Source: Phallusia mammillata
Taxonomy: Eukaryota
DNA length: 64,000 nt
Assembly: GCA_965637545.1 (NCBI GenBank)
Contig: OZ281496.1
Coordinates: 27,776,001-27,840,000 of the forward strand
Direction of reading: 5' to 3'
How positions within the stretch are numbered: the first letter of the stretch is position 1; the number at the start of each line of letters is the position of its first letter. The notes beneath the pieces were generated by a model. That model ran no database searches. It was given only the letters and a program-made list of their open reading frames with translations, and was not told where the DNA came from. Shown here one piece after another: positions 1-64,000 of the stretch. The position numbers and the translations under genes are program-made.

Positions 1-555
1 CGCGATGTCATGCCACCTATTTGCCAAGTAACCAAAATTTATGCCTCCCGCAATCAATCATTTGGCACAAGAAAAGCAGCTGCCTTAGGATGGTTGAAGT
101 GACGTTTCTGAAGCAAGCGTTCTGATTGGTTGAAAGAAAGGAAAATAGGGGAACCGGGGAACTGTCATTCTTTCTTTAGCAACTGTTGGTGAAGGTCTGT
201 GTCGAAGTTTGTCAGGCGGAGAATTAGCAGGTGACTATTTGGTTATAGATAGGACTTTGTGGGAGTAGTAGCAATGTATGTTGAAGGACAGTGTAATCAA
301 TACATATAATGCTGCTGTTTATTTTTTTTCTGGTCTTAGGGATTGTTTCAGGATTCATGTCAGGGAGATACGTTATGGTGAAATTGGTTGACTGGCAGGA
401 TCAAACCTAGAAAGCGGCAGGCGTGACGATTTTCTGTTATGATGCAGAGGGTCTGTTCTGTTAGTTCAGGCAAAATTAAAGGTAAGTTTGGATAATGATC
501 ACTTCTACGTTATATAATTTTTGTGTCTATTTAATTTGACATTCGTGTTGTAGTT

Positions 556-2990
556 TAATTTAATCAGCTTTGTTTTGTTTTAGTTTCAGAATTCATCATC
601 ATCATCATCCAGCGGACACTTCCACTTTTGTGTGTTATTTGTTTGTCTATCGTTGCATGTCTTTTGTGTTTTATGTTTTGTTTATTCTGTTTTTAATCAG
701 CTTTGTTTTAGTTTCAGAATTCATCATCATCATCCAGCGGACTCTTCCACTTTTGTGTGTTATTTGTTTGTTGTGTTTATCGTTCCGTAATTTTTGTGTT
801 TTATGTTTTATTATTGTGTTTTATTGTAGTATAGAATAATTTAATCAGCTTTGTTTTAGTTTCAGAATTCATCAACATCCAGAGGACCTTCTTCGGTTTT
901 TGTGTGTTATTTGTTTGTTTGTTCTTTCATCGCTGCGTGTTTTTTTATGTTTTTTTTTGTTGTGTTTTATCTAGTATTAGTATAGATTAATTTAATCAGC
1001 TTTGTTTTAGTTTCAGAATTCATCAACATCCAGAGGACCTTCTTCGGTTTTTGTGTGTTATTTGTTTGTTCTTTCATCGCTCCGTGTTTTTTATGTGTTT
1101 TTTTATTGTGTTTTATCTAGTATTAGTATAGATTAATTTAATCAGCTTTGTTTTAGTTTCAGAATTCATCAACATCCAGAGGACCTTCTTCGGTTTTTGT
1201 GTGTTATTTGTTTGTTCTTTCATCGCTCCGTGTTTTTTATGTGTTTTTTTATTGTGTTTTATCTAGTATTAGTATAGATTAATTTAATCAGCTTTGTTTT
1301 AGTTTTAGAATTCATCAACATCCAGAGGACCTTCTTCGGTTTTTGTGTGTTATTTGTTTGTTCTTTCATCGCTCCGTGTTTTTTATGTGTTTTTTTATTG
1401 TGTTTTATCTAGTATTAGTATAGATTAATTTAATCAGCTTTGTTTTAGTTTTAGAATTCATCAACATCCAGAGGACCTTCTTCGGTTTTTGTGTGTTATT
1501 TGTTTGTTTGTTCTTTCATCGCTGCGTGTTTGTTAATGTTTTTTTGTTGTGTTTTATCTAGTATTAGTATAGATTAATTTAATCAGCTTTGTTTTAGTTT
1601 CAGAATTCATCACATCCAGAGGACCTTCTTCGGTTTTTGTGTGTTATTTGTTTGTTCTTTCATCGTTGCGTGTTTTTTATGTGTTTTTTGTTGTGTTTTA
1701 TCTAGTATTAGTATAGATTAATTTAATCAGCTTTGTTTTAGTTTCAGAATTCATCAACATCCAGAGGACCTTCTTCGGTTTTTGTGTGTTATTTGTTTGT
1801 TTGTTCTTTCATCGCTGCGTGTTTGTTATGTTTTTTGTTGTGTTTTATCTAGTATTACTATAGACTAATTTAATCATCTTTGTTTTAGTTTTAGAATTCA
1901 TCAACATCCAGCGGACCTTCTTCGGTTTTTGTGTGTTATTTGTTTGTTTGTTCTTTCATCGCTGCGTGTTTGTTATGTTTTTTGTTGTGTTTTATCTAGT
2001 ATTATAGACTAATTTAATCAGCTTTGTTTTAGTTTTAGAATTCATCAACATCCAGAGGACCTTCTTCGGTTTTTGTGTGTTATTTGTTTGTTTGTTCTTT
2101 CATCGTTGCGTTTTATTTATGTTTTTTTGTTGTGTTTTATCTAGTATTAGTATAGATTAATTTAATCAGCTTTGTTTTAGTTTCAGAATTCATCACATCC
2201 AGAGGACCTTCTTCGGTTTTTGTGTGTTATTTGTTTGTTCTTTCATCGTTGCGTGTTTTTTATGTTTTTTTTGTTGTGTTTTATCTAGTATTAGTATAGA
2301 TTAATTTAATCAGCTTTGTTTTAGTTTCAGAATTCATCAACATCCAGAGGACCTTCTTCGGTTTTTGTGTGTTATTTGTTTGTTTGTTCTTTCATCGCTG
2401 CGTGTTTGTTATGTTTTTTGTTGTGTTTTATCTAGTATTACTATAGACTAATTTAATCAGCTTTGTTTTAGTTTTAGAATTCATCAACATCCAGCGGACC
2501 TTCTTCGGTTTTTGTGTGTTATTTGTTTGTTTGTTCTTTCATCGCTGCGTGTTTGTTATGTTTTTTGTTGTGTTTTATCTAGTATTATAGACTAATTTAA
2601 TCAGCTTTGTTTTAGTTTTAGAATTCATCAACATCCAGCGGACCTTCTTCGGTTTTTGTGTGTTATTTGTTTGTTCGTTCTTTCATCGTTGCGTTTTATT
2701 TATGTTTTTTTGTTGTGTTTTATCTAGTATTATTATAGATTAATTTAATCAGCTTTGTTTTAGTTTCAGAATTCATCAACATCCAGAGGACCTTCTCGGT
2801 TTTTGTGTGTTATTTGTTTGTTTGTTCTTTTATCGCTGCGTGTTTTTTGTTGTGTTTTATCTAGTATTATAGACTAATTTAATCAGCTTTGTTTTTCTTC
2901 GGTTCTTGTGTTTGTTCTTTTATCGTTGTGTGTTATTATTTGAATTTATTTTATCCTTTCATTAATTAATCGGCTGTGTTTTTGTTTCAG
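556..2990. repeat. ~146-bp T-rich tandem satellite, ~17-18 monomers, with an internal 4-monomer (~583 bp) duplication
   Basis: The monomer ttaatttaatcagctttgttttagtttcagaattcatcaacatccagaggaccttcttcggtttttgtgtg... recurs every 141-150 bp. Diagnostic variants (catcacatcc, tattactata, tattatagact) recur ~583 bp apart. Confidence 0.95.
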
Positions 2991-3986
2991 AATTCCGGAC
3001 CTTTCGCTTTTTGTGTATTTTCTGTTGCGTATTGTGTTGTGTTTTTGCGCCAAATTAATAAATTTTTCTAAAGTGTTTCTTTTCTAACCCCAAGGTGGGA
3101 ATTTTGTATTTGACGATTTTGTAAACATTTTTTCCTTGTGCTTGATAAGTAAGCAACGCTAATCGGTAGTTTTTTTTAATTTTGTATTTCACGAAAAACA
3201 AAAATCATGTCCCTGGGATTTATTTTCAAATCAAAGTGCATGTGTTGTTGCATTGTTTTCACCCTCACCTGAGGAAACTGCGTTCTGTCTCTCTCTCCAC
3301 GCTCCAATTTCAACTTCCTTCAGCACGACAAAATGAACAACTTGTATTTCACGAAAAAACAAGGGTACCGCCCGTATCCTCTGATCCTCAGCAGCGACAT
3401 CCATCGTCGTATTTAACGGGGCCGTTTACTCGGTCACAGACAACCCCTTCTATGCAACAGACCCTGTAAATTGTATTTTGCGAAAAACAACACTCAAATA
3501 CACTTTGACAGCATCGTCGTATTTAGTAGACAGTCCACGAGATGGGGACATTTTAAGCACACTAAGTGTCACGACCTTAGCGAAAAAAACATGTCGTTTG
3601 TTCATTTATCGTCTATGAATTGACCACACAGCGCTAAGTAGCATCAGAGCTCCGTTACGAAAAAATAAGCAGTTAATATTTGACGGTAAATCATAGCTCG
3701 CACCTCAGACAAATTGAAGCTCTGTTACGTAAATTGAGCACCGACACGACGCGAGCGAATATATTACAATTTTAAACATAAACACTTAAAACAAGGCAAA
3801 GGGAAAAAGCATCACATCAGTTACAGCAAATAGTAGTCAGATTGGAGACAACATATAAACGCTAAAATGTTTGTGTTCCGTCACAGTAATTCATCTTCGT
3901 CCACTTCAGCTTTAGTTCTATTTCTGGAAAATAAAAAAGCAAAGCAGCTTCAGGACGTCATTAATGGCATCATATTTTACAAAACA

Positions 3987-4059
3987 TTTTAATACTATAA
4001 CATGTAAAGACAGGATAAGTGCACGTTTAAACTGCCTTTCCATGTTGACATTATCAAAA
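3987..4059 (-). ncRNA. Intronic pre-miRNA-like hairpin, copy 1
   Basis: Minus strand TTTTGATAATGTCAACATGGAAAGGCAG..CTGTCTTTACATGTTATAGTATTAAAA; long stem by manual pairing. Confidence 0.5.
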
Positions 4060-4785
4060 CAACAATTATATTCAAAATTGATGTATAGCAGTTAACATAT
4101 ACTTGCCTGCATCAGTTGGCGAAATTCAGCTGCGGTAGGATGAAGAGATCACCGTAGAAAAAAGTGTTTCCTCCAATGCTGTGGCAGTCCCTGGAACAGA
4201 AACGTAAAACGTAAGATCTCTACGAACTGCCCAAACACTTGAAATATCGCTGAAGGCGAAGCAGCGCAAGCAGAATGGTCTTCATCATTTAATTAATTAT
4301 AATTATTCATCATAAAGTGAAGGTAGCATAGGTAATATTGTTTGTTAAATTACCTGTTTACTGATGAATAAATCGATCCCAGCATTCTTCTTGTGAATGG
4401 AGAGGGCCTTAAGAGCGAAGTTTCTTAAACATATAGAAAAAAAACAGTTAAAGGCGATTTATAGAATGTAACTAAGAGATTGCTAACTTGCATTTAGGGT
4501 GGAGTTTTAGATGCAAACTGGACTCCTTAATGCCTTTGCAACCGCAGTTGTATTCTATGTTGTCAGGTGCTTCGTCGACACTGCAAAACAAACGTTTAAG
4601 CTTCTAGAAGCACATAAGCTTAAATACACAATGAGCGTATAATAATATTTACTTACATATGAAACAATTTCATACGATTTTCCCAATGACTGTCCCATCC
4701 AAAAATCTTCGTCCACTTCAGCTTCAGTTGCTTTTCTGTAAAATAAAAAGCAAAGCAGCATCAGGACGTCATTAATGGCATCATA

Positions 4786-4858
4786 TTTTAATACTAGAAC
4801 ATGTAAAGACAGGATAAGTGCACGTTTACACTGCCTTTCCATGTTGACATTATCAAAA
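4786..4858 (-). ncRNA. Intronic pre-miRNA-like hairpin, copy 2
   Basis: Lies within the 170-nt intron 4736-4905. ~33-bp imperfect stem with an 8-nt loop ACGUGCAC. Confidence 0.55.
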
Positions 4859-5516
4859 CAACAATTATATTCAAAATTGATGTATAGCAGTTAACATATA
4901 CTTGCCTTTATCAGTTGACGAAGTCCGCGGTTGGATGAAGAGATCACCGTAGAAAAAAGTGTTTCCTCCAAATCGATAGCAGACCCTGGAACAGAAACGT
5001 AGATCGTGAAATCTGTACAAACTGCACAAATGGCACAAACAAATCGCCCAAGGCTAAGCGGGGGGCATCCTAAATGGCCTTCAGCATTTAATTAATCATT
5101 TGTCGTAAAGTAAAAGTGGCATAGGCAATATTGTGGGGTAAATTACCTGTTTACTGATGAATAAATCGATCCCAGCAGTCTTCTTGTAAATGGCGATGGC
5201 CTTAAGAGCGAAGTTACTGGAAACTACACACACAAAAACAGTTATAGGCGATTTATAGAATGTAAATAAGAGATTGCTAACCTACATTTGAGGTGGCGTT
5301 ATAGACGACTACAAAAAAGCGTTTAAGCTTATGGAAGCACAGAAGTTTATAAAAAATGTTTACTTACATATACCTAACGACTTTCCCATCAAAACATCGA
5401 AGTTGTTTTTTCAGTTCCGTCACATCTTCGTCCACTTCAGCTTCAGTTGTTTTTCTGTAAAATGAAAAGCAAAGCAGCATCAGGACGTCATTAATGGCAT
5501 CATATTTTACAAAACA

Positions 5517-5589
5517 TTTTAATACTAGAACATGTAAAGACAGGATAAGTGCACGTTTACACCGCCTTTCCATGTTGACATTATCAAAA
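5517..5589 (-). ncRNA. Intronic pre-miRNA-like hairpin, copy 3
   Basis: Same hairpin; an A>G change converts A:U to G:U and keeps the pair. Confidence 0.55.
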
Positions 5590-6316
5590 CAACAATTATT
5601 ATCAAAAATGACGTATAGCAGATAACATATACTTGCCTTCATCAGTTGGCGAAATTCAGCTGCGGTAGGATGAAGAGATCACCGTAGAAAAAAGTGTTTC
5701 CTCCAATGCTGTGGCAGACCCTGGAACAGAAACGTAAAACGTAAGATCTCTACGAACTGCCCAAACACTTGAAATATCGCTGAAGGCGAAGCAGCGCAAG
5801 CAGAATGGTCTTCATCATTTAATTAATTATAATTATTCATCATAAAGTAAAGGTAGCATAGGTAATATTGTTTGTTAAATTACCTGTTTACTGATGAATA
5901 AATCGATCCCAGCATTCTTCTTGTGAATGGAGAGGGCCTTAAGAGCGAAGTTTCTTAAACATATAGAAAAAAAAACAGTTAAAGGCGATTTATAGAATGT
6001 AACTAAGAGATTGCTAACTTGCATTTAGGGTGGAGTTTTAGATGCAAACTGGACTCCTTAATGCCTTTGCAACCGCAGTTGTATTCTATGTTGTCAGGTG
6101 CTTCGTCGACACTGCAAAACAAACGTTTAAGCTTCTAGAAGCACAGAAGCTTAAATACACAATGAGCGTATAATAATATTTACTTACATATGAAACGATT
6201 TCATACGATTTTCCCAATGACTGTCCCATCCAAAAATCTTCGTCCACTTCAGCTTCAGTTGCTTTTCTGTAAAATAAAAAGCAAAGCAGCATCAGGACGT
6301 CATTAATGGCATCATA

Positions 6317-6389
6317 TTTTAATACTAGAACATGTAAAGACAGGATAAGTGCACGTTTACACTGCCTTTCCATGTTGACATTATCAAAA
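6317..6389 (-). ncRNA. Intronic pre-miRNA-like hairpin, copy 4
   Basis: Same hairpin sequence as copy 2. Confidence 0.55.
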
Positions 6390-7045
6390 CCACAATTATA
6401 TTCAAAATTGATGTATAGCAGTTAACATATACTTGCCCTTATCAGTTGACGAAGTCCGCGGTTGGATGAAGAGATCACCGTAGAAAAAAGTGTTTCCTCC
6501 AAATCGATAGCAGACCCTGGAACAGAAACGTAGATCGTGAAATCTGTACAAACTGCACAAATGGCACAAACAAATCGCCCAAGGCTAAGCGGGGGGCATC
6601 CTAAATGGCCTTCAGCATTTAATTAATCATTTGTCGTAAAGTAAAAGTGGCATAGGCAATATTGTGGGGTAAATTACCTGTTTACTGATGAATAAATCGA
6701 TCCCAGCAGTCTTCTTGTAAATGGCGATGGCCTTAAGAGCGAAGTTACTGGAAACTACACACAAAAACAGTTATAGGCGATTTATAGAATGTAAATAAGA
6801 GATTGCTAACCTACATTTGAGGTGGCGTTATAGACGACTACAAAAAAGCGTTTAAGCTTATGGAAGCACAGAAGTTTATAAAAAATGTTTACTTACATAT
6901 ACCTAATGGCTTTCCCATCAAAACATCGAAGTTGTTTTTTCAGTTCCGTCACATCTTCGTCCACTTCAGCTTCAGTTGTTTTTCTGTAAAATGAAAAGCA
7001 AAGCAGCATCAGGACGTCATTAATGGCATCATATTTTACAAAACA

Positions 7046-7118
7046 TTTTAATACTAGAACATGTAAAGACAGGATAAGTGCACGTTTAAACTGCCTTTCC
7101 ATGTTGACATTATCAAAA
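7046..7118 (-). ncRNA. Intronic pre-miRNA-like hairpin, copy 5
   Basis: Same hairpin; G>U variant near the apical stem. Confidence 0.55.
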
Positions 7119-7859
7119 CAACAATTATTATCAAAAATGACGTATAGCAGTTAACATATACTTGCCTTCATCAGTTGGCGAAATTCAGCCGCGGTAGGAT
7201 GAAGAGATCACCGTAGGAACAAGGTTTTTCCTCCAATGCTGTGGCAGACCCTGGAACAGAAACGTAAAACGTAAGATCTCTACGAACTGCCCAAACACTT
7301 GAAATATCGCTGAAGGCGAAGCAGCGCAAGCAGAATGGTCTTCATCATTTAATTAATTATAATTATTCATCATAAAGTAAAGGTAGCATAGGTAATATTG
7401 TTTGTTAAATTACCTGTTTACTGATGAATAAATCGATCCCAGCATTCTTCTTGTGAATGGAGAGGGCCTTAAGAGCGAAGTTTCTTAAACATATAGAAAA
7501 AAAAAACAGTTAAAGGCGATTTATAGAATGTAACTAAGAGATTGCTAACTTGCATTTAGGGTGGAGTTTTAGATGCAAACTGGACTCCTTAATGCCTTTG
7601 CAACCGCAGTTGTATTCTATGTTGTCAGGTGCTTCGTCGACACTGCAAAACAAACGTTTAAGCTTCTAGAAGCACATAAGCTTAAATACACAATGAGCGT
7701 ATAATAATATTTACTTACATATGAAACGATTTCATACCATTTTCCCAATGACTTTCCCATCCAAACAACTTCGTCCGCTTCAGTTTCAGTTGCTTTTCTG
7801 TAAAATAAAAAGCAAAGCAGCATCAGGACGTCATTAATGGCATCACATTTTACAAAACA

Positions 7860-7932
7860 TTTCGATACTGCAACATGTAAAGACAGGATAAGTGCACGTT
7901 TACACCGCCTTTCCATGTTGACATTATCAAAA
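7860..7932 (-). ncRNA. Intronic pre-miRNA-like hairpin, copy 6
   Basis: The 3' arm variant CATGTTGCAGTATCGAAA keeps or improves pairing (C:G, G:C, U:G). Confidence 0.55.
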
Positions 7933-9242
7933 CAACAATTATATTCAAAATTGACGTATAGCAGATAACATATACTTGCCTTTATCATTTGACGAAGTCC
8001 GCGGTTGGATGAAGAGATCACCGTAGAAACAGGTGTTTCCTCCAAATCGATAGCAGACCCTGGAACAGAAACGTAGATCGTGAAATCTGTACAAACTGCA
8101 CAAATTGCACAAACATATCGCTCAAGGCTAAGCGGGGGTACCCTAAATGGCCATCAGCATTTAATTAATTTTTTATTGTGAAGTAAAAGTGGCATAGGCA
8201 ATATTGTGGTGCAAATTACCTGTTTACTGATGAATAAACCGATCCCGGCAATCTTCTTGTAAATGACAAAAAAGGCCTTGAGAGCGAAGTTTCTGGAAAG
8301 TTTAGAAAAACACAGTTAAACGCGGTTTATAGAATGTAACTAAGAAATTGCTAACTTACATTTTAAGGTGGATGCAAACTGGACCCCTTGATGCTTTTGC
8401 CACCGCAGTTGTATTCTATGTTGTCAGGTGCTTCGTCGAACGACTGCAAAAAAGTTTAAGCTTATGGAAGCACAGAAGTGTCTAAAAAATGTTTACTTAC
8501 ATATGATAGATAGTGTTTCATACGATTTTCCCAATGGCTTTCCCATCGAAACAGGGTAGTTGTTTTTAATGCTTCTGATGCTCCGACAAACATCTGCAAC
8601 AAAACTGATATCAGAATTCGGGTTTAACCTAAAATAAGCTAAATACAAGATGTATAACTTCTACCTTTGCTGACCCAATATGCAAACCGCAGTGACATGC
8701 AAAACCGTAAGTGCAACATGCGAAGAACAAGAGGTTTGCTATTCGTTGCAGCAACGGAAAGAATGCCTGCATTGACACGCCTGTAAACAATAAAATTACC
8801 TTCAAATTTTTCGATGTTTTTGAGTTTTTGACGATTCCTTTCTTCTTGAACAAGAGTCACTGAAGAAATAATGCAATTGTAAAACTTTGGCCTTGATGAA
8901 GGCCAAATACAAAGCTTCAAAAATTATAGATTTGAAAAAAAACACAAAACTTACTGAGAAAGACTTGAATTGGTTTTTGCAGGTCTTCCCTCAACGCCAA
9001 CTTTTCTTCACTGCGTGTTACTAAAGAAAGAACGACAAAAGGAAACTTTTGGAAAAATACTAAGCAGCAAGAAAATAAATAGCACCTTGCAAGATCCGAA
9101 TGTGTATTAATTTCGCAGTTACTGAGAAATTATGTCTTGTCAAGATCCAAAGACGCCTGCTTCAGCTTTAGTTGTTTTTCTGTAAAATGAATATCAAAGC
9201 AGAATAAGGACGTCATTATTTGTATCATATTTTACAAAACAT

Positions 9243-9313
9243 ATTCATATTACAACATGTAAAGACATGATAAGTGCACGTTAAACTGCCTTTCCATGTT
9301 GACATTGTCAAAA
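9243..9313 (-). ncRNA. Intronic pre-miRNA-like hairpin, copy 7 (diverged lower stem)
   Basis: Upper stem retained, with several mismatches in the basal stem. Confidence 0.4.
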
Positions 9314-9971
9314 CAACAATTATATACAAAATTGACGTATAGCAGTCAACATATATTTGCCTCCATCGGTTGACGAAATTCAGCCGCGGTAGGATGAAGA
9401 GATCACCGTAGGAACAAGGTTTTTCCTCCAATTCGGTAGCAGACCCTGAAACAGAAACGTAGATCGTAAAATCTGTACAAACTGCACAAACATATCGCTC
9501 GCTCAAAGGTAAGCGGGGTGCACCCTGAATGGCCTTCAGCATTTATTTAATCATTTGTCGTGAAGTAAATGTGTCATAGGCAATATTGTGGGGTAAATTA
9601 CCTGTTTACTGATGAATAAATCGATCCCAGCGGTCTTCTTGTGAATGGAGAGGGCCTTAAGGGCGAAGTTTCTGGAAAGTACAGAAAAAAAAACAGTTAT
9701 AGGCGACTTATGGAATGGAACTAAGAGATTGCTAACCTACATTTAAGGTGGCGTTATAGACGACTACAAAAAAACGTTTAAGCTTATGGAAGCACAGAAG
9801 TTTCTAAAAAATGTTTACTTTCATATACCTAATGGCTTTCCCATCAAAACATCGAAGTTGTTTTTTCAGTTCCGTCACACCTTCGTCCACTTCAGTTTCA
9901 GTTGTTTTTCTGTAAAATTAAAAGCAAAGCAGCATCAGGACGTCATTAATGGCATCATATTTTACAAAACA

Positions 9972-10044
9972 TTTTAATACTACAACATGTAAAGACAGGA
10001 TAAGTGCACGTTTACACTGCCTTTCCATGTTGACATTATCAAAA
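9972..10044 (-). ncRNA. Intronic pre-miRNA-like hairpin, copy 8
   Basis: Same hairpin; the CATGTTGTAG variant adds a C:G pair. Confidence 0.55.
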
Positions 10045-13000
10045 CAACAATTACATTCAAAATTGACGTATAGCAGTTATACTTGCCCTTATCAGTTGAC
10101 GAAGTTCGCGGTTGGATGAAGATATCACCGTAGAAACAAATGTTTCCTCCGAATCGATAGCAGACTCTGGAACAGAAATGTAGAGCGTGAAATCTGTACA
10201 AACTGCACAAATGGCACAAACATATCGCTCAAGGCTAAGCGGGGTGCACCTTGAATGGCCTTCAGCATTTAATTTATTATTCATCTTAAAGTAAAGGTAG
10301 CATAGATAATATCGTTTGTTAAATTGCCTGTTCACTGATGAATAAATCGATCCCAGCAGTCTTCTTCTGGATGGCGAGGGCCTTCTAGCGCAAAGTTTTC
10401 TGAAAATTCTGAAAAAAAGTACCCTAAATGGCCTTCAGCATTCAATTAATCATTTATCGTGTAGTAAAATTGGCATGGGCAATATTATAGGAAAAATTAC
10501 ATAAAATAATAACGTTTATCCTAGACAAGTGTCTTGCCTCTCAAGTTTGTTTACCTGTATATAACATTCCAACGTATGAACCTAATTCCTTCTCGGCATT
10601 TGTTGGCTTCGATACAGGAGAAACGTTGATAAAGAAACGTCTGCAACGAAAGAATCAGGTTTGTACAAACATAATTAAGACTAAACTACAGTTAATTGCT
10701 TAGTGTTATTTATTTAATTGTGGAGATTTCAAACCATGTTGACAACCGAAATATCAGAATGTGACATGCCAAACATGACGTGCAACATGCCAAATCACAA
10801 TGCAAAAATAGAACATTTACTATACTACATGTCTGTCCTATCCTATCAGTCGCCGATTGTGCAGCCGATGCCGAAGTCAACACCAAACATACGTCTTCTT
10901 TGATCGCCCAAGTCTTCACCACGAGGTACTGCAAAAAAAATGGCATATAGCTTTCGGCCCATAGCAAACCAACACCAATGATAAGCTATAAAAAATACTC
11001 AAAACTTGGACATTGTAATCGAGAAACAAATTCAAAGACTCGACTTTTGCAGAAAAAAAGCAGTAAGTTTTCAATAAAGAAAATTACCTGATATTTTTCG
11101 CCGTATAACATCTGCTGTGGGCTTTTTGCATCACCAACTGTTTCACATCGTTAACTGTTCTTTGGCACAATTACCTAACGAAAAAATGACAGATAGCAAA
11201 CAAGCACGTACAAAAATTAAGCAGCAAAAATATGTATTACACAAATGACAGTAAACTTGTCATTACTGAACAAACAAAGAATTTATCAATTATGTGTACA
11301 CATTCTCATGAACAAAACTTACAGACGAGCTGGTGTGACTCGTTTTCGAAGTCTCTGATGAATGCATGCCTCGTTAGGTCACCATCAAGTTCGTGTGTAG
11401 CAAACGAACCTTTCTTTTCCGCTGCTAAGTAATTTTTGGTCGCCTCTTGCCGCCGCTTGTCGTCATGAATTACTAAAAAGGACTCTGATAAGCCCTGGTG
11501 CATAAAAACTTCAAAACTATACAATACGAAACGTTACAGTAAACTTACAGGGGAGATCAAATGTGAAGTCTTCCATGAACGCATGCCTTGCCAATTCCCC
11601 GGCTGCCTGTTGCCCAAAATCACACCGGTTTAAATTAAAGCAAACAAAACTTGTTTAACTCGCCTGTGCAGGTTAATGTTGGTCCGTCATCACAATAAAT
11701 CCAATATTGCGGCAGGCGAAAGGGATTTTTCGTGGAACCTGGAACAAAATGACCCAACTAATTTATCCAAACATTCCAAACAACTTTTTTGTATGCCGGT
11801 GCGTAAGCAACTTAGTGGCCACCCATGTTGATCTCTGTACTCACACCGAACAAGTTCGCTAATAAACACGTTACCTGCATCTTTCACGCTGTATATCATT
11901 TTCGATCGTCTCCAATAGCCAAGCCTTTTTCACCATGAGTTACTAAGGAAAGAATGACAGATTTATAGCCTAAAAACATATCAACCAAACACCAAAAAAC
12001 AAGCTAATACAAAGAGTAACAGTAAAAATTTCCGAAACTTTGCATTACAAAACAGATAAAACTTCCATTAATGTCTGGAAGATATTTAAAAAACCCAGTA
12101 ACACAACTTACAGGCGAATAATTACGTGATTTGGTTTAGCAGCTATATCAGACAGTCACTGATAAAGTGGTGCCTCGTCCTAACCTGCTAAGCTCTTGGT
12201 CAGCGCTCCGATATTCGAAGGTCCTGAAGAAAAATGAGCGTTAATTCGGCAGGACCCCAAGTTGAAACATTGTTTACATACATTTGTCACATACGGATAT
12301 GCATTGGTTTCTCCACTGCTCCTCCAAGTTTCGATAGATTCGAGTTTCGATGGACACAAATCTGCAACAAAACTACAGCAGAAATTGATGTACAAACCTA
12401 ATTACAATTAATTGCTTACTGTCCTAAAACACACGTGGCATGCAAAACATGAAGTGCAGCATGCAGAGCAATAGTGTTTACCATGCTGCAACTTATCGTT
12501 GTCTATGGTTCCGCAAATGTTTACTCCGTGAGACTTAAAAACCAGGTTTACTTAACTTTATCTGTTTGAAATTCCGAAGTATTTTCCCTTTTGGTCTCCA
12601 ACTATACGATCCATGTCTTGGTGCCTTCCTGTAAAAACAAAAACAAAAGCAGTACTAAAGTACGCAACACACATTACTAAATCTAACTTATTTATTATAT
12701 AATATATACGTATGTACTCATGCTCATGCTGACAACTCGTGTGACACGCACCATGCCAAATCACAATGGAAAATTAGTAGGTGACGTGTAACATGCCAAA
12801 TCCACATACTCTATTCGCCAATTATGGGGCCAAGTTTTTAGGCCGTGAAAAAATGTTACTTAACTTCATTCAGCCGGACTAAAATTTTCGTCTTGACTCC
12901 ACGCGACTCGCTGACTTCCTGTAAAACCAAAGCAAAATCAGTACCAAGAAACACAACACAATATTTGACTTAAGTGATACTATAAGTTTTGATTAACATG

Positions 13001-13601
13001 TGAATATATATGTAAACGATATACTATTTTCACATGTTTGTGACTGAATCTAAGCGGTTCAATGCAGGGATTGAATTTTTGAAAATACTCGCCTGCTCGA
13101 TTGTTGTAGCCATGTTTCTTTAATTTGACTGTTTAATGATTATTGGATGCACGAAAATCCAATCAAAACCTAAAACAAAACAATCCAACAGCTGTACTAT
13201 GTATTTGGGAAGCTACGCAAACTTATTTACTACATTTCAATCCGATATCGGTGTAAAAACCAAGTTTAATTTCACATCGGTCCCGACTAAATTTATTTTA
13301 CTTCGTAATAATGAAGTTACCTGCAGATCTCCTTCGCCCGTCCACTTCCGACACTTTTTCTTTTCCTTCCGCCAACAAGAACGTTCGCCTTCCAAACGTC
13401 ACGCGAGTGTTATTTACCCGTCACCAGTTTGTCCGCAGGAACTAAAAAGAATCAAAGTGACAAACATTAATTGTACAACTTCACATCTCGAACACCTTTG
13501 GACAGTGGTTTATGTTGTTCCTGACTTACAATAACAAGAGTAAATATAAAATTGTAAGACACGTATTAAATAAATTTTGCTAATAAATTAACTTTTGCTT
13601 G

Positions 13602-13668
13602 CCAACCTAAGGTTCGAACCTCAATCCTTAAATTCTTTGTACAGCATCTGTACCACTACACTGTGTGT
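13602..13668 (-). mobile_element. tRNA-derived SINE-like remnant
   Basis: Minus strand carries an A-box-like TGTAGTGGTA and a B box GGTTCGAACC; no complete cloverleaf. Confidence 0.35.
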
Positions 13669-14277
13669 GACAATGGTTAAACGTTCCCAAAGTTTTAGTT
13701 TTCTACGTTTAATTGCTGATAGCAGTTGAGGCAGTGGCAATGCAGATAAGTTGTGTCACTGACGGTTGTGGCTCAGGTTTTGTCTAAGAGGGGAATATTT
13801 TTGCTTTTGTTTTTAAGAAACTCACTGAACTATTTCTTTGTCTTTGTTCAGCACTGTTGCAGTGGTCTTTCCAAAACAGGTGGGTTTCTCCTGAAATTTA
13901 TTCAAATATTAATCATTGTAGGCTACGGACTGAAGGAATCAGTTAAACTCTTTGCATGTGATTTTAAACGTGTGAAGTTAAGGATATGTACACGTTAAAC
14001 TATCTTCACATGTTCGTTACTAAATTTAGGCGATTCATATTAGGTATTGAATGAAAATATTTACATGCCTGCTTGATTCTTGTAGTCATGTTTCCCCCGT
14101 TTAACTGTTGATTGATTATTGGATGCACAAATATCCAAACAGAACCTAACACAAAACGATCCAACATGCAATTAGGAAAGCTACGAAAATCTATTGAACA
14201 TATTGTTTTCCGGTATAGACACAGTAACACACAAGTACATCGATACCGATAAGTCGACTTAACCATAACGAAATCAC

Positions 14278-14390
14278 CTGCAGCACAGCACGCAAGTTGA
14301 ACAGCCACCCTCAACGCGAGCAGGAAAAGAAAGAACGACCGATTGCACGCGCCTGAAAAATTTGGTCTCACATGATACCGTTCAATCACA
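14278..14390 (-). promoter_or_regulatory. Candidate TCT/TOP-like start and first exon (paralog of 27124-27290)
   Basis: Minus strand GGTCGTTCTTTCTTTTCCTGCTCGCGTTG...TGCAG|GTGATT. TTCTTTCT fits the YYCTTTYY TCT motif, and a CAAT-like element lies upstream. Confidence 0.4.
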
Positions 14391-15524
14391 GTGCATTACC
14401 CGGGTGTTCGTCAATTGTCCAAAGGCAGGCATTGTTGCGTGAGATAGCAAGTCCTACAGAAACAATATTTTGTAAATATTATAGTATACGGCGACAGGTA
14501 TAAAATTGTGCAGCCATAGATACCCTAGTTTTGACTCGAGATTATTGGCGGTGTGTTGCACTATATAGTATATGACAGCATTGGTCGAAGCTTCCGCTGA
14601 AAAACATAGAAAAATAAGAAAACTTAATATTCGACTTCCGGTAAACGATAGTGCCTCTTTTAAGGTTGTTTAACTTACATTTAACATTTTTCAGTATGAA
14701 TCTAGTTCATGCAGGTTTTGATGGTTTCTAGAAGCTTTGATAGACAACCTCTGCAACATAACGTAGTTATTGAGAAGACACGGCGATTTAATTACTACTG
14801 TTGTGTTCACAGGTTTTATTCTGTCTACTCACAATCAAAACACACGTGACATGCTCACACAAAGTACAGCATGCAACATCACCTTGCAAAACTACGATAT
14901 TCGCTATAATACAATTATACAACTAGGTCGCTAATCGGCAAACCATTAAAAATTTAAACATAAGGTTAACTTAACTTCTTTAATAAGTGTTTTCCAGTTG
15001 AGTTCTCTTAAGTTGTTGGGGTAACACTTTCTACCTTGTTGCCTCGCGCTTTTCCTCCGAAACTGAGAAGTTAAGAAATTGTCCCGTACAGATTGGCTTT
15101 TCCTGACATGTTCGATTAGTCGTTTAGCAAAAATTAGGAAAATCCGGTGAATGCTTCGATCTGTGAATTAAAAAGGTTAAGTATTGTGCAACCTTACTTT
15201 TCCCAGTGAGTCTAACACTAGTTTCCACCAACCTGTGAAGGTTTTATCTGTTGACCAGAAATTCCTACTGTTCTGAAAGACAGCACTGGTCTGAGTTTCT
15301 AAACTAAAGCATAAGCGATAATTATTCTCGGCAAGTGATCGGAGGTTGTACTTACATTTGGCAGTCAGCATATAATCAGATTTTTATGTGGCTTTCACAG
15401 GTTATAATTCTTCGGAGAAACGTTGATAAATAAACACCTGCAACAAAATACAAAGCAGCATTGGATGTACACACATAATTGACACTAAATAACAGTTAGC
15501 TAGCTACTAAAATACGCGGAACAC

Positions 15525-15724
15525 NNNNNNNNNNNNNNNNNNNNNNNNNNNNNNNNNNNNNNNNNNNNNNNNNNNNNNNNNNNNNNNNNNNNNNNNNNNN
15601 NNNNNNNNNNNNNNNNNNNNNNNNNNNNNNNNNNNNNNNNNNNNNNNNNNNNNNNNNNNNNNNNNNNNNNNNNNNNNNNNNNNNNNNNNNNNNNNNNNNN
15701 NNNNNNNNNNNNNNNNNNNNNNNN
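15525..15724. other. Assembly gap (200 N)
   Basis: Run of N. Confidence 1.
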
Positions 15725-16440
15725 CAGTCAACCCTCCAGAGACCAAAGGCTATCCATTTTAACTCAAGTGATGACCTTCATAATAACCAATCAGCTTTTT
15801 AACAGTTAAGGCTTTGGGGATGTTCAGTAGGATAGGAAAATGGCAGCGTGGTAAAATACAAATCTCTTGAGAGATGACCTCACCATTGCTACTGGCACCA
15901 AAAGCACTTACGCCCTGCCGCAGAGATAAAAGTTTGTGAATGGCAGATGTGCGATAATTGAGCGCCTTAAACAATTGGCAAACAAGCCTTGTGGTCTTGT
16001 AATGAGACATTCTGCATGGAAGTGCACTTGGGTAATAATAGTTTCTGAATTTAGGTTTAGTTAACACTTTTAGTTGTTATTCACAAACACAAGCCCAACA
16101 TTTTTAAACTTTTTTACCCTTGCAGAAGCCTTAAAAAAAATATAAAAAAAATATCCAAAAACCATATGCCACATATTTCTCATTTCTAGATAGTTGATTG
16201 TATCAAATACACGGCTAAACAAAATAATAATTATTAGACCAGTGTGTAAACAATAGTCCTCATTTGCAACATTTGATGGAATTTTAGAGTTGTGCTCGGC
16301 ACAGGAGATTATTGCACAATTTGTGTCATTTTTTCTAGCAAACCCCTTTGAGACCATTGTGGTTAAGAAACACTGCACTAGCCAGCAATATGCTGAGAAG
16401 GATAATTTTAACGAACACATGCATGATATAGGACTGAATA

Positions 16441-16623
16441 CAGTAAATCTCTGTTAACCTGGACACGTTTGGACCAAACAATTGTCTGGATTAGGTAAAG
16501 ATCCGGATTAATTGATGTCAATTACTTAAAGCCTTACCACATTAAAAATCATTTGTGTCTCGAGTTTGTCAGAATTAGGCGAAGATCAGGATTAACAGAA
16601 CCCGGTTTAATCGAGATTTTCTG
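16441..16623. mobile_element. Tc1/mariner (pogo/Tigger-type) MITE
   Basis: TIRs CAGTAAATCTCTGTTAA / rc CAGAAAATCTCGATTAA (14/17 match), flanked by TA on both sides. Confidence 0.7.
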
Positions 16624-16826
16624 TAGTTGCATCAGTATTAACTGAACTATCATAAATCTGTGCAGTTAAAAAATCAACGCACATGATAAAAAAAGGGTGA
16701 TTATGTCTGACACTGTGATTAAGACTTTTCAAACACAATCATTGACACAGCCAGCCAAAGCTTAGTTCATGTTGCAATTAATCATACAAAGTAAATGTTA
16801 GTTTTTGGTTTAAGGCAATTACCCAC

Positions 16827-18893
16827 CTTAATAACTTCGTTAACATTAGCCTGGCATGCAACCTGATCGCAGTTGTCAGGCACTGGTAGGAGGGTAGGAC
16901 CGAAACATACCGCTATGTTGTAAGCGTCCATCATATTTTCATCGCTGTTCTGCGACAAACTGAGCAAACAAAATGACAAGTTACTATCTTTGATTTCAGG
17001 TAACATACACATGTTTACATACATTTTCCATGAACTAGTAAGTACTGAAGCTAAGTTTACTATACACTTTGATAAAATAGGCTAGTGATGAATGACTTCA
17101 CATTAAAGTTTACAGTCTATACTTATTTTCTGGTGACTCATGATTTTATTAATACTCATTTACACATTATAAACAGTTTGACTAATATTGACTTATCTAA
17201 TGTCATGTGATGTTTCAGTTAAATCCAACGCTTTATAGGAAACTATTTAATTAAAATTTAAAAATGTGATTAGCATTATCAATTTACATGTATTTTATTA
17301 TTTCTTACTGACACAACTTTTTGCAAACATTTTCTATGAGCCAGGACTGTTTTGTTATTTTATGTATTTTCAAAAATGAATCCACTCTATTTTAATCTTG
17401 GCACTTTTACTAAAATTTCTTGTTTTATTGAAGGCTATAATTTTGCCAGCTAGGGCTGTTGTCAATATTACAGACCACAAATTTGAAACAAAGTTAATAT
17501 CTTACTGGTTTAGGAAGGCAAATAGATATCGCATCACAATCAAGACTGACTCAGGAATGTTGAGAATGATTTGTCGGATTTTTGTCACCCTCTCTTCAAT
17601 GTTGCTAATATCTAAAGAAAAAATTGTTTAAAAATCAGTTAACCACACAAAAACGAAGAAAATTCGACTTTATATTCCACCGACTTATAGAAACATTTCG
17701 GCAAAAACTAAAGAGGTCCTAGTAAAAAAAAAATTTGTTGACAAATTTTAAACTAACTTTTTCCACAATGATCACAGTTATTTTTACATATTTATTTCGA
17801 TCACATACTACTGTGAAAAACAAAGTTAAAAAACCTACGTGCACATTTTTCAAGGTCTTCAAAAATATATTGTGGAAATAGCTTCTCATCTAATTGTCTG
17901 AAATACAGCTTAAGTAATCCTGCAACTGAATTAATATCTGCGTCATCTTCTCGTTCACTGATGGGATCTTCACCAGCTTCGAATAGTCCTTTCATCTCAG
18001 TTATTTCCTGTACAAAATGACAAGGCTTTAATATACTTAATCAACATTGCCGCATGTTGATTAAATTATAGGATAGGGTTACCAGACGCCCAGAGATGTC
18101 CGGAATTCCGGCATAAAATCTGTGACTTTTAAATACACTTGTAATGTCCAAAAAACTGGTAGCCTACAAGTTTTCAAAGTGGCCGAAATTTGCTGGTGTG
18201 ATTCAAGCAAGAGGGAAAATGCCTTATCCTGTTAATATTCAAAACCGATTGATTGTTTTTTCTTTATTTTTAGTGTACACGGATGTTTAAAGCGGTTTAC
18301 AGTTACTGTCGTCTGTGCGGTTTTTGATACACGGTTGTATCAAACACAATATGGCGTCAGTTTAGTATCAAGTAAGGTATTTATTGAAATTGTCAGGAAT
18401 TCAGCCCACTCAGATATGTTAACTGTATTAAACCATTCTATGAATATAGATTATTGATTAATGTACTGATGCTCAAACTTATGCTTGCAGCAGACTGACA
18501 AATATTGTTTTGATTACAAATTTGCTGACCAAAAACAGCACAGTTATATTCAAAGAACTAGATGTACATCAAAATAAACGCCACACCACAAAAGTATTAG
18601 TGCCACAAGAATTAAAATCATTATTCTACCACAAAAAAGTTTTTTCAACACATAGCTTTTTAATTTTGTAAAAATTACAAGGTTTTGCTAAGTTATCGGT
18701 TTATGGTTTTCGCCTGTGAAAAATAATTTAACTGTATTTAAAATTAAAAACCAGCAATTAATTTCTAAATCTTTACACAAATGCTAACCTGGTGTGAACC
18801 AGGAACTCGAAAGATGCCCTGATGGTGAAGGCCGTACAAATTAATGATACGAATGCAACTTTCGACGACAAGTGGAATCGAACGACCAGATTC
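16827..18893 (-). CDS. SRGAP: SLIT-ROBO Rho GTPase-activating protein (SRGAP family), RhoGAP-domain exons only; partial gene
   Basis: Four in-phase GT-AG exons 18789-18893, 17839-18007, 17506-17611 and 16827-16959. They translate to ESGRSIPLVVESCIRIINLYGLHHQGIFRVPGS..GEDP..DINSVAGLLKLYFR..LIVMRYLFAFLNHLSQNSDENMMDAYNIAVCFGPTL..DQVACQANVNEVIK, with the arginine finger intact. No flanking F-BAR or SH3 exons were found. Confidence 0.9.
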
Positions 18894-19439
18894 CTACAAG
18901 TAAGTAGATTGTCAGTACAAGTAAAAATTTGCATAAGGCCTTTACATATGGATGCATAAAGTATAATGTCAATGCAATAGTTGCCAACTTTTTTAGGTAT
19001 ATTAGTCTTATTTAGTATATCATGGTTATAGCCAGGGTTGCCACACCATTCTCATTTATAGGATTTGTCCTTATTTCTAAGAAATGTCCTTGTATGTGAC
19101 TTGGGTCCTTATTTTGTCTTATTTTTAACAATTACAAAACTTCTATCTTGGTAAAATGACAGTCAAATCCCTGCTACAAGTAAAAGTAAACCCTTTGACT
19201 TAAAAAAGGTGACTTGAAAACCAGTTTCAAGCCATGCAATATCAGATAAGTAATCTATGCATTTTGAAATATTTAACTACTTTATGCATCCAATACATAT
19301 TATTTTTTAACAATATATATATGTATATGGTACAGATTTTATTTCTCAAAAACGTTGTTAGGGTCAGTGTACACGAAGTGCAGAATTTTTCTGGGCACAT
19401 ACACTCATGACATTTCACACGAAAATGCATTTTTGTGTA

Positions 19440-22400
19440 ACGTTTGATTTGTCCTGTAATTATTGGTAAGCGGTTACAAAAAAAATTGGGAAATCCTGTG
19501 TATGGTGAAACAATACTTTATGACATACGCACTGTTTGCACTAACCTGTTAAGGATCTGTGGGTCAAAAATCCCGACGATCCTGCAGGACAGCAAATGTC
19601 AAGGCTCTATAGGAAAATATTTAAAATTGGCGATGTTTATAGAAAATACTGAACAGGCGTTTCGTCCACCAGGTTGCATATTTAACAAATTTGTCGTTCA
19701 ACTGGTGTAATGCTGAACAAAATACGATGTTTGCCTGTCCTTGGCATGCAAAAGGATCATTATTCCAAGCTTGTCTACTTACATCTGGCATCTCTGATAC
19801 ACCGGACTCTTTCACAGCTTATGTAAGTTTCTATGCTTTGAAGAAACATTGAAGAAAAATCATCTAAATTAAACGTTTTGATAAAATGAATAATTTCATA
19901 CATTTGTGTGCCTGCCCTCTTGTGGTAGTTTAGGAAATTGAATTCCACTGTATTGTGCATTTCATAGGGATCTACGACCACAAGAAACAATTTTATTTGT
20001 CCGATAGAGAATGGCTTATATTGCCGTGTTCGGCAAGTCGTTTAAGAAAAACCCGTATATACCGGCCACTGCGGATAAAATGCTAAGCTTTGTGCAGACG
20101 TATACTAGTAACGCTGTTTCGCCCTAACCTGTGAAGGATTTAACTGTTGGTTATGAACAGTTAAATCCAATAAATGCTGAGTCAGACAGAAGTGACACCT
20201 TCTTCTGTTCTTGCTTTACTTCTTTTTTCACCACATTGGGCTTTGGTAGGGATTTTTTGCTTCTAAAACTTTGGAAGCCAATTTTTGGCCGCACTTTGAT
20301 GGGTCTGACTGGGTTTTTCCAACCTTTTCCTTGCTTTCATTTCTGAACTTTTATCACTTATTTTTGGTTTGTCAGTTTGCACAGTATTGCTTGTTTGCAC
20401 AGCACTGGTCAAAGTTTCTAAAGGAAAACATTAACGATAGTTATTCTCGGCATCCGTTGCTCAGAGATTGTTTACTTACATTTTGCATGTAAACACCTCA
20501 GTGACTTTTGTAGGTGCCAGTCCTTCGTCGAAACTTTGGTGAACAATCTGCAACAAAACATATAGCAGCATTCGATGTACAAACGAAACTGATACAAAAT
20601 AACGGTTAGTTATCGTTGCATGTCCTATTGTTAGAACACACGTGACATGCAAAAAAGTGCAACATGCCAAATTGCTGTGCAAAAAGTAAATCCTCATTTT
20701 TTTAAAAGTAAACAACTAGGTCGCTGTTTATGTGGCAAACCATTAAACTAAAAAAAGGTTAACTTAACTTTAATGGCTTCGTAGCCCGATCGTACTGCGA
20801 TTTTCCAAAGAAAATAAAAGCCCTTTTCTCGTCTGTAAGGTTTGATTTGTCCTGTAATTATTGGTAAGCGGTTACACAAAATCACTAAAATCCTGCATGA
20901 GCTGAAAAAATACTTTTATGACATACAGCAAAAGCTAACATTGTGCAGCCGTGATTGATATTTTTAGTCAAGGTTATTAGTAATCTGGTGCTGATTCCAC
21001 CAACCTTCCTAGGATTTGACTTGTTGGTCTAGGATCCCTACGATCTTGTTAAGTCATCACAGGTCCAAGTTTCTGAAGGAACACATGAGCGATAATTATT
21101 CTTGGCATGCGACAGAAGGATCGTTGCTCCAAAGTTGTCTACTTACATTTGGCAGTCAGCATATAACCAGATTTCCATGTGGCTTTTGCAGGTTCTAGTT
21201 CTTCGCAGAAACTTTGATGAAGAAACGCCTACAACAAAACGCAAAGCAGCAATCGTTGCACAAACCCAACTGACACTATACAACAGTTAGCTAGCTTCAC
21301 ATGTCTTATTGTGCGTACTAATATTCGGAACAAATGTGACATGTAAATCAACATGCAAACTATAAAGTGCAACATGCCAAGTCACCATGCAAACTATAAA
21401 GCTCGCTAAACTACAACTTAACAACTAGATCGCTGATTAAGTGGCAACCCAAAGCCATGAAATGGTAAAAAGTCAGATTAACTTAACTTCGATCGGTTGG
21501 AAGTCAGGCGGTATTGCAATTAGTGGGCTTTCTGCTGAAACTACAAGAAAACATACACTTTGTTTGTATAGCTTAGCATGTATGATTATTGGTAAGTTTT
21601 CTTACATAATAAGAAAATCCTGTTTATGCTGAAACAAATATTTTCACGACATACATCAAAAGCTAAAAATAGTGCAGTCTTAGTTATGAGCAAGATTACT
21701 GATACTGACTACTGTTGCACCAACTTGCAAAGAATTTGACTTGTTGGTCAAGAATTCCTACGATCCTGCAGGACAGCACAGGTCGATAGTTCTGAAGGAA
21801 AGATACAAAAGTAGCGATATTTAGCATTCTTATCGGCACGTGATAACGACATTTACTTACTACAAACATGTACGCATAAGAACCGAATTTTTCCACTGCT
21901 TTTGCAGGTTTCCATGTTTCGTAGAAACTCTGCAACAAAAAGTAAAGCAGCATTCGATGTTCAAACTTAATTCAGACTAAAGAACAATTAGTTGACTAAA
22001 GGTAAGAACACACGTGACATGCAAAACACAAAGCCAAATCAGCATGCAAAACTGAGATTCTGACGACACTACCACAACTACTAAAGTATATAAATCAACC
22101 CTAAAACCAAAGTTAACTTAACTTCAATCGGTTTGGCTCTGAATTCCGTCTTGGCTCAGCATCTGTCGAGGTCTATAGTGGAAAACGTTAGCGATAGTTA
22201 TTCTCGGCATGCGACATAAGAATCGTTGCTCTGAGGTTGTCTACTTACATTTAACCGTCAGCATATAACCGGATTGCTCCGTGGTTTTCGCTGGTTCCAG
22301 TTCTTCGTCGAAACTTTGACGAACATTCTGTAACAAAACATAGGGCAGCATTCGATATACTAGCACAACTGAGCCCAAATAGCAATAAGTTAGCTTCGAA

Positions 22401-25400
22401 TGCCTCACTGTGCTGAATAGTCAGAAGGCACGTGACATGCAACACACCTGGTGCAACATGCCAAATTGTAAATCTACTAAAAATTATCAACTAGGTCGCT
22501 GCTTATGCAGCCAACCCAAAGCCATGAAAAGTTAAAAAAAAACAGGTCAACTTAACTTCAATTGGTTCGAATTTAGGCCATTTTGCACCCATGTACTGCC
22601 CATTTCCGCGGAAACTAAAAAACATACATTTAGTCTGTATGACTTGACTTGTCCCATAACTATTGGAAATCTCCAGGGTCGATGACTTACATCTAACATA
22701 TCCGCGTATGAACTGCATTCCTCCAGTGCTTTCACAGGTTTCCATGTGATTTTGATCATTCGGAAAGTTGGTTAAGAAAAAATCCTGTATGTGATGCCCA
22801 CTGCGAAAAAAAAACTAATCATGTGCAGCCTTACTTATCTTAGTTTTGTCTTACATTTTGAGTCTACAATAGTGTCGCTGCTTTGTTGGTGCGAGATTCC
22901 TACGCTCCTGTAAGTCAGCAATGGTCGGAGTTCCTGAAGGAAAACATTAGAAATAATTACCCTCACTATGCGAAAAGGATTTGAAATTGTCTACTAACAT
23001 TTGGCGGCAAGCATGTAACCGGATTGCTCCTTGGTGTTTGCTTGTTTCAGTTCTTCGTAAATGTTTCCATGAACAAGCATCTGCAACAAAACCTACAGAA
23101 ACACTCGATGTACAAACCTAATTGCGACTAATGAACATTTAGTTAGCTTTACTTGATATGAAAACACACGTGACATGCAAAACAAGAAGTAGAACATGCC
23201 AAATCACCGTGCAAATCTGCAAGTCTCACCATACTGATTATATTTAACAACTAGGCGATTATGTGGCAAACTTTTTAAAAACCAGGTAACTTAACTTCAA
23301 TCCGTTCGAATTCGAAGTCAGGTCGTATTGCATCAATTAGTGCGCTTTTCCGCGGAAACTAAAAGAACAAGCGTTTTGTCTGCAGATCTTTGCTTCATAA
23401 TTTGCTAATACACTATAATCATTGGTAGGTGGTTACATAAAAAAATATTGCATGTGCTGAAAGAATACTTTTATGTCACACAGCAAAAGCCTAGTATTGT
23501 GCAGACGTAATTGCGCTAAAAAAAAACTCTATATTACTGGTGCTGTTTGTGACCTGTAACGGATATGACTTTTGGTCAAGGCTCTCCACGATCCTGCAAA
23601 ATAGATGAAAATTAGCGATATTTTCCTATCGTTGGCATGAAGCTCTTATCTATACTTACATTTAACACGCAACTAACCGAAACCCTCCATTACAGGTTGC
23701 TTTTCTTCGTAGAAACATCTGCAACAAAACGTAGAGCATGCTGCAGCATTCGATGTACAAACCTAATTGACACTAAAACTACAACTTTAGTTACGGTCAG
23801 AACACACGTGACATGCAAAACGCGATGTGCAACATGCCGAATTACCGTGCAAAATTTCGATTCTCAGCATACTAAGATTTAACAACTAAGTTAGTTCGCT
23901 TGTTGTGCAGCAAACTATATTTAATCTATAGAAAGCTAAAATCAGGTTAACTTAACTTCAATTGATTTGAAGTCTGGTCGAATTTCAGCAATTAGTGTGC
24001 TTTTCCGAGGAAACTAAAAAAACATTTGTATGTGGAGCTTGGCTACTAAGTCCTGTTTTGTTGAAACAATACTTTTATGACACATACAAAAAAAATAAAC
24101 ATAGTGCAGCCCAAGTCTAGATTACAGGCGCTGTTTGCACTAACCTGTCGAGGATTTGACTTGTTGGTCAAGGGTCCATACGATCCTGTAGGACAGCACA
24201 GGTCGAAAGTTCTAAAGGAAAAGATACACACGTAGCGATATCTAACCTTTTTCTCGGCACGCGACAACTACATTTACCTTCTACTAACATGTACGCATAA
24301 GACCTGAATTCGTCCAGTACTTTTGCAGGTTTCCATGCTTCGTAGAAACTCTGCAACAAAACGTAGAGCATGCTGCAGCATTCGATGTACAAACCTAATT
24401 GACACTAAAACTACAACTTTAGTTATGGTCAGAACACTCGTGCCATGCAAGTCACAATGTGCAACATGTCAAATTACTATGCAAACTATAATGCTCGCCA
24501 AACTACAGCTTAAGTAAGTGGCTGATTACAAACCCTGTAGGCTATGACAAAATCAGGTTAACTTAACTTTTATAGTTTGAAGTCAAAAGTATTTTCTCGT
24601 TAAGGTCATCCATCATGTCTAGATGTTTTCCTAAACATAGAAAATCAGATGAAGAGCTAAGAAACGCAATACGCAGTAATAGATCTAGCTTAGGTGTAAT
24701 CAACAATCGGAACACACGTGACATGCCAAACACATAGTGTAACATGCCAAATCGCCGTGCAAAACTGAAATTTGTAATACTCCTAATACTACATGTTAAC
24801 AACTAACTCTTAGTCGCCAATTAAATGGCCAAGTCATTACGAAGCGAAAAGCCTAGAAACCAAAGCAACTTAGCTGAATCGGCTTGGCTCAAAATTCCAT
24901 GTTGCATCTCGGATCTAAGCGACTGTTGTGGCGTTCGGAAAACAAAGACAAAGCAGCAGTACCAAGAAACACAACACAATATTTAATTTAATATATACTA
25001 TACGTTTTATATAACACGTAAATTTAGGATATTTTTACATGCCTGCTTGCCCGTTGTAGTTCAGTAAATTTTTATCATGTTCCCGGTTAATTAAATGTTC
25101 AGATAGCGGTTGAACCATCATTGAATGTCCGAAAGTACAAGAGAAACCTAAAACAAAACGATTAACTATCAACTAATTTGCTGTTGTTATATTTACAGGT
25201 TTTTATTATGCTTACTCATAGTAAGAACACATGTGCCATGCAAATCACGCAGTGCAACATGTCAAGTCACCATGCAAACTACAATGCTCGCTATACTACA
25301 ACTTAACAACTAGGTCGCTGGTTATGCGCAAATCGTAAGCCAAAAACAAACAAACAGGTTAACTTAACTTTTATCAGTTTGAATTCGAAGATGTTTTCCA

Positions 25401-27180
25401 GTTTGGTTCGCATTCGTGATTCGTTGCCTTCCTACAACAAAAGCAGATACAGAAGAAATAAAAGTAACAAGCAGTATTCTAGTATACTTCTAATATTTTA
25501 CAATCTAGTAGTTGGAACACACGTGACATGCCAAACATAAAAGTGCGCAAAATGCCAAATCAGCATGCAACACTGGAATTTATACTAAACTACAGTTTAA
25601 CAGCTAGCTCACGCGCCTAAACGTTTGCGGCGTAAAAAACTTAACTGAATTGGCTTCGCTTGCTTTCGTTTCAATATTTGCTCTAGGCAACTCTTGTTGT
25701 TATCCTGTAAAAACAAAGCAGAAGCAGGACCAGGAACAAAACAAAACATTTGATTTAATTTAGTATAAACTATACGTTTTGATTAACATGCGAATTCAGG
25801 ATATGTGCACGGTATACTATCTTCACATGTTTTAGCTTAATCTAGGCGTTTCGATAAGACGATTGAATATAAATATTTACGTGCCTGCTTGCTTACTGGA
25901 GTTCAATAGTTTTCATGTTTCATGTACTAACTCGGCGGCTTGGACGTCTTGGATGCAAAAGAACACCAACGGAACCTAAAACAAAACAATCCAGTAGCAG
26001 TTGTCGGAAGCAAACCTATACAACAATGGCATACTTATTGTGCCGGTGCGGAAGCCAACTGGTGTGCACCCAAGTTTGCTTCCACATCGATACGGATTAA
26101 TTTAATAAACAACAACAGAATTACCTGCATTTTATCTCGATGCGTTGACGAACAAACATCTGCAACAAACCGTAAGAGCAACATTCGATGTACGAATTTA
26201 TTTGAATATAACTACAATTAATTGACAAGTTTTATTCTGTATACTCCAATTCGGAACGCTCGTGACATGCAAAACACGATGTGCAACATGCTAAGTCGCA
26301 ATGCAAACTAGAATGCTCGCTATATTAAAACTTAACTTGGTCGCTGATTATGCACAAAAAAACATTAAGTCACGAAAAATCACGATTACTTAACTTTTAT
26401 CAAATTGCGTTCCGGCTTGGTTCTCCATTATGTCTTTTTGCTTTCCTATAAACAGAGAAACGTAAGCATAACCAAGAACCGCAATACACAGTATTACATC
26501 TAGCTTATATTAACAATCGGAACACACGTGACATGCTAAACACAGAGTGCAACATGCAAAAACATGCATAACTGGAAAATTATTATGAAGCGAAAAAACT
26601 ATGAAAAAACAAGACAACTTATCTCAATCGGTTTGGTTTGACTTCCATCTTGCATTTCGCATCATCTTGCATTTTGCGTTGCCTTCGAAAAAAAGAATAA
26701 ACAGTACCAACTAACACAAAACAATATTTTATTTTATTTACACTATACGTTTTAAATAACACGTCAAGATAGAATATGTGCAGTATACTACTATCTTCAC
26801 GTGTTTGAGACTAAGTTTACGCGTTTCATTGTATTGATTCATTGTAAATGTTAAACGTGCTTACCGGCTTGTGGGTTCAAGTTTAGTAGTTAGTTTCCAT
26901 GTTTTTAACTGTCAACTAGGCGGTGTAGGTTGAAACAGGCAACAAACGAAACCTAAAACACAACAATCTAGCAGTAGTACCATGTGTTTTGGAAGCTAAG
27001 CAAACTTTTGCAATATCAGCCTACATACAATAAGTATATAGACGCGAAAGCCAACTAGTGTGCACCTAAAATTTACTTCTATACATCCAAAGAAAACAAT
27101 TTACTTTACAACAAAAGAATTACCTGCATAGAACCCAGATGACCATCCACCAGCAACGCGAGCATCAAAAGAAAGAATGA
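19440..27180 (-). ncRNA. Putative multi-exon non-coding host transcript, right paralog
   Basis: Diverged ~300-700-bp exon-intron units. Exon lengths vary and junction-formed stops occur (T|AA, T|GA). Candidate first exon 27124-~27177. Confidence 0.5.
20634..26570 (-). other. Conserved intronic GCAYG/CACGTG element, right cluster (12 copies)
   Basis: Copies at ~20634, 21327, 22006, 22426, 23162, 23800, 24432, 24710, 25225, 25516, 26254 and 26520. Most lie ~75-100 nt upstream of a 3' splice site and downstream of a GTTAAGT-type donor. Confidence 0.85.
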
Positions 27181-27290
27181 CCGACCTCACACGCCCAAAG
27201 TGTGTAGCTTCATTTTTTCTTTTTTCTTTCGACCAATCACAACGCTTGTTGGCGACACGTTACACCAGCGCTTTTTAACCAACCAATGGC
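27124..27290 (-). promoter_or_regulatory. Candidate TCT/TOP-like start, first exon and CCAAT boxes
   Basis: Minus strand GGTCATTCTTTCTTTTGATGCTCGCGTTG...ATGCAG|GTAATT, with CCAAT at 27233 and 27283. Confidence 0.45.
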
Positions 27291-27743
27291 AGGCCTTAAT
27301 ACATCAATTAGCAAACTCCCTGGACTTGCACATGTCCGCGGGAACTAACGAGAACAAAGACACAAGCACTGCCCTGTGGACATTGCCTTTCCGCGTTTTT
27401 CAACTGGTTGGGTTCGAAACGGACTATTATTTATTTTTTTAATGCACAAAATTTTACATTTACTAAATCTAAGAATCGATGTTTTGTCTCTGAGGTAAAA
27501 TATTATTAAATAACAATATCTTTCTGTCTTGCATAACCACTTACACACGCAAATTAAATAGCAACATGTAAAATATGTTTGGAAAACAGTATGTTGTAAC
27601 ATATTGCATAACTATACGATTTTACCAGAATTTTCGATGCCAAAACGCCCGAAAGTGATACCGGTTCCGGCGTTATTGTTCTTACTATTAGCCGACGTAG
27701 AATTCAGATGTGAAAACGGAGTAATTTAAAGCAAGCGACTGAA

Positions 27744-27802
27744 GTAGTGTAGTGGATAGGCAGAAGGGCTAAAAACTTTGCTGTCGCCGGTTCGAATACT
27801 AC
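27744..27802 (+). mobile_element. tRNA-derived SINE-like remnant
   Basis: A-box-like TAGTGTAGTGG and B-box GGTTCGAATAC about 45 nt apart; no cloverleaf. Confidence 0.3.
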
Positions 27803-29196
27803 AATAAATCTCCGGGAGTTATGCTTCTTCGCTCTTACGGTCCTAATTGCAGCTGCACAACCACAGGATTTTTAGTTCCCTTTGGTGTACGAGCAAAATT
27901 CTAGATGGTGCAGAATTGAAATTAAACGTTAACCATCACATGAACATAAATAATGGACGACGAGTTATTTTGCCTTCGTTTTACTTTCACTCAGTCCTGC
28001 ATCATGCGTATAGTAAAGTTATTTGTACAAGAGATGAATAATTTTTGCAACGGTTACGTACCAAGTCAGAAATACGAACCCCTTCTGGGTCAAATCCGAT
28101 TTTCCTTCAGGATTTGTGCCTTTGAACACCAACTTGGACGTAGTCAGCACAGAGCAACAGAAGCAATATACCCAATATTCGATTTAAAAATTCATAGTTA
28201 AATTAGCAGGGGCAACCATGTTTTTCAAAAACAATTTTATTTATTCTTTGCCAAATTACCCCAAACCAAAAGTGGCCGATATCTGATAATGGTGTGAAAA
28301 GAAATAAAAAAAAAACACTGACAGCAACGTCAAACTGACGAAAACTAATGAACACGATTAAATGAGTTCACAACACAGAAGCAACAGGAAAACTGACATA
28401 AAGCTTGAGAGCAAGAGAAGATAGCAATAAAGCAAGAAAAGTAAAACAATATGAAAACGAGCAGTTTTATTTTACTGAAAACGAAGATGTAATCAACCTG
28501 GTTAAAACCAAGTCCTGCTCTATAAACAACAACTTCATAAATGCAACATTTTCTTGAAAAAAGTCTTTCTTGCAGCTTAATGGTGCAGATCACAAAGAAA
28601 TCAGAAAATCAAAGTTTTTGGAAATGAATCATATATGTATATAGTTTAGCCGTTAGACGTGTCTTTTGCCATGTTGTTGCAGAGTAAAAACTTGAATAAT
28701 TCAAGATTTTCTTATGGATTCGTAAACAGTCGTTATAAAACTGTTTTCCGGCCTTTTGATTTGTGTTTCGGTGTAGGCCTTCTACGTTCTTTAAGTTGTA
28801 GCCTATTACGCTGTATGGTTTCAAATTAAAGGTTTCAGTTTTTTCTTAGGTGTCCAGCGTTTGTGGCTACAACAGCAGATACAGTTAAATCGCAAACACA
28901 ACTTTAATCTGGACATACAGTGCTTCAATTGCAGACGGATTATGAATATACAGCAAAAGCATTTCATAATCCAAAAGGTAAACACATTAGTGTCGTTAAA
29001 CGACAAAAAAAACGCAAAAGGTGCAACGTTTGGTGAAGCATTCAACTTCGTTGCAATAATATACAGATGCTTTAGTTACGGCAGTTTAGGAACGGACAAG
29101 TGTTCTTCTTAACTACTAACCATATTTACAGGCTCATATCTAGTTCACCGGTCGATCCTTTTGGCCAGTGCATTTATACAGTGAGGTTTGATGTAC

Positions 29197-30857
29197 TTAG
29201 GGTATGCGTTCTGGTTTGTAGCCAGCCATACATGAGCAGTAATATGATCCGTCCGTGTTGGTGCATTCTGCGTGGGCGGTGCACGGCTGTGTCTCGCACT
29301 CATTGATATCTAAAGGCAACACAAGCCAGAGGTAAAGCAATTTCCTTTCACGCTGTGGGAAATATTGGGAAACGAAACAAACATGTCACACTGGATCGGA
29401 GTTGCAAGCGGGCCCGAAATTTAAACCCGAACCCGGCTAGAACCCGGCCCGAACCCGAAAGTATAAGTACATGTACACTTGGCGGGGGAATCAAGTTATT
29501 CGAATACCAAGAAACATACTGATATTAACTTATCATGTACCTTCACATTTTACTCAAACACCAGTAAACCCGAAATTGGAGATGTAAGTAAAGAACCCTC
29601 GGCTTTTGCGCATATGACAATGACGTGATACCGTTACAATTAACGTAGCTACATTTCGCCAAACTGTAGGTTTACGCCAAAGTGAAAATGTACCACTTAC
29701 CAGCGCAAACCTTGGCTAAATTAAGTTCGTAACCAGAGTTGCAGGCACATGTGTAACTTCCAGGAGAGTTGGTACATGAAGCAGTTTGTGGCCCACATAC
29801 TTTGCTGTTTCCAGCGCATTCGTCAATTTCTGGAACATATCACTTGTTTATGAGCACTTTGTTTAATTATTATCCATTCGATTTTTTATTTTAGTGTAAC
29901 TACGCGTCACAATGTAATTGTGTAATGCTTTTCGTGCTTGTTTAAAGTTGTGGTTATGAAGTTTACTTATTTTTCTATGGACCACAAGCCGTCATGTTGA
30001 GGCATTCGTCAGTTTCTAAGAATCAACGCAAAATGTTTGTTTGAAGAGTTTGCGCGTTTAGCACAGAACGATAATAAATTCCAAGAATTTCAAATCAAAA
30101 TTTTTTGGTTACAACATATTTTACGCAAAAGGATTTTGTAATATGTTTCAACCACTGCGTACCTGTACAATCAGTTCCTGCTGGAACAATCGGAGTGAGA
30201 TGTGAGAATGTGCTTGTGTCGTCATAACCGCTTTTACACAAACATTGGACCAACGACAATCCTCGGTTGGTGCATGTTGCATTAGTGTGACAGGGGTGCA
30301 GTTTGGTGTTACAAACGTCGGAAACTAGATAATTTGCGGTTAAAGATGAGTTTTAACTGAATATTAAAACTTTTTAACCTACTTCCTTCGCTGTTGTTTA
30401 GCAGAAAGTCTCGTGCGTTTTTGGCGACGGTCAAATTCGCATATGAGACGACTTCAACTTCTGTAATGATTGAGCCACCCATACCATCCGCAGTAGTCAT
30501 ATTGTACACGACAATAACTGCAAAAATATTATTAAAAATGAACTGAATATTGACGAATAAAGTACCGTTATTTAAGAGCACAACACCATCATTTCTCTGT
30601 GTCCTTTTCTAGTCCTTAATTGTACACTTTTGTCAAAATTTAATAGGTTCTCATGCAACAGTTTATAAATCAACGGAGAGAACAAATATGCCAAATACGG
30701 TGAACGGATCACATAGCAAAAAATAACATGTCTCGTTTTTCCAGAAGCATCACAATTTTGCAAAATACACAAGCTCACCTGCGTCCGGTACAATCTGAGC
30801 TAAGACGCAGTCGATTAGGGCCGTACCGAACAAAGCTAGTACAATTGAAGACTTCAT
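29197..30857 (-). CDS. Small secreted EGF / calcium-binding EGF protein (~205 aa)
   Basis: Exons 30779-30857 (signal peptide [21 protein letters not shown]), 30383-30517, 30163-30324 (EGF), 29701-29829 ([23 protein letters not shown]) and 29197-29309 ([22 protein letters not shown]). All introns are phase-1 GT-AG. Confidence 0.8.
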
Positions 30858-32877
30858 GGCGTATGTTAATGATTTGTTTGTTACGTTTCAGGTTTAGTTT
30901 CTGTTAGTAATCATTTTCACAGCAACAGAAGCTGACGATTATTAGTGTTATAAAACACTTACGTTTCGAACAAACATACAAATTTACCAACTATAGTAGA
31001 TGAAATGTATAATTTAGTGTTTTTGTAAGATTTTATTTTTGCAATGCCTTTTGAAAAGATTTGTCAGATAGGCAGTTTGGAATGCAACTTTTATCTTGAA
31101 AACAAGTTTGACAAAAGCACTTACACTACAGAAATATACACACATACATACATAAAATGACATTTTGACGCTCGAATCCCAATTAAAATGTAACTGTATT
31201 CATACTAACTTCAATACTAAACTAATTCGAAAGTACAGTTTTATCTTGGTCAAAAGTTGTTGAGACAAGTCTATACATCCAAAATACATTAAAGCTATTT
31301 TGGTACAGAACTTGACGCATACTTGCTTTCAAAGCACAATGTTATAGGTTTATAAATACAAAACATTATGACGTCATTTTCGAGATGACGATGTCATCAG
31401 AAAAAAGTGATACACAACAACTTTCCCAAAGAAACTTATGGGCTATCTCTTTCCGACTTTTCTAGAAACTTTATAAAGTACGACCATGTCCAAACGCAAA
31501 ACTTTAAGAAAAAGAATTCAGCAGTTTAAGGGTTAAAATTCTAAACTGCGCAAACTGGGCTAAAACTATGTTTGCTTGGGTAGTTCCCAAGACCACTGAT
31601 ATGAACAACGTCTGTATTGTTGCACTTTGCATCTGTTGCGCATATCTACCAGTCCTAGATTTTTATCAACTATGAGATATACCGACAGAAAAATGCAGAC
31701 TGTACACTGACTCACTAGTATGTTATGTCCCCAGCCAACGCACACTAAGTCCTTGTTCCGGAGCTATAAGCAACGTCACATCCACACTCTTTAATGTTGT
31801 GTGATTAATGGCACAAGCTAAAGTAGAGATCAGTGGAAAAAAACGAATATGACTGTCTGTCATGGTTTAATATACACGATGGTCAAAACAATACATAGTA
31901 TTACCTGCACACCTATCTGTTAACGGTTTGTACAAGCCTTCTCATTAAACGGACGTTAAATAGTAACGCCTACGTTAACCACGCTACGTAACTGTTTGTC
32001 ACAAGTATTCCGGTTAATTTAAGCACGCGCGCTAGGTGATCACAAATGATGATCAACGTACGTTTTATGGCATATTAACTAGTTACAGGACATCGGGACA
32101 CGACGCTGATTTTGTGTTACCAAAATACAGAGGTTTGAATTCGTTTACCTGCAATATTCTATTGCAGCGAAAGGGGCCTTCTTCAAAACCACGGAACTTA
32201 ATTAATCTGAAATCAATACGCTAAAACGTTGCTTTCAATTTCATTTCGATTGCACTTTAAACAGGATACAGGTTCGGTAGATGGTCATAAACGTCTAGAA
32301 CCCAATCAAAATCTGAAGATTCGGGCAGCAATAAAAAAACTAAAATTTTCTACGATTTATCGATGTCTCAAGACCGAAAACGGGTGCAACGCTATAGCAT
32401 TTCCGTCAATTTAAGATTTCTAGTTTTATGACAAAAAATACCTCACCACCAATCCACCAAAAATGGAATTTTTGCAAGTCCGAAAACGGGTGCAAGACTA
32501 TAGCCTATTTTTACAATTTTATGTGTTTTTTTATCAAACGCGTTCACCAACCTAGGTACTGCATCGTCTGGGTTTGTGGAAGCTTGTAAAAACATCGGGG
32601 ATATGTGGTACCGCCTTTTGCCTGTGATAAAACCTTTTATTGGAAGTTAATCAAATTTGCCGAATGAAACACAATGCGTTTACGGTCGATTTAAACACTG
32701 GGTTAAGACCGGTGACGTCAGTACAGGTTTGCCCGATGCGCTTGATCAACGACCTGAGAAGACAAACCCAAACCGCACGTTAGAATGGTAACAGTTAGGC
32801 GTCCTTTTAACAGCATACAGTGTTCTAGTTATAACAAGTTGACGTTTATCCTGAATAAATCAAATACTTTTAGATAG

Positions 32878-33835
32878 ATGGCAGCTCTACCGCACATGAT
32901 GGTGGTATTTTTGACAGTATTGTATTTAGCAAGGACTGAATCGCAATTGGTGAGTACATGCTTTCATATTCGATTTTTATCGCCTTTGTTGATGCAGGTT
33001 GCTTTGGTCTGCTGAAAAGTATTCTTTAATAATAGCGACTCTAGGCTTAAAATACCCACCCTGAGTTTGTAATATAGTTTGCTATATTATGTATAAGTAA
33101 TAACGTATTTTGCAATGTGGTTGGCCAGTTTGGGCTGCTTTAGTTATCACTAACATGGTAGTATTTAAAAACTGAAGCTTAGTTTTAGGTTTCAAAACGA
33201 GATTATAAATAACCTTTTATTGTTTTTATAGGATCCCCGATTTGCGCTTGTTCAAGAAAAAACAAGGTATGTAAACACTTTTACCTATCCCCTCCACACA
33301 ATTTATCGTGTTCATTATCCTGCAGATTGAGGCACAAACGTTTGTCGGGCTCAGAAGGTACGAAAATGTAAAAAAGCTAATTTCTTTACTTTTAAGGCGA
33401 CACAATGAATCCTTAAGACTATTTTATTCAAGTGTAATAATGTATCACTTGAACAAACACTATTACCTGCTGTTGAATGCTCAACATTAAACATTACTTG
33501 AAATTGTAACACTAAGTAATGGTAGCTAAGTTTTAGGTTTGTCAATTGGTGATACAGTTAGAGCGAGAATATGAAAGGAAAGAAGGACCAAGGGCTAAAT
33601 TTAATATGGTATTTTAATTAATTCCAGTCTTACCAATACAAGGAACAGTTACCATGTCTGGAGGAATAATCTCAGTGAATTTCACCAGCAATCCAGGTAT
33701 ACTTTAAATTGAACAACTAATCCAAAAACGCTCGTTTTCTGAACAATTTACAACACAGACATTGACTGTGCTGAGTTATGCGAGGAGAGACCATGTTATT
33801 TGGACCACCGAAACGAACACATGTGCTTTTGCTGA
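32878..33835 (+). CDS. Candidate small secreted Cys-rich prepropeptide (~71 aa)
   Basis: Exons 32878-32949, 33232-33266, 33326-33357 and 33759-33835 splice in frame to MAALPHMMVVFLTVLYLARTESQL-DPRFALVQEKTRLRHKR-LSGSEDIDCAELCEERPCYLDHRNEHMCFC*: a hydrophobic signal, an RHKR site and a Cys-rich tail. Confidence 0.5.
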
Positions 33836-34523
33836 TGCAGAAACGGTTTGGTAAGTTTGGTGTGCAAACAAGTGTCGCAGATTAATTTGTTATTCGCAAT
33901 AAAGAGTTTTGTTTTAGTGCCTTTACCTAAATTGCTAACTAATGCCGAAATGTATTGCGCACTATATTGTAGTACAGTGTACGGTCTACCAAACCGATAT
34001 CAACTTTTACTAGAAGTAAAAACAGAATTAGTGGCATATAAAAGGTTATGTTCATTTACCGTTTCTTTGTAACTAAGTTTTCAACACGATAATATATCTT
34101 GAGGTAATGTGTGACACCAACAACAGTAAGAAAAAGTTGCACCACCTTAACCCCAAAGGAATTACCCCCTAAAGCGATTTAACAATCCGACAAGTCTACG
34201 AACTTGTTGTACACGTCTGTATTGTTGTGTTATACCAACAATCATTTCAGCATTTTTTTGCAGACAATAGATAGTTGTAACAACAACCTACAGCGACGGG
34301 ATCACGTACATCAGAGCGCGAATGTCTGCTTGTCAAGAAACTCCCAAGTCATGCCCCTCCCACTGAGGATAAACGGACACAATTGGGCCAAACTACACAT
34401 AGACGAAATACGAAATGGAAAGAATGACATGTCCCAATGCACGAACTGTTTTAAGACTGTTATACATTTTTTTACATTAAAATGATATAAAAGCACTGCA
34501 AAATTTTTTGTTAACCTCCATAG

Positions 34524-34735
34524 CAGGGGTCGGTACTGCGAACCGCTTTTGAAACTGCAATTTTATCGCGGACCGGACTTCAAAAAACTACAATAATATT
34601 TAGCAATGGAAACGCCTAAATTAGTAAAATGAAAAACGACCACTTTTGAAGCATTTTAACTGAAAAATTATACGGCCCGGCAACGAACTCGTCGCCGACC
34701 GTACCAGACCGCGGCACGGCGGTTGCCGACCACTG
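34524..34735. mobile_element. hAT-type MITE
   Basis: TIRs CAGGGGTCGG / rc CAGTGGTCGG; no clear target-site duplication (TSD). Confidence 0.5.
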
Positions 34736-35250
34736 CTTTTTATAGAAATACTCGTTTGATCGCAAATACAGTGTAAAATAAGTTTGAGTTGCTAAAATGT
34801 TGAAATTTGTTTGTTTAAGTTGCCATTTTTGAAATTCATTTAATAAGGCCTATCGTTTAATTGTTTATTTTTTTTCGGTTTTATAGTGTAATGTTGAATG
34901 CCTTGTGCTATGAACCGTCGCCTGCTGCTCTTGGAATATAGTTTATCGCATGCGATTGCAACGCAACTGCGTTGCAACGCAACTGAGCATCTTAACTGTT
35001 GTCCTCTTAACTGTTGCTTAAATAACTCAACAGGTCACGTTTTTACGTCAGTATGCAAACAACTGTCTTGAAGGGCTGTTGTTTGACATTGCAACCCTTG
35101 TATACAATAGTCTATAGTCTCATCGTCTAATGATATAAATCTAATCATGACATTGTCGTTGATTAAAACAATTTGATTGCCTTTCATTGGTAGCCGATTG
35201 CCCTAATTGTATAATTTTCGTTACGAGTAGTTACTAAAAATGTGACCAAA

Positions 35251-38200
35251 TTATGTTGAATTAAAGACAAATACAATGATTGCAGTGCAGAACGACAAAG
35301 CTTTGTGTGGTAGAATGCGTAACGCAACGTTATCCAAAGTCCCAATAAGGACATCCAACGAGCCATTGTTAGGAGCTGGCTGCAAACCCAGCAAATGACA
35401 CATCAACGGATAAACATGAATTGACTCAAAACCGTCGACAATGTAGTTTTTCTGCGCATAAAGTGTGAATGAGTTGAGTTGAGTTAAGTTGAGGTTATTT
35501 TGCTTGGTGGAAGACAACATAGCGACACAATTGCACTAAAATAATTACCAAGCCGGAAATAGCTGCAAACGTTGAAACGTTATGGAGCGCATTAAAGTGA
35601 GGGCACAATTGATGGATGGGGGCCAAACGCGCTGCAGCTACACCGTCATTACAAGACGTTAAGTGACTGGGGCTCACAAAAAAGTGAGGTTGGCGCATTG
35701 CGAGTAAAAACGACTGGGGGTGGGACGTTGGTGGAACCAGTCGAGGGGGCCCTATAAACTAACTACCCGTGTTAGGAAAAGATTGGCATATTGTGTTGAT
35801 GCTACATGGCTTAATCAAGGGACAATTAAAGAAATTAAATTTAATAGCAGTTTAGCTTGTTCGTTTGTTGTCCAAAAGTATTCTCACCCAATGCCAATAA
35901 AATGAACATTGCCCACACGACGACACACGATTGCACGCGCAATCAAATGCGCAACTGTTTAAAAAAGTGTTTAACCCATCATACTGCAGCCATGAAGTGG
36001 CGCAAAAGAGAGGGTTTCGTTTTAGCATGTAAACTATCACGTACATAGCATTTAACTTGGGACGTTTTTCACACGGGTGGCGGATTTAGATATTTATTGT
36101 TGTAGGTGATTAACAAACATTAATGATGTCCTTAAAATAAAAGGATTTTTTTAGCTACTTAAAGAAAAACGCGTTATTTTTAGGTTCCGATTTCCAAGTT
36201 TGGGTGATTCCTAACAAGCAAAATTTATTCAGACAGAACACTTGGGGATTCTGGGATTAATATCAATGGTTTTAGTTTACTTAAACGTTGAGAATTTGAT
36301 TGGAGTTATATGACAGACACTAGGGCATGTCGCTTTACAAGGACCGCTATCGTAACGTTTAAGATTGAGGAAATAATGGGCGCGATTGAAGTGCCAGTGG
36401 TGGAGATTACTTAAATTGAGTCAAAATACACACCTTGAAAGATGGACCAATACTGAAATAGGAAGCTCTCATGTTGACCACGTCGTTGTCATAACCGTGT
36501 TCTCCATGATTTATTGTGATAGGAATGTCTTGCTGTAATAATAATTCTCAGTAAAAACTTCTTACATTGTTTAAAGGCGCAAAACAGATCTTTGATTCGA
36601 TAATGATTTACACGTGCATTTTCAATAAGTAAGCAGCAAACAGTGCCCACTGTTTCGATACGTAAAGCATCAACAGACACTGGGCCATATAGGCTGGTGT
36701 AGTTATATGGATAACAATTCTTACAAAAACAACTTTAAAAGTTAGAAATAAGCAGAATGAAAACAATTTCAAGATTTTGTCTATTATTCACTTGCGTAGC
36801 GGTTCCGAAATAGAGCATAATTAATTATCGAAATACAACAAAATCATACAAAGAACCAAAAGTGTTGTTAGTTGTTTCGAAATAGAAGTCAAAATTTACC
36901 GGATATGTGACGTATCCCGCATCCGCTACAACGACAATTGACGTCACACGATCATTGTTCTTGTAATGCCACCTTTCCAGTAGATCTTCTTTCTTAAAAA
37001 CTCGCATTGACTCATTGACTTCAGCATCTGTAATTGTGATGTTAATGTGTTAGAATAAGTAAACTTGAAATTCACACCCCGGGCAAGTGAGAGTTTTTAG
37101 GCTCTTTTTTAAGCTCAATCGCATATTTGCTACACTTTTAACCAGAGTTGCATGTTAAACCGCGACTTTCGGATCTGGTTGGCGGTTAGTTTGGAATAAA
37201 ACAAATGTGGTTCGGCCTGACTTCCCACTTGGTACAACTTGTACCAGCTTTTGAGGCCCATAGTTGCCTTTTTACATAAAAAAACAAACAAACTGGTTCG
37301 TGTCGAGTTTCGGGTTTGTACCTGCGGGGTATGAGTCGGGCTCAGGGCCCAATTTGTAATTTTGTAAGCCGCTTACAACTTTGCCTCAAATAACAGTATT
37401 GTTTTCGAAAACAAGTGGTTTTTGTTTTGGAATCGTATAACCAGCGTTCGATAACCGTTTTGCAGACACTATAAAGCAGAGGTTTAATGTTAAAACTATG
37501 TAAAGACCCTAGTGGTTTTAAGTAACTGACAATGCCACAAATCTTTTTTAGTAAAGTACGTTTACACATTAGCCGCTGGAACGATGACCCCCCATCTTTA
37601 TTATTAAAAAAGACAATTCTTCGATTTAGTAGATAACAAGTTTGTTGTCATACCTTTTAGCCGTTTGTAGACCATTTCAAGTCTTCCTTTTTTAGGTTCA
37701 ATTAGGGCCAAAGGAGCGTAAGTGAACATAAAGTCAACGTTCATCATGCTCACGTAGTCAAGCAATGCAATCTGTTCGTTCGTGGTGCCTTCCTCAGCAA
37801 AGACGGGCTGAAATCCATGGTCGCTTCAAGACAAAAGAATGGAGATGGGTGTAATAATGAATGCTTTAGTACAGGGGTAGGCAATCCCTAGAGTCAAACT
37901 CTACATTTGGCCTCTGGTAGTACATTATCTTGTATCGCTTTACAACACTTGCTTTTAAATTAGTTTTGTAAAAAAATATGAAGCAAAATAGTTTTAGTAG
38001 TGCCCGCTCATCAGAATAAGTGTTTTATCAAACATACACGTAGCAGTATATTTAGACTGTTTCATGAAGAACAGGTACAAAACATAAATCATTTCTTTAA
38101 AAACAGAAATATATATTTCGCCTTGAATACACAGGCATCATCAGTTTCTTATTCAAATAGAAAAGTTTTTCATATACGTGGCAGCATAGAGTTTATACCC

Positions 38201-41200
38201 AAAGCAACAAGTCGTACATCCCTACATAAGACACAGGCGGCAAAGCGACCCAGTTGCATGAACTATACCTTACAAATATGATGTTGAGGTCATCAGTCAA
38301 TCCAAACTCCTCAACTTTATCCAACAAGTAAACGATCGTTCGGCTGACCAAGGGTAAAACTACTTCAGTGATGTCTGGACTGTCAGGTCCAACATTGTGG
38401 CTTGTTACGTCAGGCTGGTGAAACAACAAAAACATGCTGTAGTTGTTTATTACAGACTTTATAGGCATGGTTTCAAAGCATATGCAAATAGGTTAATACT
38501 TATGTCATTGGAAATATAGCCCATTTAAAAAATATGTTGTCACGAAACTTATACGAATCATAAAAAACTTAAAATGCTTCATATGTATTTACACGTTTAT
38601 TTATCATACAGTCTAACATAGTTTAAGATAAATCGCGAGTCCCGGAAAGACTTATGTTCAAATCCCATCACAGGATAGATGTTCTTTTTTTAATCTATGC
38701 CTTACCATTTGGGATGCTTGGTGATCGGCTGATTGCGTATGACGCTTTTAATGGGCCTAACGTACTGTGATTTATATTTGAGCGTGCCCTGATCACTGGT
38801 TTTGGAGTTGTATGTCGGGCCGGGTTCGGGCTTAGGTTTCTTCAAAGAAACGAGCCTGATTCGGGCCTGACTTTACACTCTGTGTCAGTATTTAAAAAAA
38901 TATATATATTCAACTAGCTAAGTAGCCGGTTGCTGCACCTGACCTAATGTCAAACAGCCCTAAAACGTTTTGTTCAAGACTAATTGTTATTGTTAGGTAT
39001 AGTGTTTGTTGTCTTGGTCTTTCCGGGTGCTTCAATGCATAGACATGTCAATCAAACTTTCGGGCATAAACGGGCTTCTAAAAACAATTTGGTTTCGGGC
39101 TTGTACTTTCGGGTTCGGGCTCCAATTTTAGGCCCGTTTACAATTCCGGCTGGTATGCATAGACGCTTCAGGGGTGATCCCAGTATCGAATTTCTGTTCA
39201 ACTTAGTTTAAAGATAAGTACGTCTACATTCAGAAAACATACCTCTTCAAAATACAGGGCTACCATGTCAAGGCTTTCTTCAGTAAACCATCTCATAGTC
39301 TCGTCAATTCTTTCATGCCAAGCATCCTCATCCGTTGGGGTTCTAGCAGTTTCTAGCACTTGTTTTGTGGCTCCCACGCCGCTCATGTTGGCAGCACTAC
39401 CAGGAAATAAATTGCCACCACTACGAAGTCCCTGTGTAATGTCAAGTGGTAGAATGAAATTCAAATGTAATCTCAGTAGTTTAAAGGAAGCCCCGAATGC
39501 CTGACGGTACATTGAAAATCACATATGATTGGACATTAGATATTCTACTGAAAATACTATACTAGTTTATTATACGGTTTATCCTACGTTATTCTGTTTA
39601 TTTTCTACGTTATTCTGGGTGTGGAAACTCAAACCTCAGTGAACAAATGTACGACACTGGATGTCAGAAAATCACCAATATTGATATCAGCAAAACAATT
39701 ATCAAACAGTTTAAACATTTTGAACAATGTATGTCGAAACGACGGATTTCATCGCGGAACGATTATCACCACATACTTGGTACCTGTAAACACGTATGAC
39801 GTAATTGTGGGCGTCAACTTGCATCACAGATTAAACACACGCACCACAATTTATCCTAACTCGTCAAATCAAACTTGCGTTTTGTGCCAAAGTCCATCAA
39901 GCAGCAGACTTACTTGATTGACAGCTGTGATCCATATCGGCTCAGCCCCGTTGTCCCACCATTCGTTCACAGCTAATGTTGAGTAAAAGTTAGAACGTGA
40001 CCACAAACCAGTCTGATTCTTGTCGTAGTTGCAATTGTGAACAACGCCATGCGATTCAGGGTACAGACCTGATGAAAACAAATTGATACAGTTCGTGCCG
40101 GTGATTGTACTGCTTGAGCTTAAGCGGCAGTAACAAACGTTTCCTAATTGCAAGAAAATAAAGTCTAGTTTGAAATGAAATCAACCTTACACTAGCAGTT
40201 TTCTCGGTGATTACTTTTCTCTACATCAATATAATCTAAAACCCAGTGCATAAAATCCTATGCCAATACTGTGTTGGTTCTGTTTGGCCTGGGATTGCAA
40301 GAAGAACACTTGCAGGAAATAAACCAAACCCAATGCGACAACTCAACACAAAAGCCTAGAAGCACGCCTACTGTTGCAAAATGGCTTAGTATTGGGCGGC
40401 GCAAATTTGTTTAAACCACCGAGACCACAAACCTAGAGGTATGGTAGCCTGCAGCTAACATTTTGGGCCAATCAGTACGGAAGGCAGAAACGTCAAAACA
40501 AGAGGTGATTTTGTGAGAGCCTGAATGCCAATTAAAGTGGCAAGTGTCACGTCCATCAGCACAAACCATAGTTCTACAGGCAACGACAATGTATACCAAA
40601 AATGTGCCCCAAATCGACCAACAGACAACCAGAGTGAGAATCAAAATTAATGCAAAACAGTTGATGAACAAAACATTTGGCCACAATACAAACTCTGAGT
40701 CTTTACATGTAACTGTTTGCTATCTTACCTGTGGCTATTGTAAAATGGCAAGGAGAGGTCTGTGTCGGAAAAGGTGGCTTTAAGTACTTCGCTCTCACAC
40801 CATTATTAGTTAGACGTTTGAAACCTTCAAGTTCTGGAACCTTGTCCACATAATCCCATCTACAATCAGCCAATTAACAATGCAGTTTTACGAACATAGC
40901 TTAGTTTTTGAAGATTTAAGAACATAGTATAGTTTACAAGCCAAAATAATTCTGAAGAATTATGCATAAAAATCTATGGACTGCGAAGTCCGTAAAATTT
41001 AATGCAAAGATATTTATACATATAACATGGTACGTTTACTATAAATTTATATCTTCGGTGGTGTTATTGATGGTTAACAGACATGGTAGCATGCACCCGA
41101 TTAACCTTCAATAACATTTCAAAAATCACTTTATAGTGAGCGTTTTAAAGCGATACGGATACGGTGCAATGATCTTTAAAAAATGAAATAAACAAACTGA

Positions 41201-41388
41201 CAATACAACACTTATTTCATATTCAAAATCAAAGCTCTTGAGCACAAAATTAGCACTTCTGTGCTTACTTAAATTACGCACCTCAGGCCGTCAAATGACA
41301 CCAGTAAGAGTTTGTGATGGCCATCGTTGACCGAGCCATACGATTCACACAAAAACAGAACAACAAAAAGAAGTACAATCCACTCCAT
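35251..41388 (-). CDS. ENPP7: Ectonucleotide pyrophosphatase/phosphodiesterase, ENPP7-like (copy A, 441 aa, probable GPI/TM tail)
   Basis: Exons 41282-41388, 40729-40859, 39914-40068, 39243-39431, 38269-38414, 37654-37823, 36900-37027, 36434-36532 and 35251-35451. Motifs [40 protein letters not shown] and HGYDN are intact. Confidence 0.9.
38814..39155. repeat. Dispersed GC-rich CCCGAACCCG-type repeat (probable MITE relic)
   Basis: (T)TCGGG(C/T) motifs are clustered here; related patches occur at ~29395-29460, 37140-37380 and 58860-58995. Confidence 0.4.
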
Positions 41389-42149
41389 GCTACTGCTTTA
41401 AAAGTCTTTATTGTCAAACATAACGTACATAGGGTGCCGACAACGTACATGCATTGTGGTTAAACAACCGTGTGTTAATTATTATCTTGAAAGGTGCGAT
41501 AGCAATACGGACTAGACGACGTGAATACTAAGTGCTCTGTATGTATGAACAGGCTATCTAAACTTGTTTGTTTTTACATACATGTACAAAACCAAATCCC
41601 GCCTCATTGAAAACAAAGTTAAAGGTACTCATGTCTCTACGCGGTTTTAGGTTCAAAAAAATAATATGATTAAAAGTATTTTGGAATGGGAAAACAACGT
41701 ATTACTTCTTTATCGGGTAATTACTTCTAGATCACTACTTTTTACGTTTATAGGGAAGTCAAAAGTTTTTAAATGATATTATCTGTTTATATTTCTACAA
41801 TGCATTGCCAGGTTACCTCCAGAAGGCACAAACAGCAACCCTAATATAGTGTTTAAATTACATAAAAACTGTGTTTAATTTTTTTGAAAAGAGTGTACAT
41901 GAGGCATATGCTATTCTGTTTGAAAAAAACACAGTTTGTTGTTACTACTTCCCAGGAGTACATAAGGAACGGTTGGGAATTATGTTGACATAGCTTTACG
42001 AAAACACAAGGTCAGGTGTCATGATTCACTAAATTGGATCGGAAAATCTAAATAAGTACAGGGAAGGGGCGGCCAAAGATGCCTTCCATTCTCTAGTATA
42101 TTTGTGACAACACGAAAACATACAAATATGTGTAGCAAAGATTGAGACT

Positions 42150-45100
42150 TTACAAAGAAATGTGCAACAAAATCGTTGTCACGGCAACAACAAGCACAGC
42201 AAATCGTGGCCTTACAGACTTGGCTGAGTTCCTCAGTGATCCTATAAGAACATCAAGCGAACCATTATTGGGAGCTGGCTGAAGATCAAGAAGGTGACAC
42301 ATTAGCGGATAGACGTGAATTGATTCGAACTCCTTGATCACGTGGCCTTGCTGGAGAGATGTGATTGGTCGGTTATTAAGCAGTTTTAATATTTTAAATG
42401 TGAAAATAGTTAAGTGGTTTTTAAGCGAGTTAAGAATTAGATATTTAAATATGATTGGATGGTAATTCATTTAGCAGGCTAAGAAAGCAGTTACGTGTTA
42501 TAGAGTCGAATTTGATTGATTGGTTATTATGTAGTTTTGGAATCAGCGATTAGGATGTAATTGGCCGGGTTTCAAAGGAGATAAGAGTTATGCATTTAAA
42601 TGTGATTAGTTGGTTATTAGGTAGTTGTTTTAAAATTATTAAATGGACAGTGATTGGAAAGACGTACAAGGCGACCGACCTTGAAAGATGGACCAATTCC
42701 AAAGAAAGAAGCTCTCATGTTTACTTGGTTATTGTCGTAACCATGGTCACCAGCATTTACGTGAAATCCAGGGAATATCTGCTCGTTTAAAGTTAGTGGT
42801 GTTAAAGTAATAGGGAAAAGATGGAGAGGTAGTTGTTTAGAGCTTGAAAGACAGGTAATAAAGGCAGCTTCCATAAAGTTGCGAACTAATAATAAGAAAC
42901 TTTTGTTTACTTGGATGTATATCAAATAAAACGCCCAACGTGGAGTGAAGCAAAGTCATTGCGGTAAATTTAACCACTAAACAAATAAACAAACTAAACG
43001 TTGTAGATTTCTTGTGTGTGATTATTATGAAAAAGACTTGTCACAAATTTTTGATGTACGCCATTTTAGCAAAGAAGCACATAATTTTACCGGGTACGTG
43101 TCCAGACCAGGATCAGCCACCACAACGATAGAAGTAACTCTGTCATTGTTCTTGTAATGCCATCTTTCTGGAAGGTCTTCTTTCTTGTAAACCACCATAC
43201 GGCTGTTGCCAGCTAATCAAAAATCGCAAGTACCCACATAGTTAGGTGGACTTGTGTTAGCACAGTAAATAAATGTGAATTAGGAAGCTAGGCCAATTCC
43301 AAGGCGCACTATTTTCTAAAGTTTAACGAGTGATATTGTAAAACATGTGATCAGAAACACGTTTGCATATTAGCAAGTTAAAAAGTAACAAGTCTTTACA
43401 TTAAAATGCCAAATAAAACACTACCAAATCCGTTGTGTATTCAGGAACACTATATACACGGACTTCAAAAGTAATTTCATCATAAACATAACTGCCAAAG
43501 TACTGGTGTATATAGAGTTCATCATGCAGACGTTTCAACAATATCTGTTGTCATCATCGGTGCAGGTTGTGTATTCGTATTTTAACATTTACGCAACACT
43601 TTAATGTACCTGTTAAGTTGTTATAGACCTCCTCAACATGGCCATCGAAAGGTTCAATTAGCGCCAAAGGTCCGTATGCAAACATAAAATTGACCTGGGA
43701 CATGTTGACGTACCTCATCAAGGAGATTGCATCATCACCTTTAATTGTTTTATCAACAGTTTGGAAGCCATGATCGCTGCAGAAAAATATATTTTTGATA
43801 AACTTTTACACACAGTTGTCAACACTCCGCAAAACCTAATTCTACTACATATATATTGCAACACGAACAGCACAGATTGATTTAGGTGCACTGAAATCTT
43901 CATATTACTAAGTCGAATTCTACTACATATAACAACTGTGCATACACGGAAATCGTCCTAAACCACGACGCGGTCAATACAGACGATGCCAGCGGATAAT
44001 ATATAAATACCAAATTGAAACTTTCAGTACACTGAAATGAGTCTGTGTCATTCTTTATGCAGTGTATTATAAAAAAATAATTATACTAAATTCCAATACA
44101 TAAGCACAAGTAGTAATTTTTTTATCATTAGCAAACCCAAACGGGTGCTTGTTTCGAAAAGTAAGAAGTACCTGATGAATATTATGTTGAGATGATCAGT
44201 TAACCCAAAGATTTCTATCTTGTCAAGCAGATACACGATGGTTCTGCTGACTAAAGGCATCAAAACATCTACGATATCTTTGTCATCGGGTCCAACTCTG
44301 TGACTAGTAATGTCAGGCTGTAATGACATTCAAATTTCTACAATACACTTAATGTTCACGTAATAAGGAAATTAAGGGGCCATATGATTTATGTGGTCGT
44401 GCAAAATACTAGAACCTAAAGCATGCGTTTGATAGATAAGTTACAACATATATTACCACATCCTCGGTTTGTACTGCATTCTAGTTTAATGTTACATAAA
44501 ATGTGAAAAATACTTAAAATTTCGAAAAAAATACATGTTTCTATTGAACTTAACTTTTAATTGGCATTGTATATTCGACTTCGCCTTATTTAATCAAACC
44601 GACACTTGAACAAATTCACTTTACAAGAAAAGTGTACTTTCAACTTCTCAGGCATAAGATAGTTAGCTATTGCTGCCAGGCATAAGAGTATGGCTCTTTC
44701 AGCAGTTTTAATCATAAATAATCGACGTTTTGTTGCAATCGCTGCGGTATAAGAATCTTGTCTTAAAATGTATTCAATTATACTAATAAAGGCGTCTGGT
44801 AAAGAACGTCGAAACGTCGATTATACAAACTGCTGGAAGAGCAATACTGGTTTAGGCATAAAGTAGGTTTGACATCTACAACATGAATACTATTTCCTCT
44901 GTTAGTACTGTATTCTTATGTAAGGATTATTGAAGCTAATAAAACTGTGGACAAACAATTGGCAAGTCATATATTTAACATGTTTTCTTCAAACTAAACT
45001 ATCAATTGGTACGGCTTTGTATCTTCAACCTTACACTCCAGGAATAGTGTCAAATATGCAGCATAATTATAGCAGAAACCTGTTCGAAATAAAGAGCAAC

Positions 45101-46814
45101 CATATCCAGGTTTTCATCTGTAAACCATCTCATTGTCACATCAATCCGCTCGTGCCAAGCTGTTTCGTCTGTTGGTGTGTCTGCCGTTTCCAGAACCTGC
45201 AATGTAGCACCCACGCCGCTCATGTTGGCAGCACTTCCTGGAAATAAGTTACCACCACTCCGAAGGCCCTACAAATGCAAAAATACTGCTAATACCTTTT
45301 AAATTCCGAAATCATAATACGCCAGGCCCATTAAAGGCGTTATACGGAATCAAGTTGGTCTCCCAAGCATTCACATATAACAAGGCACAGACACAAAAAA
45401 TCTAGCCTAATTCTAAACGACCGATTACTCCAAAACGCACATTAGCGGGTAACGTGAGCTACTTCAAATCCATGCAAAAGTTTTGCCAAAAAATCAACAA
45501 ACATGCGATTTTTGTTAACTTGCTGTTTAACAGTTGGTTGCAAATTACTGTAAACGTGAAACTGCTTTAAATCCATGCAAAAATTTGACAGAAAAATCAA
45601 TGTAAATTTGACAGAAAAATCAAAGTTATGTTTTGTGGTAACTTGCCTGTTTAACAGCTGTAATCCATATAGGTTCGGCGCCGTTGTCCCACCACTCGTT
45701 TACGGCTAATGTTGTGTAAAAGTTGGTGCCAGGCCAGAGCCCTCCTTCACTTGCATTATAGTTGCAGTTGTGCACCACGCCATGCGACTCAGGGTATAAA
45801 CCTGTTACAGAAAAATATCATTTATGTTGAGGGCAGTGCATAAGTTCAATTTAGCGGTGCAGCGCCCTTAAACTGGAGTCTTTTAGTACTCCGCATTTTT
45901 GAGCTGCACAATGTTCCAAAGTTACATGGTTATTCCGGCGTGTTAATGGTTGTAGTGTAATTGTTTTTAAAAAAAGGGAAATTCAAGCAGAAATCGAGCG
46001 TCTTGTCCAATATGCACAAATAATGCGAACTAACTACGCAATTTTCAGATATTTTCGCAAACAATACTGTATCAGTATAACTTCTGTTGGAGCATCAGAA
46101 AGCAACATTTCTTGACTCAAAAATGTTAAAACGCTACACATAATGTGTTTAGAGGATATGCTTACACCCTGGCTATACATTTATTTCTGCAAAGCAAAGA
46201 TTGATTCGCTGATAATGTCAAATAAGGAGTTTAAGGCTTTGTATCCACTTTTAGAAAAACAAATTATGTTCATACATTATTTAAATCTGAAATATTGAAA
46301 AACGAAATCGCCTTAACAAACGCAGGGTTTTTTAATGTTACCTGTTGCAACGGAAAAATGATTGGGTGAAGTTTGTGTTGGAAAAACTGGTTGCATATAT
46401 TTTGCCCTCACTCCATTCTCCCTAATGCGTTTGAAACCATCCAGATCGGGCGCCTTATCCATGTAATCAAATCTGCAAAGCACCGAACAACTTTCTAGCC
46501 CTTGTCAACCGCATTTTTTTTTCAATTTACATTCAAATACAAACAACTTTGGAAACAGAATTTAAGTCCAATCCAGTTTTTTACACTCAAAATTTCGCAA
46601 CCTTTTTACCGGTACAAATAACGTTTAGATTTCTTTAAAACAGGTAATTTTCGAGCACAGAAAAATATTTGATGCAATATGCAAATCCTAACCAATACCT
46701 AAATCCGTCAAATGACACAAGCAACAGTTTATGTTGAGTTGCCTTTTCAATGGAAGCTCCACAAGCTGGATAAGCAATAACCAAAACAAAGCCAACAAGA
46801 AGAGCAAAATGCAT
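42150..46814 (-). CDS. ENPP7: Ectonucleotide pyrophosphatase/phosphodiesterase, ENPP7-like (copy B, 441 aa, probable GPI/TM tail)
   Basis: Exons 46699-46814, 46342-46472, 45647-45801 (GC donor), 45080-45268, 44172-44317, 43610-43776, 43091-43212, 42680-42778 and 42150-42350. Motifs [36 protein letters not shown] and HGYDN are present. The ENPP7 name is inferred from paralogy to copy A. Confidence 0.88.
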
Positions 46815-47140
46815 TTCGTTCACACACACAAGAAACAAAACCTAATACAAAACCGTGCTACCAATGGAACGCTTAAAGTTGGTTCGGCAAAAAGCTTCGC
46901 AATCATAAACTTTCGGCTGACGAGAAACTGTTTGCGTTTATCATGTGGTATGTTTGGATAGCCTCGTAGGGTTTGCATAACATTAAATACGTGTTGGTTT
47001 GTGTGCCTGGCATCGCTCTCCTTTGGCACAACAAAGCCGGCTGTAACGCTCATCTGCCAAAATATCATAAATCGAGTTGATCAGGCCCCAAGGCAATAAC
47101 TGTGAGTAGGTCATAGAATAATGTATCACAACAATGTTTA

Positions 47141-47270
47141 ACGGGGTTCGAACCCACGACGCTCCCGAGGAAGAATCGTTGTATATGGGTCGGGCGCTCT
47201 GGACCCTTAGGCCAATTTTTTTCACGGCTTTGACACTCAGGACACTCCCGGGGACGAATCCCGATCAGGG
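47141..47270 (-). mobile_element. tRNA-Leu-like (class II) derived repeat, 1.5 monomers
   Basis: Minus strand TGGCCTAAGGGTCC..GCGCCCGACCCATA..TCCTCGGGAGCGTCGTGGGTTCGAACCCC resembles tRNA-Leu D, variable and T arms; no acceptor stem. Confidence 0.55.
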
Positions 47271-47639
47271 TTCAAATCAAATAAAAAAATCGGTTTACAG
47301 TGCCCTCTAGCAGTTGAAAAAACAAACCACGACCTCCCGTGGGTGACGCTGCATTCAAAACAGCACTTTGATGTATATTTCGTTTTTAATGGCACGCACA
47401 AGTTAGAAACTAAAAAACATGCGTTAAAACATGTGGATGATTAAGATTTTTTATTATGGAAAAATCGATTTTAAAGCCAAGGTTTGAGACCATAAATATA
47501 ACTTTTACAATCTGCCTTTGTCAACAGTTTCTCGACTACGGGCGTTTAACGACGTTTGCAGAAGTCGTATTCTGTTGCGCAAGATCATTTTATGAGAATG
47601 TTATAAAAAGTTTGTTTGTTTCGGGCCTGTTCACAATTA

Positions 47640-47947
47640 TCCCGTTTCCATGGCCGTTGGTCCGATCGGACGATTCCGCTTTTTTCGTCCGCGTTTTAGC
47701 GGACCTCCTCGCAAGGAGGTTCGATCGGAACTTTTTGTTTGTTTGGATTGTTGTTGTCGATGTCTGGTTTCAAACAGTTGTGTGAATGTGTAGTTATTAT
47801 CGAAGCCTTAAAAACTAATTCTAGGATAAAGTTATTAACTTATTGCATGTAATTATTGTTTTCGCCAAAAGTAACGTTTTTGCTGTTCGGCCGATCGGAA
47901 CACAATTTGAAACAAGTCCGATCAGACCGACGGCCATGGAAACGGGA
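47640..47947. mobile_element. Inverted-repeat (MITE-like) element
   Basis: 32-bp inverted repeat TCCCGTTTCCATGGCCGT(T/C)GGTC(C/T)GATCGGAC at ~47640 and ~47916, with internal GATCGGA repeats. Confidence 0.55.
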
Positions 47948-48112
47948 TAAATGACTCCGGCATCGAGGCGCCTGTTTATTAAGTCCGTGGACGCATTTTT
48001 TGTTTGTTTTTGACTTTAATAAGAGAGTTGATAACTTAAAATAGTTCAACCCACCGGTTTCACTGGTTTGGAGCAAAACCACTTAAGTTTCTTGTATAGG
48101 AAAATACAACAG

Positions 48113-48186
48113 GCCGAGGCTGGATTAGAACCCACAACCTTCTGAACACAGGGTGGTTGAGCTAACCTCTCGGCCATCTCAGCGGC
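48113..48186 (-). mobile_element. tRNA-derived SINE head
   Basis: A box TGGCCGAGAGG, B box GGTTCTAATCC and a GCTGAG/CTCGGC terminal stem; the anticodon arm is non-canonical. Confidence 0.5.
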
Positions 48187-49486
48187 AACAGCGAGTGCAC
48201 ACTCCACAAAAAAATCAGGTACTATTTTTTGTAGGTTTACGCTTATCTTCTTAACACAAGTTAATTTTTGAAAGGGATCTAAAATATCACGCACTTACGA
48301 TCTCAGGATTTATGCAATTCTGTCGACATGCCAACATGTCGAAAAATATTCTGAGTCCCCTGTTAATTTTTCAGTGTGTATACCTGTAATATATTAGTGT
48401 TTGTTGGATGTTCTACAAATAATGGATTTTTTCAACAAAGAGATGGCTAAGCATTTTATACAACACCAAGTCGTTTGCTAGTAGGTGCTGGAGACCGTTC
48501 AAAATTAGAGCAATGGTTTGCCATGAAAAACAAAAACCCCGAATAAGTCGCGAATACCAAGAACGCCGAAAGAAAAGTCTCAAAAACCTACTCTCAAGTC
48601 TCAACTTTATCTCTATGAATTAGAAGAAAAACTAATTCGGTTTTGACATGGAATTTGCGTGGGACATTTTCTCCACCGATCGCGTGTCAGTCATTTTGCG
48701 TGGGTTGCAAGACTCCTGACCACGTGTTCAACCAGCCGCAATGGGCCCTATTAGATTGCGTTCTCTGCATCTTAACCGTGTTATTGTAAGATTTCACTCA
48801 GTTCAGCTCGCCCACGATGTTTTTAGTTCTGTGAGGGATCACTAAACGCAGGCATGGGGTGTGGCTCGTCAATGTAATATCCGGGGTATTATGTCGCAAA
48901 TAAAATGTTTTTTAGCTTTTAACGGGCAGAACTAAACAAGCAATGGTAATAATGACTAAACGTTTTTTTTTGTTTCATTGTAGTCTGTAATTTCGGATTA
49001 GGTGTTGAAATTTTGGTAAAGAGCGATAACGCTTTTAATTTGCCCCAACGTTTTAACGGTCCAGAGCTCTTTTGTTTCGTTAAAAAAGGTTAACTTCACG
49101 GAATCAAGTTGTTTTTTTAACATTTTACAACCAACGCCCATGTTATGCCTTTGAGATGGAACAAAAGGCTTTCATACCCAACCCCGCAGGGCAGAAGGAC
49201 CACCTGCATATCAAAATATATCACGTTCACATATTATTAACTTAAACCGTGTGGCATTTTATGGTTTTATTGCCAAGCACTGAGAACAACAGTTAAAAAA
49301 ACAATTACAAAATACTCGGTGTAATCTGAAAAGGTTTTTTACATCATTCCGTATGATTACAATTTTACAAGACCTGTGTCTTCATAAATGGGCTTCATGA
49401 TATTACAAAGTTTTACAAACGCTAGTGGGAGCTGTTCGGACGTTTTGTTCAACAAAAACAAAACAAGCAAATATGGGGCAGGAACT

Positions 49487-49702
49487 TGGCCGAATGGTCC
49501 GCCGCCCCTGACCCATGTACAGACTAAAAAAAAACGTGATCGAGATTCGTCACCGGGAGTGTCCTGGGTTCGAACCCCGTGAAAAAAAAACAAGCAAATA
49601 TGGCCGAATGGTCCGGCGCGCCTGACCCATATAGAGTCATAAAAAATCTGATCGGGATTCGTCCCCGGGACTGTCATGGATTCGAACCCCGTGAAAAAAA
49701 AA
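49487..49702 (+). mobile_element. tRNA-Leu-like derived repeat, tandem dimer with A-tails
   Basis: Two ~120-bp monomers TGGCCGAATGGTCC..CCTGACCCAT..GATCG(G/A)GATTCGTC(C/A)CCGGGA..GG(G/A)TTCGAACCCCGTG-An; same family as 47141-47270 in the opposite orientation. Confidence 0.6.
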
Positions 49703-50882
49703 TATATTTGATACAGCCTTTCAAGACCGTTAAAAACCTTCGAACCGCCTGGAAATTGAGTTGGATCTACATTCTACAATAGCTTTTTCACAAGCAATTG
49801 TTGACTGCATGGGTAACAATGACATCAAGCAACGCATAGAAGCAAAATATGCTTTATAGGAAAGTCCCGGTACTCATATTATCCAAAAGTCCAAAAAAAA
49901 CTTGTCCAAAAATTGGTTTGAAACCCGGCAACTTGCTCATTGAAGCAACAAAATGGGTAGTTTGCTTTTGTGGGAAAGAATAACGGCAAGAGTTTCAAGG
50001 TAAATTCCGCCCCAAATTCGAGGTGTTATTATCAACGGTTAACTGAAGACAATGGAAAAACCAAATCATTCTTTTCCAACAAACGTACGTTGGCTGTTAG
50101 AAATTGGTAACGGGGCTTAAACCCTTTGAGATAGCTATACAGTTTCCCAGTCAAACGGCAAGAAAGTGGAATTACAAATGAAATGAGAAAGTAATACCGG
50201 CTTGGAAGATAATAAGAGCGTCGAGTACTAAACACTGTCATTAGCATAGCCTAACGCCCACTGCAAAGTATTGTTATTGTCCACCCCAAAACGCCGGATG
50301 CTTCTAAAGGGGCTACGTATGACGGAATGTTCATGGAAAAGGTTATTAGGTGTTGAATAAAAGTTTCGTTCAGGAGAAAGCTGTATTTGTATGTGGTTTG
50401 TTGTAGTACGTTTTCGCACATATAATCAACCACCAGCAAAAGTGTACGTGCGAAATAACAGGTCTGGAACGGCGTGACTATTAACTGCCTGTTATATACG
50501 TTGCATATGCGTCAACCCAAAGAAATTCACGTCACACAGAAGTGTCAGATTGTATTGGGTAGTTATTTTAAAATTAATTTCACACGAAAATTCCAAATAC
50601 AGACACAGGTCTGTTTTCAGTTTATAACGCACAGTTGTTCAATTAAATGTCACAAAAAAAAACACAAAGCCTAAATATAACAAAAAATCGCTCAAAATTA
50701 TCTTCACAGTACGCCAGGGCCATTGAAGGCGTTGTAAAAACTTTGTAAAAGTAGTTCAACATGTTTAGTGTGTTAAAGTTACCGTAACATAAAGCCAGAC
50801 ATTGACCTTAAACTCGGGCGGTTGCCAGGTCCCAAACACAAACATGTGACAAACCAAAGTCACGCACAATTACTCTCAAGAG

Positions 50883-51284
50883 CAGTGGTTCTCAACCTTT
50901 TTTATTGTCGGGGCCAAACGATAGTTTTCAAGTGTGCAAGGAGCCGCCAAAAACGAATTAAAAAGAATACAGCAAACAACAAGAATCTGAATGGCTACTT
51001 TGTGTTATTAACACATTCTCAGAAAGAATATATACTGAATCTGGCATATGCGACACAATACAACGATTACCTTTGCACCTAGCCTAATTATTCTCGCTTA
51101 CGAATTGATTGAAATATGCCGCATTGTAAACTTTTATAAATAATAAATTTTAAAACAGTGATTTTTTGACTTTCATGGTAATATTAATCTATAATCTTAG
51201 GTGATTTTCTGAGTTATGGTGAAGGCCGCAAAATAGGTAGTTTGGAGCCGCAACCGGCCCTAAGATACGTGGTTGATAACACTG
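50883..51284. mobile_element. hAT (Charlie-type) MITE with perfect 8-bp TSD
   Basis: TIRs CAGTGGTTCTCAACC / rc CAGTGTTATCAACC; CTCAAGAG is duplicated at 50875-50882 and 51285-51292. Confidence 0.85.
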
Positions 51285-53342
51285 CTCAAGAGCTTTAAAC
51301 TTTTGTTAGGTGGCTATAATATTATGACAACAGTAACAGGTTAATAACTCAAAATTGGGTACTTGATGCATTTTTGTTAGTTTTTGGTACAGCAGTATTC
51401 TAGAATATGTTTACGCGCGTGTACACAGTTTAAATCCTTCACATATGACGCGCAATTCCCTAGCCATCAAAATTTAATTTGACGAAATTGGGGCCTTTGA
51501 CAACTGAGTGCGGCAGTTTTTAATAATATTAAATATTTGTAACAATAATGTTTAATTGTTTTTATAATTTGGACAAGGAATGTTTTTTAGACATTTGTTG
51601 CATAAATTCAAATAAAAAACTCGACAACCTCGTGTACAGGTAAGGATTTCAACTTCCTTCATTTTTTGCGTGTTTCCATTAAAACTAAAGGAGTTCTGCA
51701 CACGGCCCTTTTCCTATTTATTTTTCTGCAAAAACACGTTTCTATACAAAGCGCACATCTTTTTTCCGAAGAATTGTCCCATTGACAAGTTTTGTTCGGG
51801 CCTAAATCGGCGTTAAATGCACTTAAATGAGGACAGAACTCTTTTAACTCCATTTCCATTGTTTAGTGTGTCAACATGGGAGCTGAACATGGTGAAAAAG
51901 TATTGAGAAAACGATTGAACGGCAATCGAGTTGTCAAGTACCCGCAACGGCCATCTTGCACATCACATGAAGCGCAAAGGCGATGAGAAAATCACGTGAC
52001 AGTAGGGTCGTGTGCCCATTGGGTCGTTAAGGCAATTTTTGGAGTCAATATTTCAACAGTTGCCAAAAAACACAGGTGCAGTACATCCAAACCAATTGAT
52101 AGCCGGAACACCATTTGTCCGTCTATTTTTTGTCCCATCATTTGTGTTTTATGTACAACTATATTTGGTATGAAGGCTATTAGGAAATGGCGGCGACGGA
52201 CTTATAAACTTCTGTTTTTGTAAAACTAACCGCGATTTAATACTTGCCTTTTGTATTTCTTATTACCTTAAAAATATTGCGTATCAGTACGTATACCTCA
52301 CCATCAGAAACATATTTTCTTTTTAAAGGAGTCCAAAAATTTTAAGGGTAATATCCTTTATCTCGTGAAGATAACCACATTAAAAAGGTCCATTAAAAGT
52401 AAGTTTCATCCAGAGAAATTCAAAGCTGTGTTACGTTTTAGTGGCAATACGTACGTTTAGTTAGAAAGCGAAAGTTAAATCTAAGTTAACGCTTGGATCA
52501 TTTCACCCACGCACGTTAAAGATTAAATGAATACTTTGCGCACCTTCAGGAAGTAACGCCCTCTCAAATACCAGCACAGTGTAATAAAACACCTTATCAA
52601 TGTTAGAAAGAGAATTTACCAACAAAACACATATTAATTTTATCACAAAAGCGTATGATAACACCCTTCAGTTTACGGTCTATTATCAAAACTCATAAAT
52701 CAAGGGTCATTTGTAAAGGTTTACAAAAGGATTTTAAAACGTAATTTCGCAACAGTCTGACATTTGGCCTGACGCAAAGAATTCTTCTTGTGACGCATTG
52801 TAACTTGTGAGAGCCACGCCCGATGCGGGTCAAGTATTCGACAGAGATAGGGAAACCAGAACGAAGTGAGATCAGGAATTTTGTATCAAGGTGGACAAAA
52901 TGCCAAGCGATATTTATAAATCTGGAATTCGAAATCGCTCTTACACGATCCTGACCTGTTACGAAACAATCACGCGAGTGCTATTTCCGCAGTCAATATT
53001 TTTCGTCGGGCAATCAACACGAAATAACCCTTAAAAGAAATGATTTTCACATGTCGTAATTACTTACATCATATGAATTGCGGTTTTAATGCAACTTAAT
53101 GAGAAGTTCCCAATCGGACAATTGCGATTAGAATAACAGACATTAGCTGATTTTGTGTTTTTTCTATCGTGAAACTGCCTTTTTTAATTCAAGAATTTTT
53201 GCCAAGTTAAGTCCATGTTTCTTTTTAACCAAAGTTTAAATAAATTATTCATTTTTTTTATTTGAAAAAAGTCTCCAGCGATTGATTAAGTAAATGTAAC
53301 GACGACTTAAACAAAAACTGATGAAATCCAGTCAGTTTTTTT

Positions 53343-53846
53343 CAGTGTTTCATACCGGAACGGAACGAAACTAAATAACGTTATTCGTTCTGAGCAAATT
53401 ATTTATTTCGTTATTTCGTTCTGGACCTATATTTTAATTTCGTTCCGGTCTGACCGAAATAAATTTATAACGGTACTTTTCGGTATTAACAAACGAACAT
53501 TTCTTTGTGGTCTTTGCAACTATTAAGCGAAAAAAGGAAGAAAGTTGCAACACACAATAATTATTGTCGGTAGTTGTTACGTCACATACCATTTGTCAAT
53601 GATGGTCAAACGGATGTAAATTGTAGGAGCTTCAATTTTTATTATAGCCTAACGGCGCGAAATTTTTGAGCAATTGTGTCATGTCAAATGTCCAGAACGA
53701 AATACCGGAATAAAACTTAACGGTATTTCGTTCCTTTCCGGTATTTTGAATATTTTTTATTTCGGTATTTCGTTCCAGTATTTGAGCCAAAAAATATTTA
53801 TTTCGTTCCGGTATAACGTTCCGTTCCGTTCCGGTATGAAACACTG
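53343..53846. mobile_element. MITE with 25-bp TIRs and internal subterminal repeats
   Basis: CAGTGTTTCATACCGGAACGGAACG at both ends in inverted orientation, inserted in a T-run; internal CCGGAA and GAAATA repeats. Confidence 0.85.
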
Positions 53847-55049
53847 TTTTTTTTCATACCGGTTTGCGCTTCAAACTTGACAAGGTGTTTTTGTGCCTTT
53901 TTTCAACGAGTCATGAATGGTGCAACATATAACACAAGAGTAGATGGTGCAATCATATGGAGCACTGCTGTTGAAAAAAGATTCTGGCTACGGAATTGCG
54001 TCACTGCCTAACCCCTCTCTGGTTGCCGTTAGCAACCATAATGTTGTCGGTGTGTTACCCTTTTGTGGGGCTCGTGTAAAGGGGGTGCTCTTTCAGCGTT
54101 ATTGGGTGGGGCTCGTCAAAACTGGAGCTCGACAAACGCAGCGATTCAATTGGAACGGCTGATGAAAAGTTTGCCATCTTTTGTGGGACGGGAATAAGGA
54201 TCATGATAGGGAACATGCAATGTTCTGGATGTCATGCAGATTAAGCTAAGCGTGACAAGGATTTTGCACGCTATATTAGTTCTTGGGTAATGGCAATTTC
54301 AAATGTCAAGTCGTTGCAAGTATACATTAATCAAGTTTATAGCTGAAAAGAAAACTATAAACGATGTCGTTAGGTATTAGTTTTAAACATCCACTAGAGG
54401 CGCCGACGTTCCTTTGCTGGACAATAGAGCGATTTGAAATGATTCGTAACAGCTGGCTTTTATTTGTGGAAATGGTTGTTCTGTTTTTGCAATAAAGTAC
54501 AATGTTTTGTCTTCCGGCGATGCTATATACAATTCCGCAAGAAGAAAAGACTATTTCATAACGGTCAATTTATTGTAATATAATGATAAAAAATATTTGC
54601 AAAATTGATGTAGCAAAACGTTGCCATGCCAATATATACCTTATTAACATTGGTTTGTTGAAACGATTTTTTTGTGGTTTTAAATAATTAAACTTACAAG
54701 GCGACCCATGTGCTGTAGCGTAAACACTGAGAAACCCGGTTTGGCTATGTTTGACCTCACACAAAGATATCCTAATCTTCATCACACGACAAACCCACTT
54801 CTAAATCAAGGATGCTTTAACGCCGGACAGGGAACAAAGGTTTGCTGACATTGCACAATCATGCGATAAATGCGAGTCAATCCCACACGCAGAACAGTAC
54901 AACAAGCTCTCATAATCCAACCATTGTCCTACTGTTATCAGCAAAAAATCGGCGCCAAGCAGGCAAACAGATCCCGCCCGATGTTTTCAAGTTGCACAAC
55001 ACCACAATGCGTATGAACCGGCCCTATGACAACTGTTCCACTTCGACAA

Positions 55050-56300
55050 CCATGTGCAGGGCTTTCGCAAGTTGACAAGGCGATTACAGCGGTGTGGCCA
55101 ATACCACGCCAAAACACTGCCTCGGTCAATAAAGGAGAACGCCCTTAATGTCGTTAGCGAGGTTTTGAGCTGCTTAAACAATTGCTCAATGGCATTCATG
55201 TCAAGCAGCCGTGCATGTGCGATCCGTTAGCCGCTTTGTGTCATCCAGGAATAGCCACATATGCGTGACAGAGGGGCCCTGAACGTCTATCGACATTAGC
55301 AGCCTCTTTTTTCTCTATATAATAAAGCCTTTCTCCGTTAGTCGCCCTATCGAAGGCCGGAATGTCTGGCTGATAACGAATAAAGGCGCACCCAGTTATA
55401 CTATGGGACCTGGGCCGTGAATAGTTCGGGGCTGGGCGTCCTGTTTTTACGCCGGCGGTCACCCATATCCCCTGTGCTACGTCACACGTGTGGTCGCCTT
55501 CTTTCGTCAGCACACGTTGACGCGCGCCGCACATGGCATTGTAAGAGATGACAAATTCGTTGTCTATTTCCCCCAGGGTGCGAACAAACGCATTTGACCG
55601 CCATCTGACGAAGCTCTAACCACAAGACCCTCTTTTGGAATGCGTGACGTATATAACGTAAAAGAGTGCATGACGTTTAGCAGGAGGGTGGCCAGGAAAA
55701 ATACCATTCTGCAAATACATGTTTCGCTAGTAAACAAGTGTAATTATATGGCTATATAGAGATCCTTGTACGTGCAATTCATAGAACGCCTGTAATTTCG
55801 AACAACATTACACTGACATTTACTCTACCAGCTCATGGGTAACAATTTTTTTGGAACGAAAATGTTAAAAAAACAGTGTTGTCAAAGTATTATTTGACGT
55901 CCAAAATCAATTTGAATGTTCAGAGGGCTGTGACGGTGGGTTAAAGGTACCATCGTTCTATTCCGTCAAAGACATCGCGCGAATTTACAAACATAAGCAG
56001 TTAATTGCAGATTAAAGTCGCTTTCATTGTTCGGCACAAGGTGTTTGTGCAACACCCTTTATCATAACTTACAGACAAAACATTTTTGTACAATGTTGTG
56101 TCAAAACTCAAGTGTCCAATAAACACTCGTAAAGGATATTTTCACCCCAAAGCAACTTCGCGGGTGCGCAGAGGAATGTAGCGGAACGCTAAGAAGCAAT
56201 TCTCAAGACAATATGCGTTTCTTCTCTTCACAACGACAAGTCCCTGTTGAAACAGGTTCGATATGGCGACGATCGGTCTGCGAAACCCAAAGCCTATAAT
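55050..56300 (-). mobile_element. Decayed non-LTR retrotransposon reverse-transcriptase remnant (clade uncertain)
   Basis: Frameshifted minus-strand motifs in the expected order: RPIVAISNL (~56270), GVK(Q)G-ALAP-LF (~55440) and VTHMWLFLDDTK (~55250), with many stops. Confidence 0.45.
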
Positions 56301-59300
56301 ATTGACCAAGATAGCGACCGGTATACGATTTTATTACAGAAGGCTCGTCCAGGGATCAATCAAAGTCCTAAGTGGGATGAAGGGTAAATGTTTGTCCGCA
56401 TATCTCTCTCAGTAATATAAGTGTACAAACGCATATTTGGAAACAAGAAGATCGTTGTGCTTGTTAGAGGCCAGAAACTTGAAGTATTTGCATCCTTTGA
56501 TACTTCTGTACACAATTCAAACATGATACCACCATATTAGGGCCTTGCACACAAAACAACTATGCTTTTTGTTTTTTAAAAGCGGTGCACACCTTCAAAA
56601 CCTTGAATCCTTACTCGGATATCATCGTCTTTACAGCTTTGTGCCTTAAATTTTCCATATTTCCCGACATATGGCCACCCGCAATGTTATGACAAGCCAC
56701 AAGGAAACGTGTTTTGTTGGATCAAAGCTATTCAGGGGCACCTGGTCAACGGAATGGCAGACAATACGTTGTTGTTGTTCCAGCTATGGATACGTCCTGG
56801 AATCGTGCTTTCCAGCAAACTGATCCCAGCCAAAAAAGGCTTAACTCAAACCAATGTTTGCTTAACCCAGAAACGCAAGAGCTTTGCATTAGACAGTTTT
56901 TTGGGTTTTGGGAATATCTCGTTAACGTTACCTTTTGTAGCATAAATGATGTTGAAAATTTTGAAAATAAATCACGCACAATTGGCGACAAGAAATTGAC
57001 GAGCTGTTCTGTCACGACACCCAGTCCTGTTTGACTCGGAAAAAAATTTAAACTTAGCAGAGAAACACATACTCATCCAACTGAACTTTATTTTGCATTA
57101 GTGCCAATGTCGTCAATAAGCGCTATACCAAGAAAAGGGGTTTGTTTGAAATGTTCAACCATAATATAGGAAAAAAATATTTTATTGCGAAACTCCAACG
57201 GCTTCCATTGCGCAAGAGGTTAAGATCATTGCTATTGCATTCTAAAGAAAAAAATCTTTGTAGCACAAAAGCTGTGCCAATCCCTTATTGCACAAATGGA
57301 CGTAATTCTATTGACATGAAAGCAAGCTTTCAATTTCACCCATAGGATAAAAACGGATTGGCTGCGCATGGTTAAGACCCTAAAGCAAATGACGCCAATA
57401 ACATCAATATTGCGACCTAGTCGCACCCAAAACGAGTCAATATCCCCAAAGGGGTAAACGCTTTTCGCTCAACAATGTTAACCCCAAATAGAAAGGGGCA
57501 GGACAGGTCTAACACAGCGGTACAGGAAACCCTTACATGCGGGGCATCCTATGGAAATGAACCGTTCTATATGTGGTCACGGATTAATTTCAGCCACAAA
57601 GGTTTTTGCGGTTGAGAGGAAGTAAAACGGGGCGTTGATTTGCCGCGGGTGCGACATGGGCTGGCGAAATAGCTACAAACGGTTCCGTTTGCTATTTAGG
57701 GTTGGCGTATTTTCTTGTTATGGCGCAAACGCGTAAGAATTCGAAAAACGCAATCCTCAGTTCGTTTTTACTCATCTGACAGGTACAAGTACACTAAGGA
57801 AAATAGTCACAAGATAATAACGATCATCGTAGTAGCATACGCCTTGTGATGACATAAAAAAACGATTTCGGCAACGCTGCATAACAGGTCAACGTTGAGA
57901 TATGTAAATCGTATCATGACAATTTGGTTCTTTACAAACTCCTTTTCATCCGTAAATCTATTTGTTCTAACGTTACTATCAAAATACATCACTCAACAGT
58001 TATTCAGAAGAAACGCAGTACGCAGCATACGTTTCAAAAATTTGCTAACGTTAACTAACAATGGGATAGCAAAATCAAAGTTAGCACGAACATTAGATAC
58101 ATTTATCCTATAAGAAAATGAAAAGCTGTTTATTCCCGATACGTTATGAAGCATGCTATAAATCCAGTTTGCAAAGCTCGTACCAATCATGTGGAACCTC
58201 AGTTGTTCACAGGGACGGACGGAAAACGTAATCTACTCAACCAAACCCCACGCACGGTCATTTACATGAACGGTTGAATCGTTTTGCCCTTTGAAACAGG
58301 TAATCTCTGGCATCAGGTATAGCACATTCATTTAACGAGGAATGGTAAATGTCACCAGCCGCATGTTTTGTTTTAGAACTTGATATTTTTTTCTACGCAA
58401 AAACCTACATAATCCTTGCATCGTGTAATGACCAAATGTAAATAAGTATTTATGTTACACATAAGGTAGACCCTAAAAGATACTTAATCACAACTGTTAA
58501 TGTAAGCTGAAACACACAACCGAAAACGTCTTATACAGAAACGCACGTTTTGTTATTTCTCATACTGTTCACATTACAAGACCTTCAAAATAACAAGCGC
58601 TCTAATTATTCCATCCAAATTACCGTTATGAAGCAAAAATAAAACCGATCAAAACCAAAATTAGAACAGGAACACATGACGTTTAAATAACTGACAGCTA
58701 TTTTCCAAAAGCAAAAAATAGTTACGTGATCAACACATACTGAGACACAACAATTTATAAGCTAATGTTTAGGTGCTGTGGAACAACTGCCATGAAATGT
58801 CTCCACACGTGAACTAGGATAAACTCGGTTGTGAGTTTTAGGCAAAGTTATACCGGTAAGCCTACCTGAACCCAAAAGAACAAGCCCGAATAAAATTAGG
58901 TCCAAAAGCAGATCAAATCGCGGCACAAATGAGTATGAAGGCAGGTCCAAATCCAGCCCGATTTGTTCCAGCATAAGCCCGAACCCGAGCCAAAGAGACT
59001 TACATCTCTGGTTCAAAGCAAAAGCGATTCCATCAAAGTCGACCCAAAAGCGCCAATGCAATTGTGATGTGATAACATGATGGCATTTTCTCTGTCAATC
59101 AACCTTAGGTGAATAGCTCAATGAAGTAAAATCACGCCCGGGATTGCCGGAAATGTTTCCAGATTTAGTTTTGTTGGAAAGCGGAACGGTGAATGGACTA
59201 GGCAGGGCAAATCGAAACACGAAAGAAAAGCTCACGTGTAAACACGTCAATCAGAAAACGAATAATAATGCCGATGCAATAACTTAAATGGGAATGGTTA

Positions 59301-60597
59301 AAAACAAATACTATCAATATATTTGATACACTAAGTAACAAATTAAAATAGAAAACACTTTTAGGTGAAAACATAGCTTTCATATTTTTATTTTGAGATT
59401 TTTTTGGAAAAAAATTAAACAAGCAAGAAATTAAATTGTTTAATAAAATTTTAAACATCAAAATTTTATGATATTTCAGGAAAGAGTTCTTTGGAATAAA
59501 ATCACTAAAGCAAAACCGAATGTTTTTTCCTTATCGTTCTTTTAATTGTTGTCGGGTTTTTACCGTAAAACGCAACAAATTTTCTTGACGTCAACACACA
59601 AAGACACGAAACCGCACCTAACCAAAGTAAAAATCAAAAAATCCTATTGAGACGTTGCACATTTAAGCCATTCAATCCTTTGTGTTGACGTTAATGCCAC
59701 TTTATTGATGTCGAAACTAGTTCGACGCTAATTTTAAACGCATTGAATCGGGTTAGGCAAAGAAGTCAATCATAGATCGTTCAAGAAAAGCATCTTTTGA
59801 AGAGTGCGGGGGAGACCAAAGACGGTCAATCATATATTGTTGTTCACCCTACCCCCGTTGTATAATACGGATTGCGCAAAATACACACACCTATTTATCT
59901 GCTTGTAATTTTGCAGCTACAATACGTAGCAGCAATCGCTCGCAAAAAACGGGATCGCTTTGTAGTTGTGCAGGTGGGCTTGGCGAAATTCCAACATCTG
60001 AGTATATAACGAGCGGAGGGTTCGTTCTTCAGAGCAATTAGTAAAAGTCGCCCCGGGTGGCTAGAGCGGTAAAAGCAAATGGATTGCGGCATAGTTTGGA
60101 AAGATAAAACTAGCTGCTTTAGGAGACTATTGCGCGTAATTTTACAAAGACATAAAAGAATCTTGGCAAATTTAAAAGCTTAATGCGTCTATTGATTTTA
60201 ATTTTAAAATGGTTTTATTAAAAAAACTTTTTGGTAAAAATTGTAATCTGTTAAAAACAAAATAACAAACAAAATACTCAAACTGATGAATATTTCTAAT
60301 TAAACTAACCTCTTTAATCGAAAAATTTGTAGATTTTTTATTTATTATCTCGTTAAAATAGAAGTGTTCCAAAAAAACGTCTGTCACATAACAAAACAAT
60401 TAATTGACATGTTTAATTTATAAAGGATTTGTTTGTTTTTTACACAGGTTATATGTTATGCATCAAATTTTGAATTTTTTTCTCCGGAGCAACTTATTTT
60501 ATCACATATGTGTTTTTACATTTCAGGACAAGTGACTGTTGATTAGCGCAACAACAAATAATATATAAATAAACGAAGTCCAACGACTGAAAACAAG

Positions 60598-63385
60598 ATG
60601 ATGCGCGTTTTTTTATTTCTCACTATTCTTGTAGCAGCGACGGTCTACAAAGTTGCTGCAATTGATGCAGGATCAGGTGAGAGCCTTTAGAAAAAACGGT
60701 TATTGTAACAACACGCGAATTTTGAAGTCGTATACAACACAGGACACACTAAGCGTTGTCAAGTGTAGTGTTGTTCTGTGTTTCCAGACTTGAAACTAAT
60801 CACCTGGACCACCTGACGTGTTGTCCGTCATGTGTGGAGTGTTGTTAAGAGAATACACATCGATTATCCCGGTAACAACATACCTGCAGTGTGCTTAGAA
60901 CACATCGTTAGTGTGGTTGAAACACATCGGGGGGTTGAAACAACACTGTTTTTTCTAGTGAAACGTAGCAAAAAACAAAACGTTTGTTCCCCAAAAAATT
61001 GTAACCTCTCAGGGCGAAAGCGTTTTTTTAGCACTGGTTATAAACCCTGGATGAACAAAACTATTTTTGGTGGTTTACCCAAAAGTCTTTTTAACTGCAC
61101 AAACTAAAAAATGTGTTGAAGATAGAAAGGGCTGGGAAAGAGCCCAGGAATTAACGTTGAGTTGAAACGTGGGGCGATTTATTTAGTAACTGCAGCAACA
61201 AGTTTCGACCTTTCAAAGAACAAATACGCATTGATATCACTAATAATGGCATGAGAGTTTTGCCGAAACGTTTGAAAAATAAAGCATGTTGCTTTTACCA
61301 ATGTTTGGGCCGTTATTTTCACCGTTAAACTCTTGAACAAATACGCATGAATCTGGTAGAACAAACAACAACAGGCAAACTCAAAAATTACTTTTTTGTT
61401 TAAGTTACAAAAAAATACGATTTTCCAAGGGTTTCCCAACTTTAAGAGCAAAAACTTTACTTGGGTATTTTGCATAAAGGCCAGCGAAGAATCAACGCGT
61501 ATGTTTTGTTCGTTTCAGTTTTCGTCGTTTACCAAGTAAACGATACACGTCCAGTTGGAGGTGTATTGATGACAACGATAACAACGAATGTGGAGGCGGA
61601 GACGGACAGCACATCGGCAAATACTTCTGTTACCTTTCTTAAAATGACTGCCACCAACATTATCAGTAAGCACGCAAATAATTGAGTAGTCACTACTGAG
61701 TAAAGTTACAATTTTTACAGTAGAGTTTTATTTTTAAACAAGGTTACCAAAATTCTTTTAAGGTACATATGTTTGATCTTTAAATTCTTCAACACGCTGT
61801 AAGCAAATTTTTTTCACTAAAGTGTACTTCCACAAAAAATGACCTCTAGCAACTTTACCATTAATGGAAGTTTCTAGCTTTAGGTAAAAAAAAAGAAAAA
61901 AAAGGTTAATGTTTTAGTCTTTATCTATTAAACAATATGCTGGGTGGTGCTATCTTTAAATTTAGAATATGAGTTTTGCTAAAGCGGACATTTATAATTT
62001 CCATAGTACCTGACGTTTGTGCAACTAACAATCCCTGTGCCAGCGGGACAGCAAACTGCCTGGTGCTTGGAGATTCAATCGCCGAATGCTCGTGCATGAC
62101 CGGTTACAGTGACTCCAGTACAACAAGTTATCCGCCACATGCTACACCGCTTGTTCCACCTGGAACGGCATGCACGGGTAAGCATAAGATAGATGCTTTT
62201 TGGAGAACTTTGAAAGTATTAAAGTGTCCACAGATGAGTCGAGAACCTTTTCACAGCAGAGTTCAGTTCTTTGTCGCACTGTGCAAAAATGGCAGTCGAC
62301 ATTTCGAGTCAAAAATATTTGCGTATAAGTATTATACGACCCTTACATGCAGATATCGATGAATGCACACCCACAAACGCAACCATTTGCGGAGCTGAAA
62401 CATTCAACTGCACAAACAACGTCGGTTCATTCTTTTGCGATTGCAACACTGGCTACAGTTTCTCATCGACGTCAGCACTTTGTGAAAGTACGTTTCCAGC
62501 GCTTATCTCATGCACCGTTAACCAAATAACTTTATGATATAAGAGCATTTTAAGTTCACATATTATATGGATGGAACCAAGCATCAAATAACGATCTGAA
62601 TCGGTTTTGACCATCCATGGTATAACAAACTTCACCTAACTCTACATATTTAGTGTTTAAATAGGTTTTTAAACAATACAAACAAACGCAACTGTGGGTA
62701 TTGGAAAAAAATCAAACAGTTATAAGTATCGCTTATGTCAAATATGAATCACAGATCTTGACGAATGCACGACGGGAACTCACAACTGCGACGCCAACGC
62801 AATGTGTGGGGACACTGTTGGTAACTTTACATGTACCTGTAACCCTGGATATGCAGGCGACGGCGTCAGTTGCACGGGTAAGTGATAGGAAGATATATTC
62901 ATAGGTTGCAACGGATTTATAAGAAGAATAACTATTCCAGTTAGACTGATACCTGTTTTCGTAACAACGAGCGATTTAACTCGCCTTTACACTGTCAAAA
63001 TGAATTAGCGAATTTTTGAACTTAAGACTAGAGTGATAACCAAGACAAAAGCAATATGGCGTGTTTTGACTAAAGCAATATGCACAGCAATGCACGGCGA
63101 AAACAACGTTAAATTTTGAAAAAGTTTTTAGATGTTCCTTTAGGTTAAAATAGATGTTGAAAGGCCTGTGACACAGGGTGCTATTGATGAACATATATGT
63201 TGCATGTTGTACCTGTGAAGCATGGTAACACGATATTATATTATCAGATGTGGATGAGTGTGCAAACACAACTACATACACATGTGGCGGATTGGGAACA
63301 TGTGTAAACAACATCGGTTCCTACACATGTACTTGTAACACAGGTTATATGATGGACACATCAGTCGATCCCATTGACTGTGTGG
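60598..63385 (+). CDS. Secreted multi-cbEGF protein, 5' part (probably continues past the window)
   Basis: Exons 60598-60676 (signal MMRVFLFLTILVAATVYKVAA), 61519-61665, 62007-62177, 62353-62487, 62755-62877 and 63248-63385. Three D(I/L/V)DEC cbEGF repeats; all introns are phase-1 GT-AG. Confidence 0.88.
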
Positions 63386-64000
63386 GTAAGTAAAAATCTC
63401 TTCACTTTACCAGTTGGTTTCAAATAAAACTAGAAGATCAGCGTTTCTTAAACTCCAAATGCGTATAACAATACGGACCATTTGTGTTCCAACTTAGGTG
63501 TAAGGCTGTGTCGTATTTCGTTTTTTTAAGGGAATAAGAGAATATATATCCCATAAATATTTCTGAATGTGCTTTTAATGTTAGGGAAGCATGTCAAATT
63601 CAATATTTACAAGTAGCCGGTGGGATGGTTTCTTTGATGATACTAGTACGAAAAAACGTAAAAACGCTTGTCACAGTCAGTAGCAAATACCCATGCGTGC
63701 TCATACCTAGCTTGGTTGAAGGTAGTAGAGTCGTAACCTGTTATGAACGTACATGCCGAATACGAAAGTTCATTCCCGAAACCTGTTTAAAACGTTTTTT
63801 ATTTCATACAAGCACTAAAAAAGTTTAGAAGTTCGTAAATCAAACGCCCGAGAAGATTAATGCGCCCGATGCTATTTTTCTGCGACCAGACAATATGTGG
63901 CTAGAATCACGTGCCAATTTTACTTGTAGTTAAGCATATGTGATAAGCAACAAAAGAAAATCACCTTGAGTTAAACACATGAGCGGCCCACGATCTAATC

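What the first reader, a model, noticed from the sequence alone, without database searches (positions are those of the whole stretch)
3880..27200. Candidate C19MC-like system: repeated non-coding exons hosting a family of conserved intronic RNA elements
Seen: ~23 kb of related minus-strand exon-intron units (~26 element-bearing copies). Exons are 50-90 nt and drift in length and frame, while splice sites and one element in the equivalent intron are conserved. Two subfamilies are linked by shared exon ends (CAACTGATAAAG|GCAAG vs CAAACTGATAAAA|GTTAAG), acceptors (ATGCTGCTTTG..CAG) and the GACGAAGA exon core. Established: primate C19MC and snoRNA host genes (GAS5, SNHGs) use this design of disposable exons with functional intronic RNAs. 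Inference: this is a lineage-specific, expanding intronic miRNA/small-RNA cluster.
Basis: partly seen in the sequence, partly recalled or inferred. Interest (0 to 1): 0.85.

Follow-up and report, generated by a model that had tools for sequence, protein, structure and literature searches.

The report
Repeated non-coding exons with conserved intron motifs
A sea-squirt-like genome carries about 20 kb of repeated mini exon-intron units in which the splice signals and two short intron motifs are conserved while the exons are not, but the motifs look like splicing-control elements (one a cluster of Rbfox-type GCAUG sites, one a short stem-loop) rather than a microRNA cluster.

Summary
The minus strand of 3,892-27,200 is a tandem or segmental array of short GT/GC-AG units. 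Exons drift in length and frame. Only splice signals and intronic blocks stay above shuffled identity.

There are two unrelated elements, not one family.
- E2 has 17 copies, plus one cut by the N gap. It is an unstructured block of about 60 nt with no covariation. Its most invariant columns are two GCAUG cores, with a third GCAUG/GCACG, UGGUGA and GUGUG. That composition matches an Rbfox-type binding module. It lies 67-119 nt after mostly GUUAAGU donors.
- H1 has 12 copies plus a remnant. It is a genuine 14-17 bp stem-loop with three compensatory pairs, in the middle of 171-183 nt introns that nearly all begin with GC. It is too short for Drosha/Dicer, has no conserved basal stem, and its loop is as conserved as its arms.

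Rfam finds nothing. Four intact srGAP-type RhoGAP exons sit inside the reported interval, without the F-BAR and SH3 exons found in relatives.

The "disposable exons, conserved introns" design is supported. The miRNA-cluster reading is not. No expression data could be consulted. The scan had already noted H1, E2 and the GTTAAGT donors on this same stretch.

The parts
19545..27200 (-). Array B-hi. It holds diverged exon-intron cassettes (exon types 1-5 and X1-X3), 12 E2 copies, 2 H1 copies and 1 H1 remnant. It is contiguous with the RhoGAP exons downstream.
   Evidence: Reading of the sequence; alignment of 10 units; profile hits.
27230..27290 (-). Two CCAAT-box-like motifs (CCATTGGTTGG and GTGATTGGTCG on the minus strand), 40-100 nt upstream of the first exon-like segment, which ends ATGCAG|GTAATTC at about 27,125. 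This is a possible promoter.
   Evidence: Read directly. Inference only.
26758..26805 (-). H1 hairpin, subfamily B. The only H1 intron with a GT donor (CCG|GTAAGC).
   Evidence: minimal hairpin -19.4 kcal/mol, z -5.2.
25785..25831 (-). H1 hairpin, subfamily B. Donor CAG|GCACGT.
   Evidence: -10.9 kcal/mol, z -2.0.
25010..25032 (-). H1 remnant. Only the 3' half is kept.
   Evidence: nhmmer E 0.031; reading.
13967..14014 (-). H1 hairpin, subfamily B. Donor CAG|GCATGT.
   Evidence: -7.1 kcal/mol, z -0.6.
12995..13038 (-). H1 hairpin, subfamily B. Donor CAG|GCGAGT.
   Evidence: -11.2 kcal/mol, z -3.2.
3999..10031 (-). Eight subfamily-A H1 hairpins at 9984-10031, 9254-9300, 7872-7919, 7058-7105, 6329-6376, 5529-5576, 4798-4845 and 3999-4046. 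Each sits in a 171-183 nt intron. The four introns measured (those holding 9984-10031, 9254-9300, 7058-7105 and 6329-6376) start GCAAGT or GCAAAT.
   Evidence: -16.8 kcal/mol, z -4.0.
20628..26580 (-). Twelve E2 elements at 26515-26580, 26249-26317, 25510-25581, 25219-25287, 24705-24773, 24427-24494, 23795-23863, 23158-23225, 22418-22476, 22002-22061, 21323-21401 and 20628-20691.
   Evidence: nhmmer E 5e-20 to 1.5e-11; alignment A1.
8681..14901 (-). Five further E2 elements at 14833-14901, 12736-12816, 12425-12478, 10759-10816 and 8681-8725.
   Evidence: nhmmer E 1.5e-13 to 1.8e-8; alignment A1.
12550..26394 (-). Thirteen GTTAAGT donor-like sites that end an exon and precede an E2 intron. The first 14 intron bases are 83% identical between copies.
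19783..19835 (-). Last X1-type exon. It ends ...ATGCCAGAT|GTAAGT. If spliced directly to R1 it opens the ORF MPDESGRSIPLVV... Including the following X2-type exon brings in stop codons.
   Evidence: Inference; no transcript data.
16827..18893 (-). Four RhoGAP-domain coding exons: R1 18789-18893, R2 17839-18007, R3 17506-17611 and R4 16827-16959. They splice into an intact 171-codon frame.
   Evidence: 97/83/70/84% identity to residues 484-655 of Ciona intestinalis F6TSN4, which has FCH + RhoGAP + SH3 domains.
15525..15724 (.). Assembly gap. It has unique sequence on its upstream side and the tail of an E2 intron on its downstream side.
10500..15524 (-). Array B-lo. It holds diverged cassettes plus unique-looking short exons.
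3892..10500 (-). Array A. The period is about 1.56 kb, made of two half-units of about 750 bp that are 84% alike. Units are 97.5-100% identical. Exons a, b, c and d follow in order.

Best explanation
This is a lineage-specific, still-amplifying array of minus-strand exon-intron cassettes. Their short exons are non-coding: either a long multi-exon RNA, or the leader of a chimeric RhoGAP transcript. Selection has kept the splicing signals and two intronic cis-elements that act on the host RNA. It has not kept small-RNA genes.

E2 is a single-stranded protein-binding module.
- It carries two or three GCAUG/GCACG sites plus UGGUGA and a GUGUG run.
- This is the composition bound by Rbfox proteins and their GU-binding partners.
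- It sits 67-119 nt downstream of GUUAAGU donors and about 90-100 nt upstream of the next acceptor.
- It would therefore set inclusion or skipping of the neighbouring cassette exons according to Rbfox level.

H1 is a 14-17 bp stem-loop with a sequence-conserved loop. It sits at the centre of roughly 180-nt introns that almost always begin with GC. It most likely acts as a protein-bound or distance-shortening structure that helps or gates use of that weak donor.

Shown:
- the array itself;
- the lack of a conserved reading frame;
- selective conservation of splice signals, E2 and H1;
- covariation in H1;
- absence of structure in E2, and its motif content.

Inferred:
- transcription and splicing;
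- Rbfox binding;
- an effect of either element on splicing;
- any link to the RhoGAP exons.
For: Selective constraint:
- Between subfamilies A and B, exons and the rest of the intron sit at shuffled identity (0.55-0.60 vs 0.55-0.57).
- H1 (0.74 vs 0.57), the donor (0.71 vs 0.51) and the polypyrimidine tract with AG (0.75 vs 0.60) stand out.
- In 13 E2 introns the donor is 0.83, E2 0.72 and the branch/polypyrimidine region 0.69. Exons are 0.62 and other intron sequence 0.53-0.56. Shuffled values are 0.50-0.60.

Non-coding exons:
- Exon lengths are not held modulo 3.
- The longest spliced ORF in subfamily A is 92 codons, and exon d has stops in all frames.

E2:
- The invariant and near-invariant columns are the two (G)CAUG cores plus CAC.
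- There is no consensus structure and no covariation.
- GCATG occurs at 3.2-4.3 per kb on the minus strand of the B arrays, against 0.3-0.9 per kb elsewhere.
- GGCATG, GCATGT, GCATGC and TGCATG rank 2nd to 5th among the enriched hexamers, after ATGCTG.
- 10 of the window's 12 minus-strand triple-GCAYG clusters lie in the array.
- Site 1 varies among GCATG, GCACG and other forms across copies.
- GCACG works as well as GCAUG for FOX-1, which uses several such sites in one intron (PMC7787662).
- GU-rich motifs within 1-10 nt of GCAUG form Rbfox/LASR modules (PMC11874969).
- UGGUGA and GCAUGU are FOX2 CLIP hexamers (method section of PMC4234469).

H1:
- 14 pairs, 95.8% paired, against 30-62% when the partners are slid.
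- Three pairs show compensatory change.
- G.U pairs occur only in the minus-strand reading.
- The loop is as conserved as the arms.
- Intron length is 171-183 nt in the eight introns measured, and seven of them start with GC.
Against: - No transcript, small-RNA or binding data were available, so even the splicing is inferred from sequence.
- GCAUG conservation in E2 could be a by-product of the weak CAUG:CAUG pairing, or of a DNA-level site. E2 also holds a CACGTG E-box and an octamer-like TTTGCAT.
- The conserved E2 block is longer than Rbfox alone needs.
- Among the four subfamily-B H1 copies the 5' arm (0.93) is better kept than the 3' arm (0.69). That is also the pattern of a mature miRNA arm.
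- All copies descend from one ancestor, so counts overstate independent events. H1 covariation rests on about 5 independent lineages.
- There is no obvious reason why non-coding cassette exons should be regulated or amplified.
- The array context is uncertain because of the gap and possible mis-joins inside repeats.
Confidence: 0.45

Rival explanations
1. Intronic small-RNA host gene. On this view H1, at least in subfamily A, is a short or non-canonical pre-miRNA-like precursor released from each roughly 180-nt intron. The exons would be disposable.
For: - H1 is a selected RNA hairpin.
- Minimal hairpins reach z -4 to -5.
- In subfamily A, an AU-rich lower stem of about 8 bp plus 17 upper pairs gives roughly 33 nt from base to loop, which is near pri-miRNA geometry.
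- The 5' arm is the best-kept part among subfamily-B copies.
- Ciona has lineage-specific tandem miRNA clusters: 25 miRNAs in about 4 kb, absent from C. savignyi (PMC2884542).
Against: - The conserved stem is 14-17 bp in 44-48 nt.
- The lower stem is lost without compensation in copy 9300 and is different or absent in subfamily B.
- The loop is as conserved as the arms.
- With flanks, folding is weak: -15 to -26 kcal/mol, z -0.6 to -2.2.
- Two subfamily-B copies fold poorly, at -7 and -11 kcal/mol.
- There is no Rfam hit at E<=5.
- E2, the majority element, is not a hairpin.
- The Ciona clusters pack a hairpin about every 160 bp and do not place one hairpin in each spliced unit.
Confidence: 0.15
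2. Decaying tandem duplicates of fragments of a once-coding gene, or pseudo-exons in a large intron or intergenic stretch. On this view nothing functions today, and the conserved patches reflect recent duplication and gene conversion.
For: - Subfamily-A units are 97.5-100% identical, so their conservation carries no information.
- A 92-codon open stretch across exons a1-b1-c1 reads protein-like.
- Repeated peptide-like motifs occur in 10,900-12,000 (read).
- The RhoGAP piece lacks its F-BAR and SH3 exons in this window, which suggests a rearranged locus.
Against: - Neutral decay or gene conversion should not leave motif-sized islands (donor, E2, H1, polypyrimidine tract with AG) above background while the sequence between them falls to shuffled identity.
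- GT/GC and AG dinucleotides are intact in all 8 H1 introns and all 13 E2 introns examined.
- H1 shows compensatory changes.
- The five differences between exons c1 and c2 are all non-synonymous in the open frame, by my count from the sequences. So that frame is not under coding constraint.
Confidence: 0.15
3. DNA-level regulatory modules. On this view E2 is a repeated transcription-factor site cluster, combining the E-box GTCACGTG with an octamer-like (A/T)TTTGCAT, and the array acts as a multi-copy enhancer.
For: - CACGTG and TGTCAC are among the enriched hexamers.
- The best-conserved E2 block, GCATGTCACGTGTGTTC, is longer than an Rbfox site.
- E2 shows no RNA structure.
Against: - E2 keeps a roughly fixed position between a conserved donor and a conserved acceptor.
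- GCATG enrichment is strand-specific in a region whose other conserved features are RNA splicing signals.
- H1 shows RNA-type G.U-tolerant covariation.
- The strand argument is weak on its own, because all copies are direct repeats.
Confidence: 0.08

Closest known systems
Primate C19MC and rodent Sfmbt2/C2MC miRNA clusters (tandem units with non-coding exons and an intronic pre-miRNA)
   Same: Tandem, lineage-specific amplification of a unit. In each unit the exons are unconstrained and one intronic element is kept.
   Different: The elements here do not meet pre-miRNA structure requirements. The majority element, E2, is unstructured. No small-RNA evidence is available.
SNHG14 / SNORD116-115 arrays and their Fox-binding sno-lncRNAs at the Prader-Willi locus (PMC4234469)
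   Same: Repeated non-coding exons, conserved introns, and intronic RNA rich in Fox (UGCAUG, GCAUGU, UGGUGA) motifs.
   Different: No C/D or H/ACA boxes were seen and no snoRNA family hit was found. So there is no evident way to stabilise the intron RNA.
Rbfox intronic splicing modules: multiple GCAUG/GCACG sites in xol-1 intron VI (PMC7787662), and GCAUG plus GU-rich Rbfox/LASR or ASD-1/SUP-12 modules (PMC11874969)
   Same: Clusters of GCAUG and GCACG with an adjacent GUGUG, within about 120 nt of a splice site. The GCAUG cores are the most conserved columns.
   Different: Here the module is copied at least 17 times in tandem, next to exons with no coding content. Binding is untested.
Ciona intestinalis species-specific tandem miRNA clusters mir-2200/2201/2203 (PMC2884542)
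   Same: Ascidian, lineage-specific, and produced by tandem duplication.
   Different: Those clusters are densely packed canonical hairpins (25 in about 4 kb) supported by reads. Here there is one short hairpin per 0.75-1 kb spliced unit.

Membership tests
Canonical animal miRNA precursor | Hairpin with a stem of about 33-35 bp: roughly 22-nt duplex plus roughly 11-bp basal stem | tested here: not met
   The conserved H1 stem is 14 pairs, or up to 17-19 in single copies. The AU lower stem of subfamily A is not conserved in copy 9300 or in subfamily B. E2 has a 5-bp consensus helix.
Canonical animal miRNA precursor | Thermodynamic stability well beyond shuffled sequence, in the pri-miRNA context | tested here: inconclusive
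   Minimal H1 hairpins give z -0.6 to -5.2. With flanks, z is -0.2 to -3.1 over 81-121 nt. E2 gives z -0.8 to +1.2.
Canonical animal miRNA precursor | Arms more conserved than the terminal loop | tested here: not met
   Between subfamilies A and B: 5' arm 0.70, loop 0.68, 3' arm 0.71. Among subfamily-B copies: 5' arm 0.93, loop 0.70, 3' arm 0.69.
Canonical animal miRNA precursor | Discrete reads of about 22 nt from both arms with a 2-nt offset | not testable with these tools
   No small-RNA data are accessible.
Known RNA families (Rfam 15: miRNA, snoRNA, ribozymes and others) | Covariance-model match | tested here: not met
   0 hits at gathering score in the whole window. At E<=5 in 3,800-27,400 there were only two chance-level hits, neither on H1 or E2.
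snoRNA host gene (GAS5/SNHG type) | Intronic C/D (RUGAUGA...CUGA with terminal stem) or H/ACA (hairpin-H box-hairpin-ACA) RNA | tested here: not met
   No conserved boxes in the H1 or E2 introns on reading the alignments. CUGA after E2 is present in only a few copies. No Rfam hit.
C19MC-like design (repeated non-coding exons plus a conserved intronic element) | Tandem units; exons without a conserved ORF; intron element under constraint | tested here: met
C19MC-like design (repeated non-coding exons plus a conserved intronic element) | Units are transcribed and spliced as a host RNA | not testable with these tools
   Only sequence-level splice signals could be examined. The protein searches returned only genomic contigs of relatives.
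Rbfox-type intronic splicing module | (U)GCAUG/GCACG sites within about 300 nt of a regulated exon, conserved above their flanks | tested here: met
   Two to three sites per E2. The GCAUG cores are the invariant columns. Enrichment is 4-5 fold and strand-specific. 10 of 12 minus-strand triple clusters lie in the array. The element lies 67-119 nt from the donor (coordinates).
Rbfox-type intronic splicing module | Adjacent GU-rich partner motif within 1-10 nt (PMC11874969) | tested here: met
   GTGTG or TGTGT lies 4-6 nt after the third GCATG in 10 of 17 copies (alignment).
Rbfox-type intronic splicing module | Rbfox binding and Rbfox-dependent exon inclusion | not testable with these tools
   This needs binding assays, minigenes or knock-down.
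srGAP-type RhoGAP gene (F-BAR + RhoGAP + SH3) | All three domains encoded at the locus | tested here: not met
   Only residues 484-655 of Ciona F6TSN4 map to the window. No F-BAR or SH3 match appears even at E 50. The relative locus L005 has them within 8 kb and 2 kb.

The most novel reading that the evidence does not exclude
The array is a dedicated non-coding 'Rbfox platform'. On this reading it is one nascent or intron-derived RNA carrying about 50 GCAUG/GCACG sites in at least 17 tandem modules. That RNA would titrate or sense the concentration of Rbfox-type splicing factors, as an invertebrate-chordate analogue of the Fox-sequestering sno-lncRNAs of the Prader-Willi locus. The H1 stem-loops would be a second, undescribed class of protein-bound or processed intronic hairpin. 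The evidence shows the motif density and the constraint. It does not exclude this reading.
Probability: 0.12. Interest if true: 0.8.

Novelty: new variant of a known kind. Interest (0 to 1): 0.45.

Why it matters
- If the units are transcribed, this would be a clear non-vertebrate case of a tandemly amplified gene in which the introns rather than the exons are selected.
- The conserved content would be splicing-factor binding modules and a stem-loop, not snoRNAs or miRNAs.
- It offers a natural series of 17 diverged E2 copies and about 5 independent H1 lineages. These can be used to dissect what an ascidian Rbfox-type module and a GC-intron hairpin need.
- Ascidian embryos allow minigenes to be electroporated easily.
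- The result also warns that 'conserved intronic element in a repeat unit' should not be read as a miRNA without a check of stem length and covariation.

Tried and rejected
1. Rfam, at gathering score and at E<=5: nothing relevant.

2. E2 as a hairpin. I tested the RNAalifold consensus and a hand-built 11-pair 'triloop' model. Neither shows covariation and neither beats shuffles. The 'pair-preserving changes' noted earlier by the scan (s1-375444) are therefore not supported.

3. Coding exons. I spliced one full subfamily-A unit. There is a 92-codon open stretch and then stops in all frames. In the B-lo units I read by eye, reading frames starting at the conserved AACATG of exon 2 end after roughly 30-50 codons.

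4. snoRNA boxes, hammerhead core and IRE-like loop in the H1 intron: looked for by eye, not conserved, no Rfam support.

5. Docking/selector (Dscam-type) pairing. The only reverse-complement-like match to E2 is a 3-mismatch site at 653-670 on the plus strand, which is chance level.

6. Cross-species conservation.
- Related ascidian srGAP loci (L001, L004, L005) hold the orthologous RhoGAP exons but no H1 or E2.
- Two JGI metagenome pattern scans found nothing.

7. Transcript evidence through protein look-ups. Only genomic contigs of relatives were returned, or contigs with no DNA available.

8. Mapping the rest of the srGAP gene (F-BAR, linker, SH3) to the window: absent.


Full report
**What is there**

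The window is eukaryote-like: GC about 0.37 and very few long ORFs. Earlier notes of this scan call the genome an ascidian, and one follow-up names Phallusia mammillata. I did not test the species. The RhoGAP exons in the window are 70-97% identical to Ciona intestinalis protein F6TSN4, which fits an ascidian.

On the minus strand, 3,892-27,200 is built from short units that look like exons flanked by GT/GC...AG introns.
- Subfamily A (3,892 to about 10,500) has a period of 1.56 kb, made of two half-units that are 84% alike.
- Full subfamily-A units are 97.5-100% identical to each other.
- Subfamily B (10,500-15,524 and 19,545-27,200) is much more diverged and mixes several exon types.

**The gap**

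- On the minus strand, the sequence just downstream of the gap (15,524 and below) starts with GTGTTCCG.... This is the tail of an E2 element and is followed by the usual acceptor region.
- The upstream side of the gap (15,725 and above) is unique sequence, 1.1 kb after RhoGAP exon R4.
- So the gap interrupts an E2 intron at an array/unique boundary. Continuity cannot be tested, and nothing below relies on reading across it.

**Two different elements, not one family**

Profile searches give 12 H1 copies plus one remnant and 17 E2 copies. All are on the minus strand, and none lies outside 3,994-26,580 or in related loci.

*H1*
- It aligns across both subfamilies.
- RNAalifold gives a 14-pair stem at -12.3 kcal/mol, with three pairs that change on both sides and stay paired.
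- 95.8% of cells are paired, against 30-62% when the partners are slid. The number of cells with double changes exceeds all 500 shuffles.
- G.U pairs at three stem positions exist only in the minus-strand reading. These amount to about three independent events against one.
- Minimal hairpins fold at -7 to -19 kcal/mol, z -0.6 to -5.2.

*E2*
- RNAalifold finds only CAUGU:GCAUG, at -1.5 kcal/mol.
- A hand-built 11-pair model is 86% paired. It has no covarying pair, and 442 of 500 shuffles do at least as well.
- Single copies fold no better than shuffles.
- E2 is therefore a conserved sequence, not a conserved structure.

**Where the constraint lies**

For H1 introns compared between subfamilies A and B:
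- Flanking exons (0.56, 0.60) and the rest of the intron (0.55-0.56) are at shuffled identity (0.55-0.57).
- H1 is 0.74, the donor 0.71, and the polypyrimidine tract with AG 0.75.

For 13 E2 introns, 78 pairs:
- The donor is 0.83, E2 0.72, and the branch/polypyrimidine region 0.69.
- Exons are 0.62 and other intron sequence 0.53-0.56. Shuffled values are 0.50-0.60.

All 8 H1 introns and all 13 E2 introns examined keep G[TC]...AG. H1 introns are 171-183 nt long, and seven of the eight measured start with GC. In the eighth, a 4-nt GTAA insertion has created a GT donor just upstream.

Exon lengths are not held modulo 3.

Splicing one subfamily-A unit gives a 92-codon open stretch and then stops in every frame. 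The five differences between exons c1 and c2 are all non-synonymous in that frame, by my count.

**What E2 looks like**

- Its invariant and near-invariant columns are the two (G)CAUG cores plus CAC.
- A third site upstream varies among GCATG, GCACG and other forms across copies. UGGUGA lies next to it.
- GTGTG or TGTGT follows the third GCAUG by 4-6 nt in 10 of 17 copies.
- GCATG occurs at 3.2-4.3 per kb on the minus strand of the B arrays, against 0.3-0.9 per kb elsewhere. Four GCATG-containing hexamers rank 2nd to 5th in the enrichment list, after ATGCTG.
- 10 of the window's 12 minus-strand clusters of three GCAYG within 80 nt are in the array.

Published work supports reading this composition as an Rbfox-type module.
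- C. elegans FOX-1 uses several GCAUG and GCACG sites in one intron, interchangeably and in a dose-dependent way (PMC7787662).
- Rbfox/LASR recognises GCAUG together with GU-rich motifs 1-10 nt away, a pairing also seen in C. elegans (PMC11874969).
- UGCAUG, GCAUGU and UGGUGA are FOX2 CLIP hexamers (PMC4234469, methods).

E2 lies 67-119 nt after the donor, which is GTTAAGT in 13 cases, and about 90-100 nt before the next acceptor. Both positions are ones from which Rbfox sites are known to act (established knowledge). Binding here is inference.

**Why H1 is unlikely to be a pre-miRNA**

- The conserved stem is 14-17 bp in a 44-48 nt hairpin.
- Subfamily A has an extra AU-rich lower stem of about 8 bp that would bring the total near pri-miRNA length. 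It is lost without compensation in the diverged subfamily-A copy at 9,300, and it is different or absent in subfamily B.
- The loop (CGUGCAC[A/U]UAUCC) is as conserved as the arms. This points to sequence-specific recognition of the loop.
- Folding with flanks is weak.
- One feature does fit a miRNA. Among the four subfamily-B copies the 5' arm (0.93) is better kept than the 3' arm (0.69). I therefore keep that rival at 0.15.
- Ciona does have species-specific tandem miRNA clusters, but those are densely packed canonical hairpins (PMC2884542).

**Context**

- Exons R1-R4 (18,893-16,827) splice into an intact 171-codon RhoGAP frame.
- They match residues 484-655 of Ciona F6TSN4, an FCH/F-BAR + RhoGAP + SH3 (srGAP-type) protein.
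- In a related ascidian contig (L005), F-BAR exons lie 6-8 kb upstream and the SH3 exon about 2 kb downstream. That contig has no H1 or E2.
- In this window no F-BAR or SH3 sequence exists in the 45 kb upstream or the 16.8 kb downstream. The upstream neighbours are ENPP-like genes.
- The sequence from 15,725 to 64,000 has no gap, so the B-hi array truly abuts R1.
- The last X1-type exon ends ATGCCAGAT|GT. If joined to R1 it would open the frame MPDESGRS....
- The array may therefore be the long leader of a chimeric GAP-only gene, or a separate non-coding gene, or the assembly may be mis-joined inside the repeats. I cannot tell which.

**Verdict**

The design analogy (C19MC, SNHG) is apt at the level of architecture. 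The specific claim of an intronic miRNA or small-RNA family is not supported.

My best reading, at 0.45, is a lineage-specific, recently expanding array of non-coding cassette exons. Its conserved intron content would be cis-acting splicing machinery: an Rbfox-type multi-site module (E2) and a stem-loop in GC-AG introns (H1).

Rivals are a non-canonical small-RNA host (0.15), functionless decaying duplicates (0.15) and DNA-level enhancer modules (0.08).

The most novel reading not excluded is a Fox-factor titrating RNA, like the Prader-Willi sno-lncRNAs (PMC4234469), at 0.12.

Noticed in passing
window 692-2858: A 147-bp satellite with 14.7 copies and 93% matches. It is very A-rich on the minus strand and lies just downstream of array A. 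Each unit holds UGAUGA- and CUGA-like strings on the minus strand, but I saw no terminal stem and there is no Rfam hit.
   Followed up: partly
window 16827-18893 (minus): An intact srGAP-type RhoGAP domain in four exons, with no F-BAR or SH3 exons anywhere in the 64-kb window. Relatives (L005) have them within 8 kb and 2 kb. This could be a GAP-only partial duplicate, a chimeric gene or a mis-join.
   Followed up: partly
window about 35250-47000 (minus): ENPP-like (type I phosphodiesterase, PF01663) exon fragments that appear twice: near-identical peptides occur at 35.3/42.3 kb and at 38.3/44.2 kb. This suggests a tandem gene pair upstream of the array.
   Followed up: partly
window 62271-62534 (plus): A calcium-binding EGF domain exon (PF07645) on the opposite strand.
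   Followed up: no
window 49487-49702: Two adjacent 112-bp copies, 86% alike, whose sequence looks tRNA-like (GGTTCGAATCC-type T-arm on the opposite strand). This may be a tRNA-derived SINE pair.
   Followed up: no
window 6126-6155, and the same place in each A1 half-unit: A perfect 11-bp inverted repeat with an 8-nt loop (TTTAAGCTTCT/AGAAGCTTAAA) in the intron after exon a1. It is degraded in the A2 half-units.
   Followed up: no
window 653-670 (plus): The only reverse-complement-like match to the E2 core in the window (3 mismatches), at the edge of the satellite. It is chance level, so it does not support a docking-site model.
   Followed up: partly
window about 389-405 (minus): The string GGTTTGATCCTGCCAGT resembles the 5' end of small-subunit rRNA. 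It is an isolated short match.
   Followed up: no
E2 introns, e.g. window 23730-23760 and 23880-23900 (minus): Further conserved intron blocks besides E2: GTACATCGAATGCTGC about 25-45 nt before the acceptor, and AGCGACCTAGTTGTTAAGT before E2. The short X1-to-X2 introns keep TGCCGAGAATAAYTATCGCTAAC, which contains a CTAAC branch-point consensus.
   Followed up: partly
L005 8500-9400: In a related ascidian srGAP locus, five GCATG sites fall in the last 1 kb before the exon orthologous to R1, against about 1.2 per kb overall. They do not form an E2-like block.
   Followed up: no

What the first reader, a model, noticed from the sequence alone, without database searches (positions are those of the whole stretch)
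3987..10044. Eight copies of a pre-miRNA-like hairpin, one per 750-bp monomer
Seen (minus strand): UUUUGAUAAUGUCAACAUGGAAAGGCAGUGUAA-ACGUGCAC-UUAUCCUGUCUUUACAUGUUCUAGUAUUAAAA. Manual pairing gives a ~33-bp stem (UUUUGAUA:UAUUAAAA, AACAUG:CAUGUU, AAAGGCAG:CUGUCUUU, GUAA:UUAU) with an 8-nt loop. It is nearly invariant between A and B monomers whose exons clearly differ. Several variants keep pairing (A:U>G:U, G:U>G:C, U:A>U:G), and the G:U pairs work only on the spliced strand. Established: Drosha substrates have ~33-35-bp stems. Inference: the guide is probably the 3p arm, ~(U)UAUCCUGUCUUUACAUGUUCU. I do not recognise it as a known family.
Basis: partly seen in the sequence, partly recalled or inferred. 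Interest (0 to 1): 0.85.

Follow-up and report, generated by a model that had tools for sequence, protein, structure and literature searches.

The report
Repeated intronic hairpin, possible microRNA cluster
A sea-squirt-like genome carries a recently amplified, apparently non-coding gene whose repeated introns each hold the same microRNA-shaped hairpin, and four older diverged copies keep part of the stem; whether it makes small RNAs is untested.

Summary
Eight copies of a ~73-nt hairpin lie on the minus strand at the stated coordinates, one per 730-814-bp monomer.

- Most monomers are 98-100% identical, so invariance among them says little.
- Between A and B monomers the whole ~190-nt intron is conserved, not the hairpin alone.
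- Inside the array no base pair has changed on both sides.
- About 60 loci in the window hold hairpins of similar strength.

Better evidence is new. Four older, diverged copies and one broken copy lie upstream in the same non-coding-looking region:
- The 5' arm is the conservation peak there (0.94 against 0.51).
- Across old and new copies 90% of stem positions pair.
- Three pairs changed on both sides.

Only the array copies have the basal helix giving a ~34-position, Drosha-like stem.

No match in Rfam or two ascidian miRNA catalogues. No related genome or small-RNA data could be reached.

Best reading (about 0.45): a lineage-specific intronic miRNA-like cluster in a repeated-exon host gene, laid out like C19MC.

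The parts
9972..10044 (-). Hairpin copy H1, an older B-type monomer. Tight stem, MFE -26.5 kcal/mol over 78 nt.
9242..9313 (-). Hairpin copy H2, decayed. About 6 substitutions and 1 deletion; no longer folds as one hairpin (z -0.8).
7860..7932 (-). Hairpin copy H3, the best stem (-29.5 to -30.4 kcal/mol). Carries the U:A>U:G, G:U>G:C and A:U>G:U variants.
7046..7118 (-). Hairpin copy H4.
6317..6389 (-). Hairpin copy H5. A 12-nt deletion lies just 3' of the hairpin.
5517..5589 (-). Hairpin copy H6. Carries the A:U>G:U variant.
4786..4858 (-). Hairpin copy H7. Has the same 12-nt deletion just 3' of the hairpin.
3987..4059 (-). Hairpin copy H8, the last copy, before the terminal exon.
3880..10500 (-). 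Tandem A (about 800 bp) and B (about 730 bp) monomer array. Each monomer has 3-4 short exon-like segments with splice-site-like borders. The hairpin sits 47 nt after an AAG|GCAAGT donor and 50-62 nt before a TTTTACAG acceptor. No open reading frame runs through the array.
26758..26805 (-). Older paralogue O1. A 48-nt hairpin with a 19-bp stem (z -2.7) and no basal helix.
25785..25831 (-). Older paralogue O2. 5' arm is AACAUGUGAAGAUAGU; the stem is partly kept.
13967..14014 (-). Older paralogue O3. 13 of 16 stem positions can pair, but this is not the MFE fold.
12995..13038 (-). Older paralogue O4. Perfect 10-bp stem (z -2.5).
24927..25162 (-). Broken fifth old unit. Profile positions 110-181 are missing, which removes most of the hairpin, including the 5' arm.
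10500..27330 (-). Upstream part of the same-strand, non-coding-looking multi-exon region. It holds the old hairpin units and about 14 copies of a second intronic element. A promoter-like stretch lies at about 27125-27330.

Best explanation
The hairpin belongs to an intron-borne stem-loop family carried by a lineage-specific non-coding host gene of a tunicate, whose exons and introns are tandemly repeated. The last 6.6 kb of that gene was recently amplified as A/B monomers, each with one hairpin in a ~190-nt GC-AG intron.

In these array copies an ancestral ~48-nt stem-loop is extended by a 9-bp basal helix into a ~34-position stem. I infer that Microprocessor and Dicer cut the array copies out of the intron to give ~21-nt small RNAs. 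The duplex would be roughly (U)CAACAUGGAAAGGCAGUGUAA with UUAUCCUGUCUUUACAUGUU(NN). The layout is like C19MC or C14MC and like the young tandem miRNA clusters of Ciona.

Shown here: the copies, the fold, the strand bias, the homology to older copies, and compensatory change in the upper stem. Inferred: transcription and splicing of the host, any processing, and which arm is the guide.
For: Fold and shape:
- Seven of eight copies fold into one unbranched hairpin, z -2.6 to -4.3.
- The duplex region has at least 18 of 21 positions paired, and MFEI is 0.82-1.02.
- The minus strand is about 10 kcal/mol more stable than the plus strand.

Conservation inside the array:
- Between A and B, the hairpin intron has 4% mismatches against 22% in the neighbouring intron (p = 9e-7).
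- The 20-nt 3' arm is invariant in 7 copies.

Older copies:
- A covariance model and nhmmer find four older copies plus one broken copy in the same region.
- In those ~300-nt units (mean identity 0.51) the 5' arm is the top conserved 16-mer, at 0.94.
- With O1-O4 and H1, 90.5% of cells pair against at most 63% when partners are slid. Three pairs changed on both sides (12 of 500 shuffles reach this). Covariation score is 0.193 against 0.114 (3 of 500).

Host gene:
- The exons have no continuous reading frame and no Pfam match, as expected of a non-coding host.

Precedents:
- C19MC-HG has repeated non-coding exons with one pre-miRNA per intron (PMC2691840).
- Ciona has lineage-specific tandem miRNA clusters (PMC2884542).
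Against: - There are no expression data of any kind.
- Fold strength is ordinary here. About 60 loci in 64 kb hold unbranched hairpins with at least 24 bp and MFE of -21.8 or lower. Other windows of the monomer reach z -3.0 to -3.7.
- Inside the array no pair changed on both sides, and the covariation term is +0.24.
- The hairpin is not more conserved than its intron flanks (p = 0.24), and mosaic variants point to gene conversion.
- The older copies have only a 10-19-bp stem and no basal helix. Two of the four are not stable (z -1.0 and -0.3), and in O3 and O4 the plus strand folds better.
- The loop-side stretch CGUGCAC.UAUCC is about as conserved as the arms, which is unusual for a miRNA.
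- The youngest copies have a 5x4 internal loop at the expected Drosha cut.
- No CNNC motif lies 16-18 nt downstream (read from the sequence).
- No match in Rfam or in the Ciona and Halocynthia miRNA tables.
Confidence: 0.45

Rival explanations
1. The hairpin is a structured cis-element of the host transcript. It binds a protein or shapes splicing of the repeated exons, for example by bringing the GC donor and the branch site together, or by pairing between neighbouring introns to skip or circularise monomers. It yields no small RNA.
For: - The whole intron is conserved, not just the stem.
- The loop-side sequence CGUGCAC.UAUCC is kept in old and new copies.
- The old copies are short stem-loops that fit Drosha poorly.
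- The 5' arm is conserved in sequence while the 3' arm drifts.
- The intron has a weak-class GC donor in all 8 copies.
- A second conserved intronic element in the same gene carries GCAUG motifs.
Against: - A 190-nt intron needs no structure to bring its ends together.
- The array copies gained a basal helix that gives exactly pri-miRNA length.
- No binding protein or splicing pattern is known here.
Confidence: 0.25
2. The hairpin has no function. An inverted repeat in an ancestral unit was copied along with the unit. The array is too young to have diverged, and gene conversion homogenises the block around the hairpin.
For: - The youngest dimers are 98-100% identical.
- Variants are distributed as a mosaic across A and B types.
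- One copy is decaying at about the rate of its monomer.
- The hairpin is not better conserved than its flanks.
- Such folds are common in this AT-rich DNA.
Against: - In the old units (mean identity 0.51) the hairpin's 5' arm is the conservation peak, at 0.94.
- Three pairs show changes on both sides, and 90% of cells pair across lineages.
- The hairpin intron is far more conserved than intron 3 of the same monomer (p = 9e-7).
Confidence: 0.2
3. The hairpin is part of another kind of stable intron-derived RNA, such as a snoRNA-like or stable intronic RNA, in the one-per-intron arrangement seen in snoRNA host genes.
For: - One element per intron in a non-coding, repeated-exon host gene.
- A pyrimidine-rich start to the first exon, seen by eye.
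- AUGAUGC and CUGA motifs lie 3' of the hairpin.
Against: - The C-like and D-like motifs are only about 24 nt apart, and no terminal stem is present.
- No ANANNA or ACA box sits after the hairpin (read from the sequence).
- No Rfam snoRNA match even at E up to 10.
Confidence: 0.1

Closest known systems
C19MC and C14MC host genes of mammals (C19MC-HG; PMC2691840)
   Same: Tandem repeat units of a few hundred bp. Each unit has short repeated non-coding exons and a single hairpin in the intron. The amplification is lineage-specific.
   Different: There is no sequence relation, no Alu-type flanks, and the animal is a tunicate. Processing by Microprocessor is shown for C19MC and untested here. Two unrelated-looking intronic element families share this host.
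Ciona-specific tandem miRNA clusters (Ci-mir-2200, 2201, 2203, 2204; PMC2884542)
   Same: Young, lineage-specific tandem duplication of hairpins in an ascidian. The core hairpins are short (~48-50 nt). There is a superficial likeness to mir-2203 around AACAUGU.
   Different: The Ciona clusters are densely packed, about 25 hairpins in 4 kb with no exons between them. Here there is one hairpin per 730-800-bp monomer, with exons. The seeds differ (GGAACAU against AACAUG), and no 10-mer of either arm occurs in the Ciona tables.
Mirtrons and tailed mirtrons
   Same: The hairpin lies in a short intron.
   Different: The hairpin ends are 47 nt from the donor and 50-62 nt from the acceptor, so splicing cannot define the hairpin.
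snoRNA host genes (GAS5, SNHG type; SNORD115/116 arrays)
   Same: A non-coding host with one conserved RNA element per intron and repeated exons.
   Different: No C/D or H/ACA box architecture is present, and there is no Rfam hit.

Membership tests
Canonical animal miRNA (Ambros 2003 and MirGeneDB criteria) | At least 16 complementary positions between the two ~21-nt arms | tested here: met
   Array copies have at least 18 of 21 positions paired. Old copies have 12-15 of 16.
Canonical animal miRNA (Ambros 2003 and MirGeneDB criteria) | A stem of about 35 bp, with a basal stem of about 11 bp below the cut site | tested here: inconclusive
   Array copies have 33-34 stem positions with a 9-bp basal helix, but a 4x3 to 5x4 internal loop sits at the expected cut. 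The four older copies have no basal stem.
Canonical animal miRNA (Ambros 2003 and MirGeneDB criteria) | Reads of 20-26 nt from both arms, with 2-nt 3' overhangs and uniform 5' ends | not testable with these tools
   No small-RNA data for this genome could be reached.
Canonical animal miRNA (Ambros 2003 and MirGeneDB criteria) | Dependence on Drosha/DGCR8 and Dicer | not testable with these tools
   This needs an experiment.
Canonical animal miRNA (Ambros 2003 and MirGeneDB criteria) | Processing motifs: basal UG, apical UGU/GUG, and CNNC downstream | tested here: inconclusive
   Read from the sequence. UG lies at -14/-13 if the cut is before CAACAUGG. GUGU lies near the loop. No C occurs within 29 nt downstream, so CNNC is absent. 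How far these motifs apply in tunicates I recall only from memory.
Any described RNA family (Rfam 15) | Score at or above the family's gathering threshold | tested here: not met
   No hits at gathering score over the whole window. At E up to 10, only chance-level hits.
Mirtron | Hairpin ends coincide with the splice sites | tested here: not met
   Flanks are 47 nt on the 5' side and 50-62 nt on the 3' side.
C19MC-type repeated-exon miRNA host gene | A tandem unit with repeated non-coding exons and one hairpin per intron | tested here: met
   Splice-site-like borders sit at the same places in all monomers, no reading frame runs through, and there is no Pfam match. Transcription and splicing themselves are not shown.
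C19MC-type repeated-exon miRNA host gene | A Pol II transcript processed by Microprocessor | not testable with these tools
   This needs RNA data or a knock-down.
Box C/D or H/ACA snoRNA | C and D boxes with a terminal stem, or a hairpin-ANANNA-hairpin-ACA layout | tested here: not met
   By eye, the C-like AUGAUGC and the CUGA are only about 24 nt apart, and there is no H or ACA box. No Rfam hit.

The most novel reading that the evidence does not exclude
This locus, and by an unchecked first-reader note a twin locus 370 kb away, would be an undescribed tunicate system. Amplified non-coding host genes would carry at least two families of conserved intronic stem-loops: this hairpin and the GCAUG-bearing ~55-nt element. 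These would be processed into a new class of intron-derived small RNAs, or would act together, for instance with the hairpin's small RNA or arm pairing to the CAUGUUG core of the second element.
Probability: 0.12. Interest if true: 0.7.

Novelty: new member of a known kind. Interest (0 to 1): 0.4.

Why it matters
If the hairpins are processed, this would be a tunicate counterpart of the mammalian C19MC/C14MC layout: repeated non-coding exons with one pre-miRNA per intron. That layout would then have arisen independently.

The locus also shows stages of change side by side. Short old stem-loops sit next to young copies that carry an added basal helix and were then amplified. This could show how a stem-loop becomes a Microprocessor substrate. 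It would also add a lineage-specific miRNA family to a group known for fast miRNA turnover.

If the hairpins are not processed, the locus is still a clear case of a conserved intronic RNA structure in a repeated non-coding gene.

Tried and rejected
- Rfam at gathering score and at permissive E-values found nothing.
- Full-text search for either arm's sequence found no papers.
- The Ciona miRTRAP and Halocynthia miRNA supplements hold no 10-14-mer of either arm, nor of the second element. The tables do hold sequences, as a let-7 control showed.
- Ci-mir-2203 looked similar around AACAUGU, but the seed register and the rest differ. I rejected it as a family match.
- GGCAGUG in the 5' arm equals the miR-34 seed as I recall it. 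It lies next to the loop and varies between copies (GGCGGUG, GGCAGUU), so I treat it as coincidence.
- Two metagenome scans for orthologues gave no hits and then 4 chance hits with no 3' arm.
- A protein search with the 142-aa reading frame that runs through the intron was meant to find unspliced gene calls from other assemblies. It found nothing.
- I tried to identify the species through the neighbouring ENPP7-like genes. They are 60-80% identical to Styela clava, Clavelina and Ciona alike, so the species is another tunicate whose genome I could not reach, and no orthologous locus could be fetched.
- I tested the array exons for coding. No frame runs through, exon 3 would be read in different frames in A and B, and there is no Pfam hit.
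- A dispersed transposon origin is unlikely, because no copies lie outside the host region in this window.
Full report
**What is there**

The hairpins lie at 9972-10044 (H1), 9242-9313 (H2), 7860-7932 (H3), 7046-7118 (H4), 6317-6389 (H5), 5517-5589 (H6), 4786-4858 (H7) and 3987-4059 (H8).

They belong to a tandem array spanning 3880-10500, built of alternating A (about 800 bp) and B (about 730 bp) monomers. The one 1382-bp gap comes from a ~620-bp insert in monomer 2, not from a lost copy.

- a 9-bp basal helix,
- an internal loop,
- helices of 6-7, 7 and 3-4 bp,
- an 8-nt loop, giving about 34 stem positions in all.

MFE is -21.8 to -30.4 kcal/mol and z is -2.6 to -4.3. H2 has about six substitutions and one deletion and no longer folds (z -0.8).

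The minus strand folds about 10 kcal/mol better than the plus strand. This confirms that the G:U pairs work on one strand only.

**The setting**

Each monomer has three or four short exon-like segments, with polypyrimidine-AG and GTAAGT-like borders at the same places. The hairpin lies in a ~190-nt intron. That intron starts AAG|GCAAGT, a GC-AG intron, in all copies. The hairpin begins 47 nt after the donor and ends 50-62 nt before the acceptor, so it is not a mirtron.

The exons do not look coding:
- No reading frame runs through the array.
- A and B versions of an exon differ by 1- and 4-nt indels.
- Exon 3 would have to be read in different frames in A and B.
- The conceptual peptides hit no Pfam family.

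Upstream, from 10.5 to 27.3 kb on the same strand, lies a similar run of short, stop-rich exons. A promoter-like stretch lies at about 27.1-27.3 kb.

Earlier notes of this scan point to a tunicate with a Ciona-type spliced leader and a chromosome longer than 23 Mb. The neighbouring ENPP7-like genes are 60-80% identical to Styela, Clavelina and Ciona homologues alike. The species is therefore another tunicate, one that I could not identify or reach.

They are weaker than they look.
1. The youngest dimers are 98-100% identical, so invariance among them carries no information.
2. Between A and B monomers the low divergence is not a property of the hairpin. It covers the end of exon 4, the whole intron and the first 30 nt of exon 1. 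The hairpin intron has 7/166 mismatches against 35/157 in intron 3 (p = 9e-7). Within the intron, the hairpin (1/68) does not differ from its flanks (6/98; p = 0.24). Variants are shared across A and B types in a mosaic, which suggests gene conversion.
3. Inside the array no pair changed on both sides. There are three one-sided transitions, a G:U>U.U change in three copies, and a covariation term of +0.24.
4. The fold is ordinary for this DNA. Other 90-nt windows of the same monomer reach z -3.0 to -3.7. About 60 loci in the 64-kb window hold unbranched hairpins with at least 24 bp and MFE of -21.8 or lower.

**New evidence: older copies**

A covariance model built from the eight copies was searched over the window, as was an nhmmer profile. 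Together they find four diverged copies on the same strand, upstream in the same region:
- O1 at 26758-26805,
- O2 at 25785-25831,
- O3 at 13967-14014,
- O4 at 12995-13038.

A fifth unit at 24927-25162 has lost most of the hairpin, including the 5' arm. Homology runs from the hairpin to the next acceptor.

These copies sit in ~300-nt intron units whose mean pairwise identity is only 0.51. The 5' arm, AACAUGUGAAGAUAGU, is the single most conserved 16-mer, at 0.94.

I aligned O1-O4 with one array copy and counted the 15-pair upper stem:
- 90.5% of cells pair, against 27-63% when partners are slid.
- Three pairs changed on both sides (U:A>C:G, G:C>A:U, U:A>C:G). Only 12 of 500 shuffles reach this.
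- The covariation score is 0.193 against 0.114 (3 of 500 shuffles).

The 11-sequence count agrees. This is moderate evidence, from few lineages, that the upper stem has been kept by selection for far longer than the array has existed.

**Limits of that evidence**

- The old copies are only ~48-nt stem-loops with 10-19 bp and no basal helix.
- Two of them are not stable (z -1.0 and -0.3), and for O3 and O4 the plus strand folds better.
- The loop-side stretch CGUGCAC.UAUCC is conserved about as well as the arms. This is unusual for miRNAs, though it may in part be the seed end of a 3' product.
- The basal helix that gives Drosha-like length is found only in the array copies. It corresponds to partly homologous flanks in the old units.

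**Comparison with known families**

Neither arm matches anything known:
- No Rfam family matches, even permissively.
- Neither arm appears in full-text papers.
- Neither arm appears in the Ciona or Halocynthia miRNA tables.
- A likeness to Ci-mir-2203 does not hold up.

In layout the closest parallels are two:
- C19MC/C14MC, where repeated non-coding exons flank one intronic pre-miRNA per unit (PMC2691840).
- The young, species-specific tandem miRNA clusters of Ciona (PMC2884542).

**Verdict**

The most likely reading, at about 0.45, is a lineage-specific intronic miRNA-like cluster in a repeated-exon non-coding host.

The rivals are:
- a structured splicing or protein-binding element (0.25),
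- a functionless inherited inverted repeat (0.2),
- another kind of intron-derived RNA (0.1).

Which arm would be the guide is open. The 3' arm is invariant in the array, while the 5' arm is the conserved one in the old copies. A shared AACAUG near the 5' end would serve as a common seed if the 5' arm is used.

Nothing about expression or processing could be tested. Small-RNA reads would settle it.

Noticed in passing
window 8721-26557, minus strand (copies starting near 26557, 26291, 25560, 25241, 24747, 23837, 22461, 21377, 20667, 14874, 12796, 12464, 10790, 8721): A second conserved intronic element, GCATGTTGCAC...TTTGCATGTCACGTGTGTTC, in about 14 copies. It carries GCAUG or UGCAUG twice, which I recall as the Rbfox-type motif. 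Its CAUGUUG core is complementary to the hairpin's CAACAUG.
   Followed up: partly
window 12550-26400, minus strand: Many host exons end ...AA|GTTAAGT, an unusual and repeated donor sequence.
   Followed up: no
window 4107, 4906, 5637, 6437, 7166, 7980, 9361 and about 10085, minus strand: The hairpin intron starts AAG|GCAAGT in every array copy (GCAAAT in one). It therefore looks like a conserved GC-AG intron.
   Followed up: partly
window 27125-27330, minus strand; partial duplicates near 14340 and 13400: A promoter-like stretch with two inverted CCAAT boxes and a CTTTCTTTT tract, ahead of a first exon ending TATGCAG|GTAATTC. The duplicates suggest two or three tandem transcription units, each followed by an intron with an old hairpin copy.
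   Followed up: no
window 4165-4248, 4981-5058, 6511-6588, 8053-8136, minus strand: A second unbranched hairpin per monomer, across the intron 3 / exon 4 junction. MFE is -24.8 to -26.5 kcal/mol, as strong as the hairpin under study.
   Followed up: no
window 6120-6209 (also 4589-4629 and 7651-7691), minus strand: A 10-bp palindromic stem, TTAAGCTTCT...AGAAGCTTAA, in intron 1 of A-type monomers (z -3.7).
   Followed up: no
window 692-2858: A 147-bp tandem repeat, 14.7 copies at about 93% identity, just downstream of the array.
   Followed up: no
window about 35000-46500, minus strand: Two or three tandem ENPP7-like (phosphodiesterase) gene copies. They are 60-80% identical to Styela clava, Clavelina lepadiformis and Ciona homologues.
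   Followed up: partly
window 15525-15724: A 200-N gap inside the host region. It was left untouched.
   Followed up: no
window 49487-49702: A 112-bp unit repeated 1.9 times that carries a GGATTCGAACC-type box-B-like motif. It looks like a tRNA-derived repeat, but ARAGORN calls no tRNA.
   Followed up: no

What the first reader, a model, noticed from the sequence alone, without database searches (positions are those of the whole stretch)
8691..26570. About 18 diverged copies of a ~55-nt intronic element with a variable triloop and pair-preserving changes
Seen (minus consensus): UUUGCAYGGUGAUUUGGCAUGUUGCAC-nnn-GUGUUUUGCAUGUCACGUGUGUUC, usually ~75-100 nt upstream of the acceptor, in introns whose 3' parts belong to two unrelated classes. 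The apical GCAC:GUGU stem closes a freely varying triloop (UAU, UCU, AUC, UGC, AUU, CAG, UUU). GCAUGU:GCAUGU becomes GCAUGC:GCAUG(U/C) at 12430 and 14841, and GCACG:CGUGU becomes GCAUG:CAUGU at 25225. The 3' arm is the most conserved part. It occupies the same intron as the 750-bp hairpin. Inference: an older, diverged small-RNA hairpin family or a protein-binding RNA element. The fold is weaker and more bulged than a typical pre-miRNA. From memory, the 3' arm start UUGCAUGUCAC loosely resembles miR-153 (UUGCAUAGUCAC) but the seed differs.
Basis: partly seen in the sequence, partly recalled or inferred. Interest (0 to 1): 0.75.

Follow-up and report, generated by a model that had tools for sequence, protein, structure and literature searches.

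The report
Repeated intronic triple-GCAUG splicing module
A 55-base sequence repeated in the short introns of a tandem array of tiny non-coding exons is real and strongly conserved, but it is not an RNA hairpin; it looks like a binding platform (three GCAUG sites plus a GU-rich tail) for Rbfox-type splicing proteins.

Summary
The window has 16 clear copies, one rearranged copy and one copy cut by the assembly gap, all on the minus strand. The family is much larger: at least 200 copies in 13 one-stranded arrays, all within 25.98-30.43 Mb of contig C3 apart from one stray copy on C2.

The hairpin or small-RNA reading fails. There is no covariation on 16 or on 139 distinct copies. Folding energy is no better than for shuffled sequence (median z -0.4). 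Rfam gives nothing, even at E <= 1. The arms "pair" only because GCAUGU is nearly self-complementary.

The conserved parts are three (U)GCAUG(U) blocks at mostly fixed spacing (13 and 21 nt) plus a GUGUGUU tail. The element is the best-kept part of the unit (74% identity, against 48% for flanking intron and for exon). It sits about 60-90 nt after atypical GUUAAGU donors and about 80-105 nt before the next acceptor. The flanking mini-exons have no consistent reading frame.

Best reading (about 0.5): an Rbfox-type composite intronic splicing module. No binding or RNA data were available.

The scan reached the same reading earlier on other arrays of this family (s1-399110, s1-410980).

The parts
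26516..26580 (-). element copy, in the intron leading to an E1-type mini-exon
   Evidence: nhmmer E 2.7e-15; R1 71.7 bits
26250..26317 (-). element copy, after the GTTAAGT donor at 26394
   Evidence: nhmmer E 3.2e-19; donor listed
25511..25581 (-). element copy, after the GTTAAGT donor at 25645
   Evidence: nhmmer E 2.3e-15
25221..25288 (-). element copy, after the GTTAAGT donor at 25368
   Evidence: nhmmer E 9.8e-18
24706..24773 (-). element copy, after the GCTAAGT donor at 24874; best-scoring copy in the genome
   Evidence: nhmmer E 1.3e-19; R1 87.3 bits
24428..24495 (-). element copy, after the GTTAAGT donor at 24567
   Evidence: nhmmer E 4.8e-18
23796..23863 (-). element copy, after the GTTAAGT donor at 23956
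   Evidence: nhmmer E 1e-19; sequence read
23158..23225 (-). element copy, after the GTTAAGT donor at 23295
   Evidence: nhmmer E 1.1e-16
22420..22487 (-). element copy that lacks the first GCAUG block, after the donor at 22556
   Evidence: nhmmer E 7.5e-15; alignment
22002..22060 (-). element copy with the second GCAUG block deleted, after the donor at 22122
   Evidence: nhmmer E 1.1e-11; alignment
21324..21403 (-). element copy with a 12-nt internal duplication, after the donor at 21487
   Evidence: nhmmer E 5.5e-12; alignment
20630..20693 (-). element copy, after the GTTAAGT donor at 20768
   Evidence: nhmmer E 4.3e-16
15517..15524 (-). last 8 bases (GTGTTCCG) of a copy cut off by the assembly gap 15525-15724
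   Evidence: sequence read; followed by the usual class-1 intron tail and acceptor
14834..14900 (-). element copy, after the GTTAAGT donor at 14975
   Evidence: nhmmer E 2.3e-10
12748..12802 (-). rearranged, degenerate copy (two weak fragments), after the donor at 12864
   Evidence: nhmmer E 0.004 and 0.023
12423..12490 (-). element copy, after the GTTAAGT donor at 12556
   Evidence: nhmmer E 1.7e-14
10753..10816 (-). element copy, outlying
   Evidence: nhmmer E 2.6e-13
8680..8733 (-). partial element copy (second and third GCAUG blocks only), between 750-bp repeat monomers
   Evidence: nhmmer E 3.1e-6; R1 50.6 bits

Best explanation
The element is a composite, RNA-level intronic splicing-regulatory module.

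What it consists of:
- Three Rbfox-type sites, UUUGCAUG, UUGGCAUGU and UUUGCAUGU. Start-to-start spacing is mostly 13 nt and 21 nt.
- Each of the last two sites is followed by a CAC.
- A GUGUGUU tail of the kind bound by GU-rich-binding partners: hnRNP M in the mammalian Rbfox/LASR complex, SUP-12/Rbm24-type proteins in worms.

Where it lies: in the middle of short introns of about 220-260 nt, in tandem arrays of tiny exons with no consistent reading frame. It comes about 60-90 nt after an atypical GUUAAGU donor and about 80-105 nt before the next acceptor.

Inferred mechanism: in tissues that express Rbfox, binding just downstream of the weak donor helps that donor to be used. This controls which mini-exons of the array are spliced in.

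Shown here: the motif content, the conservation above the flanks, the position relative to the splice signals, and the lack of structure.

Inferred only: binding by Rbfox, the effect on splicing, and transcription of the arrays.
For: Motif content (201 copies):
- The conserved columns fall into three blocks centred on GCAUG, plus GUGUGUU. The spacers at positions 22-26 and 41-46 are nearly free.
- 84% of distinct copies keep at least 2 GCAYG and 34% keep at least 3. The two commonest single-base variants are GUAUG and GCACG. Both are reported Rbfox motifs (bioRxiv 10.1101/840272).
- The spacing is mostly fixed.

Conservation:
- Among 67 copies less than 80% identical, the element is 74% identical. 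Flanking intron and exon E2 are each 48%.
- A 291-nt query covering a whole unit mostly recovers only the element part in distant arrays.

Position and host:
- 76% of G[TC]TAAGT donors in the arrays are followed by the element within 20-160 nt. For GTAAGT donors the figure is 7%.
- The host exons have no consistent reading frame.

Literature:
- GCAUG next to GU-rich elements is a described Rbfox/LASR module, and also the worm ASD-1/SUP-12 module (10.1101/2024.07.12.603345).
- Ascidians have Rbfox1/2/3 and Rbm24/38 genes (PMC10219245).
Against: - No RNA-seq, CLIP or binding data were available, so transcription and splicing of the arrays are inferred from splice-signal sequence alone.
- Conservation reaches beyond the GCAUG pentamers (GUUGCAC, GUCAC). 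Rbfox alone does not explain that.
- ACAUG and GCAUU, which should bind Rbfox poorly, are also common variants.
- The copies were found through the element itself, which inflates its measured identity.
- An Rbfox gene was not located in this genome. The Pfam Fox-1_C search found nothing, but its controls found nothing either, so it is uninformative.
- The copies are related by duplication, so the counts are not independent events.
Confidence: 0.5

Rival explanations
1. One reading: a diverged hairpin family, either a small-RNA precursor or a structured RNA element. The GCAC:GUGU, GCAUGU:GCAUGU and GCACG:CGUGU stems would be kept by selection.
For: About 87% of cells in the proposed 15 pairs can form standard pairs. 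The element is intronic in what looks like a repeated non-coding host, as in known small-RNA host genes.
Against: - The pairing equals the shuffle expectation (86.7% against 86.9%). Only 5 of 2023 cells show a change on both sides, against 5.2 in shuffles. Broken pairs far outnumber compensated ones.
- RNAalifold keeps only 6 pairs, at -3.2 kcal/mol.
- MFE z-scores centre on 0.
- Rfam finds nothing at E <= 1.
- The only box-C-like stretch (GUGAUUU) lies in the least conserved columns.
Confidence: 0.06
2. The proteins bind as in the best explanation, but the purpose differs. The arrays, with at least 200 modules and about 450 GCAUG sites in a 4.5-Mb domain, would act as a decoy or assembly platform that holds Rbfox-type proteins on nascent or retained-intron RNA, rather than regulating their own splicing.
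For: The host exons are non-coding, and the intronic element is the best-conserved part of the unit. The family is confined to one chromosomal domain. From memory: sno-lncRNAs of the human 15q11-q13 region carry GCAUG clusters and sequester RBFOX2 (Yin et al. 2012); I did not check that paper here.
Against: Sites in short, efficiently spliced introns would be short-lived. There is no evidence for intron retention, RNA abundance or nuclear foci. The tight link with GUUAAGU donors points to a local role in splicing.
Confidence: 0.12
3. RNA-RNA pairing between copies, or with a docking site, as in mutually exclusive exon clusters. The near-palindromic GCAUGY blocks would pair and loop out the exons in between.
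For: There is one element per intron in a tandem array of similar exons. GCAUGU is self-complementary if G.U pairs are allowed.
Against: No complementary copy exists on the transcribed strand. The best duplexes between the consensus and the rest of the transcript (-42 kcal/mol) are no better than those of shuffled consensus (-37 to -45). There is no covariation.
Confidence: 0.07
4. A DNA-level cis-element, for example an E-box (CACGTG) with octamer-like TTTTGCAT sites bound by transcription factors, repeated along the arrays.
For: CAC(G/T/A)TG and TTTTGCAT are part of the conserved third block.
Against: The central G of the E-box is the least conserved base of that block (135 of 189 copies). 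The octamer match is imperfect at its first base. The element keeps a constant position and direction relative to the splice signals in two otherwise unrelated intron classes. Because whole units were duplicated, direction alone cannot settle the question.
Confidence: 0.07
5. No function of its own. The element would be a slowly decaying or gene-converted piece of an amplified repeat unit, and its apparent conservation would come from finding the copies through it.
For: All copies descend from duplications within one chromosomal domain. Copies were ascertained through the element.
Against: Gene conversion would homogenise neighbouring sequence too. Yet in pairs more than 100 kb apart the element is 74% identical and the adjoining intron 48%. 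A search with a whole unit, which does not favour the element, recovers mainly the element. Within the element, the conserved blocks alternate with free spacers.
Confidence: 0.1

Closest known systems
Rbfox (Fox-1) intronic splicing enhancers with clustered (U)GCAUG, such as the repeated GCAUG downstream of fibronectin exon EIIIB (from memory) and the multiple GCAUG/GCACG motifs in C. elegans xol-1 intron VI (PMC7787662, listed)
   Same: Several GCAUG/GCACG sites lie within a few tens of bases, in an intron, within 100 nt downstream of an exon with a poor donor. The motifs are conserved above their surroundings.
   Different: Here one fixed 55-nt arrangement is repeated at least 200 times, in arrays of non-coding mini-exons. 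Known examples are a few sites beside one regulated coding exon. Binding and regulation are untested here.
Rbfox/LASR multi-part modules (GCAUG plus GU-rich hnRNP M sites) and the worm ASD-1/SUP-12 site UGCAUGGUGUGC (bioRxiv 10.1101/2024.07.12.603345)
   Same: GCAUG is combined with an adjacent GUGUGU-type element in one short stretch of RNA.
   Different: The GU-rich tail lies 5 nt after the third GCAUG (GCAUGUCACGUGUGUU), not directly next to it. The conserved CAC triplets have no counterpart in those modules. Whether ascidians have a LASR-like complex is unknown to me.
Repeated non-coding host genes for intronic small RNAs (SNORD116/115 arrays, the C19MC microRNA cluster); from memory
   Same: Tandem units of short non-coding exons whose introns hold the conserved part.
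   Different: The conserved part here has no stable fold, no covariation, no C/D or H/ACA boxes and no Rfam match.
Docking-site and selector-sequence systems of mutually exclusive exon clusters (Dscam exon 6 type); from memory
   Same: One conserved intronic element upstream of each exon of a tandem array.
   Different: No docking site complementary to the elements was found. The exons are non-coding and of several unrelated kinds.

Membership tests
Rbfox-type intronic splicing regulatory element | One or more (U)GCAUG or GCACG motifs | tested here: met
   Three blocks. GCAUG is kept in 64%, 77% and 72% of non-gapped distinct copies at sites 1, 2 and 3. 84% of copies keep at least 2 GCAYG.
Rbfox-type intronic splicing regulatory element | Intronic position within about 300 nt of the regulated exon | tested here: met
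   The median distance is 59-92 nt after a G[TC]TAAGT donor and 93-97 nt before the next acceptor. The splice sites are predicted from sequence only.
Rbfox-type intronic splicing regulatory element | Motifs conserved above the neighbouring intron | tested here: met
   74% against 48% pairwise identity; column profiles. Caveat: the copies were found through the element; one search is free of that bias.
Rbfox-type intronic splicing regulatory element | An Rbfox protein is present in the organism | tested here: inconclusive
   The Pfam Fox-1_C search of the genome found nothing, but it found nothing in the control genomes either. For the ascidian Ciona, an Rbfox1/2/3 gene is reported (PMC10219245).
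Rbfox-type intronic splicing regulatory element | Direct binding by Rbfox and Rbfox-dependent splicing of the neighbouring exon | not testable with these tools
   Needs CLIP or gel-shift experiments and minigene or knock-down experiments.
microRNA precursor or other small-RNA hairpin | A stable stem-loop, much more stable than shuffled sequence | tested here: not met
   Median MFE is -12.3 kcal/mol for the 58-nt core (z -0.37) and -22.4 kcal/mol for 104 nt (z -0.06). No core is below z -3.
microRNA precursor or other small-RNA hairpin | Base pairs kept by compensatory change across copies | tested here: not met
   every measure is at or below the shuffle mean.
   Rfam 15 gives no match at the gathering scores or at E <= 1 over 20500-26700.
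Box C/D snoRNA | Conserved C box (RUGAUGA) and D box (CUGA) with a terminal stem | tested here: not met
   GUGAUUU falls in the least conserved columns (22-26). CUGA is absent from a whole subfamily. Rfam is negative.
Docking/selector RNA pairing for mutually exclusive splicing | A docking site complementary to all the selector elements on the same transcript | tested here: not met
   There is no reverse-complement copy in the window. Duplex energies are no better than for shuffled queries. Only the 40 kb around the array were scanned.

The most novel reading that the evidence does not exclude
The last 6 Mb of contig C3 carry a domain-scale system of at least 13 amplified non-coding host genes. 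Their main product would be not a small RNA but hundreds of intronic Rbfox-type binding modules. This would be a tunicate counterpart of the RBFOX2-sequestering RNAs of the human Prader-Willi region: it would titrate or concentrate splicing factors, and so set tissue-specific splicing elsewhere in the genome.
Probability: 0.1. Interest if true: 0.8.

Novelty: new variant of a known kind. Interest (0 to 1): 0.45.

Why it matters
Clusters of GCAUG are a well-known splicing signal, so the element type is not new. The scale and setting are unusual: one fixed 55-nt module, copied at least 200 times, confined to a 4.5-Mb stretch of one chromosome, and better conserved than the non-coding exons around it.

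If Rbfox binding is confirmed, these arrays would be a natural, highly repeated test bed for two questions. One is how Rbfox-type proteins rescue atypical GUUAAGU donors. The other is whether invertebrate chordates use non-coding RNA arrays to buffer splicing factors.

The result also removes a tempting but wrong call of a new small-RNA family.

Tried and rejected
- Hairpin or small-RNA precursor: rejected on covariation, consensus folding, energy z-scores and Rfam.
- Box C/D snoRNA: the box-like stretches are not conserved.
- Docking/selector pairing: no complementary partner beyond chance.
- Coding exons: E2-type exons and the exons ending in GTTAAGT donors have no consistently open frame, and 17 of 72 and 22 of 101 have stops in all three frames. 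Two read-through ORFs, one over an E2-type exon at 21.7-21.95 kb and one at 19.8-20.0 kb, have no Pfam hit.
- Rbfox gene in this genome: the Pfam Fox-1_C search was blank, but so were its controls, so this says nothing.
- Same element outside this genome: an exact-pattern scan of the metagenome contigs found none. No other ascidian genome was available to search.
- Literature: no paper in the library holds both 'UGCAUG' and 'ascidian', and nothing relevant came up for Phallusia.
- Enrichment of Rbfox-tolerated variants among mutated sites: only a weak trend, not used as evidence.
The N gap was not filled.


Full report
OBSERVATION

A 24-nt core of the element matches 11 times in the window with up to 3 mismatches. 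All matches are on one strand, and none is expected from 100 shuffles. A profile built from 12 copies finds 16 copies (E 1e-19 to 3e-6) plus two weak fragments at 12748-12802. All lie on the minus strand between 8680 and 26580.

I tested the assembly gap at 15525-15724 first, as asked. Reading the minus strand, the first bases after the gap are GTGTTCCG (15524-15517). That is the 3' end of the element consensus. The usual class-1 intron tail and the acceptor GTATTTTGTTGCAG follow. So the gap cuts a further copy.

ANATOMY

Aligned over 201 copies from the whole family, the consensus is TTTTGCATGGTGATTTGGCATGTTGCACTTTGTGTTTTGCATGTCACGTGTGTTCTGAC. The information content falls into blocks:
- UUUGCAUG
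- UUGGCAUGUUGCAC
- UUUUGCAUGUCAC, followed by GUGUGUU

Start-to-start spacing is 13 nt between the first two GCAUG in 58 of 75 copies, and 21 nt between the last two in 61 of 84.

SETTING

On the minus strand the region is a tandem array of very short exon-like segments of about 40-85 nt, with clear splice signals.
- One kind of exon ends in the atypical donor G[TC]TAAGT, often as GTTAAGTTAACCTG.
- Another kind (E2) follows the conserved acceptor GTTTTGTTGCAG and ends in a consensus GTAAGT donor.
- The element lies in the short introns that follow the atypical donors, 59-92 nt (median) after the donor and 93-97 nt before the next acceptor.
- Across all arrays, 76% of G[TC]TAAGT motifs are followed by the element within 20-160 nt. 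The figures are 7% for GTAAGT and 0% for GTGAGT.
- Non-canonical, bulged U1 registers for such donors are documented in human cells (PMC4856993). I did not test this here.

The mini-exons are not coding as a family.
- Among 72 distinct E2 exons, no frame is open in more than 54%, 17 have stops in all three frames, and the lengths are spread over all three residues mod 3.
- The same holds for 101 exons ending in the atypical donor.
- Read-through ORFs over them have no Pfam hit.

A real RhoGAP domain is encoded by four exons on the same strand at 18893-16785, in the midst of the array. Its relation to the array is unresolved.

Two homologous putative first exons with upstream ATTGG boxes lie at about 27.1-27.3 kb and 14.2-14.4 kb. 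The window may therefore hold two host transcription units.

THE FAMILY IS MUCH LARGER AND REGIONAL

- A covariance model built from the window copies finds 149 matches in the 240-Mb genome. Of these, 148 lie on contig C3 between 25.98 and 30.43 Mb and one lies on C2. Only the best 150 candidates were scored.
- An exhaustive exact-pattern scan of the whole genome gives 35 matches, all in the same stretch of C3. The reversed control pattern gives none.
- In the fetched loci I count 201 copies in 13 arrays of 2-30 copies. Each array is on a single strand, always the strand of its splice signals.
- Earlier notes of this scan call the genome the sea squirt Phallusia mammillata. I did not verify that.

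IS IT CONSERVED BEYOND ITS SURROUNDINGS?

- Among 67 copies less than 80% identical to one another, mean pairwise identity is 74% for the element core and 48% for the intron on either side. It is 48% for exon E2, 71% for the 28 nt before the acceptor and 67% for the E2 donor.
- Pairs more than 100 kb apart give the same values.
- The copies were collected through the element and the acceptor, which inflates those two values.
- A search with a whole 291-nt unit does not favour the element. In most distant arrays it still recovers only the element part, query positions about 103-208.
- In one array the two intron classes share only the core with the second and third GCAUG. That core is the minimal module.

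IS IT A HAIRPIN?

No.
- RNAalifold on the 16 window copies keeps only the 6-bp GCAUGU:GCAUGU helix, at -3.2 kcal/mol and with no compensatory pair.
- The same holds on 139 distinct copies aligned to a model built with that very structure, which biases the test in its favour. There, 86.7% of cells pair against 86.9% in shuffles. The covariation score is 0.114 against 0.117. Five cells show a change on both sides against 5.2 expected, and unpaired cells far outnumber compensated ones.
The commonest state is U.G, from which both C-G and U-A are single changes.
- Folding energies equal those of dinucleotide shuffles: median z -0.37 for the core and -0.06 with flanks, over 172 distinct copies.
- Rfam has no match at the gathering scores or at E <= 1, so the mir-153 resemblance is not supported.
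- The arms can pair simply because GCAUGU is almost its own reverse complement.

WHAT IT MOST LIKELY IS

GCAUG and GCACG are the primary Rbfox motifs (bioRxiv 10.1101/840272). The third block, UGCAUGU, is the full heptamer that I recall, from memory, being read in the RBFOX1-RNA structure.
- 84% of distinct copies keep at least two GCAYG.
- The two commonest single-base variants, GUAUG and GCACG, are reported Rbfox motifs. ACAUG and GCAUU are nearly as common, so I treat this only as a weak trend.
- GCAUG next to GUGUGU- or GUUGUU-type elements is the multi-part module protected by the mammalian Rbfox1/LASR complex, through hnRNP M. It also recalls the worm ASD-1/SUP-12 site (10.1101/2024.07.12.603345).
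- In the ascidian Ciona, Rbfox1/2/3 and Rbm24/38 genes are among cardiopharyngeal genes chosen for study (PMC10219245).
- A cluster of such sites shortly downstream of a poor donor is the classical arrangement in which Rbfox promotes exon inclusion.

I therefore read the element as a composite splicing-regulatory module acting on the GUUAAGU donors of the array, with confidence about 0.5. Binding, splicing and even transcription are inferred, not shown. The conserved GUUGCAC and GUCAC parts imply at least one further, unidentified binder.

RIVALS

- Rbfox decoy or assembly platform: the same binding with a different purpose (0.12). This is the most novel reading that the evidence does not exclude.
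- Inter-element or docking pairing (0.07): I found no complementary partner and no duplex better than those of shuffled queries.
- DNA-level E-box or octamer-like element (0.07): the central G of the E-box is the least conserved base of its block.
- No function (0.10): hard to square with conserved blocks alternating with free spacers, and with 74% against 48% identity in distant pairs.
- Hairpin or small RNA (0.06).

RELATION TO EARLIER SCAN NOTES

- A follow-up on the array about 1.05 Mb upstream (s1-399110) reached the same reading, a binding platform rather than a hairpin.
- A first-reader note (s1-410980) describes the array 0.54 Mb downstream as carrying up to three GCATG. I included both arrays in my copy set (loci L014/L030 and L020/L036).
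- These are notes from the same scan, not independent support.

LIMITS

- No RNA data and no other ascidian genome were available.
- The Rbfox gene was not located in this genome; the search was uninformative.
- Nothing in the window was taken for human.

Noticed in passing
window 16785-18893, minus strand: A complete RhoGAP domain (Pfam PF00620, profile positions 1-147) is encoded by four exons, at 18893-18768, 18040-17804, 17627-17505 and 17081-16785. It lies inside the mini-exon array, on the same strand. Whether the array forms its 5' region or is a separate gene is unresolved.
   Followed up: partly
window 27090-27300 and 14230-14440, minus strand: Two homologous segments (75% column identity) end in TGCAG|GT and have ATTGG (inverted CCAAT) boxes upstream. 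They look like paralogous promoters and first exons, so the window may hold two host transcription units.
   Followed up: partly
G000 contig C3, 25.98-30.43 Mb: The whole element family, at least 200 copies in 13 one-stranded arrays, is confined to the last 6 Mb of this 32-Mb contig. A single degenerate copy lies on C2 at 5,555,759. An exact-pattern scan of the genome found 35 of 35 matches in this domain.
   Followed up: yes
window, for example 23741-23768 and 20512-20540, minus strand: The 28 nt before the E2-type acceptor (TCGAATGCTGCTGTAAGTTTTGTTGCAG) are almost as conserved as the element (71% pairwise identity). This is well beyond what a polypyrimidine tract needs, so it may be a second conserved intronic signal.
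   Followed up: no
window 26336, 25307, 21422, minus strand: In one subfamily a second GTTAAGT, within GTTGTTAAGTTGTAGT, lies about 20 nt upstream of the element. It could be a decoy donor or a leftover of duplication.
   Followed up: no
window 39869-40153, minus strand (ORFs up to about 42.9 kb): An exon of a type I phosphodiesterase / nucleotide pyrophosphatase (ENPP-like) gene, Pfam PF01663, E 2.5e-8.
   Followed up: partly
window about 4500-10400: A tandem repeat of about 730-1400 bp, with copies 63-96% identical to the reference copy, fills this stretch. The outlying element copy at 8680-8733 sits in a longer spacer (1382 bp) between monomers.
   Followed up: no
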